Of a stretch of DNA of 64,000 bases, positions 1 through 64,000 are shown piece after piece. The DNA lies in assembly GCA_964247055.1 (NCBI GenBank), contig OZ176052.1, forward strand, positions 2,728,001 to 2,792,000. Reading direction: 5' to 3'. The position numbers and the translations under genes were made by a program. This DNA comes from Paragordius varius. Taxonomy: Eukaryota > Animalia > Nematomorpha. Each line of letters opens with the position of its first letter. Position 1 is the stretch's first letter. The notes under the pieces are model-generated. The model ran no database searches. It saw only the letters and a program-made list of their open reading frames with translations, and had not been told where the DNA came from.

Positions 1-1600
1 AGGGTGGAACTGAAGGGGAAATGAAGAAGGGTGAAAAACTTGATTTGAAACGGATGAAGGGGAAATGAAGAACTGGAACTTTAATAGAAACGGGTGAATC
101 GGAAATGAAGAAGAATGGAACTTGATTTGAAACGGATGAAGGGGAAATGAAGAACTGGAACTTTAATAGAAACGGGTGAATCGGAAATGAAGAAGGGTGT
201 AACTGAAGGGGAAATGAATAAGGGTGAAAAACTTCAATAGAAACGGATGAAGGGGAAATGAAGAACTGGAACTTTAATAGAAACGGGTGAATCGGAAATG
301 AAGAAGTGTGTAACTGAAGGGGAAATGAATAAGGGTGAAAAACTTCAATAGAAACGGATGAAGGGGAAAGGAAGAACTGGAACTTTAATAGAAACGGGTG
401 AATCGGAAATGAAGAAGAGTGGAGCTTTAATAGAAACGGATGAAGGGGAAATAAAGTAGGCTGGAACTTTAAAAGAAACGGATGAATCGGAAATGAAGAA
501 GGGTGGAACTTTAATAGAAACGGGTTAAGCGGAAATAAAGAAGAGTGGGGCTTTAATCGCAACAGATATATGGGAAATTAAGAAGGATGGAACTTTAATA
601 CAAACGGATGAATCGGAAATGAAAAAGAGTGGAATAATAGAAACGGATGAAGAAAAAATGAAGAAGGATGGAACTTTAATAGCAGATGAATCGGAAATGA
701 AGAAGAGTGGAGCTTTAATAGAAACGGATGAAGGGGAAATGAAGTAGGTTGGAACTTTAAAAGAAACAGATGAATCAGAAATGTAGAAGAGTGGAATAAT
801 AGAAACGGGTGACGGGGAAATGAAGAAGGGTGAAAAACTTTAATAGAAACGGATGAAGGGGAAATGAAGTGGAACTTTAGAAAGCGATATAAGATTAAAC
901 GATGCAACTTTTGATCGCAAGGATGGGAAAGAGGAATTTTAACAAACTAGAGGGATTCGAAGAAGCGTGGACTGTAAAACGTGTTATAAGGAGGGTGCAA
1001 TTTTTGAAATGGAAGATATAAAGAAGGGTAGACTTTTGACGGAGGATATGAGAGAGTTGGAGCTTTAGAAACGCATGATTAGGATAAGAAGACCGATCAA
1101 ACACGGATGGAAGAAGTGGAACTGTAAAAGAAGGGACTGTAGGAGAGATAATTTTTAGAAAGGGAGAATTTAAAGAATGAGGAAAGCTTAGAAACGGACG
1201 ATATGAATAGGAGTATTTAAAAAGGAATGAAGCGAAGATCCTTAGGAAGAGATAAATAGCATTGAAAAACGGTGGAACTTTGGAACCCGATGATAGAAGG
1301 ATCGAACTTTGGAAATAGGGGACATGAGAAAGGGTTGAAAACGATGAATAGGATTGAAAAGCGATGGATTGGAAACAGAAGATATGAAATATGATGGAAC
1401 TTTAGAAAGGGATGAATAAGCTTGCAGAAGGGAGCAATTTTAGAGAGGAGATTAAGAATGGTGTTAGAAGCCGAGCATAAAAAGAAGGGTGCAACTTTGG
1501 AAATTAAGGATATATATATGGATGGAACTTTTAAAAGGAGGCTACGAAAAAGGGATAAATTTTAGAAACGGAGGATATGAAGAAGGGTAAAACTTTAGAC
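1..1600 (+). repeat. 40-42 bp purine-rich satellite array (runs off window start; degenerate from ~900 to 1600)
   Basis: Recurrent unit such as gaaacggatgaaggggaaatgaagaactggaactttaata; G/A-rich on + strand; same family as 24770-30440 but opposite orientation. ORFs 578..907 and 895..1104 are by-products of the repeat. Confidence 0.92.
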
Positions 1601-2640
1601 CCCTTGTCCCGAATTACATAATTGCGCTTATGTATATTAGAGTATTTAATCAAAAAATCTTTTAAGAGTTAAAGGGTATTAAATTTCTGCTTATTAGATT
1701 GCGTTCGTCTATATATGATAAATATTATTAGTGATCGATTTTTTTATGCAAATTTAAATCTTACGTAAACTTTAATAAAAATGACATTTCCATATTTACT
1801 CTTATATAGTAAATTTTCAAAATATTTAGAATGATATATGGGATCTTAAAATTTTTGGAAATATAACGGAAAGATATTACCAAGTTTCATAACTCAATTA
1901 TATATGAATTTTTTATAGAATATAATAGACTCACAATTTTTTCACCCTTATATTTTTTACAATTTTCTCTGTAATAATTGCAACACTAAACCAAAAATTA
2001 TTATTTTATTTTAAAAGCGTTGTTTCCGAATCTATTATAAAATACATATATTATTGAAATAGAATGGAAAACAAACATCATAAATAAGGTTAAAATTATT
2101 TTTTTGAAATTGTTTTTTCAACTCTTTTTGTTATACAAAAGTATAATTTCGATCCCACAAAAACGGTTCAGGTTTTAATATTAATTTTTTTTTCATAAAA
2201 TTTTAAAGAATCTTATTCTAACTCAATTAGGAAAGCTAATAGCATTTATTTTTTATTTCCAAATTTAAAATGTCATTTTCATTAATGTATTAACTTCATC
2301 TGAAAAAATATAAAAAAAATCATTAAAGAGGAGGAATGTTTTTTACTCTGATTAAAATTGTTTCAAAATAATATCAAATAAAAAGCTTTTATTATTTGTA
2401 AAATTTCATAATTTGTACATTATTTCACCTAAAAAATTCATAAACCAAGCAGCTATTTTAAAACATCAAACACCTATATGACTTCATTGGATTGGATCAA
2501 CCCTTTAAACATTAATTAAGAGTTATAATAAATACAATTGACAAATAATTATATATAGACTAAATGCAACATATTCGAGATATTTATTAAAATATAATTT
2601 CTATATAGAAAAAATGGTTGGTCTTAAGATTTCCATATCG

Positions 2641-4002
2641 TTAAGAATTTCGGGTACACAGGATACAATAAAATTTATTGTGTATCAGTTTAGCAAGATT
2701 GATTGAGGGTAGTGTCAGGTACCAGAAAAAGTTTGTCGCATACGATAGTTCATAGATAAAAAATAATTTAATACGTATGGCTTTGAAATCGTGGACCATT
2801 TTAGGATACTTTTCTGGATTACTTAATTTATGGTATTTAAGAATAATTTCTAATGTTTGTACCAAACCCACAGGCATAATAGATATGAGGTGAAACAGGG
2901 ACACAATAATAAGTAATTGAGTTGCTTTGACATGCCTACTTTCTAGTCGACTAGACGTTATGTTTGTTTTTACTGATGATCTAGCTGTTTTTGAAGTTTC
3001 ATTTATGCTATTCTGTGTAACGCGTGTTTTCAATGATAACGTTCGCGTAAGATAGTTGTAATTTTGAGACTTATTTATTTTGCGCCCATTAATTGAAGTG
3101 TTAAGTTCAGAAGTTTTTACCACTTTAATCCCATTCTTGTTGGCAGACTCATTACTATTGTTATGAACTTTATTTGTATTAGGTTTATTGTGAGTATTTG
3201 CTTGTGCATCACTTAAAGTAGGAGTCTTAGGCGAAGAAGGTGTGACCATTCCACTTCTTTGCAAAGTATTAAAACGTTTTTTGGAACATAAAATACAAAT
3301 GATCCAAGTGTTAAATATGATAGTTATTAGGATGGGGATACAGGTACAAAAGAGTACAATATATATACTTTTGAATGAAATCTTAACTTGTCGGCTATAA
3401 ACATGCGTTCTCAACAACGATAAATTACTTTGGATGGTATTAAGCGTATCATTACTGTTAGTTAGGGTGAAGATGGTATTATTAAGCTTAATAGTTATAG
3501 GTGGTTTACGTCGACAAGATCGATACCCAAACACACTGTCCGTTTCTAAGCCATTGAAAGATAATTTAGATAAGCTGATGGATAGGTTAAGAAAGAAAAT
3601 TATGGTGTTAAATATAACGAATCTTCTAATTTGATGATTTGGTCGAAATGTTAACGGTTTTACCGTTACCAGCCATCGTTCGAACGAAAAAGCCACTATT
3701 GTCCAAACCGATTGAAGCTTATGGAATTCAAGCATAACACTATGTAACGTACATAACCATTGATATCGTACGAACAAATTATTGAACCAAATCCATTTGC
3801 TTCGGGAAGCACCGACCAAAAAATTTAACACAAGAGTACACGTATCCCAAACAGCTAGAGCCGAAACATACAAATTAAAAGAATTATAACGGCCTTGCAG
3901 TCCTCGTTTAGTGAATATGAAAAAAGCTGTGGTATTTAACACGCTCCCAATAGCAACTATTATGAATGTGTATGTTATGATGAAAGATTTATAAGTATGC
4001 AT
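2641..4002 (-). CDS. Class A (rhodopsin-like) GPCR, peptide-receptor-like, single coding exon, 453 aa
   Basis: Seven hydrophobic segments; TM1 GSVLN, TM2 LAVWD, TM3 C...SVWTIVAFSFERW (DRY-equivalent), long ICL3, TM6 MP, TM7 SYATNFFWY (NFxxY variant typical of invertebrate FMRFamide/sex-peptide-like receptors). In-frame stop at 4021-4023 upstream of the ATG. Confidence 0.88.
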   Translation of the reverse strand: MHTYKSFIITYTFIIVAIGSVLNTTAFFIFTKRGLQGRYNSFNLYVSALAVWDTCTLVLNFLVGASRSKWIWFNNLFVRYQWLCTLHSVMLEFHKLQSVWTIVAFSFERWLVTVKPLTFRPNHQIRRFVIFNTIIFFLNLSISLSKLSFNGLETDSVFGYRSCRRKPPITIKLNNTIFTLTNSNDTLNTIQSNLSLLRTHVYSRQVKISFKSIYIVLFCTCIPILITIIFNTWIICILCSKKRFNTLQRSGMVTPSSPKTPTLSDAQANTHNKPNTNKVHNNSNESANKNGIKVVKTSELNTSINGRKINKSQNYNYLTRTLSLKTRVTQNSINETSKTARSSVKTNITSSRLESRHVKATQLLIIVSLFHLISIMPVGLVQTLEIILKYHKLSNPEKYPKMVHDFKAIRIKLFFIYELSYATNFFWYLTLPSINLAKLIHNKFYCILCTRNS

Positions 4003-6633
4003 TAGTGCTAAAATAATCCTTTAAGGATCTTTCTTTTAAAAAGTTTAAAATATATAATTGTAGAGATTCAAAATATCATTAACACCTATGTTAAAGTAAA
4101 ATAGTGACACGAAAAGGATTTATTTTGTATATATAAATAAGAAATGCACTGTCTATCCGTTTTCTAAAGTAATGGTAAATATCTATCTATCGATTAAATG
4201 TTTTAATCATTTTATCAAGAGCCAAATTTTAATATTAAAAATTAATTAATTAGATAAATACATAGGTAATAAGCGTATTTCCTATTTGTTACATCCAAGA
4301 TTTTTGGATGATATATTCTGTAAATAGTATTTAAAATATTTATTACAATAGAATTGTCGTTATGAAATTTTGAAATATCTATAATAGATTTATATAATTT
4401 TCAATGCAATCGAAAATATTTAATTAATTAAAAAAATTAGAATGCTGAAAATTTTACCATTTTTCTAAAAAGAAAAATGCATTAATATCTGATAAAAATT
4501 TTAAAAATAAAATCTTAAAACGAACCTTTAACGTTATTTTAAAAATAAAAATATTTGGGCTCAAGAAATCCATGGATAAATTTTAATTAAAACAGCGGTT
4601 ATAGCCTAATTATTAATTATAATTTAAATTTGCAGAAGTTGTATAAATTTATGGAAAAATTGATAGAGTTACGCATTTAAATGATATTATTTATTGTATA
4701 AATTGGATTTTGACTAACTCTATTAGATAAGTCTTCTTTGAAAAAAACTTTTCAATAAACTGGGATAGTAACGTTGTTATTAAATATTAAATACATACAG
4801 TCAAACCTCTTTTTGTGCGGAACATCAGATATTTTAACTAATTTGGTCGGTATATAAATACAAAATAGACATATTTTATGCGAGAAAAAAAATCGCACTC
4901 AAAATATTTTTATTATTAAATAAAAAATATTAAACGGCTATTTTGACGCTAAAAAACGGCCCTTGTGAATTTTTGACGGGTAATATAATATGTGGATGAT
5001 GAAAATTGATTTATTTTAAATTAATGAAACCGATTTTTATTTTAATTAACTTACATTTCATAAGGGTTGATATTTTTATTATATAATGGTATTAATGATA
5101 AAATATTTATTAAAAAAGCAAATTAAAAATAATTTAATTACAAAACTATTAGTTTCGATTGATCAAAAGGCAAATCGTTTTCAAGTGGATAAAACGAATG
5201 ACTAAAAAATAATCTGCCTATAATCAGTAATCATAAAATATTTCGCACACAATGAAGTAAAAAGAACCCCACAGAAATAGTTTTCGGTAAATTTGGCTGA
5301 AAGGTTTTGTATCAATTTCGTAGGCGGCATATATATTGTAGCCATAATAATTACTCCCTTATATAAGCAGCCACGAAAAATATGCTTATGTTGATTATCA
5401 TACACTTTTCCCATTTCTCTCAGTTTAATGTTATGTAAATAAAAGTTAAATTATTGAGTTTATATAGCTTCTTTTAACTGCCCAAAATTTTCAATATTAT
5501 TTGATATACTCAATAGATATAAACCCCAAAACTGAAAATATCCCAAGTAATAACTACTTGTCTGTACAAGAGTATTGTTTTTCGAAATTATGAAATGCTA
5601 ATTAAATAATATATTATTTTGTTGAATTAAAAATCTATTTTTAATAAATATTTAAACAACCATATTGTTGTTTCTGTACTTTTTCACTTTACCCATAAAC
5701 ATATTAAAGAGAACTTACGATTTTAAACTCGATCTTTCCAGAAAATAGACCTAATTGAACTATTTCTATTATATATGCACGTTATATGGCATAGTTCTTC
5801 TTAGTCTATTCTCTGGTTTCAGCTCTATTTTAACAGTAGCCAGTCGTAACAAAAGAAAAGCTAAAAACTGTGATTTTTAAATTATTCCCAAAGCGAATAA
5901 ACCAAATGGTCATTTTTGAGTAATGATTTAGGTTGATTTTTTGCCTGTTGTTCAGTAAAAGCAGACTTCGATGGGAAAACGGACAAAATTGTTCAGAAAG
6001 GATTTTTGAAAATTACTTGGGTCTAAATGTAAAATGGAAGAAATGTTCAATAATTTTAGTACAGGAATTTGTTATTATTAATCAATTTATTAGCGTTAAA
6101 TTAATAACAATTTTTATTCGTCATGGCTATATCGTGGATATTAAAATATATTTAGTCTAAATAAAACTTATATTTTTATTTCAAAATCATCCAAATTTAA
6201 ATTAACTCATAAAGCTAATCAGAACCGTGTGTGACCATATTGTTTGGAAAACTGCCGATGCGCTCGTTTTAAAGTACCATAAAATAAATTAGTAAAAATT
6301 TATTTACATGACAAATGGTTGTAAAATTTATATGCTAGAGTTGCGCATGTACAATATAATTTATAACAAAAATTGTCTAAAAAGGAATATAGATATTGAC
6401 AAGATAATTGACATATTAAAGTGAGCTTTTGGACACAGTATTTTGATTATAAAATAATACTGGAATTTAGGGCAAAAAATACCGATTAGGTAAAATTTAT
6501 CGAATGAAACTTAATTGTAGTGCATTTTTTTCGGCTAGAAAACTTAACTTACAATGATTATTGTGTAATGAATATTATTTAATAATTTTGATAAAATTAC
6601 ATGTTATTATTCCAACTAAATAAGACAATTTTT

Positions 6634-9600
6634 TTATATTTCAACGGTTAATAATGCATTTTCAGGATCCACAAACAGTTCGGCCTGACACCCGTCATTA
6701 AATGCAAAAGAATAACCACCATCTATGACAATGCATGCATCCCAACAACGAGAACGAACTCTGATTCGATTAGCAAAACCTCGGGGTTGATCTATATCTG
6801 CCACAGCTGTAAAAACATAATTGTTAAATTTTGGAAAAAATGTAAATATTTAAATTTTTTAAAATTAAAGCAGTGTATTTCATTTCATTATATAATACTC
6901 TAAAACAAAATTTATTGAAGTTTAGTAAAAATATACCCATATATACTATTTCCATAAATGAAAATGTATTCTTTATACTCCTTAATGTAAACCATTAGTA
7001 AATCAATCCAATGTATTATGGTAACGAAATTTCAGTTGTTTTCATATAACATAAAAACAGTGTGCTTACTGTTAGTAACTGGATCACGTATGGTATATGC
7101 CATCCTAGGCTCATCCGGTTCAAAAATAAGTTTATCATTAAAAGTTTTACTAATGAGTTGCATTAATTTGGTATTGCTTGTGTCTATGGAAGAATGTGTC
7201 AATGTATTTGCTAAAATATTATGGGTAAAAGTAGCTACAGTTACAGTGTAAATTAGCATTGATTGATTATTTTTTTTATTAATTATTGCCAGATAGGATA
7301 TAACAGTAAAGAGCAATATGTTTGGCTTTAAATTTCTAAACATATTTAGTGTTTTTTTCGCCTTTTTCTTCCTTTTAGCCGATGATCTGCTCTTTACTGA
7401 AAATTGCCATTTGGCAATTTTTAATGAAAATAAATTAGTAATTTACTTCAGTCATTTAAAAAAACCAATAATCAAAACTTCTCGAATAAATTTAATGATA
7501 TGGGAAAAATAATCATGTAAGACACCATATATATGTATTACCAATTTTAAACAATTCTATAACGCTATGAACGGGTATTTTATTGATGTTAAAGGACCAA
7601 GACGATGAGCCTGTCCCAGTACATATGGTTAGACCTGAGCTTTTTTGTTTGATAGGAGGCAAATCATCAACTGATAATTCATAATATGATACGCTGGGAA
7701 AATAGAATATATATTAATTAAAATAGGAAAGTAATTGATTATATTATAGATTTCAATTTAATAATATTTTATTTTTTTTAATTTATATAAGCCAGTTAAA
7801 CGAAAACTTATTAATAAATTTTATTATTAGCTTGCTGATATTTGCACCAAATTATTCGAAATTGTTTTGATTCTCAAAAATAATTCAAAATTATAATTTG
7901 GAAGAAGTAAATAATTTTTATTTTCAACTTTAATATAATTTACTTTAATAGGAAGGAATGTAAAATTTGTACAAATCCTAAGGATAGAAATAAAATTATC
8001 AAAAAATCGGGGACATTTTATTTTTAAATTGCGCCTCTTTCGTAAAAAAGTTTTGACTTTTACCTCACACATTTTACGCCTTATTTTTTTTGACCTATAC
8101 CGTAATATATATTTTGATATGGATAAAAAACATAAACCTGAGTAGCCAAATGTCAAATTTAAATATATAATCCCTTCCTTATCATTCAGATATTATATGA
8201 AAACAAAACAAACTATCTATACCGTGAAGATAGAGATTCTCCAATAAATATTTCATTGAGCGCTAAATCAGGTAATGTAAAACTATGTATTTGACCACAA
8301 GAGTTTGTGCGATGCTGTTTATTTTTACCAACATCATTCATTATACTCGAATTTGTTTGACAGTGTGTGTTGTCTAAAGTGGTATTTATTGCGGCACTGT
8401 TATCATGAATATGATGTCCATTTGTGGGATGATTCAAATACTTTTTATAATGATAATTATTATATTTGTCAGGCGTTATTTTTGTAGTTTCCGATAACTT
8501 TTCATTGGTATTGTTTTTTCCATTGCATAGCAGTACATCATTGTATTGACCGTTTGGGGTATGCTCACCATTTTGTCCACTGTTATTGTTAGTGGTTTGT
8601 TGCTGATATTGATAAGCAGAGTTAGTGTGGTTAAATGTGGTTGAATGAATACCAAAATCTAAGTAAATTAGGAATATAAAGTAAGATTTTTTTTATTATA
8701 AAAGAAGTTTTAGAAATAAGATTTTGTTTTGTGTAAAAGTTAATTAAATTATTTTTAATCCATACATTTTAAAGCGCTTATATAAAATGATAAAACACTT
8801 AGCACTTATATCCCCACACAAAAAACTAAAAAACCCTAGTCTTAACCATTATCAGATCTATTCAATAACAACTTATTTTTACATATTAATATTTGATATC
8901 AACAGTATAAAGATCACTCACTTTTAGTTATTGACTGTGGAGTAGCCGTGTTGGGATATATTGTGGGACTAAACCTAGCATGATTTTCATATTCTTTAAC
9001 GTGTTCAAAAAACCGAAATTCAGGAAACACCAATTGTTGGTCATGTAATTTAACAGGCGAAACTGGATGAATATCCCGACCCGTTAGAACAACGCTAATA
9101 CGATTGCGTTTTAACCATCTACAAGCATAAAAAATGGTTCATTTTTATATTTTTTTAAAAAGTGACTATGGTTTACTGTGAATTTTCATTAAAAAGTTAG
9201 TTGTACCAAAGGGGTAAATGGTAATTAATATTAGATTGTCAAAAGCAAAATCTATCCTTTTCAGTATTTTTCATTTATATTGTATTCGTTTGCAAGTGTA
9301 TTTTTTAAACGAAAATATTTTACAATATTTAAAGAAAAACCCAAAACCATTCATAAATAAAAAAAATAATGCGCTAATTTCAAAAATTAATTAAAGATAA
9401 TCTGGGGTGATAAATGGGTCGCAATGGCAAGTTGAGCAAGTTTAATTAAGCCAGCGAGTGTACACTTGAAGATCGGTATAAAAAACACTTGAGTCAAGTC
9501 TTTTGCTTATGAATATAACATTTTTTTGCCACCTAATTCGAATTTTACAGATTTGATCACAGCCAAAATTTATTAAATAATGCATAAAAAGATAAACAAT

Positions 9601-12600
9601 CAACACAATATGCAATTTTTTTGGCATTTTATTAAATAAACCGCTAAATTTATGGAGGGATGTGTAGTTATAGTCAAAATTAATTTTTGCAATACTGTAT
9701 ATAAAACTTATCCATGAATTACGGTTTTTTATTATTAAGTTCTGTCTGAATCGGCTTTTTTTGATATGGACCATTGACCTTGTTCTTTTTCGGCCTCATT
9801 TACGTGTTGATGCTGACCTTTCCCAAAGTCAAGGATTACTCCAATGAGTTAGATCTCATAATGTGACCAAAAGTAAGATATAGTTTGGTGCGAATAGACA
9901 TGCCAAAAAATGATATATCAGGATTGTATTAGATATTTTATCGGACCATTTTAATTGATGAGATTTTCTCCAAACTCAGTGTGTTCAAAGGATTAGCTGT
10001 TCGTCGGATTTTAGAATCTATCATTCACACCCATAAAGAAAGGTTGTAAAAATAATTGCATTAGCAGGCCGGATTTTTATTTTAAAATTGACATCATGGT
10101 ATGTCCAAATTTTATTGTAATTACTTGTGTTGGCAATAGCCATTTTACTCTTAATAGGTATCGTCCCGTGTTAAACTCATGAAATATGTGAGGTTTTTAG
10201 TATTTCAATAAAGCTTTATAGTTACTTATGGCTAGCAAATTTTATGTTTATGTGTAGAACTTTTGTTTTTAAGAGATTTCTCTTTAGACCATATATATCA
10301 CAAAAACTACGAAATGTTGCAGTATTTGCAATAATAAGCTTGGGTTGTGTGCGAGAATAACCGTATCGTCTGCATATTTAATAAAAGTTAGAGCATAAAC
10401 TCCAATGTGTATGCCGAATATATCGGGTAAGTTTCTCATTATGCATTCAAGATATTCATTAAACAGAATAGACGATAACGCCGACCGGAGGTAACCCCAC
10501 ATTTATCATGTATAAATTAGTTTGAGCCTATGATTCATCAAAATATTAAATTAACACACATATTTCAGAGGTTTTATAAGAACGATAGTGAAATCCTGAG
10601 ATCAAACGCAAAATCGCCATGGCCAAACGGCAACAGTAATTAAAATAAAATTTAGACATCCCATTATGTAAGCTTAAAAACTTAAATATAGCTCACGAAT
10701 GCAATCATTTTTCCAACCTTTCTTTATGGGTAAAAAAATCCGACAAACAGTAAAGTCGAACTATGAGTGCGGAGAATATTTCAAATAGGATGATCCGACA
10801 TAATGATTAACAATATACAATTTACCCAAATCCTGATATGTTTCATTGCTTGGCATGTCGCTTCTCACCAAACTATATCTTGGCGACATTATGAAATTTG
10901 AATCATTGAAAAAATCCTTGATTTTAGGAAAGATTAGTGTTACACATTAAAGGGACCGAATAAGAACAAGGTCGATGGATAATATTTTAAAAGAAACCAA
11001 TTCAGCACTTGGTAGGCAAACCTCAATACTAAAACTAAAAACCGCATTAATAGCCAAGTTATTTTACAATGTTGTAAAATGTCGACCTCGATAGTAGCAA
11101 AACATTCATCCAAGTAAAAAAATAGTAATTAATATAGTATAGTAGATTAAAGCTTTTAGACACTTAAATTAATATATGACCTTCAAATTACATTAAAAAA
11201 GTAACTGTCAAATCCATTACGAGAAAGACCTTAAACTTGCCATATATATTTTGGCATTATTTGTTGTATTTTTAGACTTTTTCCTGTTCTGTTTTTTAAT
11301 TTACGTTGGACATATTGTTATTTTATAAATTAATTTGTCACTTAACAACACAAGCCAATTACCAGTAAATTTCAGTTTTTGTTAAATTTTTATGCAAAAA
11401 ATGGCTCATGTCTTTTGATACTTATGAGTAGTAGTTAATGTATTTTAAGGCCTATGAATAAAATATCTTTTGTAAATTTGCAATTTAGACAGTTTAAAAT
11501 TTTTTAATACCAGATTGTTAAATCCAAACAATTTTAAAAAAGCTGAAAATGCAGATTGGGAAAAAATACCCCAAAATTTTGCAATTATATATTTATTTAT
11601 GGTTAATATAAAAAACATTTATGGAAACTAAATTTTTTAAAAGTTTTAGCCATTTTCAATGTATTAATACAAAATGGTATTACTATAAATTGGAGATATA
11701 AAATTCTGCAATAATCAAATTACTTAAAGAGAGTAAATCTTCGTATTCAGAATAAACTTAAAAAAAGTTGAACGAAAATGTTTTGTTGTATTTTAATAAT
11801 AATATATTACACTGTATTAAAAACGTCGTCCAATAATTTATCAAGTGTAGTGTCAAAATGCTTCTGAAAATGTATTATCAAATAATATACTTATTAATAA
11901 TTATTAATAAATAAAAATGAAAAAAATATCTAAAAGAAACCCAACAATAAACTATATTTAAAGACACAAAAGTTACGTTATTCAATATTTCATTATACTG
12001 ATAAAAACTAGCTAATATGTTATCTAGCGTGGTGTCAAAATATTATGTACCACTATGCGGTAGGCATAGGTAACTCTCAGAACTTATTATTCAAAAAAAA
12101 GAGTTAAATCATTTTATCCCTTAATTCATTTAAAAGTTAATATATATGTATGTTACTTAAAACGTCCGGACAATAAGTTATCGAGCGTGGTATCAAAATG
12201 TTTCGTAGCACTATGTGGTAAGCATAAATAGCCCTCAGAATTTTGTGGATCCGTATTGAGTCCAATGACAGGTAGAGCAGACGAATGGATTCGATTTGCA
12301 GCCAGTAGAAAAGTCCCATCCCCTCCACACGTGAAAATGGCATCATAAGCATTAAGCAATTCCACATCATAATCTGTGCGCCAAACTAATTTGGCTTGTA
12401 TGTTACGTTTACTATATATTGCATTCAAATTCAATTTTTGGTTGATATAGTAAAAAACTTAATATACCATTTACAGTTCAAATTCACACCCCCTTGAACA
12501 ATTCAAATTCACCCTAAAAATAAATTATGTGTTCCCGAACTAATATAACTCATTATTAATATGAAATATCGCTTTATGGCATAGTTTATTATTTTTTCAG

Positions 12601-14807
12601 TATTATTTTAATTTAAAAAAATAATTTATTTTTTAAAAATATATATAAAAATATAGGTAATTTTAAATCTTAAAAACATATATTTTGAGGGTGAATTTGA
12701 ATTATAAATGGTAAATATTACAGTCATGAGAACTATTATTCTAGGCCCCATATCTGTATTTTATGATGATTAAAAGTGTAGCTTTACACCATTTATGAGA
12801 TTTTTTCTTTTATGTATTTAATACTGACATGTATCTTTTAATACGCTTTTAGCCATTTAAAATACAGATAAGGCCTATAATATTACTGTAATTGCATTTT
12901 TTGCTTCGAAAAAATACAGATACACAGTAAAAATTGAATTACATTATAATTAAATATAACATGTTATTTATTCATTAATTATTGCCAAATACCAAGCTTA
13001 TAGAGCAGGGGTGTCCAATATAAATAGCTTCGCGGGCCGCATTTGATATATATATATATATATATATGTATGGGCATTCATATATAATTCATTAATTTCA
13101 AACATAATACTGTAAAATGCAAATACAATATAACATTTTTTTTGGCTCTTCCCAATCGAAAAGATTGATTTAAAAAGTTCGGAAAAAATATATATTTAAC
13201 ATAATTTTGTAAGCATATTTTTGCCTATAATAAATTTCCGAATTTTTCACGGGCAGCACGTAAAGTCTTGTAGGGCTGCGTGTTGGCCACCCCTGTTATC
13301 ATAGAGCAAAGGACGATATTATTGGTCTATAATAATTTTTTCGATTTTTACTGCCATTAGCCAATAATGATGCTCTTTGCTGTATATGGCAATATTTACA
13401 GTCATATCCTTTATTTTATTAAAATTTATTTTTTTTTCGTTAAATGGGTATAAATATTTGGTAAAGAATGGAAAAAACAAGAGCTCTATGGTAATTCTTA
13501 TACTTTTTTAATGAATATTATATTGTTAATACCAAAAATCTCTTGTTTTTTTTTCATTCTTAAACTATTTATACCCATTTAACGAAAGAAAATAAATTTT
13601 TGATAAAATAACGGATACATGACTGTAATAAAAAAACTTGCAATGCATACTTAAACATACTGTAAATAAAGAGATACAAATATAGAAACTACGTGATTAA
13701 ATTATAAAATGCATATAATAGAGTGTGTTCCCATTTAATATTTCGTATACGATAATATTTAAAAAAAATATTACAAATATGGCTTCATTTCCTATAAAAT
13801 ATTGGGTTTACTTATGTTTTGTTATCTGGGTGATCCATAATCATATTAAAAATATTTTAATAAAAATGTATTTACCAGTTTTTTGTTATATATTAATTTT
13901 ATTAAATTTTTATATATTTTCCATATCTTTTTAAACTTATTCAAACAAGTATAATTTCTTTTTAAAAAAAAGTCGGCAAAAAGATAATTAAACCGCTTTT
14001 AAGCGAAGAAAATCCACACAAGTTTGTTTATGGTTGAAATTAATTTTAAATTATCTGTTATATAGCGCCTATTTGTATTAAGTATGCCCTATTCAAAAAA
14101 GATTAAAAAACGATTTTTAAAAAAGGGTAGACCCACAAAAAAGTTGAAAAAAAGTTCCATTTTATAAAAACAAATTAAAAAAAGTAATTAAAAAAATATA
14201 ATTCAATTTAATTAAAATTGTTTAATTTTTCGGAAATATTAATTTACCATGTAATATTTTATTTTATTAACTATATTTTATCCATTATATATTCTATGAT
14301 TTGTTTAAAAAATATTACGCATGAAAATGATTAAAGTAAAATATTATAATATTATTATGTAAAAATAAGCCGTTTATAGTTAATATTTTTCAATGCCAAG
14401 TTCAAAAACATAGGATATACGATAAGATTCAAAACGATAAGGTCACCAATGTCATGACAAATTAAATGACATAAAAAAAAACAATTAATTAAATATATGA
14501 TGTTACGATATAATTATCAAAATATAATAATATTACTTTAAGGAATCTAAAACACGATTAAGGTTATCATGATGGGTATTGTGATGTTGTAAAAGACTAT
14601 CAATATCAGATCCTCTTTCAGCCAACTAGAATTTAAAAATTTTGTAAAATTATAATGAACCTTTTGCCGTAAATCTTCATCACTGCACTGGTAACGCATT
14701 TTTTCAAACTCATACCGAGTTATTTTGGATAAAACTAAAACAGATTTTAGGTGCATGTCGCGAAAAACTTTTATAAAGTGATTATTCCATTGTAGTAGAT
14801 TTCGCAT
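6634..14807 (-). CDS. NADK2: NAD kinase 2, mitochondrial-type (8 exons)
   Basis: Exons 14807-14661, 14625-14537, 12411-12157, 9118-8922, 8658-8223, 7693-7542, 7210-7070, 6806-6634; all GT-AG with consistent phases. Motifs SKITRYEFE, GGDGTFL, VIGLNTDP..SEGYLCLP, ALNEIFIGESLSSRVSYYELSVDD, KSSGLTICTGTGSSSWSFNIN, VRSRCWDACIVIDGG..FNDG. Alternative start at 14756. Confidence 0.93.
9771..10978. mobile_element. ~1.2 kb element with ~290 bp imperfect terminal inverted repeats, in NADK2 intron 3
   Basis: ccattgaccttgttctttttcggcc (9771) vs gggaccgaataagaacaaggtcgatgg (ends 10978); complementary blocks continue inward (aagatatagtttggtg/caccaaactatatctt; cccataaagaaaggttg/caacctttctttatggg). Confidence 0.75.
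10284..10502 (-). pseudogene. LINE reverse-transcriptase fragment (RTE-like)
   Basis: ALSSILFNEYLECIMR...GIHIG...IKYADDTVILA matches RT motifs LSPxLFN and YADD; no intact flanking ORF. Confidence 0.75.
12467..12711. mobile_element. MITE family A (TA-flanked, TIR CCATTTACA.TTCAAATTCACCC)
   Basis: ta|ccatttacagttcaaattcac ... gtgaatttgaattataaatgg|ta; homologous copies at 18262-18465 and 55181-58937. Confidence 0.82.
12721..12888. mobile_element. Small TA-flanked foldback MITE (Tc1/mariner-like ends)
   Basis: ta|cagt...actg|ta with internal inverted aggcc..atctgtatttta / taaaatacagat..aggcct. Confidence 0.55.
13006..13295. mobile_element. hAT (Charlie-like) MITE family B
   Basis: TIR caggggtgtccaa ... 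ttggccacccctg, subterminal gcgggccgc; left flank ttatagag, right flank ttatcatagag (imperfect 8-bp TSD). Confidence 0.78.
13399..13625. mobile_element. TA-flanked foldback MITE
   Basis: ta|cagtcatatcc ... ggatacatgactg|ta; inner arms ttcgttaaatgggtataaa / tttatacccatttaacgaa. Confidence 0.78.
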
Positions 14808-14924
14808 ACATATATTTTCTAAAATCAAATTTTAATAAACAACAAAAACAAATATGCTTGATATGGTAAAATATTTTTGGCTAAAAATGTGAGATTAAAA
14901 TATTTTCCAGTTAGGTTTACACAT
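14808..14924. promoter_or_regulatory. Putative bidirectional promoter, NADK2/RanGAP1 (117 bp between ATGs)
   Basis: Inferred from divergent start codons at 14807 (-) and 14925 (+); no specific promoter motif identified. Confidence 0.6.
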
Positions 14925-17900
14925 ATGGGAGTTGAATTGAATTTTCAGAACCGTGGTTTAAAATTGGAAACCGCTGAAGATGGTTACATATAATTGTCAA
15001 TGAAATAGGTGAAGAATTGTTAAATCTTTTTGACGATAATGCGACATACGAAATAATCAAAATTGGTGGAAACACTATAAGCGTTGATTTTGCTGAAGTT
15101 TTTTCCGACAAATTATCACAACAAAAACATTTAAAAGTATCTAATTATATGTAATTATAAGCATCTACTTTTGAGTGATATATTTACTGGTAGGCTAAAA
15201 ACTGAAATACCAATTGCTTTGGTAAGTTATTTTTATCTAAAAATATTTTAGGATTATTTTTGTCATGGTGTTATGAAATCAGGATCTCATATTGTCGAAT
15301 TAGATTTAAGTGATAATGCATTTGGTCCTGCAGGAATCAAAGCACTTCGGCCATTTTTTGAACATGATGCTTCTAACTCACTTAAAATTCTCAAATTTAA
15401 TAATAATGGGATGGGTATTGAAGGTGGAAAGGTAAAGAATATATTTATTAAATAATTTACGTATTTTTTTAATAACATCCGTGATTTTAAAGCTAATAGT
15501 TGCATGTTTTTGTTTCCTTTAGTTATAAAATAAAAACGAGAAAATCATGGTAAATAATTTTTTTAATTTTGTTCATATATAAAGCAAAAATATCATTTTT
15601 TGAAATATAGGTTTTGAAAAAAAGGTAAAGTTTATATTATATTATTTCAAAATAGGTGCTATCAGAATATTTGAAAGCGTGCGTTAAACGATGCCAAACA
15701 AATCACCAATCAAACCAAAAATTTGCATTACAAGAATTTTATGCTGGACGCAATCGATTGGAAAATAGAGGGGCCAAAGCACTTGCAGAAGCGTTTAAGG
15801 TAAATTTTATAAAAATTAAAACTTCAAATTCTCTTTCTCTCTCGCTCTCTCTCTCTCTCTCTTAAGTTTTAATTTTCACTCAAGAAATTATGTGTTTCTA
15901 AAATAAATTATTTTGTTTATGTGAAAATTATCATTATCAAAAATAAAATAATATTTTTTGGGTGCCTTGTTTTACAAAATTATCTGCCTTATTCAATAAT
16001 TTAAAAGGAGAAATATTTTTTTCGCAAACTAGAGCAACACCCCCAAATGACATTAAGTGTGGAATCTGCATCTTGAGCCCTTTTTTTCAAAGATAATATT
16101 AAATTTTTTGATAAATTTTCATTAAAATTATTCATTTATAATATTTTACAGATATTTAAAAAATGTTTCAATAAAAAATGACAAAATTAAATTATTTTTA
16201 TTATTTTGACTCATTATAAATGTTACTCAATACCCACACCTCAACTTTAAACGACTCTAACTCAAATATTGTATTATCGGAAAAATGTTTGATTATTAGG
16301 AAAAACTAAATATTTTATAGGCGCATCATTATTTTAAATACCTTATCCTGAGAGGGGCATTTATATTTCTGCAGTTTTTTATTTAATAATTTGTACGAAG
16401 CATCATTGACTAATTCACTCACGTAAAATACATATTTATTTACAACATTTTACCTAATAAAATCATATTATAAATGTTTGCTCTTTTTACTAACGTTATT
16501 TATTTTATGGTATAATATAATTGAACAATTCTTATCAAAACTATTGTGTCTTAAACTGACCTTTTTACTTCATCCTATCACTTTAATCATATTGCCTTTC
16601 GAATTTTGTCTATTTCCATGATTTTCATAAAAAAAATTATGAAGCGCTCGCTGTCCGGAAAAAATTATTTAATCGTCGTTGCTATATTTCGCAAGGAGAT
16701 GCCAAAAAAAGAAATTACTGGAAAATAAAATCAACGCTACGAAATTCGCCTCTATTTATATTTTAATTATATTTATAGTTTGGTGTTTTAATAAACTTGA
16801 CTCTTCTAGTTAAATATGTATTAAACACTTTACATAAAATCCAAGTTGCAAAGATTTGTTTATTTTAATAGAAATGAGATATTTTAATATATTTAATTTT
16901 TAAATTCAGTAATTGACGAATAAAGATAATTTGTAAAAAAAACCATAAGTCAAACCTTAAACCAAAACAAATAATTAAAACTCTATGATCCATACAAAAA
17001 CCGTTTAACCATAGTACGCTAAAAATTATAATATATTCTACACAAAATTAACTTATGTTATAATTTTATAATAAAATATTCTTATATGTATATATTAGTT
17101 GATTCATACGCTTGAAGTCGTAAGTGTACCCCAAAATGGGATATACCATGAGGGTATAAGTGCACTCTCTGAAGCTTTTACCTGCAATCCAAATTTGATC
17201 CATATAAATCTCAATGATAACACAGCAACTGCTAGTGGAGCTTTTTCGCTTTCCAAGGTTTCTTTTTTTCTATTATAAAATTTAATTTTTAAGGATAAAA
17301 CTTAAAAAATAAAAAATTATTAATTTTCCAATATAAATAAATCCATATTTTTTATTTTTTGTACATAATGGATTACTTTTTTTGGGATATATAAAACTAA
17401 GTGGAGTATTTTTTGAGTTCCTCCTTATAACACAATCCAAAACGATAGGTTAGCCTAATATCAATATTTAAAAGTACGTTAAAAAATATTTGCTCCATAT
17501 AACTCTTAATGATAAAACAGCCATGGTTATTAGGACCTTTACGTTATTTAAGGTTTTTTGATATATATTGAAATTATAAAAAAGACACAAGTAAAAATGC
17601 AACGCCAGTATTACATTTAAGATTGTTAGAAAGTATAATCATCCAAAACTAATATTTTCCATTCACATTAATAATTTTATTTATATTGTATATGCTATCC
17701 AGCGATATTAAATTAAAAACTAAGAATGTATTTTTACTCACAATGTATAATGACAAAACAAACATTAGATGTTAGACAATTATTTTTTTATATTATAAAC
17801 TATATTTTTGAATCATATTTTCAATATATAACATATATAATTGCTTTTGTGATACAGATATAAAATTGAGTGCGTTGTCTATTTGAATTTCTTATCCCTA

Positions 17901-20802
17901 TATCACAATCCAAAACGAATAGGCGAGCTAAAACAAATTTAAAAGATACGATCTTTTTATTTAAAACATTCGTTTTTTACTTTTTACGTTTTGATTTTTT
18001 TGTAAAATTTTTGAAAAAATATTTTATTTTTCTTTTAGGCTCTAATAAACTTACCCAAACTGGAAATTTTGAATGTGGGGGATTGTTTGTTGAAAGATAA
18101 GGGGGCTTGTCATATATCACATGCTTTGCGTCATGCAAAATGTCTACAGGTTAAACATAGTTTTTTGAATGTTTTTTTTTCAAAATTGTTTCCCAAAAAA
18201 TTGCAAGTATTTTTAATTTTTTTGCTACTAAAGTTTTAATATATTTTAACAAATTTATATACCATTTACAACTCAAATTTACCCTTAAACATTTGAATTC
18301 ACCCTAAAAATAAATTATGTGTTTTCGGGCTAATATAATCATTAATATAAAATATATTTTTACGACATTCTATATTATTTTGTTAAAGGGTATTCATTAA
18401 TTATAAAATAACACATAATTTATTTTAGGGGAAATTTGTTGTGGGTGAATTTGAATCGTAAATGGTATATAATAATTTTTTTAACCAAATAAATTGATTC
18501 TTTTAGGAGCTCTATTTGAACAATAATGAAATAAATTCTCAAACTGCTTTACACATTATTGAAGATTTGCAGAATGTTAGTTCACTAACGTATCTTGATT
18601 TGAATGGTATATATATTTCATCATCATCATTTGTATCGCCATTAAATGTCGGTACACCTGTTTTTTCCAATCTTTTCTTGTTTTAGCAAATTCGAGATTT
18701 TAATATATGTAACATAATTATTTTTTTATATTTTTCAATAAGTTTTATAACATAATTCAAAAAGTTTTATAAAAATATTCACTTATATATATATAAATAC
18801 AGGTAATTATTTTGGAAGTGGTGTTTCTATCATTAAAGATCAATTGATAGAAAATGGTAAAGGACATATCATATCATCACTCAGGTATAATTCTATAACA
18901 AATATTTTATTTTATTTAATTCTATCAATAACATTAAGTGTAACCAGTCCATTTTTTATAATACATTGTTACCCTTAATACGTATTGTTTTTAATTTAAA
19001 TTGCATTATTGTTTTTTAGATTACCATTAAATAGATGATGTTATGTGGTATAAATAATCATATATTTATTTAATCAAATTAAGTGGGTATTTCTTAAATG
19101 AAATTGAACTCAGAGACCGATTTAAAGCCAATTTTTGTAAGTCAGAAGAGTGACAAAAAATATTTTTTGTAAGCCCAAACCAGAGACGAAAATCTAAATG
19201 GCACTCGAAAGAGTGTAAAAAATGACATTAAACCGGAACCTAAACTCAAACAAATGACATACTTCTCGCCTATAGAACCCCTTTTTTATAATAAAAAATT
19301 GTGAAACCTGTGCTATTAAAATAAAAGTGTGAAATTCAAAACCGATATAAAAAACGTTTTCTTTGCATGTGAAATATTTAGTGATGATGAGGGAAGTGCC
19401 GATGGCGATTCTGAACATTCTTCTTATGAACACATTTCCAATGTTTCCTCTGGAGATTCGGGATCTGAATCTGACATTGATGAAAATGGTAGATTTTATA
19501 ATTAAATTTTAATTATTCCTAAACTATGATGTTTTTTTTCACAATAGTTAGATGTTTGATATGTATTATCTCTTTTTAAAAAAAATAAGTGATATAGTAC
19601 CAATTAGTTTTTTTATACAAGAAAATTTTCGGTATAGCTTGATTTTATTTGGATTTTATTGTATGGAAAAAAACCAATTAGAACAGGGGCGGGCAGAACG
19701 CGGGCTGCATGAGGCCCTCCAATTTTTTATGGCTTTAAAAAATTTGAAAAAACCAAATAAATACAAAATTTTATCATTTAAGAGAAAAATCAATAAAATT
19801 ATGAATTGTATATCATTACTTTAAAGTATTAAATTTCATGGAGGAAAGTAATAAAAATAAGTTGATTTATATTTATTATTATTGAAGATAATCTAAACTG
19901 CTTAATTTTTTAAAATATAGAGGCAAATTTGAATATATCTTTCCAAATTTCGTCAACGGATTAAAATATTTAGTTGATATATCGTAATCGTAAATTTTTT
20001 TAGAATCATCTGATTGAAATATAATAAAATTTTTATTGATTTCAAATTTTGGCAACAGAATAACGTAGTTTTTTACTTTTTTACAAATTATTTATTAATG
20101 TCTTTTGCTTGTCTTTTTTTTCAATGCAGACCGCCCTAATTTTTTAGCTAAAAATGCGGCCTCTCGAAGGCATTTGTGTTTGGCATTCGTTTATTAGATG
20201 TTTAAAATATTTTATATTTATTATATAACTTGTATGGTAATTTAGAGTCATATACTTTAATAAATATGCTTTAATAGCATACATTTCTGCATATTATTTC
20301 TATAATTTTATAAATATTTTTTAGCAACACCTTTTTTGCATAACATAATAAATAGAATTAGAAAATGGAGAATATGAGGAAGAGGGCGAAAGCAATAGCA
20401 CAGAAGACAATGAAAGCCCCATCACTGATGATCTCATAAAACTTGATAGGATTAACTTGGAAAGCTCTTCCTATGAACAAATTGGTGATAACATGATTAA
20501 AGCAGCCGATGATAAAATTGACGTGGCTACAAAAGGTAACGCCTATTTTTTTATTTAATATTTGGGGTTTACATAGTTGGTTTTCCATAAGAGTTATAAA
20601 TGAAAAAGCGAAATAAAATTTGATTGATTTTTAGTATGAAAGTTTTTAAGTTTCTCGCTAATGTTAGTCGTTTTAGTGTAAATAGGATAATCTTTTTTAA
20701 TGTTTTTTATTATGAAATGCTCCTTAGTACAAACATTGATAAGTTATACCGCCATGATTTACAATTTTTCTAATCTAAAATATTCTCACTTTATCTATAT
20801 AA

Positions 20803-20841
<39 letters not shown>

Positions 20842-23800
20842 ATCCAGATAAAAATTTAGAAAATCAACAAGCATATGATATCACGAAATCTAAGCCTGGA
20901 TTTTCTTTCACGACAAAATCTTTGGCTAAAAATTTAACAACAAGTGTTAGCGGTTTTGGGGGCTTTAATTTTGTGGGAACGCCTAAATTCTCTTTTGCTA
21001 TGTCAATGCCCAAATCCGATTCCATATTCCAAAAATCACAAACAAAAACACCTGATAATAAGGAATCAGATCTCCCTATCGATTTCACTTTCAATCCTAA
21101 TGTAAGCTTTCTCTCTCTTCTATCGATTAATTTATTTGTTCTTTAATGGATCGAAAAAGAAAAAAATTTGGTACTGATGGTTGGAAATAGATATTTTAAT
21201 TTAGGATTAATCTTGTACCATAATTGTTTGGGTAAATTGTTTAGGTTTACTATATTGATTCATATTGTATTTCAATTAATATTTTATTTACCAAATATTA
21301 TCTATTCAATACAGATTTATTTATTTATTTGTATATGGCTAGCTATTAAAACCACAGAATAATGTAATTTTATATAAAATAAACTTTACATTAAATTGTC
21401 AATGTTTGTTTCTCCAATTAAATTAGCCTTTTCGCATCAACCATATTTTTTATGTCATCTTATATTTAACATACAATTCTTAAATATTATAAACCAATCA
21501 ATACATTTACAATGTATAACTCGAATCAAATATATCACTACAATATAGATTAAACCTAAAATTACCATACCTGATAATAAAAATATTAAAACGCAAAATA
21601 ATCTTACAAATGGATCAATAACACCCAATAAAATTGAAAGTGGAGAGAAACGACAAAATTTGGATGAGCTCCTAAAGGTGTATGGACAACAAACTATGAG
21701 CCTTGATAAATGTTTGGAACAATCTCTTAACATTACGCCGGTGCAAAAAAGTCCTAATGCAAAAATGAAAACCGTGGAATCATATAGTCAAGATTTTAAA
21801 AATCTTTTCAATGAATATCTTAAGGTATATATATATATATATATATTGTATATGGATATATACACTGTGTGCAAAAAAGAGGTTTTTTTAGAAAAAAATT
21901 TTTTTTAATGTAATAGCTTTTGACCAGCAAATTCATTTGACGCAAAAAATTTTATTTGTTGACGACCTAGTTTTTAAAATATTAAGAGAAAATCGAAATC
22001 GGGCAAAAAGTGAAAACTAAGGAGAGATATTATGGTTTAATTTTATTTTAGGAGATATTTTTAATAGATAAATAGCCTAAAATTTTATAGTTAGGGCTTC
22101 TAAAGAATCTCAGCTCAAAAGATGGCATTTTTCTTTAACACACTTAAAAGACAAAAAATTTTTTTATAAAAATATATTAAAATAATTTTTTTATTTACAA
22201 GCTAAACTACTATTAAAATCTTAAAATTTATATTTTATTTAGCAAAAAAAATTTATATATCAAAATAAAACCAAAAAATATTGTTTTTTATTTTTTCATT
22301 TTTTTGTCATCAGTATGAGTGTATAAAAAATTTATTCTGTTTTATTTTGGAATCTTACATGAGTGGAAACCATTAAGTATATAATTTATGCAAAATAGGA
22401 TTTAAAAGTAGTGGAATATCAATCAACAATCTTTACAAATCCTTGTAGCAAGTCTGTTTTAAGACAAATTAATATTTTTATTGCGATTCATATGGATTTT
22501 TGGTTGATATTTCATTACTTTTAAATCCTATTTTGCATAAATTATATACTTTATAATTCCCACTCATGTAAGAAAATAAAACAATATAAAGTTATATACA
22601 CTCATTATAAGCAAAGGGTTTTAATTACCTAAAATTTAATTATTTCTGGGCACCGTTTGGGGTCAATTTACATGCATTTGATATCGAATTTACGTTAAAG
22701 TTTGTTTTTATCAATAAATAAAAAATGATTGTGCCACTTCCTTTTAATTTAAATATTAAAATTTTTATTTTAGAATACGGAAAATGCCGAGAGATGTGGT
22801 GACATGTTTGTTAAGGTAATTTTATTTTTTCATATATCTTCCAAAAATTGAAGAAATCATTTAATATACAGTAAACATTTTAATGGCTGCTTATTTCACC
22901 CAATAGTAGGGCAAATTGCAACACAAGAGTTTATGGAAATAACAACAAAATGTTGAATAAACAAATATATCCTTTCTTTTTTCCATACACTCCTGTTTTG
23001 CAAATTGCCCTACTATAGTGTGAAATAAGCAACTATTAAATCCATAATGTAATATTTGAAAATAGATGGTTAGTCGAAACGAACCTATGGAAGTCATTGG
23101 TAATAATTCTTGTTAATTTTTCATAAATTTTCCTGAAGGATTATTTATAAATAAAATTTTGTTTTTTTTGCATCAGACGCCTTTATGAAATCACTCTTTA
23201 CACAAGAATACAATCGGAATGAAATGATAACCTCCCTACTTTCCTACATTGGATTAATGAAAGTAGTTATTGTTATAATATACACAATCAAATATAAAAA
23301 AATCATCTTTCAAAATAATTTATTTGACAATGTTGTAACATGTTATATTTCATGTTCGTTGACACATTTTGAATTAACGAAAAAGAAGCCAAATCCGTGA
23401 TTTTCGATACATAAATCATATTTAACCTGAGTTTGGATCTCGTAATGGTATCGAGCTGGTTTTTTATTAATATAATAATTGTCGTTTTTCTACAGAATAT
23501 TCTAAGTGGTTTACTTAAATAATGAAGATGACCTGCTTCTTTATGTCTATACTATGTGTACCTCTTTACCAAACACATAATTTTAATCAAGCATTCATGA
23601 CTAATTTTCAGAATCTTAGACAATATAAATTACAGTTGACTATAATAGCTATCAAATCAAAAACTCTAATAAGCCGCTAACACAAAAATAGTTTATATAA
23701 GAAGATGATAATTTGTTTAATGTTTAACCAAATCTCTTCCCTGCAATTATTATCATAGTCATAAGAAGAACAAATTCTGTAGGCATATCATGGTATCAAA

Positions 23801-24200
23801 AAATTTATCGATTTCCTTGAAACCTTAAAACATGCTTATAAAAATTGGTAGTAGACAATTGTCACCTAAGATTGCGTTTATTTTGCAGGACGTAACGATA
23901 GTGTATCATCCAAAATATGTCGATACTATTGTCCAACCAAACTAAAATTATTAAGCATTTTTTCTTGTTATAATGCAAATTGTTTCTTTTGCGATACATC
24001 CATTTTTGCTGAATAAAACTTTTTCTATATTTATTTAGAATGAAGACAAGTCTGTTAAAAAGCCAGATTCATCCACTCAAAAGGCTTGTATCAATACTCT
24101 ATTAACTATTACAGAAAAACCTTATGTGGATTCCAATATAAAATCAATGATTAGGACCTTTATAAATTTCAGAACAAATACCGCTTCTAACACTCATTAA
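14925..24200 (+). CDS. RANGAP1: Ran GTPase-activating protein 1 (17 exons)
   Basis: Exons 14925-14982, 15009-15136, 15162-15221, 15252-15431, 15656-15799, 17099-17257, 18039-18149, 18507-18606, 18803-18884, 19382-19488, 20356-20535, 20848-21101, 21549-21824, 22774-22815, 23066-23099, 23177-23262, 24039-24200. Motifs GLKLETAED, SDIFTGRLKTEIP (arginine finger), VELDLSDNAFGP, AGRNRLEN, PQNGI, INLNDNT, VGDCLL, acidic tract (SDDEG...EEEGE), C-terminal LLSYIGLMK|NEDK. Exons 12-15 less certain than the LRR exons. Confidence 0.93.
18262..18465. mobile_element. MITE family A copy in RanGAP1 intron 7
   Basis: ta|ccatttacaactcaaatttaccc ... gggtgaatttgaatcgtaaatgg|ta. Confidence 0.78.
19684..20138. mobile_element. 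Degenerate hAT-like MITE in RanGAP1 intron 10
   Basis: caggggcgggcagaac ... tgcagaccgcccta imperfect TIR; internal gcgggctgcatgaggccc also seen near 36400. Confidence 0.5.
22315..22605. mobile_element. Foldback MITE in RanGAP1 intron 13
   Basis: Long arms: cttacatgagtgg/ccactcatgtaag and aagtatataatttatgcaaaataggatttaaaagta/tacttttaaatcctattttgcataaattatatactt. Confidence 0.8.
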
Positions 24201-24769
24201 TAATTTTCACAATGATTTTTTACTATAAATATTTATGGAAATGTGTGATTACATGTAATGTATTTTGAATATCCATATAATAAATTTTTACATAGCCTAT
24301 AACCTATTTTAGTTATATAGATACTGTTTTAGATATTGAAACAATTATATTAATTACTTACATGTATATATCAAATAACTTTATCTATTATACGAATATT
24401 TAACATTTTTTTAAAAATTACCAAGAATGAAGTTAGTAGTAGTGCAAAATGATATTTGAACAGTAAAGACAATAAAATATCTTTCATCGTGTACCCTTTC
24501 GCTAAACTCCATTTTTTCTTAAATTTAAAATTCATCAGCGTCCATATTGTTTTGTTTTTTATATCCATTATTTAAAAACTGGAATAGTAGTTTTCCAATT
24601 TTTTATATTATTGTCCTTTAGCCTGTATTTTAGTCCATTAGCTCTTGATTATATTCTATCCTTATTTACTATCATAATATTCCTTGTGTAATGTTTAACT
24701 CTTATTAATATTCAATTTATTTTTTCTTAATTTTTTGACCTTATTTAATTCTATTACGTCGACTAACCT

Positions 24770-27700
24770 CTATTTTCAAAGTTTCCTCCTTATCCGTATC
24801 CTCCGTTTCTAAATTTCCACATTTGCTTATCATGTTCATCCGTTTCTGTTCCACCATTCTTCATATCTTACGTTTGTAAAGTTTGACTCTTTTTTATACC
24901 ATCCGTTTATATAGATCCAACCTTCTTTGGACAGTCTTCACATCCAATTTATCGGTTTCTATTTATATTATACCAATCTTCCTAACTAATTCATCCGTTT
25001 CTATTAAAAAGTTCCATCCTTCTTCATTTGCCTGTCGTCCGCTATAAAGGTTTTATTGTTCTTCATTTCCCCTTCATCCGTTTCTATTAAAGTTCCAGCC
25101 TTCTTCATTTCCCATTCATCCGTTTCTTTCGTGGTCCAGCCTTCCTTATTTCCCCTTCATCCGTTTCTATTAAAGTTTCACCCTCCTTTATTGCTAATTC
25201 ATCCGTTTCTATAAAAATTTGACCCTTCTTCTATGCCGTTCATCCGTTTTGATTAAAGTTGCACCTTTCTTGTAACTGATTCATCCGTTTCTATTGAAAA
25301 GCTCCACCCTGCTTCATCCGTTTCTCCTGAACTTTCACCCTTCTTCATATCCACTTCATCCGTTTCTTCTAATGTTTCACCCTTCTTCATATCCACTTCA
25401 TCCATTTCTTCTAAAGTTTCACCCTTATTCATATCCCCTTCATCCGTTTCTTCTAAACTTTCACCCTTCTTCATATCCACTTCATCCGTGTCTTTTAATG
25501 TTTCACCCTTCTTCATATCCCCTTCATCCGTTTCTTCCATAGTTTCACCCTTATTCATATCCACTTCATCCGTTTCTATTAAAAAGTTCCATCCTTCTTC
25601 ATTTGCCTGTCGTCCGTTTCTTTCAAGGTCCAGCCTTCCTTATTTTCCCTTCATCCGTTTCTATTAAAGTTTCACTCTCCTTTATTGCTAATTCATCCGT
25701 TTCTATAAAAATTTGACCCTTCTTCTATGCCGTTCATCCGTTTCTTCCAAAGTTTCACCCTTCTTCATATCCATTTCCTCCGTTTCTTATAAAGTTTAAC
25801 CCCTCTTCATATCCACTTCATCCGTTTCTCCTAAAGTTTCACCCTCATCAACACATCATCCGTTTCTTCTAAAGTTTCACCCTTCTTCATATCCACTTCA
25901 TCCGTTTCTTCTAAAGTTTAACCCTTCTTCATATCCACTTCATCCGTTTCTTCCAAAGTTTCACCCTTCTTCATATCCCCTTTATCCGTTTCTTCCAAAG
26001 TTTCACCCTTATTCATATCCTCTTCATCCGTTTCTTCCATAGTTTCACCCTTACTCATATCCCCTTCATCCGTTTCTTCCATAGTTTCACCCTTATTCAT
26101 ATCCCCTTCATCCGTTTCTTCCAAAGTTTCACCCTTCTTCATATCCCCTTCAACCGTTTCTTCCATAGTTTAACCCTCTTCATATCCCCTTCATCCGTTT
26201 CTTCCAAAGTTTCACCCTTATTCATATCCACTTCATCCGTGTCTTCTAATGTTTCACCCTTCTTCATATCCCCTTCATCCGTTTCTTCCATAGTACCCTT
26301 ATTCATATCCCCTTCATCCGTTTCTTCCATAGTTTAACCCTTCTTCATATCCCCTTTCGTTCCTTCCATAGTTTAACCCTTCTTCATATCCCCTTCATCC
26401 GTTTCTTCCAAAGTTTCACCCTTATTCATATCCACTTCATCCGTGTCTTCTAATGTTTCACCCTTCTTCATATCCCCTTCATCCGTTTCTTCCATAGTTT
26501 CACCCTTATTCATATCCCCTTCATCCGTTTCTTCCATAGTTTAACCCTTTTTCATATCCCCTTCATCCGTTCCTTCCATAGTTTAACCCTTCTTCATATC
26601 CCCTTCATCCGTTTCTTTCATAGTTTCACCCTTATTCATATCCCCTTCATCCGTTTCTTCTAAACTTTCACCCTTATTCATATCCACTTCATCCGTGTCT
26701 TCCAAAGTTTCACCCTTCTTCATGTCCTCTTCATCCGTTTCTTCCATAGTTTCACCCTTATTCATATCCACTTCATCCGTTTCTTCTAAACTTTCACCCT
26801 TCTTCATATCCACTTCATCCGTGTCTTCCAATGTTTCACCCTTCTTCATATCCCCTTCATCCGTTTCTTCCATAGTTTCACCCTTATTCATATCCCCTTC
26901 ATCCGTTTCTTCTAAACTTTCACCCTTCTTCATATCCACTTCATCCGTGTCTTCTAATGTTTCACCCTTCTTCATATCCCCTTCATCCGTTTCTTCCATA
27001 GTTTCACCCTTATTCATATCCCCTTCATCCGTTTCTTCTAAACTTTCACCCTTCTTCATATCCACTTCATCCGTGTCTTCTAATGTTTCACCCTTCTTCA
27101 TATCCACTTCATCCATTTCTTCTAAAGTTTCACCCTTATTCATATCCCCTTCATCCGTTTCTTCTAAACTTTCACCCTTCTTCATATCCACTTCATCCGT
27201 GTCTTTTAATGTTTCACCCTTCTTCATATCCCCTTCATCCGTTTCTTCCATAGTTTCACCCTTATTCATATCCACTTCATCCGTTTCTATTAAAAAGTTC
27301 CATCCTTCTTCATTTGCCTGTCGTCCGTTTCTTTCAAGGTCCAGCCTTCCTTATTTTCCCTTCATCCGTTTCTATTAAAGTTTCACTCTCCTTTATTGCT
27401 AATTCATCCGTTTCTATAAAAATTTGACCCTTCTTCTATGCCGTTCATCCGTTTCTTCCAAAGTTTCACCCTTCTTCATATCCATTTCCTCCGTTTCTTA
27501 TAAAGTTTAACCCCTCTTCATATCCACTTCATCCGTTTCTCCTAAAGTTTCACCCTCATCAACACATCATCCGTTTCTTCTAAAGTTTCACCCTTCTTCA
27601 TATCCACTTCATCCGTTTCTTCTAAAGTTTAACCCTTCTTCATATCCACTTCATCCGTTTCTTCCAAAGTTTCACCCTTCTTCATATCCCCTTTATCCGT

Positions 27701-30440
27701 TTCTTCCAAAGTTTCACCCTTATTCATATCCTCTTCATCCGTTTCTTCCATAGTTTCACCCTTACTCATATCCCCTTCATCCGTTTCTTCCATAGTTTCA
27801 CCCTTATTCATATCCCCTTCATCCGTTTCTTCCAAAGTTTCACCCTTCTTCATATCCCCTTCAACCGTTTCTTCCATAGTTTAACCCTCTTCATATCCCC
27901 TTCATCCGTTTCTTCCAAAGTTTCACCCTTATTCATATCCACTTCATCCGTGTCTTCTAATGTTTCACCCTTCTTCATATCCCCTTCATCCGTTTCTTCC
28001 ATAGTACCCTTATTCATATCCCCTTCATCCGTTTCTTCCATAGTTTAACCCTTCTTCATATCCCCTTTCGTTCCTTCCATAGTTTAACCCTTCTTCATAT
28101 CCCCTTCATCCGTTTCTTCCAAAGTTTCACCCTTATTCATATCCACTTCATCCGTGTCTTCTAATGTTTCACCCTTCTTCATATCCCCTTCATCCGTTTC
28201 TTCCATAGTTTCACCCTTATTCATATCCCCTTCATCCGTTTCTTCCATAGTTTAACCCTTTTTCATATCCCCTTCATCCGTTCCTTCCATAGTTTAACCC
28301 TTCTTCATATCCCCTTCATCCGTTTCTTTCATAGTTTCACCCTTATTCATATCCCCTTCATCCGTTTCTTCTAAACTTTCACCCTTATTCATATCCACTT
28401 CATCCGTGTCTTCCAAAGTTTCACCCTTCTTCATGTCCTCTTCATCCGTTTCTTCCATAGTTTCACCCTTATTCATATCCACTTCATCCGTTTCTTCTAA
28501 ACTTTCACCCTTCTTCATATCCACTTCATCCGTGTCTTCCAATGTTTCACCCTTCTTCATATCCCCTTCATCCGTTTCTTCCATAGTTTCACCCTTATTC
28601 ATATCCCCTTCATCCGTTTCTTCTAAACTTTCACCCTTCTTCATATCCACTTCATCCGCGTCTTCTAATGTTTCACCCTTCTTCATATCCCCTTCATCCG
28701 TTTCTTCCATAGTTTCACCCTTATTCATATCGCCTTCATCCGTTTCTTCCAAAGTTTCACCCTTATTCATATCCACTTCATCCGTGTCTTCTAATGTTTC
28801 ACCCTTCTTCATCTCCCCTTCATCCGTTTCTTCCATAGTTTCACCCTTATTCATATCCCCTTCATCCGTTTCTTCTAAACTTTCACCCTTCTTCATATCC
28901 ACTTCATCCGTGTCTTCTAATGTTTCACCCTTCTTCATATCCCCTTCATCCGTTTCTTCCATAGTTTCACCCTTATTCATATCCCCTTCATCCGTTTCTT
29001 CCATAGTTTAACCCTTCTTCATATCCCCTTCATCCGTTTCTTCCAAAGTTTCACCCTTCTTCATATCCCCTTCATCCGTTTCTTCCATAGTTTAACCCTT
29101 CTTCATATCCCCTTCATCCGTTTCTTCCAAAGTTTCACCCTTCTTCATATCCCCTTCATCCGTTTCTTCCAAAGTTTCACCCTTCTTCATATCCCCTTCA
29201 TCCGTTTCTTCCAAAGTTTCACCCTTATTCATATCCCCTTCATCCGTTTCTTCCAAAGTTTCACCCTTATTCATATCACCTTCATCCGTTTCTTCCAAAG
29301 TTTCACCCTTCTTCATATCCCCTTCATCCGTTTCTTCCAAAGTTTCACCCTTATTCATATCCCCTTCATCCGTTTCTTCCATAGTTTAACCCTTCTTCAT
29401 ATCCCCTTCATCCGTTTCTTCCAAAGTTTCACCCTTCTTCATATCCCCTTCATCCGTTTCTTCCATAGTTTCACCCTTCTTCATATCCCCTTCATCCGTT
29501 TCTTCCAAAGTTTCACCCTTATTCATATCCCCTTCATCCGTTTCTTCCATAGTTTAACCCTTCTTCATATCCCCTTCATCCGTTTCTTCCAAAGTTTCAC
29601 CCTTCTTCATATCCCCTTCATCCGTTTCTTCCATAGTTTAACCCTTCTTCATATCCCCTTCATCCGTTTCTTCCATAGTTTAACCCTTCTTCATATCCCC
29701 TTCATCCGTTTCTTCCAAAGTTTCACCCTTCTTCATATCCCCTTCATCCGTTTCTTCCAAAGTTTCACCCTTATTCATATCCCCTTCATCCGTTTCTTCC
29801 ATAGTTTAACCCTTATTCATATCCACTTCATCCGTTTCTTCTCTAATTTCACCCATCTTACTTCATCGGTCTCTTTTAAAGTTTCAACCTTTTCATAATT
29901 ATTTGGTCCGTTTCTTCTAAGGTGTCACCCTTTTTCTATCCACTTCTTCCGTTTCATCTAAAGTTTCCTTCTTCGTATCCACTTCATCTGTTTCTATTAA
30001 ACTCGTCCTTCCTTTTTCCGTTCTTTTAAAGTTTCATCCTTTCTCATAACTACTTCCGCCGTTTCTTCTAAAGTATTAACCTCCTTCATATCCAGTTCTC
30101 CGTTTCTATATTCACTCCTATTCATCCCTTCGTCCGTTTTATTAAAGATTCACTGTTCCATATCCAGTTAAACCCCTTCTATTAAAAATAAACCCTTCTT
30201 CAAAATACTCTGCATTCGTGTCAATTAAGACCCCACCCTTCTTCATATCCCCTTTATCCGTTTCAATTGGAGTTCAACCCTCATCGTTTTCTAAAGTATC
30301 ACCCATATTTGTGTCCACTTTAACCTTTGTTAAAATTTCTTCATTCCTTCAACCCTATCTAATAATTCCCTCTCCTTCCTATTCACCCGTTTTAAGGGTT
30401 TCTTTCATATTTTTTATTCATCCGTTGGTTAAATTCTACT
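24770..30440 (-). repeat. 42-bp satellite array, ~5.7 kb, homogeneous core with degenerate edges and an internal 1711-bp tandem duplication
   Basis: Unit on + strand ttcatccgtttcttccaaagtttcacccttcttcatatcccc; ORF pairs 25918/27629, 26139/27850 and 26583/28294 are all offset by 1711 bp. Confidence 0.96.
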
Positions 30441-31842
30441 CTTAAAATAACATGTTTCATTCAACAAATAACATTTTACATACAAATTTTAGGCCTACAT
30501 ACATTACAAAAATAATAGAAAAATAAATTTAGGTGTTACAAGTTTTATAGATTCAACCTAGTATATTTAAAAATTATTTACATTTATTTTGACAAACAAT
30601 ATTGTTTTTAGAAATTTCTTTCCAATTTTGTTATATTATTTATAAAGATTAATTTCTGTTTGGGCTATCCCATTTCATTAAATCCATTTATAATATCTTA
30701 AATATTCGGTATCGCGAAATTTATACAATATTTGATTAAAATCATGTTACAAATTTTAAACTAAAAATTAAAAAAAAATTCAATCATTTTTGGTCATGAT
30801 AATATAAGCAATGAAAATTAATCAAAAACTGCATGATTTTATTAAATAGAGTTCTATTATTATTGTAAACCATTAACATATTTTGCAACAGGTATTATAT
30901 AAATAAATATAACAGATCCATTTAAAAATATGATATATCGATTGGCAATTATAGAAAACACAATTATTTTAAAATCAATTTAGAATATATTTTAGTGAGT
31001 ATGAGAAAAAAATGAGCCCATATTAAGGCATATTATTTTAGCGGATATGAAACTTGACTATAGAAACTCTCTTATATAAACTAGATATAATTACCTTGTA
31101 TTAGTTATTTGCATTGTCCTATACATCATCTGAATATAACCATAACCGCTAATAGACGGGTTTTCCATTACAATCTTTTGTTGATTTACATTTAGAATTT
31201 GATAAATGAGTACACTAAAAACAGTTTTTAAAATAACGATGATTAGAACATTGTAAAAAATGATTGTTGATTAACCAATATAATATGTTAGGTTTTAATG
31301 AAAAGTAGTGTCAAAGTTATTTTGCGCTCCTATCATTTGTTGAATAAAATTTGTATTTTAATTAAATTATTTGTGCTAAACAAAAGATGAATATAAAAAA
31401 CGTTATTACATCGTTAAAGCCCAAAATAATGTTAAAGGATGATTAAATTTGACATTATTTATGCGAATCGGTTAAAAAACAGGCTAAAGCAAAATTAAAA
31501 AGCAATGTATCCCGCAATGCGTACCCGTTTATTTTTCATTTTTATATATATCTTCTTGATGTGTAACTTTGAACCATTTCTAAAACAACTATTCTAGTTT
31601 TAATTGATAGATACAATAGATATAATTATTAATTAAAGTACCATAAGACAATATCACATTATTTAACAACTATTTTTTATTAAATTATTATTTAAAGAGC
31701 TATTTTTATTTTTCAAATAATTTTAAATGCACTTCTCTGTACTTATCATTAACATCTAATAGGCTAAACATACGTATTTCAGCTGTATCGGCGTTTATTA
31801 AATATTTATTAAATAATTTTTCACAAAATTTTTAATTTAATT

Positions 31843-31945
31843 CAGGGCTTCGAACCGGGTCGAAAAAGTGGTACCGAAACCGGCCTGGTTTCTAAAATCA
31901 AAGGAAACCGGGGCGGTTTCTACCGGTTTCATTTTGGTTCCTAAT
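31843..31945 (+). mobile_element. Isolated hAT-like end with subterminal AACCG/CGGTT repeats
   Basis: cagggcttcgaaccgggtcg...gaaaccggcc...gaaaccgggcggtttctaccggttt; partner TIR not found in window. Confidence 0.4.
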
Positions 31946-32644
31946 TTTTAATCAATTGACTTTCATGCAACATTTTTATTACAATAATAAAACAAAATAT
32001 CATCAATATGTTTAAATAAGTGCACATTATAACAAATAGCAAGTTTTTTTATCTAATTAGCATTGAATTTATACATAAATTATCTTAACCGCAGTATTTA
32101 TCGCTAATGTAACCTTACATCATAAAATTTCAATATATTTGCTAAATTGTGGCCAGAAAAAGTTAGTTTGAGAGCTTCATGCTAAAGTGAAACGCTTTTT
32201 TCCACTGATATATACTGTAACTCATTTTTTCCGTTATGGGTGATTGATTATGGACGCTATATTTATGGTTTTGTTTATGCAAAATTCAAAGAGATACTTG
32301 ATTTTTAGAAGTAATTATAAGAAATTATAACCTGGATTATCGTCATTTCTTTTTCCCAAAGATATGCCAGAAATTTATTTTACTAATTATTGAGGTAAAT
32401 GTTTCTAATTTATAGATAAAGGATATCTCTATATATAATTATATATGTGCCAAGATTTAAAGTATAGGTTTTCAATAAATTTTCAACATGGTAATTCCAT
32501 TTCAATCGGATAAGTTTAAAGGACGTCAACATATTAATTTTTTTTGAAATAATAAATTATAAAATTATGTTATCATAAAATATGCTTCACTTTAAAAACA
32601 ACTCAAAAATTTGATGAGCGATAAAATTTATTATTATATGTAGT

Positions 32645-32939
32645 CAGGGGTGTCCACCATAAATGGCTTCACACGGCATTTTCCCAAAAAACGGCTGACG
32701 GCATTAGAAATAAATATATGGTAATTCATATATAATTTATTAGATTTTAAACATAAGATTGTAAAATGTGAGCAAATATAACAATTTTTCTAGTTCTTGT
32801 CAATTGAATAGAAAATTAGAAAATAGTTTAAAAAAGTGTTAATTTTACTAAGATCTTATAAGTATATTTTTACAAATTATATATCCAGATTTTTCGCTGG
32901 CGGCAAATATCTCGGGGGGCCGTGTGTGGGCCACCCCTG
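32645..32939. mobile_element. hAT MITE family B copy
   Basis: caggggtgtccac ... gggccacccctg; interior similar to 13006-13295 (aaatggcttc/aaatagcttc, aatactgtaaaatgcaaata-like block); no TSD visible. Confidence 0.75.
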
Positions 32940-33349
32940 AGGAAGATATTAAAATATATTTTATTTTGTTTAAAATATAATTTTTAACAAAATTTTTTTG
33001 AAGCTTTTACTTCGTGATCTTTTGAAGCATGACAGAAACAGTATAATTCATAAAATATCATACTTTTTATATATTTGATAATCCTAAAATTTCTTTTATT
33101 TCATTATATAGATTTTAATATTAATTTGTTTGAAATATAAATTGTTTTGTCTTACAAAAATTAACCCAAATTTAAAAGCAAACACATTTAAATTAAATTG
33201 TGAGATAATAGAAGTGTTCAGCATCATAAAATTATATAAAAAAGTTTATAATATCCAAAACATTTTATACCGTTTACCATTATATTTCGGAATACCATCA
33301 AATTACCTTCGCCAAAATTTTGCTATAAATTAAATTTTTGAGCAAAATA

Positions 33350-34135
33350 TGCAATTTTCTGGAAAAATTATTTTGATATAATTTAGCATATGGTATTTAA
33401 GTACAAACTCGGCATTTTTGCCTTTTTAAAAAACAGTATTACATAATGTGGGCTTACTCACATTAAAAGATTAAAAATCTCAGTTATTTTATTGGAATAT
33501 TTAGCTTCCAAAAAATTTCAAAATGTGCGCAAATTTTGCCATATAATATGCATCAGTTAATAGAAAAGTGTAAAGCCCATATCTGAAAAATCAAAAATTT
33601 ATAAAATAATGTTTTCCCTTTTGTAATGTTAGCATGATGTGCGAAAATCTTAAGATTTTTTGCTATGGAGCAAATATCAAATCGATAACTATCTAACATT
33701 TGGATAGTTTTATATATCAAAGTGATGTGAAATTCAAATATCTTAAAAAGTAAAAAAGGTATCAGGCCAAATTTAAAAATATGCTTTCTTTAGCCTTTCA
33801 GCCGCATAAATACAATAAAAACTTAAATATGTAAAAAATCCTCATCTTAGACTTTCTCTATTTTTTCTTTAAAACGTTTTAAATTGCTAATACAGTAGGC
33901 AAAAATGCATATTATGGTTAGATGTAAATAATTAGCGTAATAAACTTTGAGGTTGCATTATACCAGCAATAACTAGATATTTATATGTTTTGGAATTGTT
34001 CCAATTTTAGACTCTAGCTGGAAGTTACAAAACTGTAACAATTCTAAGTAGAGTAGATAATTAAATTTTAAACAAAATAATTTTCAAACAGTAGTTTATT
34101 TACAAGATTGAGGTCTGCAATATAAAACTACCCCC
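33350..34135 (+). repeat. Dispersed non-coding repeat family E
   Basis: Shared blocks with 62700-63500 (aatatcttaaaaag, aaaatcctcatctta, tatggttaga, taccagcaa, ccaattttagactctag, tagtttatttacaa, aaactacccc). Confidence 0.65.
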
Positions 34136-34231
34136 AATACGTATTCGCCGACATAGTGAAGTGGTCATAAAGTGTTAAACTATACTTTAAGCTTAAACAA
34201 AAGGCACCATAAAAATTATGCATTTTTAATC

Positions 34232-35469
34232 TATATATTTATAAAAATGGAAAATGCTGGCTTTGTGATCTGTTTCCGGAAAACCGGTAAACCCATTCAA
34301 ATCCAAATATCAAAAAAATATAATCATTATATATATTTATATATATATATATATTAAGTCTTGTGGGTATCGGGTGCCATATATTTATTGCCGACTTTAC
34401 AAATTCTATTAGATATTATTATATAAATAAAAAAGTAGACATGCAGAAAAAGTTTATAAGGAATATATAAAATTCAGGAATCAATATAAATATACGTTTC
34501 ATAGATTATTCGAATACCTCGACACTAAATAATCGTTAAATGATGGCGTATTTTTAGGGCCCCAAAATTAACGGCAGTAAAAAAACGCCTAACCTTAATT
34601 TTTACCGAGTTACAGGTAATATTTCAAGTTTTTAATGAGCTCATATGGCCTGATAAGTTTTTTATTTGCCTCCAAAGTCACGCTATATTGATATAGTGGC
34701 GCAGTTGTAGGCGGGTGGCGCCCTACCCAGAGGCTGATACAAAAAAAGCGCTTGATTAAAATTTTTGCCTTTTTACGGAAAATACCTGGAATGATTGATT
34801 CCATATGCTTTCATGAAAAATCATTCTATGAAGGCGCATTTTTCAGAGCTAAATTTTCTGCCTTGTTACGGCTAATATTTTAAGCACCTATTCAACTCAT
34901 ATAGACTGATAGGCTTTCTGGAATTTAGTCCCAAAGGCACGCTATTTCGGTATAACCAGGCAGTTTTTAGCGGGTGGGTATCTCCTTACCCAAGCCAATA
35001 TAAAAATGCGCACGACTAAAATTTTTGCCTTTTAACAAGGAATACCTGGAATTTCATTGAATTTCCACGATCTCATACCTTGGGCGAAAAATAATCCAAA
35101 AAATTGTTTTTTTTTTGAAAAAAGGCATTTTACGGGGAGAGCGGGTAAAAAGAGGGCCTAAATTAAAAAAGCGAGGCAACTATGTTCGGCGCAATCGAAG
35201 ATATGTAAACAAAAATCTTTTTTGAAATTGAATGGTCCAACACGTTTTCAGAAAAACTGCCTCAAAGACACGATTTTTGTAGACTTGTGTTTTCAAAAAA
35301 AATCGTTTTTTACACGGGGTGGGTCCCAGGGGACCTAATTCTAAAAAGTGCCAAGCTATTGTCGTGGCATTCATATTATATTTTTTTCATACATTTGGAT
35401 TTGAATCGGTCTACCGGTTTTCCGGAAACAGATCACAAAACCAGCATTTTCCATTTTTATAAATATATA
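34232..35469. mobile_element. ~1.24 kb non-autonomous TIR element with ~100 bp TIRs
   Basis: ataaaaatggaaaatgctggctttgtgatctgtttccggaaaaccggta vs taccggttttccggaaacagatcacaaaaccagcattttccatttttat; no coding remnant recognised inside. Confidence 0.82.
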
Positions 35470-37670
35470 CATAATAAGGTTTAAAATTACAAGCCTAGAA
35501 TTATTCTATCAGGTAGTGAAACCAAGAAGAAATAAATTAGCCCCTATAAATAGCATAGCCTCAGTAATGAATTTGGCTGCACAAATTTCTAGATAACGGT
35601 GGTCTGAAAATATTGGTAAATTTTTGATATTCAACGGGTATTTTGAATAGTTTTTATATATTTTTTTGTATAACAAGCCTGTTCATATTAAATATAGGCC
35701 ATTTGAAGTTTATATATTTTTGCGCAAAGTGTGTATCACTTTAAAACTTCGAGTACTACACCCGTTAAGTGTAGAATGGACAAAAAATTATTTGCTTAGA
35801 AAATATTTTTTCCCAAACTGATAGTTAATTAAAATATCAGAAATATCCATTGAAAAGACACATAAAACAACGTTATATTACTAACTCTAACTAAATTAAT
35901 ACGATTTTACCATTTTATAAAAGACTTTTAGTTTTCTCATTGAAACAATAATTAAAAATATTTTTTATTCATTCAACTACGCAGCGACGCCCACGCCACA
36001 GTTCTATCAATTTATTAACGATAAATGACTTCTAAAAAAAGCGGGCATAACTAAAATTGAATCATTTTTATGCTACCTTTGATTTACACAAGAATGACAC
36101 CAACTATCCCTTTTACCTAAACATCTTATAAACAATCGAAATATATTAAATAGCTATTAATTTATTTGTAATTTATTCCTTTTCACATCTAGCTAATAAT
36201 CAGATTCTAATGGTATTTTTGGTTTTGGGGCAAATACGATAGATATACATCCTGTAAAAATGAGACAAAAAGGTTGTGGAACATTTTTTTCAAAAGCAGA
36301 TACAAACATATCTTAGGTTTAAACCGATTGTCAAATTCTTATTGGAATTTGACAATAAAATCGTATATTTCAAGTCAAATGATACTCTAACGGCGATCCA
36401 CGGGCCGCATGAGGCCCTAAAAGAGCTTTTTTATGGCACTATTTATTAATTTTTTTATGTATCTATATTGAATATAAATATCTAAAAATGCGTCAAATAG
36501 CTATGTTTTTATCATCTTTATATCGTACACGACCATTGAGACAAGATAAATATTTTTTGCGGCCCTTTAAGATTTTTTGGTGCGTATCACTGATATATCG
36601 CCCGATCTTGGGAGTCTTACAAGCCCATTTTAGCCACACATTAGAGCTTTCGGAGCCTTAATCTAAAAATTTATTTGTTTTGCTTTTAAAATATAGTTTA
36701 TGATATATTTTAATTATTTTTGGAATCAAGGATTTAACTTTTGGCCAAAAATTTTTAATTTGCAATTTGCGATTTTTCTATATCGGAGAATTACCACTAA
36801 ATAACTTTCTAATATCACTTGTAACAAAACTAAATGCACCATGATAATGCTGATAATTTAACTATCAGAATATAATTGGATCATGAGTTGTTTCTTACCC
36901 CCCGAGCACGCAGTGTATATATAAATGATATATTTGAAATGAAGCATTTAGTTTCCCAAAAAAAATTATTTATAATAATTTGCGCTAATTTAACGTAATC
37001 GATCAATTACCACAAAAGCTATCTTCTAATAATACCTGTAAGCAAAATCAAAAGCACTATCAAAACCTGATACATTTGTCTATCAAAATTTATATCACCG
37101 GTACTCACCAAAAAAATTTAATGGGCCGAATAAAATATTTTCTACTCAAGGGCCGTGAATTGTATAATACCGACAAATATGGCATAGCTGTTTGAGACAT
37201 GTAAATACTGTAGACTAGGTCATATTTGGGCATAAGACCGCATGCCTTCCTAAGAATAATTTTTTATGGCCCTGAAAATATATTAATCCGATTTTTTCAA
37301 ATCTACTGAGATTAAGGCATAAAAAATAATGAAATAAATTTAATTTTTAGCAAAAATTTGTCGAAGCTTTTAATAAATATTTAACATGACTTAAACAGTA
37401 AAAAATGCTTTAAGATAATATAAAAACATTTTTAGTATACATTACTTTGCTGCAAATTTCTAACCTCAGAATATTATTAAAATAATAGTTCGGCTAAATT
37501 AAATTTAAAGCAAACGAACTTTAATAAAATTCTGAAGCGATAGAATTGTTCAGCATCATGTGTGGAAAATGTGTTTTGATATTTTAAGTGTTTTTTTACC
37601 GTTGCCATAATGGCTAAAAATAGTGTGATTAAGCTCACCAATTTTTTTTATTAAATTTTAAACAAATTAT

Positions 37671-37840
37671 GCCTTGTGATGGTATTGTAGGTAGGGCCCC
37701 GGACTCTCACACTGCGTGCCCGAGTTCGAACCCCGAAACTACGCATTTTCGTCATCACTGTCAGCCCTGGGCAGGCGAGTGTTAAAGCCTTCACATGTCC
37801 GGATACAATTTAATCTTACCCAATAAAAAAGGAAAAAATA
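37671..37840 (+). mobile_element. tRNA-derived SINE-like sequence or tRNA pseudogene (Glu-CTC-like head)
   Basis: A-box-like tggtattgtagg (37680), ctctcac anticodon-loop-like, B box gagttcgaacc (37722-37732), unrelated GC-rich body, A-rich tail caataaaaaaggaaaaaa. Anticodon and acceptor stems do not pair well, so not a functional tRNA. Confidence 0.62.
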
Positions 37841-39041
37841 GACTCTAAACTGTATATTTTTTTTTATTTTTTTATGCCTTTAAAATATTTTTAACACTTG
37901 CATGAAACACATTCTTTTCAGTTCTCCCATCTAAATTAGGATTTTTGGGAACCCCAGGCCTTTGAAATTAAATATAATAAAAATATATATTAAAAATTTT
38001 TTGCAAAATCCCATTATATAACATTTAACCGAAATATAATAAAAGGTTAATTTACTCGATATTACTTATTTTATATATAAACATTAAGGTGAAAATTTAG
38101 TCAATATGAGATGCCTACATTAGATAAAAATAATACAATATACCACTTTTTCTGTTTCTATAAAAGTTAGATGTCATTCAAATAAAAAAAGAAATTTTAG
38201 CGTCGGGGTAGTATAAACATATATTTTGCAAAGTAATTGTAAAGTTCCAAGTAGTTAGATGTGGAACCTTTTTAAACTTATTTTATTTTGGCTTATTTAT
38301 ATTTTTGAAATTTAAATAGAAACCGTTTCTTTTAGTATTTTTTAAAAAATATCTAATTAAATGTCTGGGGTCCGTAGATACCATTTAAATCAATATGTTC
38401 GGTGCATAATTTAACATATTTTAAAAAATATTGTTATTTGGCATTTTTGAGTTTATTTTAACTAGCCCATTTAGAAAGAGCAAGGTTTAAGACTTTTGGA
38501 GCTCTCATCTAAAAATAAAAAAAATATTGTTTTTATATGGTATATAATATATTTAAATCACATTTTTCCGAATAAAGCATTTGGCTCAAAAAAATCTTTA
38601 GTATAATGAGTGCAAATTGCGTTCTTACCATAACATAAATATTCTTCTTATATCACCTGTAAAGCTAAAGATGCCTGATTATCTTGCACGACATATATTT
38701 TATCAGAAATATTCTTGTGCGCATTGAGATTTGTATCCAATCAGTTTAAATTTGTATACGCGATAATATAAATGTATTCCAAATAATAAATTATATTTTT
38801 AAAACTAGCAAAATAAGGTAAATATTTAATTTTTTTTTAATTTTTGCTATTTACTGTTTGAAATTTATTTTTCTACATAAAAACTAACCTTGAAAATTAT
38901 AACGGTTTTAATGAATGTTCACATAAAATTATCAAGCAGATATCCCGATATGCTTGCCTTGCTTTAGAAGAATTTTGCATGCTAAAAGTTTTCACCCGGC
39001 TTCTACTTAAACGGCTAAAACTCAACGATAAATTTTCAAAC

Positions 39042-42000
39042 ATGGGTACATTTTTAGATAAACCTGCCACCGAAAAATATAATGAACACGGAGGCGATAT
39101 TGGGCATATTAAATATGGTGTCAGTACTATGCAAGGATGGCGAATAAGAATGGAAGATTCTCATTGTGCTTATATAGGTTTACCAAACGGTCATACAGAT
39201 TGGGCATTTTTTGGGCTATTTGATGGCCACGCAGGTGGATTTGTATCCACATACTTGGCTGAACATCTTTTACCATCTATTATTGAATCCAAAGATTTTA
39301 AAGAAGCTTTAGACAATTACAAAATTGATCCCAAAAATTTTGATTATAGTGTTTTAGAAAAATCGATCAAAGATGCATTCCTTCAAATTGATAACAAATT
39401 AAAAACGTTTCCAAAACTCGACAAGGGTGAAGATAAAAGTGGATCAACTGCTGTTGCCGTTCTCATTTCACCCACGCATTTTATTTTCATCAATTGTGGC
39501 GACTCCCGGGCCGTGTTGTCACGAAACAATACATGTTATTACAGTACGGATGATCATAAACCATCGAAACCGATTGAAAAGGCTCGTATTATTAAGGCTG
39601 GTGGCTCAGTTCTCATTCAACGTGTTAATGGCTCCTTAGCTGTTTCCCGAGCCCTGGGTGATTTTGATTATAAAAATAATGCTGGAAAGCACCCATTTGA
39701 ACAACTAGTCTCCCCTGAACCCGATATACGGATTGAGAGCCGAGACCCAAGTCAAGATCAATTCATAATGTTAGCCTGTGATGGGATTTGGGATGTTATG
39801 TCATCCGAGGATGTGTGCCATTTCGTTAACAATCGACTTGCTGTGATGAAGCCACAAGACAATAATCTCGAAAACGTTTGCAATCAGATTGTGGACACGT
39901 GCCTACAAAAAGTGACTTTTTTAATTATTTGATATGAAATATATTATCAAGTCACACATATAGAATTTTACAGTCAAGATTACTATAATTTGGCTATATT
40001 GTAAAAAAATAGGTTATATATAGAAATTTGTTTAAGAATGGATAAACATTAGGAGTTTAAACACTGATATTTGTTTTTTTCTGAGAAAAACCAAACAATT
40101 AAATCTTGATTATCTTATTAGGTTATAGGATGTAGAGAGAGATGTAAATTGACAAACTCAATTTTATGTTTCGATTGTAATCTTATGGGTTTAAAAATTT
40201 TAATGATCGAAAATATGGTCTTCCTTAATTAAAAAAATGTCGTTTTTACTTTATAATTTTTTTAAAGATTTCTTCAATGTTTATAAAGTTGTTATTTTAC
40301 AACTCAAATATATATGATGGGAATTGGTCTATATTTATATTATTTTTAAATTTTTTAATATCTTAACAATTACAAAATATTTTACCCTTGTTTTTAAGGT
40401 TGGGAAATGGTTATTTTATTTAACTCATTTATTTTTTTGCCACACAAAACATTGGATTATACATTAGCAAATTTTTAATTACATTGTTGTTGATATGTTA
40501 CAGGGAAGTAGGGATAACATGAGCGTGATATTAGTCACATTAGAGGCCGCACCAAAAATCGATGTTAACGCCATAGCTATGGATGAAAAACTAAATGAGA
40601 AAATCCAGGACAAGGTCAAAGGTCAGTCATATTTTTGTTTTATATAACGTATGCTATTATCAAAACTTTTATTAATGTTTTTTACAGTGTAAAGTTTTAA
40701 AACTTTCTTATTGAATTTTGGTTAAAATTTAAACCCTTTTTTGTACGAATGGGGAAAAGGGTGTATTTTAGAATATATTTCACAATTAAAATTTGTTTTT
40801 TCGTAATATAATTTTAGGATTAGAACTGAAAACATTTTTAAAACCGTTTTTCTTTTTTGGTTCCAAAAAACGCTAATAATTACAGTTTCTATCGCACAAT
40901 TATGTTGTAACACTTATTATTTTTTGTTTTTTAGAATATTGTCAAAAATATCCGAACTCAAATTTTAATCTTTTACTCCAAGATCTCGAACATGATCCCC
41001 AGTTGCATTTTCCCCCTGGTGGTGGAGTTGCTTCAAAGTGATTATTTTTTGTTTACAGTAAAAATTAGAATATTAACGGACAAAACGTGAAAACTTAAAG
41101 ACTGATATTTTTTTTAAAAGACAGTCATATTTTTCGAATTTTGATGTTTTTAAATATAACCTATCTTTTGGGTCGATAGTTATAAATTGGTAAAATGATG
41201 TAGTTTTAGAAAATGTCAAGTTTTAATAGGTATGGTTATCTTTAAAAAATATTTATCTTTTAATTTTTAAGTTTTGTCCGTCTATTTTAGTTTTTTACTG
41301 ACTAACGAAAGATATTAGATGGCTTTAAAAATTAATTTGATGTATAATGTTTTCTAAAAACATATTGTACTTACCAACTATAATTTTGTTTATGACATAA
41401 ATGGATTTTATAAGCTTGTATATTTTTAATCTAAAAAATACTTTAATTATAGCTAATTAATATTGAACGCTTTTTCCACATAATTTTTGATTTTTAAGTC
41501 ATGAGATATTTAAAAGTTTTTATATAACTGGTATAAGCATTATATTAATTAGTTTTTATTTGGTTAGTTTATACTATGATCTATCTTTCCTCTTTGCTTC
41601 CACAAAAATCGATTTTTTTTGCAGTTGATCATTTTGGGGTAGTTTTGTGCCCGGATCAAACTTGTAGATAAACTATTGTTATGAAAAGTTGTTCTAGTTA
41701 TAATTTAATTATCCAACATTTTTCTTGATAAAAAAGCTTATATTTTCAGAATTTTTGAATTTCCAGGAAATCGAATAAATAGCTGATATTAATAAAAAAT
41801 ACAAAGTTTGCCAAATTATAATATAATAAGAGCCTTTATTAACTTTTTTAACTATATAATCCATGTATTTGCCTCAATTGATGGCAAGAAAAAAATGACC
41901 AAGAAATTTCACATTTTTTAATTTTTTTGAAACGTTAGCCGAAATGGTTATATATAATAATAAAAATTCACGCTTCGGCATACAAAATTACCCCAAAGGA

Positions 42001-43206
42001 TAATAAGAAAGTGTAGTTTACTATGAGTTGATAAATCAAAAAAAATATATGCCCTTTTTAGATTCCAAGTCATACAAACGGCTTATAATGAATTTTGTCC
42101 AAAACAAAACCTATACCCCAATCCCACCACCACCTCAGTAGTTTCTACCCTTAGTCCAGCATTGACTAATAACTTAAATATTACAAACTCTGATACCCTT
42201 AATGTTTCTAAGGGTTTAGATAAACCAAATAATAATAATAACGTTACAACCAAAAATCCCATTTATGTCATAAAGTTGAATGATGTTGAAGCAACAACCA
42301 AATCATCAGATATAACTTACTCCTCTCCTTCCCCTAAATTTTTACAGGATTCTACCAAATCTTTGGACCAAAATATACCATCCACAGGTATTGAAAGTAA
42401 TGCTGATATTAAAAGCAACGAAAATCTCAATGGGAATAATGCGGTAGTTGCTAATAAAAACACTGTTCATGTCCAACAATGTTTAGGTGACACAAATGTA
42501 AATTTTTCCGTATCTACGCAAAACTCCACGAAATCGAATCAAACAACACCCTCCTCAACCAATATAGAGTGTTGTGATGTAGAAAAGGTGGATATCATAC
42601 CATCCCCACTTCCTCAAAAACCAACACATAATATTGTGATAAAAACTGATATGGAAGTCTTGCAATCTACGATACCAATATTACCTAAAAATGATAATAA
42701 TAATCAAAACCAAAATTATGATAGTCCGAAAAAAGTTATTACAACAAATGTGGAAACTGAAAGCGCGACACCAAATATTTTGGATGATGTCAACCCAATA
42801 CCCAAAAACGCTACGAAAGAAAAGGTAGGTATTATATGGTCAAGTGTTAAAAATTTTATGAAGCTATTGCTCATTATTCAGTAATAATATTTTATAGATC
42901 TAAAGTATATCGACTAAATATAAAAAGGTTCTATTAAATAAAAATTGTTCATTTTATTAGACCCGTAATAAAAATTTTAGGTTATATGTCAAAACAATAT
43001 CTAAATAAAAATTAAAAAGCGTATATTCCATTTAGTAAATGTTTAAAAATTTAATTTGATTAAAAAAAATAATCACACAATATGATTGATTAACAATATA
43101 CAATCTTTTGGATTAGAAATTATTTTTTAATTTTCGGAATTAATATAAGACCATATAATTATTAATTTTGTTTATTTAGTTTGATGATGATGTACCCATG
43201 TTATGA
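39042..43206 (+). CDS. PPM1A: Protein phosphatase 2C of the PPM1A/PPM1B type (5 exons)
   Basis: Exons 39042-39911, 40504-40621, 40935-41037, 42062-42824, 43180-43206. MGTFLDKP N-terminus, SMQGWR-like STMQGWRIRMEDSH, LFDGHAG, NCGDSRA, DHKP, GSLAVSRALGDFDYK, LACDGIWDV, GSRDNMS, PPGGGVASK. Cannot separate 1A from 1B (probably co-ortholog). In-frame upstream ATG at 38979. Last exon tentative. Confidence 0.92.
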
Positions 43207-44480
43207 AAATGAAAAAAAAGAATTATTATGAAATATATACCAACTGATTAAAGAATCCCCATCAAATGCAATTAAATTCTCAATTCTTTAAGTTATATTC
43301 ACTACTACATACATATATTTTTTAATTAATTTTATTGTTGCATTACAAGGTATATTTATATCGATAAATGTGCGCACATGCTTATTCGATTTTTATTATC
43401 AAGCACACATATGAGATATAAATAAGTTTCACACTAAAATATCCATTTTATAATATATTGTTTCTTAAACAAATAAACCCAAAATACAAGTAGTATCCGC
43501 ATATCAAAACAAACATCCAAAGATAAAATATAAAGTCAATCACCTAAAAATATCAAATTGGAAAAATGTGATTTATATTTGTGCATAACATATTTTTATT
43601 TTTATATAGGAAAAACTGATTATTGATGAGTCATCTTACACCATATATGAATAAAGGTTTTTAGACCTCATGTTGTTTTAAAAATTTTATTGTCATGTTT
43701 TTTGTAAAACTTTTTTTCTACCCTTGAAAAATCATATGGAACATAATCACCCGTTTTTTACATGCCTATTATATTATTTTGACAATAAAACTTTTAATAA
43801 TATATATTTTATTTATATACATTATATCAACACATATATATACTGTATTCAATGGAAGAAGATCTTATCAATAAATAATTTCATGTTTTTAATCTTGAAA
43901 AAAATTGATTACTTGTGGATTTAAATTTTTATTTAAACAATTGGGACATAATCTCTAACAATTTAAAAAATTTAAAAAAATTGAATTTATATAGGAGTTA
44001 CAAAAAAATGATGTAATTTTTCCCCAACGATAGATATTTATATCCAATTAGTACTAGTTTAAAATTTTTAGTGATTTATAAAGCTTAAGTTATTTAATAC
44101 GTCAAATTTTCAAGTTTAAGGTGAATATTCATACAATTTGGATTTTTCATGATAAATTTGGACAGTAATTGCTTATTAAACGTGAAGATTTACTCAACAT
44201 AATCTAAATCATAAGGCTACCAAAAAAACTTGTAGTATAATTTATCACAGCTAAATATTAATTTATTATCAAGATTTACATGCGTATGGTTATTGGTTTT
44301 TACATCAAAATAGTGAGTGGTGTTTTTATAAAATTGAATCATGAAACAATAAGTCAAGAAAAATATTGCCATTTCAAAAGGACTACTAACATCCTCATTA
44401 CAATCCGAAATCGAATATATATATATATATATATAATAAGCATAATTGCAATTAGAGATATGAGATCTCTCCTCCCTAAA

Positions 44481-47400
44481 TCAATTCTCCACAAACTGAT
44501 AGTTATCATAAATTCGATCAAACATAGATTTACACGATATTTTAACGCCCAATTTCGAGCACAGCAAAAATGCCCCAGCCATTTTGCGATGTAGGCTAAG
44601 GCTTTCTTCAGGCGGTGGCGTAAGCCTTTCATTGACAAGCGTAGGCATCAAAGTTTGTACTTTCCGTGTAGTTTCTTGGTTGGAAAAATCAAAGGGTTCA
44701 TCAGTTGCAAACGCTTCTCCCATCATAAGGACTGCAGTAGCATGAGAATCTTTCATATTCTAACGAAAAAAAGAGAATTAATTGACAATGTGGTATTTAC
44801 AGCGTTTCTAGAAGTTTTAGGAATCAATATATTATTTTTTTAAATATTTTAGTTTATATTAACTACAGTGCATGTAATTATCATAGATATAGTTTTTTGA
44901 TGTTCAAAATTTGAAAACCAGGGATACGGAGCGCTAAGGAGATCCAATGGTATAAAATTAAGAATACAAACACAATTTCCAACATTCATATTATAATTAT
45001 TGATAAAGATCTATAATACTTTGGTTTCAGTCTAAAATAAATCATGTCCAATCTAAACCATGGTTTTTATGTTGAATTGTATAGACTTCATAAGTTAGCC
45101 CCTATTTGAAATATTTTTATCGATACCGATGTTGTATTTTTTGTGTAAATGAATTTTACCGGAACGGTAAAAATATCAAAGACCCCCAATTTAATAACGC
45201 ATCGACTGCACAGTTTAATTAAGTCACTGTTAACATACCTAACCCTTATAATATCGCTATAACAATATGATTATTATAATAATTATATCATGATCATAAA
45301 GGTTAGGACCCCGAATTCGGAGTTTTCGTACCACGAAGTAATTCATATTCATAATATTTTTATTTCGTGGTAATCTGAGGCAATTTTTTTACGTGACACA
45401 TGCTGTTGTGTACAACTAATGTTTTTACAGATCATTAGAAACTGGCCTTTGCCGTTAGCGCATTTTCATGTCCCAGCCAACACCGTGAGAAAGTGATAAT
45501 AGGACTTTGTTGGCCGATTATTATAATGAACACATAAAATATTACCTGTGTTTCATAACCCGTTAAGAAACCAAGTTCTTGTGAAAGTTGAAGTATTTGG
45601 CCCTTATCTCTCATCGCAGCGGCCTTTATGAGTCGGATGTAGGTGTTAACGAATGATTTGGGAAATTCTCTACAAGCCCCAAAATCTAACAGGGAAATAG
45701 TGTGGGATGTTTCATCGTACAAAAAATTTGACCAGTTGGGATCGGTTTGCATAAAGTGGAAAACGAATAATTCACGTAAACACAAATCCAAAATTTTGCT
45801 ATAAGTAAAACACAAAAAAAACATACATGTATATATGAATTTATGGAGCAAGTATTATGGTTAATTAATATAAAACTCTTCTTAAATCTGTAGAATCTAT
45901 GTTTTAGTTACCGTGTCAGGATATATATCGACATTTAATAGAAATCAATTTTCCTGTAAAATCAAATTTCAAATAGGTAAACGTTAGGACAATCGGATAT
46001 TATGATTCAAAATGTAGGAGTTTAAATTAAAACCTTTAAAATTCATTTTTATCATGTTTTAAGATAAGTAAAAGAATTTAAAGTTTTCATTAACAACAAC
46101 ACTCACATCCCCAAGTAACCAGTATGATTTCTTTTACAAAGGATATCACTTATTTGTTTTCTTAAATTTTTTTTTTAAAACTCTTTAAAGTTAAGGTTCT
46201 TTAAAATAATCATAATACATAAAAACATCATTATTGGAACCGTTTTTATAATCTAATCAATTAAATTCTGTATTTCTTTACGCACTGTGCTATTTCCATA
46301 CCAAATCTTTTATAGCAGTTTATGTATAACACAAATTTACTTGCAAATTTTAATTTTCTTTGTAATTATGTTTGCATTTAAAGAGTAAAACTTTTATAAT
46401 AAGGTTTATATATTAGTTTAAATAAAATAGTATAATCTTATTGGTGCTCTATGATAAAATTGGAACAATATCGAAAAAAACCCCATCCTTACTTTAGATA
46501 AAACAAAAATAATCATTTATACCCTCCTATAAAGTTGCGCGTTTCCTGATTCAAATGTAAAGTTTGATCTAGCGGAATACCAGGCATATATTCACTCGTT
46601 AGGATTCTTTGCGTTGTAAGAGAATGTACAATGTGTGGAATACGAAAAAACGCATCTCCCACAAGCAATTGTGTTCTAAAGCGTTCTGAGGACGCAGCTT
46701 CCCGTATGTAATCAACTTCTAAATGGAGTTCTTTACGGAAAACGCCTAGGGTTTTTGGGCGGGTAAAATTTTAAAAAATCAATTAAATTTATGGAAAAAT
46801 CAAAGATTGGGATCATTTTTGATTACGGTTCGGGTTAAAATTTATATGCAAAGCTAAAATTGTAATAGAAATTGGAGTATTAATGGCATAATTTTTTTAA
46901 AATTTATTAAATATCCTGGCAATAAAGCAGTTTAGATTCCAAGTCTGTTTAAGAAGAATAACCAAAAAAATTTAACCGTTTAGAATACCATTTTCAGTGA
47001 TAAAACACGTCGAAATGATTTTTGATCCCAAATGGTTTCGAAAATAAAATTATAATTTTTCCTGAAAAAAACATATAACACAGATATTAAAAAAGATTCT
47101 CTCAATCTTTATAAATTTTATTAACCAATCAAATTTGGATTCATAAATATAAAAAAAGATCTGTTTTAAGAATAATCTAATACTTATAAGTTAAGAAAAA
47201 ATCGAATCCATCCACTTCATAAAATTTACATTAAAAAATAATATCTTCATATTTTACCCGTATAATTAGATATTAAAATGAGTGAAAAACTTAGCGCACG
47301 AAAAAATTTACAATAAACTCACTCACCTAAAGAATAATCGAGAAATAGACCAGGAGGTAATATTTTAGTGTATTCAAGTAGGCCAAGTAAATTATCTATA

Positions 47401-48819
47401 TCACTATCAATACTTTCAGCAATTCCAGGATACTGTATTTTTACTGCTACCCTTTCAAAATTAAAGGGGGAAGTAGGATTTTGTGTTTTAATGTTGAGTT
47501 TATCAGTATCAGACGAAAAATTTTGTCCATCCTTCAACATTTCATTATGGGACTTGGAATACGATTTGCTTTCATTATTTAATAAATGATGGTTAGGGCT
47601 TAGAAAGGCTTCATGAACTTGACCAATAGATGCGGCAGCAAATGGTTTCATATTAAACTGTGAGAAACTATAATATATATAGATATCTTTCAATTTTTCG
47701 ATATAATATATATTAACCAAAATGAGACATCGCAAACTAATTTCTTAAATTAAAAAAACTTATCAATAACTTAAAATCATTTCAGTCCCAAAAAAGGTAG
47801 CTGTTAAATTAAAAAAATATTAAGAAACACCATAAAAATTTGTCATAAAAGCACACAATATTGAAATATACATTATAATTTTAGATTAAAATCAATATAC
47901 TTATCTCTCCAATGCCGTCCTAACTCATGGTGCAAGACACTTTCAGTTTGGCCCGCTGGCATAAAATCCGCCCCCTGTCTAACCCGTTCAAATATGGCTT
48001 GTAATTTTGGGCTAATAAATGTGTTATCTTGTATGCTTAAAAGCTGCCCAAATTTTAGGGCGGCCCCTCGGACTTTACACAAAGTTTCAACTATCCGTTC
48101 AGCATTTTGTTCATTGAGAAATAAGCTTTCGGGCGTTATTGGCGCAGATAGCCCGTTTGCTAAGGGCCAATTAATTTTATATAAAGTAAATATATATATA
48201 TATATCCATATAAACATTAATTTATCATATGCTTCTTTCTTAAATATTATTTTTGTAATTCTAATTATAATTTTAGTGTCGCGGTCTGTTTTTACGCTTT
48301 TTATAATTTGAAAAAACACAAACGGTTTTATTTCCCATCGTTGGCATCGAGATATTAGTTTGAAAATAATTTTAAAATATGGAATATAAAAAATATTAGA
48401 AAACAATATCTTACTCATTGTTTTCTTAGCTAATTCGCTTACGGCTCCAACACCAAGCCCTGCTGCTAGGGAGCCATAATTAAAAAGACGACTTATTTTA
48501 GACGAGGGTATTTTATTTTCTTTGGCTTTTTTGGACAGCGATTGTTCGAGTTTTGATTTTATAGAATTGACTTTTTTATGGTTAGAAAAATTATTAGATT
48601 GGATAGACGTAATTGTAGTATCAGTATATGCATACCGACTTTGTGCTAAATGAAGATACCGTTTTTGATTGCCATTTATTTTAGATGTTTTTCGCAAGAT
48701 TGAAGAGACACCAGGTACAAGAAATTTCGATTTCTTTAATAATAATGACTAAAATAAAAAAAACATTATACTTGAATATATCCTAAAACATAATAAATTT
48801 TAATATTATTGGAATTCAT
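44481..48819 (-). CDS. COQ8: Atypical kinase COQ8 (ADCK3/ADCK4, UbiB family) (7 exons)
   Basis: Exons 48819-48772, 48748-48415, 48159-47901, 47667-47327, 46745-46523, 45798-45546, 44759-44481; phases consistent. Motifs [22 protein letters not shown] (KxGQ), [61 protein letters not shown]. Confidence 0.94.
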
Positions 48820-48935
48820 AATTTTAACAAAGGACTGACGGAAAAGTTATTGCTAATTAATTAATCCTTTTCTTGTAAAATTGGGAAATAAAAATAAGGC
48901 CATGAGTTTTCAAATTCAGTTTGCTTCATGAATTT
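48820..48935. promoter_or_regulatory. Putative bidirectional promoter, COQ8/CNIH4 (116 bp between ATGs)
   Basis: Inferred from divergent ATGs at 48819 (-) and 48936 (+). Confidence 0.6.
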
Positions 48936-51900
48936 ATGCCTTTCGATACATATGTTACAATAACATGTGCGATTTTGGCGATATTAGCCCTATTTTTGAT
49001 GATTTTTTTCGTATATTTTATTAATTTTTAGATCATTACTCTTACCGATTTGGAGTGTGATTATTTAAACTCGTTTGAATGCTGTAAACGGCTAAATAAA
49101 GTAATATTATTGTATATAGTAGTGTGTAATACCTGAAATAATAATCTCATTTGCACCTTTGGTGCTTATAACATTCACAAAATTTTGGTATTTATGCGGC
49201 GCTGTGATATTTCCCTTGTATCTCATTTTCAAGTTCAAAATCTATTACAATATTTAGGTATTACACAACGCCTCGTGGTAATTTCGGTGTATATGATCCA
49301 ACAGACATTTATAACCGTGGACAATTGCGTAAAACTTTGAGAATCACAATGGTTAAATTGGGATATAATCTAACCTTCTTTTTTATATATCTATACTGGT
49401 ATGGTAATTATTCATACTATTGATGAAATAATTATTTATGGATTTAATTTTACTTTAAACGGATTTATTAATAAGCAACGCTAAATGATGTTTAATTATT
49501 ACACTGCGCCAAAATCGGGGGTATTATGAATAAGCTAATATATATTCCGATGAAAAAATGAATCATGATTATTATGGTCCTTTTTGGCCTTGTGATTTAA
49601 GAAAGTTTTTATTTTATGGTAGGTGCTGAATATAAATTTGCGCATATTTTTTATATAAATTTTTTTGGTGAAGCTAGAGGCAACTATTACTAAATATATC
49701 ATAAATTACTTATAAAAGCAAAACAAAATTTTTAAAAATTCAATTAAGTCCCAAATTTTTTTGGTCTTCTATAATATACTAGTTCTATTAAATAAAGGCA
49801 AAAATGCCATGGATTACGTGATAAAAACATAGCTTAATTCACTTTTTAAAATGAATACCTTTTACAATAATATAATTTTTAGAAAAATTTAGTTTAAGCG
49901 TACTTCATACTATTTTGAGCCATGATAGAGACGGTATGAGAATGCTTTAACATATTTTCAAAACACTTTCTGTATAATTCGATGATGCTGATTTCTATCG
50001 CTTCAGAATTTTATTTTAAAGTTTGTTTGCTTTCAAATTTGGCAAATTTTTTGAGGTAATAGAAATTTTCAAAATCAATTTATAAAATGTTTTAAAATAT
50101 TTAACGATTTTTCATACCATTTCCATCATGCCTCAAACTAGTATGAAGTACGCTTCAACATAATTTTACCATATATTTATATATTTTATCGCGCAATCTC
50201 GACATTTTATCGTTTAGTTAAGCAAACCAGACCATAAGCGAATAAATGGGACTTTCGGAGCCCACATATAAAATTAAAAAATTTTAAAAATATTTTTCTT
50301 TTTTAGGCATTTTATGATATATTATAGTGATATTTTTTAAATGAAGTACATGCTTTCATCAAAAAAAATTTTTAAAAAATTGTGCGGAAATTTTGTCATT
50401 TTCTGATATGGAGCGCTTACCACAAAGTTTAAGTAAACTTTTTGTATAACTTATAGGGCCAAAGCCAAAAACACCATAATAATCAATACATTTTCCTATC
50501 AGAATATATATATATATAATTTCAACAGGTTATTTTTTGTGGATACAGTGTTATAACATATTGGCATAACTAATATGTTGTTACCAAAAACTAATTTGAT
50601 TTAATTCGTTTTTAGTGTTCATTAGAGACGATAAATCACCCAAATTTAAAGGTGTATATATATATATATATAGATATTTATGGCACTTTAGTAAAATATA
50701 ATAGTAATCGTTTGAACAACCCTAAAACAACTTTTTTATCACTTACCATTTTTTAATTTTTGACTTAGAAATTATAAATTTGGAGACCAGTTAATATACC
50801 TAATAATTCTTAAAATCAACCCTATTTCATCCATAATTCTACCATTGTGATAGCTTTTTATTAAATCGCTTATAAATGAATAATTGTTCCGGTTCATAAA
50901 AATATATTTTTGTTATATCACGTTTTTGACTGAATGTTTTTGAAATCACTGTATTAACTGATCAGCCCAACCTTTATTATGGCATTTTTTTGTCAAAAGT
51001 TTTGGCTTATTGGAACATTATTGTACCCAGATATGTCGTATTGGAGGTTTGTTGTGAGATAAACTAGAAATAATAATGGATATTAAAATATTTTAATATA
51101 AAAGTAACGTTAAAAAGTTCTGTCTTTATATCCATTATGTTTTATAATTTTAGCAAAATAATTTTGCTGTTATGGGACCCGTAATTATTTCTTTTTTACA
51201 ATAAATCTTCCTTTTATTTTAAAATTTATCTATTACACAAAATCGCTTAATGTATATCAGGCTTATGGTAATTTTATAGAAAAATGTGTTTATAATGTGC
51301 CTGAAAATTTTAGTTAAGTGGATATAACCTCCATAAATAAGTGATAAACTACGTTAAACACTATAATATAAGCAATCTAATACATTCAATAATTCGATAT
51401 TACTTTTTAATACGCGGTTTTGTCCAAATCCTTTTGCTTCTTCTTTATAAACAGTCTATTTTTTAAAAATAACAGGCCGCGTTTTTAACTTAAAAATTTG
51501 GCTGCCGCGTACAAAATATATAGAACAACATATGCATAATTAGTTATTAGTTCTTGTGAACGCAACATATTAAATTAATAGAAAACCGATGATTACCTTA
51601 ACCATGTCCGTTAAAAATATTTTTTACATAAAAACAGCAGGAATACGTTTGCTTAACAATAAAAAACTTCAAAATCTGTACAAGGACAATAATGCAAAAA
51701 TTTTATTTTAGGAAGGTATTAAAAAATGGTTTTTACACGCTTAACGAAAAATTGATGGTTTTCATAAAGCATAACTTACCTTTAAGCAATAAATATTTAA
51801 AAATTAATAAATCCATAAAATACAATTTTTGACTATCATTATAAAATTAGATACATGGATTGTCGTAAAATTGTAATTCGTACTTTATTTTGGAAATCCT

Positions 51901-52447
51901 TGGTAAGCCAAAAAACAGAAACCCTCCTGATGCCTAACGAATATCTTAAAATGAATAGTTTTGTCATTAAATAAATGATGTATGTACGATACATAACATA
52001 ATTAAAACGAACTTTGCATATGACCGTGTATAAAAATGAAGCATATGTTTACCTGATTAATATATAATATTTAAATAACAGTTAAATACATTAAATTAAA
52101 AATTTGAGTTGTTTGTATTATTAATAAATGACAGTTTAGTTAATTATGGTAATCACTGCTTTTGACCATTAATGACTGCCTTACAAAGCGGTCGGACCGT
52201 TTATTTTTTCATCTAGCTAAAACTTACCTGTTTCATTAAAATAAAGTAACTATAATGGGTTATTTTTTACACAAAATAAGGCAAATCTCTTTTAATAAAA
52301 ATATTTATCAGAAATTATAAATTAATATCTATATGTTTGTTTTTAATCCTATATATTATTTTTCGTTTTAGCATGATTTCGACACTACTCACTAATCAAC
52401 AAATCAATCATGAAGAATATAAAAAAGAAAATTTACCTCCATATTAA
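48936..52447 (+). CDS. CNIH4: Cornichon homolog 4 (5 exons; absent from the ORF track)
   Basis: Exons 48936-49010, 49032-49100, 49123-49232, 49258-49398, 52372-52447. Spliced product contains IITLTDLECDYLN..ECCKRLNK, VIPE, P.GNFGVYDPTDIYNRGQL, MVKLGYNL.FFFIYLYCMI, diagnostic of CNIH4. Confidence 0.92.
49640..50560 (+). repeat. Repeat family E copy with central palindrome, in CNIH4 intron 4
   Basis: Colinear with 61940-62960; central arms aagcgtacttcatacta / tagtatgaagtacgctt (49876-50158). Confidence 0.7.
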
Positions 52448-52839
52448 TTTATGTATCCATTATCTGGATTTTTTTAAACATTTGTTGATAAAATAAATAA
52501 CACATTTTTAATGAAAAAGTTATATAATATATATATTATATGTGTGAGTGTATTATCAATGCATGATAAATATTAATTTTATCGTGGGATAGCAAATTAT
52601 ACAGATGATTATAGTCCATCAAATCTAAAGACGGTGGTTTCAGGTTTATTTAAATCCTAAATAGTTTTACATTAAAAGCAGTTTTTCAAATGAAGTCGTT
52701 TTAAAAAAGATTTTTGCGAAAAAAATGGGTTCCGTTTTAGACTTTACGATAGCCGAATTATTTTGTTACAATGTAAACAGATGTGCAAAAAAATAGACAT
52801 TCTTAAACAGCAAATTTTTATTGTGTGCTAGTTAATAGG

Positions 52840-53315
52840 TAGATTTACATCAGACACCCTCTTATCATAGTAATTGAAATATCGGATGTCACTCTTTCGA
52901 GCGATCATATTTGTAAACTATTTCGCCATAAATCCCTGTCTGTGGCGTCCTTGAGTTTTAGATTCGGTTTTGCCATATCTCTTACCGTATCTATCCATCG
53001 CGTTTTAAGGTGTCCTCTTCCCTCTGACCATCCAAAATATATTCATCAATCTTTTTACCAAAAGAGGTACCATCATTATTTATATATGTCCAAACCATTT
53101 AAGGCTATTCAACATCATTTTTTGTGTTATCGGTTTGATTTCTGTATTGCTTCTAATATATATCATTTTGTCTCTCTTCTTTACACCGCACATTAATATA
53201 AGCTTTCCCCTTTCCGTTATTTCAAATTGCCTTTCCTCTGTTTAGTGGCCATGTCTGTGAGTTGTACATCATTGTTGGCTGTACAACAGTATTGTAAATC
53301 TTACCCTTAAGTTTA
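52840..53315 (-). pseudogene. Degenerate 3' remnant of an RTE LINE
   Basis: Minus-strand frames give KLKGKIYNTVVQPTMMYNSQTW, LKWFGH, RWIDTV, L.LKDATDRDLWRN with stops and frameshifts; typical RTE C-terminal region. Confidence 0.78.
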
Positions 53316-54239
53316 AAATCAAAATTTTTATCGCATTAAACATTTTTTTAATAAACAGTATATAAAAATAATTAGCTCATGCTTATCATCACGGACTTTT
53401 CCATGAACAACCTACTTTAGATATAATTTTATTCTATTTCTATTTTAAATTATTTTAGAATATTTAATAAAATTAAATTTTAAAATTTAAATGGCAAAAA
53501 AAATTAATATATTTTTTGAAAAGGGGTTATGATGCGCACAATATAAGACATGTGTTTTCTCACAATCAGCGTCATTATGGGGCGGTCCTATCCACTTCAA
53601 ATTGCATTATGGCAGTCGAAAAAATCAATATATCTTGTCAAATTTTTGATTGAGTATTATATCAAAAATAACCAAAAATGTAATTACAAAAAGCATTTTT
53701 AAAAAAATGTTCACCATATACTTAATATAATCAAATATGAATGTAATTTTGCCAGGTAGTTTTTTTAAATTTTTATAATAAAACTTGTTTTAAATGCCCC
53801 ACAAATATAAATGTTATTTTTATATAAATAATTGAAATCGATATCCATGAGTTTAAGAATAAATAAGAAATCAGCTCCAACGAAATTAAGAAATCTGTCG
53901 GGTTTTATAATGGAATGCTAAAAAATATTTGGTGAGCTATATTGACTAACAAATTTACTTATACTTTTTAAATAAATATTATATTAGATCCAAAATATCA
54001 AATCATTATTTGTGACGATTAGATTACGGATTTTATCTAAAACAAATATAATATATAAAGTAACCCAAATCAACAATTTATTCAGTCAGGTTTAAAAATG
54101 TGTATATAATATCGAGCAATAAGACTATGGTAAATATATTATAATTTTATATGCATACTAACTATATTTTGCACAAATTGTTTTAAATAAACGGTATCTT
54201 CATATAGATGCATATAATATATAATTTAAAATTTATAAA

Positions 54240-57200
54240 TCATTTTTTTGACTTCTCCTCTCCTGACAATTTATTATTATTATTGTTGTTTTTCTTATTG
54301 GTGTTTCCATGTACTTTTGCGATTTCTGGCATTTTTTCTCGTCCTAAATTTATAAATTGGTATATTAGCATATATCCTTATTTAATACTATAAATATAGT
54401 AAAGGAATCCGCAAATTAAACAAAGTTTTTGTATAAATAACCAAAGTATCGGGATGTATTGTTATTGTTCAAATCCTACTAAAAAATATTTTAATGGTAT
54501 TTATATAACAGAATTTTTAAATAATTTATTCAGAATCTCTTAATGAAAACATATATGGGAATAGATAAAAAAGTACATATTTATTAATATTTAGAAAATT
54601 CTTTTAAGTTATATTCTTTTAGCTATTTAAAAAATTTGTTTCGTTTTTGGGCAAAAAAACTATTTTTTTAGAATTTATTGAGTTATTAAAAATATATATA
54701 AACTAAAAAATAAGATATCAAAAACTAACAATTAGAATTTATTATTTGTAGTCTCTATGATTAGGGTTATACAGAGTTTTAACCCATATTTAACAACTAT
54801 AATTACACATAGACGGATATAATAAGGTTCCAAAAATATGAGGTTTTTTTAGTTTTAAATCAGTTCTTATTTGTTTAACTCTTCACTTATATGTTTTATC
54901 TATGAAAATTTACTATGAACCCCAAAATGTAATTCCTATACTAACAGCTAAAAAAAGTAGAACCTTTCAAAGATATTTTTTGAAGATTTTTATCGAGAGT
55001 ATCTTCGATATTCAATTCATCAAGCGGGGATAATAGTTCAGCAGCATTGTCATTGTTGTTTGAAGTTGCAAAACTTGATGTTGTGTCCGGTTCATTGTTT
55101 AAAATTTCGGGTGTTGATATAATAGATGAAGTTATTTCCCAATCATCTTGAAATCGAATTGATTTATAAAATTATATATACCATTTACAGTTCAAATTTA
55201 CCCTTGAACAATTCAAATTTACCCTAAAAATAAATTATGTATTTTCGAACTAATATAACTCATTATTAATATGAAATATATGTTTATGCTATAATTTATT
55301 ATTTTTTCAGTATTATTTTAATTTAAAACAAAATTTATATTTTTTAAGAATATATAAAAATATTGGTAATTTTTAATCCATCCATCCATTCATTTTAGGT
55401 CCCAGGGTATCTGGGGTTTCCATGCACCAACTTCCTGAACAATGTCCTATCAAAGACTTGTTCGTGTTCAATATTGAAGTGTGATAGATCTTGGGTCAGC
55501 TGTTTGGACCATGTGAGCTTAGGGCGGCCTTTTCTGTTTGGGCCGGGTATATTTAAATGTTGTATTTTTTGGACCCAGTTATCGGAATTCATACGTTGAA
55601 TATGTCCGTAATATCGCAATCGATTGCGCTGGATGAATAAAGCTATGGGTTCATCTTCTTCTATGGTATTATCAAAATTATTGTTGCAGATTTTGAGCAT
55701 GTGATTTTCAGCTCTAGTAAGTCTATTTAGGTCTGTTGCTGTAAGGGCCCAGGTTTCTGTAGCGTATGTCATAGCTGGTCTTATTCCCATTTTGTAAATC
55801 TTTATCTTGTGATTCGATTTGATATATTTATTAGTTAAAATATATTTTAATTGATTGAATTTGGCCCATCCTTGTCTGATTCTATGAGAAATGGCATCCC
55901 TCAAAGAACCATCAGATGCTATATAATCGCCCAGATATGGGAAAGATGTTACCACTTCTAGTTTATCTCCATTAAAGTTTATAGTACGTGGATTAGATAT
56001 TGGCTGTGGTATTGATGAAGCACATGGTGTGCAGATGAAATTATTATTATTAATTAACTTTCCTTTTATGTTGGAACATTTTTTATGGACCCAATTTCTA
56101 CATTTTGTACAACAAAGTGAGTTTAGTTTTACCTCAGTGGAGCACACTGGGCATGGGAACTTTATAGTTTTATGTTCATCTCCTGTGATTAGAATTTTAG
56201 TTTTGTTTGTATTGATTTTAAGACCGTATTTATGTAATTGTTTTGACCATATAAGATATTTATTTTCGAGTATTGAAATATCTTCTGCAGTGATTATGAG
56301 GTCGTCTGCATAAAGAATTTCATAAGGCAGACCTTCTCTCATATCTTTTGTTATGTAATCAATTATAGCTATAAAAAGAAGTGGGCTAAGGACAGATCCC
56401 TGATGTAGCCCAGTATTTATACTAAAATACTCTGAATTCCCAACAGGAGTAAGAACACAACTGATTGAGTTAGTGTAGATTAACATAATTAACTTAATGG
56501 TATATTCATCTACGTTGTTGTAGCGCAGTGATTCTATTATTAGTGCTCTAGGTACTGAGTCGTAAGCCTTTTCTAAATCGACAAAAAGGTGGAATAGTTT
56601 ACGACCTTTTGCTCGGTATTTATCTTGTAATTGTCTGAGTAGGAAAATTGGATCGATTGTGCTTTTGCCCGCTGAAAAGGCGAATTGCATTGGATTAATT
56701 GATATGAGCTGGACGATACGATTTTTGAGGCACATTTCAAAAATTTTTAACCCATGTTCAAGAAGTTTTAAGGGCCTGTATGAGGCAAGGTTAAGATATC
56801 TCCTTTATTTTTGAAAATGGGAAATATAATGCTTTTTTCCCAGTCTTTGGGTATTTTCATTTCAACTATTATTTTGTTAAATAAATTTGTTAGAAGCATG
56901 GTTATATTGGGTATTAATTTAATGATATCAAAACATAGTTCACTAGGGCCCGAAGCCTTGTTTGATTTCATTTGGTCTAAAGCAATCTCAATTTCTTGTA
57001 TTGTGAATGTATTTAATGGGCCACAACAGGGATCTAGGTCAGAATTTATTATGGGTGTTAAAGGGTTGTTTAGATTTTGCTCCATATATTTTTGCCATAT
57101 CGATTTAATTAATTCTGGTTGTATTTGTAAATTATTATTATTATCTTTTATACATTTAATCGTTGGTATATCTTTTTTGTTATTATTGTAAAGTTTCATA

Positions 57201-60167
57201 TGTTTAAAAATTTTATTATTTTGGATTTCCTTTTCCAATTTATCGGCAGTATCTTTAGCCTTTTCATTCATTAATTTATTAATTTCCTTTTGAACCTTTT
57301 TGTTGTATTTATAATAATCAGTTTTGTCGTTTTCTGTTTTCGATTTCTTCCATTTTTTATACAAACGCGCCTTTTCTTTAAGTAATGGCTTAATTGCATC
57401 GTCCCACCACCATTTCTTTTGGGCTTTGCTCTTTCTTCTACCACACCATTTTTCTACATTTTCAATCGTATTGCTTCTTAGACTTTGCCAGGAGTCTTCA
57501 ACGTCAAGATTATCAATGTTTAAGTTAAGCGACTTTTTGAAATTATTCATTATATCAGGTTTTTTAAACTTGTGTATATTAAGTTTAGGTTTGGTTCTAT
57601 GATTAAAAGGCCTTGAGTTAAATTTGAAAATTGATGTTAAAACTTTATGCTGTGTTTCAGAGTTATAAGTGGTTGTATTTACCAGATATTTTCGAATGTG
57701 TTGACTAGTTAGGATGTAGTCTATTGTTGTATTATTATTGCCAGAAGTGTATGTAATCAGTTTATTTTTGCTTTTGGTGAATAAAGTGTTTGCTAACTGT
57801 AGTCGCTGAGCTGCACAGAATTCTAAGACATTTTCTCCTTCTTTGTCCCGATTATCGAAGTTGTATCCTCCATGTATACCAGAAAAACCTTCGCTGCTTC
57901 CAACATGTGCATTTAAATCTCCTCCAATCATTATACAGTCTGTTTCGGGTATATTGGAACATATTTGATAGAGCTGATCCCAAAAATCCAGCTTGCATTT
58001 ATCGGGCAAGCCTTTTTGGGGTGCATATACGGAAATAATATTGAGGATCAATTTGTTGTATATCATTCTAGCTTGAATAATTCTATCACTATGACGGGTC
58101 ACGGTAATTAGGTTTTGTCGATGTGTTTCTTTCATCATTATAGCGACGCCAGATTGTCCTTTGTTCCCACCTTGGTATAGTAATGAATAACCATCAAAGT
58201 GTTTTATACCTGCATTTTTATATCGAGTTTCTTGTAAACAGCATATGTTTAAATCTAAGTTTCGCACCGTATCTATTACCAGCCTTGCTTATTAACCATT
58301 GTTCCAACATTCCAAGAGCCAATTTTAAATGGTTCCGATATAGATTTGAAGTTTTTATTTAGATTATTGTATCTTATTTTTATTTTTGGTTGTTCATTTG
58401 TACCTGGTTTATTTATTATTGTTTTAGAATTATTTTTATTTCTATTATTTATGTAATTTGTATTTATAGGTATACTAGCATTATCATAATATATATTATC
58501 ATTTATATTAAAATTAAAATTTCGTTTTGAAATAGAGGTTTTATTATCATCAATCATTTTTGTAAGTCGTTTCTTCATGGTTTTGTAATTTGAGGCAAGG
58601 TTTTACGGATTATATGCCCTTATAAACCAACCCCTTTAACTCAGAGGTGAGGGTACCTTATTCGCTGCACCAGGCTAGAGAATGTCTAAAAAGACTACGA
58701 TTTTCTCAAATCGACCTCCTCCGTTGGCCTTACACATCGTGTAAGTTTCCGGACATCACCACGTGGAGGTGGAGGTAGGATTTTCTTAAAAAAAATATAT
58801 TTTATTTGAGGGTGAATTTGAATTGTTCGAGGGTGAATTTGAATTGTTCGAGGGTGAATTTGAATTGTTCGAGGGTGAATTTGAATTGTTTAAGGGTGAA
58901 TTTGAATTGTTTAAGGGTGAAATTGAATTGTAAATGGTATATATAAAATTTACTGTAAAAAGTTAAACGGTAAATTTTTTAATGTAAACTTTCCTACAAA
59001 GTTAATATCAAAAAGTAGCAATTATAAACTAATTTAATATTTTAATTAAGAGTGTCCAATATGCGGCCCTCCGAAACTTTATGTGCGGCCCGCAAAAAAT
59101 TGGAAACTCATATATAAAACATGCTCAAATCATAGTCAAATTAATATTTCTTAAATTATTTTTTTAAATAAGTCCGTCTAATTAACAAGAACTAGAAAAT
59201 TATATCGTGTTTGCATTTAACAGTGTGTTGAAAATCTAATAAATCATTTAATTATCATTTATGCAAATGCGCCCCACTAAAATGGGTCCCGCAAAGCCCA
59301 TTATTTTGGATGGCGCCCTAATTTCAATAAAGTATCAATAAGAATTCTACAAACGTAACATTTAGGTAAGGTGTGGTAACATGAAACTCATAAATTTAAT
59401 ATTGTGATAACCAATTAGCACAGTAGTAATTATTATAACAACTTACCGTCCATCCCTCCGTCCCAAGCAATATCTTCTTTGAGAGAATTTGTGGCTCTTT
59501 GAAGCAAAGATTGTCGCAATCGTTCTTCTTCATCCACCAAATGCACTTTGTAATAATACTTTTTCCAAAAGGTGGGTGCATCACACACGGATGGGACCTA
59601 TTAAATAATGTCAAAAGTATCGTATAGCAAAGCTTTATAGAAATTTTGATTTCATTTAATTTTTTTATATAATTTTTGTATGTAAAAAGGGACAAAAAGG
59701 TGAAATCTTTAATCATTTTAAAACGTAAAAACCAGAAACAATTTTTTTTCTGGTATAAAGATAGACATATTTTTAAAATTATAACGTATCTTTTATTGCA
59801 AAATATGGAATAGATATTTAGTACTCTCCATAATAGATTTCACAATTATAAACATTTAGTTTATTAATAAAAAACAGTGGTATATAAAAGTGGTTTGATG
59901 TTTAAATATTTTTCTTATATTTTATTTTTTCCCTGTATAATTTCAATTCTACAGTGGGAGTAAAGATTTGAAAGGTAAAATACCAATTAGATGGAAAAAA
60001 TAAAAATAACTTATTTTGAAGAGGGCTATAGATTTCTTATTTTTTAATTGAGCCATATAGGGCAGCTATGTTTTGATTAATATAACGTAATTAACTACAT
60101 AAAAGGCAAAAAAAGTATTATAGATAAATTAGAAAATGAATATTAACCAAAATAAATTTGTTATTAG

Positions 60168-60229
<62 letters not shown>

Positions 60230-61022
60230 TTTTACTTGGCATCATTTTATAAAATAATTAGGTCACTAAAGTAATGAATATGCAAACTTCATACCAAAAT
60301 ATTATACCTATTTTTATGATTAAAAAATTTACAATATATAAACTTGCTCAACCCTTAACCCCTAACACCCATATTAATTATGTATAAATAAATAAATCAT
60401 GCCGTTCATACAAAAAAGTATAAAACAATGAAATTTAAAAAGATTTAGATTTCTCTTTTAAAGAAAAATACCAATTGTTTGAATTTTAGATTGAGTTCTT
60501 GATTAGTTTCAAGCTGCTTAGAATTTTTTTCATCATCATTGACATATTTGTTTACCCATTTTTCATAATTGGCATCGCTAGTAAAATCTTCATTTATGGT
60601 TGATTCCAAATTTGTTATGACATTGGATAATGCGACCTATTTAAAAGTGGATTTATTAAAATGTATTCGAAATAAATCATTGTATAAATAATCGATTTAC
60701 CTGTTTTTTGTCCCATTTTATGTTTGTGGAATCTTCATTATTTTGATGAGCTTTGACAATAGTATCAAAGCCTTCCTTAACAAATTGACTAGTTTGATAA
60801 AGATTATCGATAATCTTAAATAAAACAATATTTAATACGTGCTTTTTAGCGAAATCTGTGGTATTTTGAAGGGATGCCTCCGAAGCCACAATATAATCCT
60901 TTATTTCTGTCAAATCATTTTTAACAAGGTCTAAAGTAGGCTTTATCTGAAAAAGTAAATTTATAATCAGTAAAAACCTTTTCGGCAATATTTCGCCAAT
61001 AGTCACCGATTAGTCCTGACAT
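54240..61022 (-). CDS. BSDC1: BSD domain-containing protein 1 (6 exons)
   Basis: Exons 61022-60978, 60946-60701, 60636-60472, 59597-59447, 55146-54964, 54343-54240; phases consistent. LDLVKNDLTE N-terminal block and BSD core VPSVCDAPTFWKKYYYKVHLVDEEERLRQSLLQRA...IAWD. Last two exons are low-complexity and less certain. Confidence 0.82.
55379..58785 (-). mobile_element. Near full-length RTE-clade LINE, ~3.4 kb, single APE-RT ORF broken by two frameshifts
   Basis: APE: KIGSWNVGT, CCLQETR, IISVYAPQ, GGDLNAHVG, IDYIL; RT: KASGP, DW..S.I.PIFKNKGD, YRPLKLL, QFAF, FVDLEKAYD, GLHQGSVLSPLLF, LYADD, YLG, RLRYYGH, RKGRPK.TW. Frame changes near 58280 and 56787. 3' tail (ATGG)n directly after the stop at 55395. 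Confidence 0.95.
58808..58930 (+). repeat. Six tandem 21-bp subterminal repeats of MITE family A
   Basis: (gagggtgaatttgaattgttc) x3, then three variants (gagggtgaatttgaattgttt, aagggtgaatttgaattgttt, aagggtgaaattgaattg). Confidence 0.9.
59048..59320. mobile_element. Degenerate hAT MITE (family B-related)
   Basis: agagtgtccaatatgcggccc...gcggcccgc ... ttggatggcgccct. Confidence 0.5.
60168..60226. repeat. (TA)n microsatellite in BSDC1 intron 3
   Basis: Uninterrupted TA run of roughly 58 nt. Confidence 0.95.
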
Positions 61023-61939
61023 ATGTTAAAATGTATATATCGTAATTTGTTTGCATCCAAAATTTTATCATTTCGATACAAGGGATAACATAACCTTTGT
61101 TGTAAATTGGTTAAATACCGCTTTGAATCAAGTATTTTGGATAGAATGGAAAATAAAAAAATTACACTTGCACTTTTAAGTCAAAAAAGTTTATTAAAAA
61201 ATTACTTGATTTATATTAATTTGGGATATAGCGCACAGTTAGAGAACCTGAATTAAAGGGTCTGATTTAATACAAGGAGATTGCTGATTTTTTCTTTCAA
61301 AAATATAATACACGGCAATATTTCTAGTTGCCGCGAAATATAATATTAGAATTTTTGGCGTGAAATAGATTGATATGGATTTTTTCATGACCAAATATTA
61401 TTAAGTTGATGCATTTCAATAATTATTTAAAAATAGCTGTTTCTAAGTTAAACGGATATGTTTGCTTATTTGTCTAAATTTGAACTTAAGTGGTCAATAC
61501 CCTGATTAATTATGTCACAGACTGATTTGCTGGCATCCACCTTTCACTTTATAACATAGATGTGTGTTTAACAGCTCAATACTTTTTTAAAAAATATCAC
61601 AAAAGTGATGAACAGTTAAAGTCTGTGGGCAATTGATAAAGATTATGGTTTCTTTATAAGGAAGATAATAGGTTATAATACAGTAATAAGCATTTTTTTG
61701 AAATTTAAGATGTGAGCTCCTAAAGTCCGAAATTTTTACACTTCCAAAATTGGATAAATCTCTTAAAAAACGAAAAATTTAATGGTTTCAAGATAAAAAA
61801 ATTTGATAACCACTGCATCTAAAATCGAAATAACCTGCTGAAATAACTATCCGATAAAAAAATGTAGAAATCATGCTTTAGGTTTTGTTCCTTACCGGTA
61901 TAACTATATCTTTTGTTTTATTTCCATATCAGAAAAATT

Positions 61940-63500
61940 GAGCACATTTTTTTAAATAAAGTTTTTTTGGTGAAGGTTAAAGGCTTAATTCCAATAAATA
62001 TCACTAAAATATATTATAAACTACATATAAAAAGCAAAATAATATTTTTTAAAAAATTATATTTCAAGGTATGGGCTTTGAAATCAGAAATTTCTTCTCT
62101 CTTCCAAAATGGGCTAGTATTCGTAAAATAAACGGAAAAATGCCGGAAGCCGCGATAAATACTTTTATATGCTCAATTTTGATAACAACTAAGATTTATA
62201 AAGCTGGCTTTTTTTAAATTTAATTCAGCAAAATTTAAGCGCACTTCAACTCTTTTTTGGCATGATGGAAACGGTATAAAGATTTATAGAACACTTTTTG
62301 TATATAATTAGTTTGATGCTGAACATTTCTTCACCTAAAAGTTAATATAAACGTTTGTTTTCTTTTTTTGTTTGGTGAATCGTTGTAACACAATTTATAT
62401 TGAACTAAATTCAGAACGAACGAATATGATTCGAAATATCTAGGAAATGTGTTTTTATAGTATCTAAAGCATATCTATATATCGCTAGAAATAGTATAAG
62501 AACGCTTCAACAAAATTTTGCTAAAATTTTTGGAGAAAATTATGCATTTTAAAAATACTTATAAATGATAACAAAATTTCGCATATATTTTAATTATTAT
62601 CTCACAATATCCGGCATTTTTGCGTTTATTTTATAGGACTAGCTCCTTTTAGAAGAGCAAATTTGGGTTCGGAGTCCCCATCTAAATAAATTTTTTGGAA
62701 ATATTGTTTTAATTTTTATATGTGGTTGGTTTATCACTAATTTAGTGATATTTTTGGCATGTAGGCTCTAGTCCAAAAAAATATTTAAAACGTTTGCAAA
62801 TTTTGCCATTTTCTCATATGGAACTTACCACAAAAGTGTAAATAACTTTCTTAAGTCACTTGTAAAGGCCAAAACCAGAAGCACCATTCCTAATACATTT
62901 CCTTATCAGAATATATATATATTTTATCAGGTTATTTTTTTATAGCACCCGATTTTAGATGTTGTGTTTGTGGAGAAAAATCTAAAGGCGCTTTAAGCAA
63001 TTTTATCATTTATCAGGTTTAACACTTCATTATTTGGGGTACGTTTACCAAAGCCATATGTAATTTGAATATCTTAAAAAGTATTTAGCTGTTAAGCCGA
63101 ATTTAATATGCTTTAGTCTTTTTGGCATTATAGAAAATTTTTAAAAAAAATATAAATTGTAAAAAAAAATCCTCATCTTATTTTGTCGCCATTTTTTTCT
63201 ATTAATTTTTTTAAATCGACAAAAGGCAAATAAATGTATTTATGGTTAGAAAATGTGATATATTAAGCTTTTGGACTACATATTACCAGCAAAATCATGA
63301 TATATTAAGATTTGAATATTAGCTGCTCGTTTCAATCGTGTTTTCGAAATCTACCAATTTTAGACTCTAGAAGTGACCAAAATGTTAAAATATAAGCTTT
63401 TTTGTTAATTTGAGAACAATAATTGATAATAATATCAACAGAAATAAATTTGTAAACTAGTTTATTTACAAAATTAAACTCTGGGATAAACTACCCCAAA
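61940..63500 (+). repeat. Longest copy of repeat family E, with nested inverted repeats
   Basis: Outer arms 62085-62170 / 62580-62662, inner arms 62235 / 62510; 61940-62960 matches 49640-50560 and 63040-63500 matches 33700-34135. Confidence 0.7.
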
Positions 63501-64000
63501 AGGTAAACTAGGACAAAAAAGTAAAAAAGAAGTGTTAACACTTTAAAAAATAAAATTTGGTTTTTAGAAATTAAACTAAAGCAAAATAATAATCTTTTTT
63601 TATATATAATATGAAATCAAATATTTGGACAGTGGATTATAGTGAAATATAAGACAAGAATACATAATTCTGAGATTGGAAGTGACATAAATTATATGAA
63701 TAACCGTTTTAGGATAATTAAAATATGCAATATGAATGGTGGTTTCTTTTAAGATTGTTAATTTACTTCATAATGATTTATATTTGTATATTATTAATAA
63801 ATTTTCATGACCTTTGGGGTTTTATACCCCAAGTTCATTCAAAAATATCCTTGGACAAAATTAAAAATATAATTTTTAGCTATTTAGGCGCCTGATACAA
63901 AACATATTTTTTAAAAATATTGTAAAAAAATCCTTATTCCAAACTTTTTCGCCGCCATATTTTTTATTTATTTTAATTGTACACGGAAATAACTGTATTT

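Follow-up and report, generated by a model that had tools for sequence, protein, structure and literature searches.

A 5'-to-3' gradient of intron size, with putative micro-introns near gene starts, in the hairworm Paragordius varius

The window analyzed here, a stretch of 64,000 nt from the genome of the hairworm Paragordius varius, contains two pairs of genes with putative micro-introns, NADK2 with RanGAP1 and COQ8 with a CNIH4-like gene, along with a BSDC1-like gene. Both pairs are arranged head-to-head, with 116-117 nt between the start codons. The best named relative of the COQ8 protein comes from Gordionus sp. m RMFG-2023, of the phylum Nematomorpha; an affinity with dicyemids or orthonectids, considered at first, was rejected in view of this match. 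The GC content outside satellite arrays is 25-30%, compared to 26.9% in the Gordionus genome, in which repeats account for 64% (preprint). All nine intervals that the original prediction presented as micro-introns start with GT and end with AG, have the lengths claimed for them (26, 25, 30, 21, 22, 25, 23, 31 and 35 nt) and, when excised, leave the reading frames uninterrupted from the ATG. The features are as follows.

12459..14535, minus strand: second intron of NADK2, ~2077 nt (about 2.08 kb), from coding position 237; boundaries approximate
14626..14660, minus strand: NADK2 micro-intron, 35 nt, coding position 147; exon 1 corresponds to 7n29_A 26-55 and exon 2 to 58-86; zero-cost junction at exactly these coordinates
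14808..14924, no strand: spacer between the divergent start codons of NADK2 (minus) and RanGAP1 (plus), 117 nt
14983..15008, plus strand: RanGAP1 micro-intron 1, 26 nt, after codon 19 (coding position 58); GT..AG; ATG exon joined in frame to exon 2
15137..15161, plus strand: RanGAP1 micro-intron 2, 25 nt, coding position 186; flanks on 9b62_G 48-84 and 89-104; zero-cost GT..AG junction
15222..15251, plus strand: RanGAP1 micro-intron 3, 30 nt, coding position 246; flanks on 9b62_G 89-104 and 109-164; unique zero-cost junction
15432..15655, plus strand: RanGAP1 intron 4, 224 nt, coding position 426; anchors 109-164 and 166-210 on 9b62_G; placed by junction search
15800..17098, plus strand: RanGAP1 intron 5, 1299 nt; anchors 166-210 and 211-262 on 9b62_G; zero-cost junction
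17258..18038, plus strand: RanGAP1 intron 6, 781 nt; anchors 211-262 and 266-293 on 9b62_G; zero-cost junction
44760..48414, minus strand: downstream part of COQ8 with five long introns; placed by spliced alignment with three homologous proteins, among them P0001 of Gordionus
48160-48414 (255 nt), 47668-47900 (233 nt), 46746-47326 (581 nt), 45799-46522 (724 nt) and 44760-45545 (786 nt), minus strand: the long introns of COQ8
48749..48771, minus strand: candidate micro-intron of COQ8, 23 nt, coding position 48; GT..AG; without homology support
48820..48935, no strand: spacer between the divergent start codons of COQ8 (minus) and the CNIH4-like gene (plus), 116 nt
49011..49031, plus strand: CNIH4-like micro-intron 1, 21 nt, coding position 75; GT..AG; frame continuous from the ATG
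49101..49122, plus strand: CNIH4-like micro-intron 2, 22 nt, coding position 144; upstream piece stops at Cornichon position 44; excision keeps the frame
49233..49257, plus strand: CNIH4-like micro-intron 3, 25 nt, coding position 254; downstream piece corresponds to Cornichon 86-122; frame open to the stop codon
60947..60977, minus strand: candidate micro-intron of the BSDC1-like gene, 31 nt, coding position 45; GT..AG; 15-codon ATG exon joined in frame to the next exon

Homology supports seven of the nine micro-introns, with exon pieces that are collinear and gap-free on the RanGAP1, NADK2 and cornichon references. The RanGAP1 pieces map to residues 48-84, 89-104, 109-164, 166-210, 211-262 and 266-293 of human RanGAP1 (9b62_G); residues 6-42 of exon 2 correspond to the first of these segments, and exon 1 is too short for a separate search. 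For micro-intron 2, a shifted 25-nt alternative (15151-15175) ties at equal cost in the frame-aware GT..AG search, and intron 4, the first non-micro intron of this gene, has a 242-nt alternative (15424-15665). The search with exon 8 gave no RanGAP match, and the gene is anchored up to residue 293. In NADK2, exon 2 ends at 14536 and the next open frame with NAD-kinase-like sequence spans 12156-12458; the second intron is thus a long intron within the first 300 nt. In the CNIH4-like gene, the piece downstream of micro-intron 1 matches, from its first residue onward, positions 22-44 of the Cornichon domain (PF03311), and a 36-residue piece fits between this match and the one to positions 86-122. 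The pieces of COQ8 that match the ABC1 domain (PF03109) are collinear; an additional 102-nt in-frame "intron" in this gene is probably a lineage-specific insertion instead. In the large exon of COQ8, no ATG precedes the conserved part, but an ATG exon of 16 codons is located farther upstream. Short length or lack of conservation precludes a homology search with the first exons of COQ8 (16 aa) and of the BSDC1-like gene (15 aa), and neither flank of the BSDC1-like micro-intron gave a family or structure match; hence the need for a start codon is the only argument for these two introns, which we consider plausible candidates. Exons were searched singly, and joined translations served solely to check reading frames and to align further loci of this genome; the protein searches found no transcript-derived proteins of this species. 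The downstream introns of the window are long wherever they could be anchored, namely, those of 224 (or 242), 1299 and 781 nt in RanGAP1, 255-786 nt in COQ8 and ~2077 nt in NADK2.

We surveyed intron sizes in 42 genes of the same 110-Mb genome, comprising the window genes and 26 Ras-family, 8 CCT and 4 HSP70 genes; actin and tubulin loci were left out of the counts. Introns were identified with our own protein-to-genome spliced aligner, which allows only GT/GC..AG ends, so that the ends of the 49 sampled micro-introns are built in. Introns that break the frame or contain a stop were retained if both flanks scored at least 12, and in-frame introns if both scored at least 30, which yielded 159 well-supported introns. 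This filtered set is reported because long introns were broken up spuriously in a second CCT pass, made with noisier references. Intron sizes taken from exon-wise Pfam matches proved unreliable in micro-intron-rich genes, where matches cross in-frame introns and short exons are not listed. Genuine Rab5, Rap1 and Rho proteins, of which the profile query yielded almost exclusively Rab5, were used as references in place of exon translations from the same genome, which carried unspliced in-frame micro-introns (e.g. "FLHIMMKV" in RhoA). Coding positions are accurate to ~30 nt wherever the start codon was inferred. When real micro-introns were spiked into exons at coding positions of at least 500, 21 of the 24 were recovered, which argues against a detection bias.

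At every junction where homology required removal of a segment, an exact, frame-correct, zero-cost GT..AG solution exists. The 5' exons of CCT4, CCT6, CCT3, CCT5, CCT7, CCT8 and CCT2 are collinear and gap-free on the full-length NCBIfam subunit models, with unique zero-cost GT..AG junctions, and comparison of RhoA with an 88%-identical Rho protein (P0243) requires exactly one 23-nt and one in-frame 24-nt removal. Judging from the genomic sequence, the segments of 21-36 nt appear to be real introns. In the Rho insert region, "introns" of 36-39 nt were set aside as artefacts or ambiguous insertions, as was one of 51 nt in the Ras-family locus R14. Ciliate-type internal eliminated sequences were likewise rejected, the boundaries of the micro-introns being GT..AG and not TA..TA. 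In the well-supported set, the micro-introns form a discrete size class of 21-36 nt (median 25, mode 23-25), with no introns of 37-52 nt.

The distribution of this class along the genes is strongly biased to the 5' end. Micro-introns account for 22 of the 32 introns at coding positions 0-150, 20 of 48 at 150-300, 7 of 26 at 300-450 and none of the 53 at 450 and beyond (none of 111 in the unfiltered set). For the 159 introns, Fisher p = 1.5e-9 with a boundary at 300 and 1.7e-11 at 450. By DNA distance from the ATG, the counts are 39/59 within 300 nt, 8/34 between 300 and 600 nt, and 2/66 farther away, where the positions come from only ~14 genes. Micro-introns lie upstream in 14 of the 15 genes that contain both size classes; only 2 of the 61 introns that follow the first long intron of a gene are micro; and the rank correlation between intron order and size is positive in 16 of the 18 genes with at least four introns. 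In all eight CCT genes, the first introns are 23-84 nt long and are followed only by introns of at least 47 nt. Longest-first is the usual rule for eukaryotic introns. The reversal of this rule that had been inferred from the window holds in the survey: the first one to five introns are minimal and the later ones 10-100 times longer.

The original prediction that micro-introns are confined to the first 300 nt and that all downstream introns are long is too strict. The bias towards the 5' end is genuine and strong but takes the form of a gradient, with no wall at 300 nt: 7 of the 49 well-supported micro-introns start at coding positions 306-432, 21 long introns start before position 300, and 11 of the 42 genes open with a long intron. 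Nor are all later introns long; they measure either 57-97 nt, and introns of that size occur far downstream, or from 124 nt to several kilobases. Moreover, two frame-breaking, well-flanked micro-introns, both in Ras-family genes, follow introns of at least 1.2 kb and lie at distances of 1.46 and 1.86 kb from the start:

C3:6597733-6597755: downstream micro-intron of R21, frame-breaking
C3:8849629-8849659: downstream micro-intron of R11, frame-breaking

The sample consists of four conserved housekeeping families and one window, and the polarity could be limited to compact, highly expressed housekeeping genes (CCT, HSP70, small GTPases), with the window conforming by luck. Compatible with such a sampling effect, several genes (the Rab3-like R13, R25 and R26, the Rab5 gene R4 and the Rap1 gene R6) have long introns only, from the start onward, and the PP2C gene of the window lacks introns in its first ~870 coding bases. 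However, the pattern recurs independently in each family and in the window: micro-introns and other introns number 25 and 26 in the Ras family, 8 and 10 in CCT, 2 and 1 in HSP70, and 7 and 1 in the window before coding position 300, versus 6 and 14, 0 and 37, 1 and 13, and 0 and 8, respectively, from position 300 onward. We regard a sampling effect as quite improbable.

Another possibility is that introns were recently gained with a 5' bias, in which case the micro-introns would be young and born small near the starts, and the long introns would be old and laden with insertions. This scenario is in line with the very dense packing of introns into the first 300 coding bases, which hold as many as four or five in genes of the Ras family, and with several intron positions in the Ras orthologue that, we assume, differ from the exon boundaries of vertebrate RAS genes. 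In contrast, the Rac-like gene R23 contains introns of 39, 74 and 550 nt at what we take to be the exon boundaries of human RAC1 (codons 12, 36 and 75), so that small 5' introns would be ancient; recent gain seems unlikely to us.

The original prediction also invoked two splicing regimes, with a trimmed spliceosome acting near the cap. The splice sites lend no support to this idea: the donor and acceptor profiles are nearly equal in micro, short and long introns, with GT[A/T] at the 5' end, a T-rich 3' end and [T/C]AG. T accounts for 57-80% at positions -5 to -3, and T or C for 87% at position -3, which, in introns with 83% A+T, is weak evidence for a pyrimidine-rich 3' end. The two frame-breaking micro-introns located 1.4-1.9 kb into their genes, behind long introns, imply that proximity to the cap is not an absolute requirement. 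A further explanation would be position-dependent splicing, whereby introns of 21-36 nt are efficiently removable only near the cap or promoter, for example with the help of the cap-binding complex or early RNA polymerase II, and downstream micro-introns are selected against, introns there having to be at least ~57 nt. The sharp absence of micro-introns past coding position 450 and their rarity beyond 600 nt of gene sequence fit this proposal, and the empty gap at 37-52 nt between discrete size classes suggests a functional threshold over gradual growth. Furthermore, at coding positions 100-450, micro-introns make up 2 of the 13 introns that follow a long intron versus 38 of the 82 that do not (p=0.07; unfiltered, 2/22 versus 43/92, p=0.001). 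Against position-dependent splicing stand the R21 and R11 micro-introns, the equality of the splice-site profiles and the fact that introns of this kind are spliced irrespective of position in dicyemids, myxobolids and ciliates (PMC13644364); we rate it as possible although not likely. Similarly tentative is the notion that hairworm genes possess a cap- or promoter-proximal zone, extending over about 450 coding bases or 600 nt of the gene, with a dedicated mode of early co-transcriptional splicing that would operate there only and hold introns at the physical minimum of ~21-36 nt, and another threshold (at least 57 nt) downstream. If such a mode exists, the 37-52 nt gap and the polarity would be read-outs of two mechanistically distinct ways of intron recognition within one transcript.

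Of the long-intron bases, 22% have a match elsewhere in 0.3 Mb of genome sequence. Around start codons, repeats are depleted from approximately -300 to +600 nt: the fraction of bases matching elsewhere is 37-41% at -1500 to -600, 6% at -300 to 0, 11-14% up to +600, where part of the matches are to paralogous coding sequence, and then ~18-26%. Because a zone filled with micro-introns has no room for repeats by construction, the upstream half of this trough is the sole independent evidence, and most genomes have repeat-poor promoters. The trough, the repeat-matching bases of the long introns and the short head-to-head spacers agree with the promoter-proximal repeat-exclusion zone that had been proposed from the window, and this idea fits the data better than the two splicing regimes, the agreement being one of correlation.

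We lean slightly towards the interpretation that the micro-introns are ordinary GT-AG introns near the physical minimum, with size set by position and an insertion-free island at the gene start as the cause. Under this interpretation, the short segments would be spliceosomal introns that have shrunk to nearly the smallest workable size; they would fill the first 150-300 coding bases, thin out to ~430 and be absent past 450. Introns would stay at, or drop to, minimal size unless lengthened by repeats or transposons, and an island of ~1 kb around the gene start (approximately -300 to +600 nt from the ATG) would be kept free of insertions, probably because promoter and 5' function are under selection; as a result, only introns inside the island would remain micro. 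Introns of every size class would be removed by one spliceosome that reads a common set of weak signals, the micro-introns via end pairing across the intron. The 11 genes that open with a long intron and the 21 long introns before position 300 indicate that the protected island is not universal.

To our knowledge, published cases of introns under 30-36 nt in animals are limited to two groups, whose genomes are compact. In the hairworm, tiny introns share genes with kilobase-long, repeat-filled ones in 5'-to-3' order, the textbook longest-first-intron rule is reversed, and each such gene is a natural experiment on whether minimal and maximal intron size are set by selection against insertions near promoters or by the limits of the splicing machinery. 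Such short introns escape standard gene finders and BUSCO-type scoring, and hairworm gene models are therefore probably wrong at their 5' ends. The low completeness and gene loss reported for the phylum, as in the BUSCO score of 71.6% in the Gordionus preprint, may in part be artefacts.

Several known systems share some of these features. Human ultra-short introns (<66 nt), some of which depend on SPF45/RBM17, similarly constitute a very short minority class within a long-intron genome (PMC4463651, PMC8363638) but are rare, 43-65 nt long and not known to be concentrated at gene starts. Ciliates have tiny introns (~25 nt in Paramecium, 15 nt in Stentor) that are removed by end pairing across the intron, as we propose here, but, unlike the hairworm, have no long intron class. 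Many ciliates also use a different genetic code. Intron length varies by position in operon genes of Caenorhabditis elegans, too, nematodes being the sister phylum of hairworms. First introns in these operon genes are shorter than expected, and the introns of Paramecium are uniform along genes (25.3 nt for first versus 26.4 nt for later introns) (PMC2518113). The hairworm genes differ both from the longest-first rule and from the C. elegans exception in showing an outright reversal, by a factor of 10-100.

Another parallel is with the dicyemids (Dicyema japonicum) and the myxobolid myxozoans, parasites whose ultra-short introns have published medians of 22-27 bp and in which short introns adjoin other short introns (PMC13644364). 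Shared features are animal GT-AG introns of ~20-30 nt, reduced splice-site motifs, the parasitic lifestyle and a discrete length peak, here at 21-36 nt with a median of 25. Those animals, however, have compact genomes with almost exclusively tiny introns, whereas in the hairworm sample about one-third of the introns are micro (49 of 159, versus 88 of at least 124 nt), so that the median is not below ~30 nt, and the micro-introns are restricted to the 5' regions of genes that also carry kilobase-long, repeat-rich introns. The published survey names no hairworm and gives no positional gradient (PMC13644364); the measured 5'-to-3' polarity of micro-introns is what the present analysis adds.

The original prediction placed nine micro-introns near the starts of five genes in the window and held that each had to be removed to avoid a stop codon or frameshift:

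14983-15008, 15137-15161 and 15222-15251, plus strand, RanGAP1
14626-14660, minus strand, NADK2
49011-49031, 49101-49122 and 49233-49257, plus strand, CNIH4 (cornichon)
48749-48771, minus strand, COQ8 (candidate)
60947-60977, minus strand, BSDC1-like gene (candidate)

All nine intervals start with GT, end with AG and have the predicted lengths, and their removal yields frames open from an ATG. The predicted continuity of conserved sequence is borne out by homology for RanGAP1, NADK2 and cornichon, whereas the first exons of COQ8 and the BSDC1-like gene (15-16 codons) are too short for homology; in these two genes, the start codon is reachable only through removal of the candidate micro-intron. 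In RanGAP1, residues 6-42 of exon 2, 5-20 of exon 3 and 5-60 of exon 4 align to residues 48-84, 89-104 and 109-164 of human RanGAP1 (9b62_G), with zero residues lost at the exon 2/3 and 3/4 junctions, and the subsequent exons align to 166-210, 211-262 and 266-293. When GT..AG pairs were sought between these anchors with the reading frame taken into account, the predicted introns of 25 and 30 nt came out at zero cost, followed by downstream introns of 224 (or 242), 1299 and 781 nt. Exons 1 and 2 of NADK2 align to residues 26-55 and 58-86 of the reference 7n29_A, with the 35-nt intron precisely as predicted; the second intron, of ~2.08 kb, begins at coding position (CDS) 237. The whole cornichon gene takes up ~140 codons, and its three introns are all micro; its pieces align to PF03311 at 22-44 and 86-122, bridged by a 36-residue piece. 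In COQ8, spliced alignment with three homologues gave downstream introns of 255, 233, 581, 724 and 786 nt; because the first of these (48160-48414, minus strand) contains no stop in the exon 2 frame, a stop-to-stop ORF scan runs through it. Exon 3 of this gene carries ~34 in-frame codons additional to all homologues (47452-47553, minus strand), where the aligner favours an intron; these codons are probably a lineage-specific insertion.

For the positional analysis, families with a domain start near the N-terminus (CCT/HSP60, Ras and HSP70) were selected in a whole-assembly Pfam search and the matched loci were fetched; the sample consists of four gene families and one window. Proteins were aligned to the genome with GT/GC..AG introns of at least 18 nt permitted in all three phases, using true Rab5, Rap1 and Rho proteins and cleaned paralogue models from the same genome as references. 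An intron was considered well supported if its length was not a multiple of three or it held an in-frame stop, with both 10-residue flanks scoring at least 12, or, if in frame, with both flanks scoring at least 30. The resulting 159 introns in 42 genes form three separated length groups: micro-introns number 49 (21-36 nt, median 25), short introns 22 (53-97 nt) and long introns 88 (at least 124 nt). None of these 159, which come from the window and every sampled locus (L013-L060), is 37-52 nt long.

Micro-introns among all well-supported introns, by position (some start codons, and hence CDS positions, are inferred)
CDS 0-150 nt: 22 of 32
CDS 150-300 nt: 20 of 48
CDS 300-450 nt: 7 of 26
CDS 450 nt and beyond: 0 of 53 (unfiltered, 0 of 111)
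DNA distance from ATG 0-300 nt: 39 of 59
DNA distance from ATG 300-600 nt: 8 of 34
DNA distance from ATG above 600 nt: 2 of 66

The micro share thus falls with distance from the start, as predicted, but there is no wall at 300 nt: 42 of the 49 micro-introns begin before this point and seven at CDS 306-432. Likewise, the claim that downstream introns are all long stands insofar as the sample has no micro-introns from CDS 450 on, and fails in that CDS 495-1377 still contains introns of 62-89 nt; introns of 57-97 nt also lean towards the 5' end, yet are present downstream, such as the 69-nt intron of BiP. The claim that near-start introns are nearly all micro did not hold, given that 21 long introns begin before CDS 300 and 11 of the 42 genes open with a long intron. 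The positional bias is significant by Fisher's test (p=1.5e-9 with a cut at 300 nt, p=1.7e-11 at 450 nt). Since introns of the same gene are not independent, gene-level tests were added: in 14 of the 15 genes with both classes, micro-introns are on average upstream of the others (p=0.001), and size correlates positively by rank with intron order in 16 of the 18 genes with at least four introns. Only two of the 61 introns that follow a gene's first intron above 120 nt are micro. In a control for detection bias, real micro-introns were placed in silico in exons from CDS 500 on, and 21 of 24 trials recovered them. The 5' pattern is separately present in the Ras, CCT and HSP70 families and in the window.

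Typical intron series, 5' to 3', among the 26 sampled Ras-family genes (R numbers; sizes in nt)
R17: 23, 24, 28, 67, 1392
R18: 30, 27, 31, 693, 306, 295
R24: 21, 21, 22, 22, 22, 382
R9: 25, 58, 2876
R15: 64, 33, 71, 97, 799
R31: 25, 24, 25, 25
RhoA (R5): 23, 24

Micro-introns beyond CDS 300 were found in R8 (25 nt at ~430), R14 (23 nt at ~432), R24 (22 nt at ~381), R31 (25 nt at ~306) and RhoA (24 nt, in frame, at 306); the RhoA segment adds 8 residues to a strictly conserved stretch when compared with an 88%-identical Rho protein. A 31-nt intron of R11 lies 1.86 kb from the start, downstream of a 1403-nt intron, and a 23-nt intron of R21 lies downstream of at least 1.2 kb of intron. In R13, R25, R26, R4 and R6, introns are exclusively long from the gene start on.

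The eight CCT subunit genes contain ~1600 coding bases apiece. Their open-frame pieces located 5' of the first Pfam match are collinear with the corresponding full-length NCBIfam subunit models (for example, model positions 1-27, 26-47, 44-65 and 65-97 for CCT3; 2-44, 45-66 and 66-135 for CCT6).

Introns of the CCT (5' only) and HSP70 families (sizes in nt; CCT sizes are unique junction-search solutions unless spliced alignment is named)
CCT4: 25, 26
CCT6: 23, 23
CCT3: 27, 28, 36
CCT5: 61
CCT7: 84, 57
CCT1: 24 (weakly flanked, spliced alignment), then 71, 73
CCT8: 29 (spliced alignment)
CCT2: 61 (spliced alignment)
BiP: 23 at CDS 107, 28 at 339, 69 at 1377
HSC70: 79, 165
mitochondrial HSP70: 67, then at least 10 of 295-640
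HSP110-like gene: 30, 297, 889

All tabulated CCT introns are inside the first ~210 coding bases; later CCT introns are all at least 47 nt, mostly 200-1500 nt. The first 450 coding bases of HSP60 are intron-free. In CCT2 (locus L043, G000:C7:4732xxx) and CCT7 (locus L039, G000:C7:1467xxx), the conserved N-terminal exon lacks its own ATG; just 5' of this exon in CCT2, an ATG is directly followed by a 28-nt GT..AG segment, a hint of putative micro-introns immediately after the start codon. A profile search of the contigs detected frames of 757 and 590 aa open across several exons of CCT1 (L050, G000:C6:5283631-5285832) and CCT3 (L041, G000:C2:9807614-9809314); these include spliced-alignment introns of 200-420 nt, so some long introns are open in the exon frame.

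The window spans G000:C3:2728001-2792000 of an assembly that comprises 110.6 Mb in 44 contigs, and its G+C content is 25-30% when two satellite-like arrays are excluded. Its animal-type genes include a rhodopsin-type receptor, PP2C, COQ8 (ABC1 domain) and a LINE-type endonuclease and reverse transcriptase. The closest named relative of COQ8 comes from Gordionus sp. m RMFG-2023, phylum Nematomorpha, as an annotated protein with 76% identity across the conserved part. The window species is related to this Gordionus but distinct from it; the preprint on the Gordionus genome gives a GC content of 26.9% and 64% repeats, and nowhere mentions introns. Several features of the window stand apart from the micro-introns:

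55398-58288, minus strand, non-LTR retrotransposon located between CNIH4 and the BSDC1-like gene and perhaps within a BSDC1 intron; of its two long open frames, one (506 aa) has an endonuclease/exonuclease/phosphatase domain and the other (469 aa) a reverse transcriptase and a weak PHD-finger match
24900-30450 and 1-1500, tandem repeats of several kb, open in several frames ('ETDEGDMKKGETLE...', minus strand), with very strong GC skew (-0.5 to -0.6) and a block, 25256-26540, duplicated at 26966-28251; they may be satellite or encode a repetitive acidic protein
2644-4020, minus strand, open frame of 459 codons that matches the rhodopsin family (7TM), apparently intronless in contrast to its neighbours

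The splice signals of the three size classes are nearly identical, with nothing to suggest that any class has signals of its own: A occupies donor position +3 in 63% of micro, 81% of short and 64% of long introns, G occupies position +5 in 22%, 33% and 25%, respectively, and the 3' end is rich in T, position -3 being T or C. This similarity gives no support to the two splicing regimes that had been envisaged. A splicing constraint linked to the cap or promoter that limits micro-introns to the 5' part of genes is possible and would account for the empty interval at 37-52 nt, but its strict form is opposed by the two downstream micro-introns, in R11 and R21. Small introns might also have been gained recently with a bias towards the 5' end.

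Long introns are rich in repeats: 22% of their bases recur elsewhere in the 0.3 Mb compared, and 23 of 81 contain a matching stretch of at least 50 nt. Around gene starts, the repeat profile agreed with the original prediction, the share of matching bases being lowest immediately upstream of the ATG and low up to +600.

Bases matching elsewhere around 44 gene starts (position relative to ATG)
-1500 to -600 nt: 37-41%
-600 to -300 nt: 24%
-300 to 0 nt: 6%
0 to +600 nt: 11-14%, partly paralogous exons
beyond +600 nt: 18-26%

Both gene pairs with micro-introns in the window are arranged head to head:

14808-14924, spacer between NADK2 and RanGAP1, 117 nt between start codons
48820-48935, spacer between COQ8 and CNIH4, 116 nt between start codons

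Each spacer has to accommodate two promoters together with the 5' UTRs of both genes; the two spacers have no words longer than 8 nt in common. Because long introns are repeat-rich, gene starts are repeat-poor, genes occur in head-to-head pairs and splice signals are shared, the data, by correlation, favour a model in which a compact, repeat-free island surrounds gene starts whereas the rest of the genome has been invaded by repeats; introns inside the island would keep their minimal size. Of the two ideas in the original prediction, the promoter-proximal zone without TE insertion fits these correlations better.

According to a survey published in 2026 on 51 animal genomes (PMC13644364), introns of less than ~30 bp are known among animals only in dicyemids and myxobolid myxozoans; the survey does not name hairworms or report a positional gradient. 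Judging from sequence, the micro-introns described here appear to belong with these already known ultra-short introns, and what seems to be new is the 5'-to-3' size polarity within genes, although the hairworm genome paper of Cunha et al. 2023 might mention intron sizes. Longer first introns are described as a general property of eukaryotic genes, with the noted exception of C. elegans operon genes, in which first introns are short (PMC2518113); in contrast to this rule, the sampled hairworm genes tend to start with their shortest introns.
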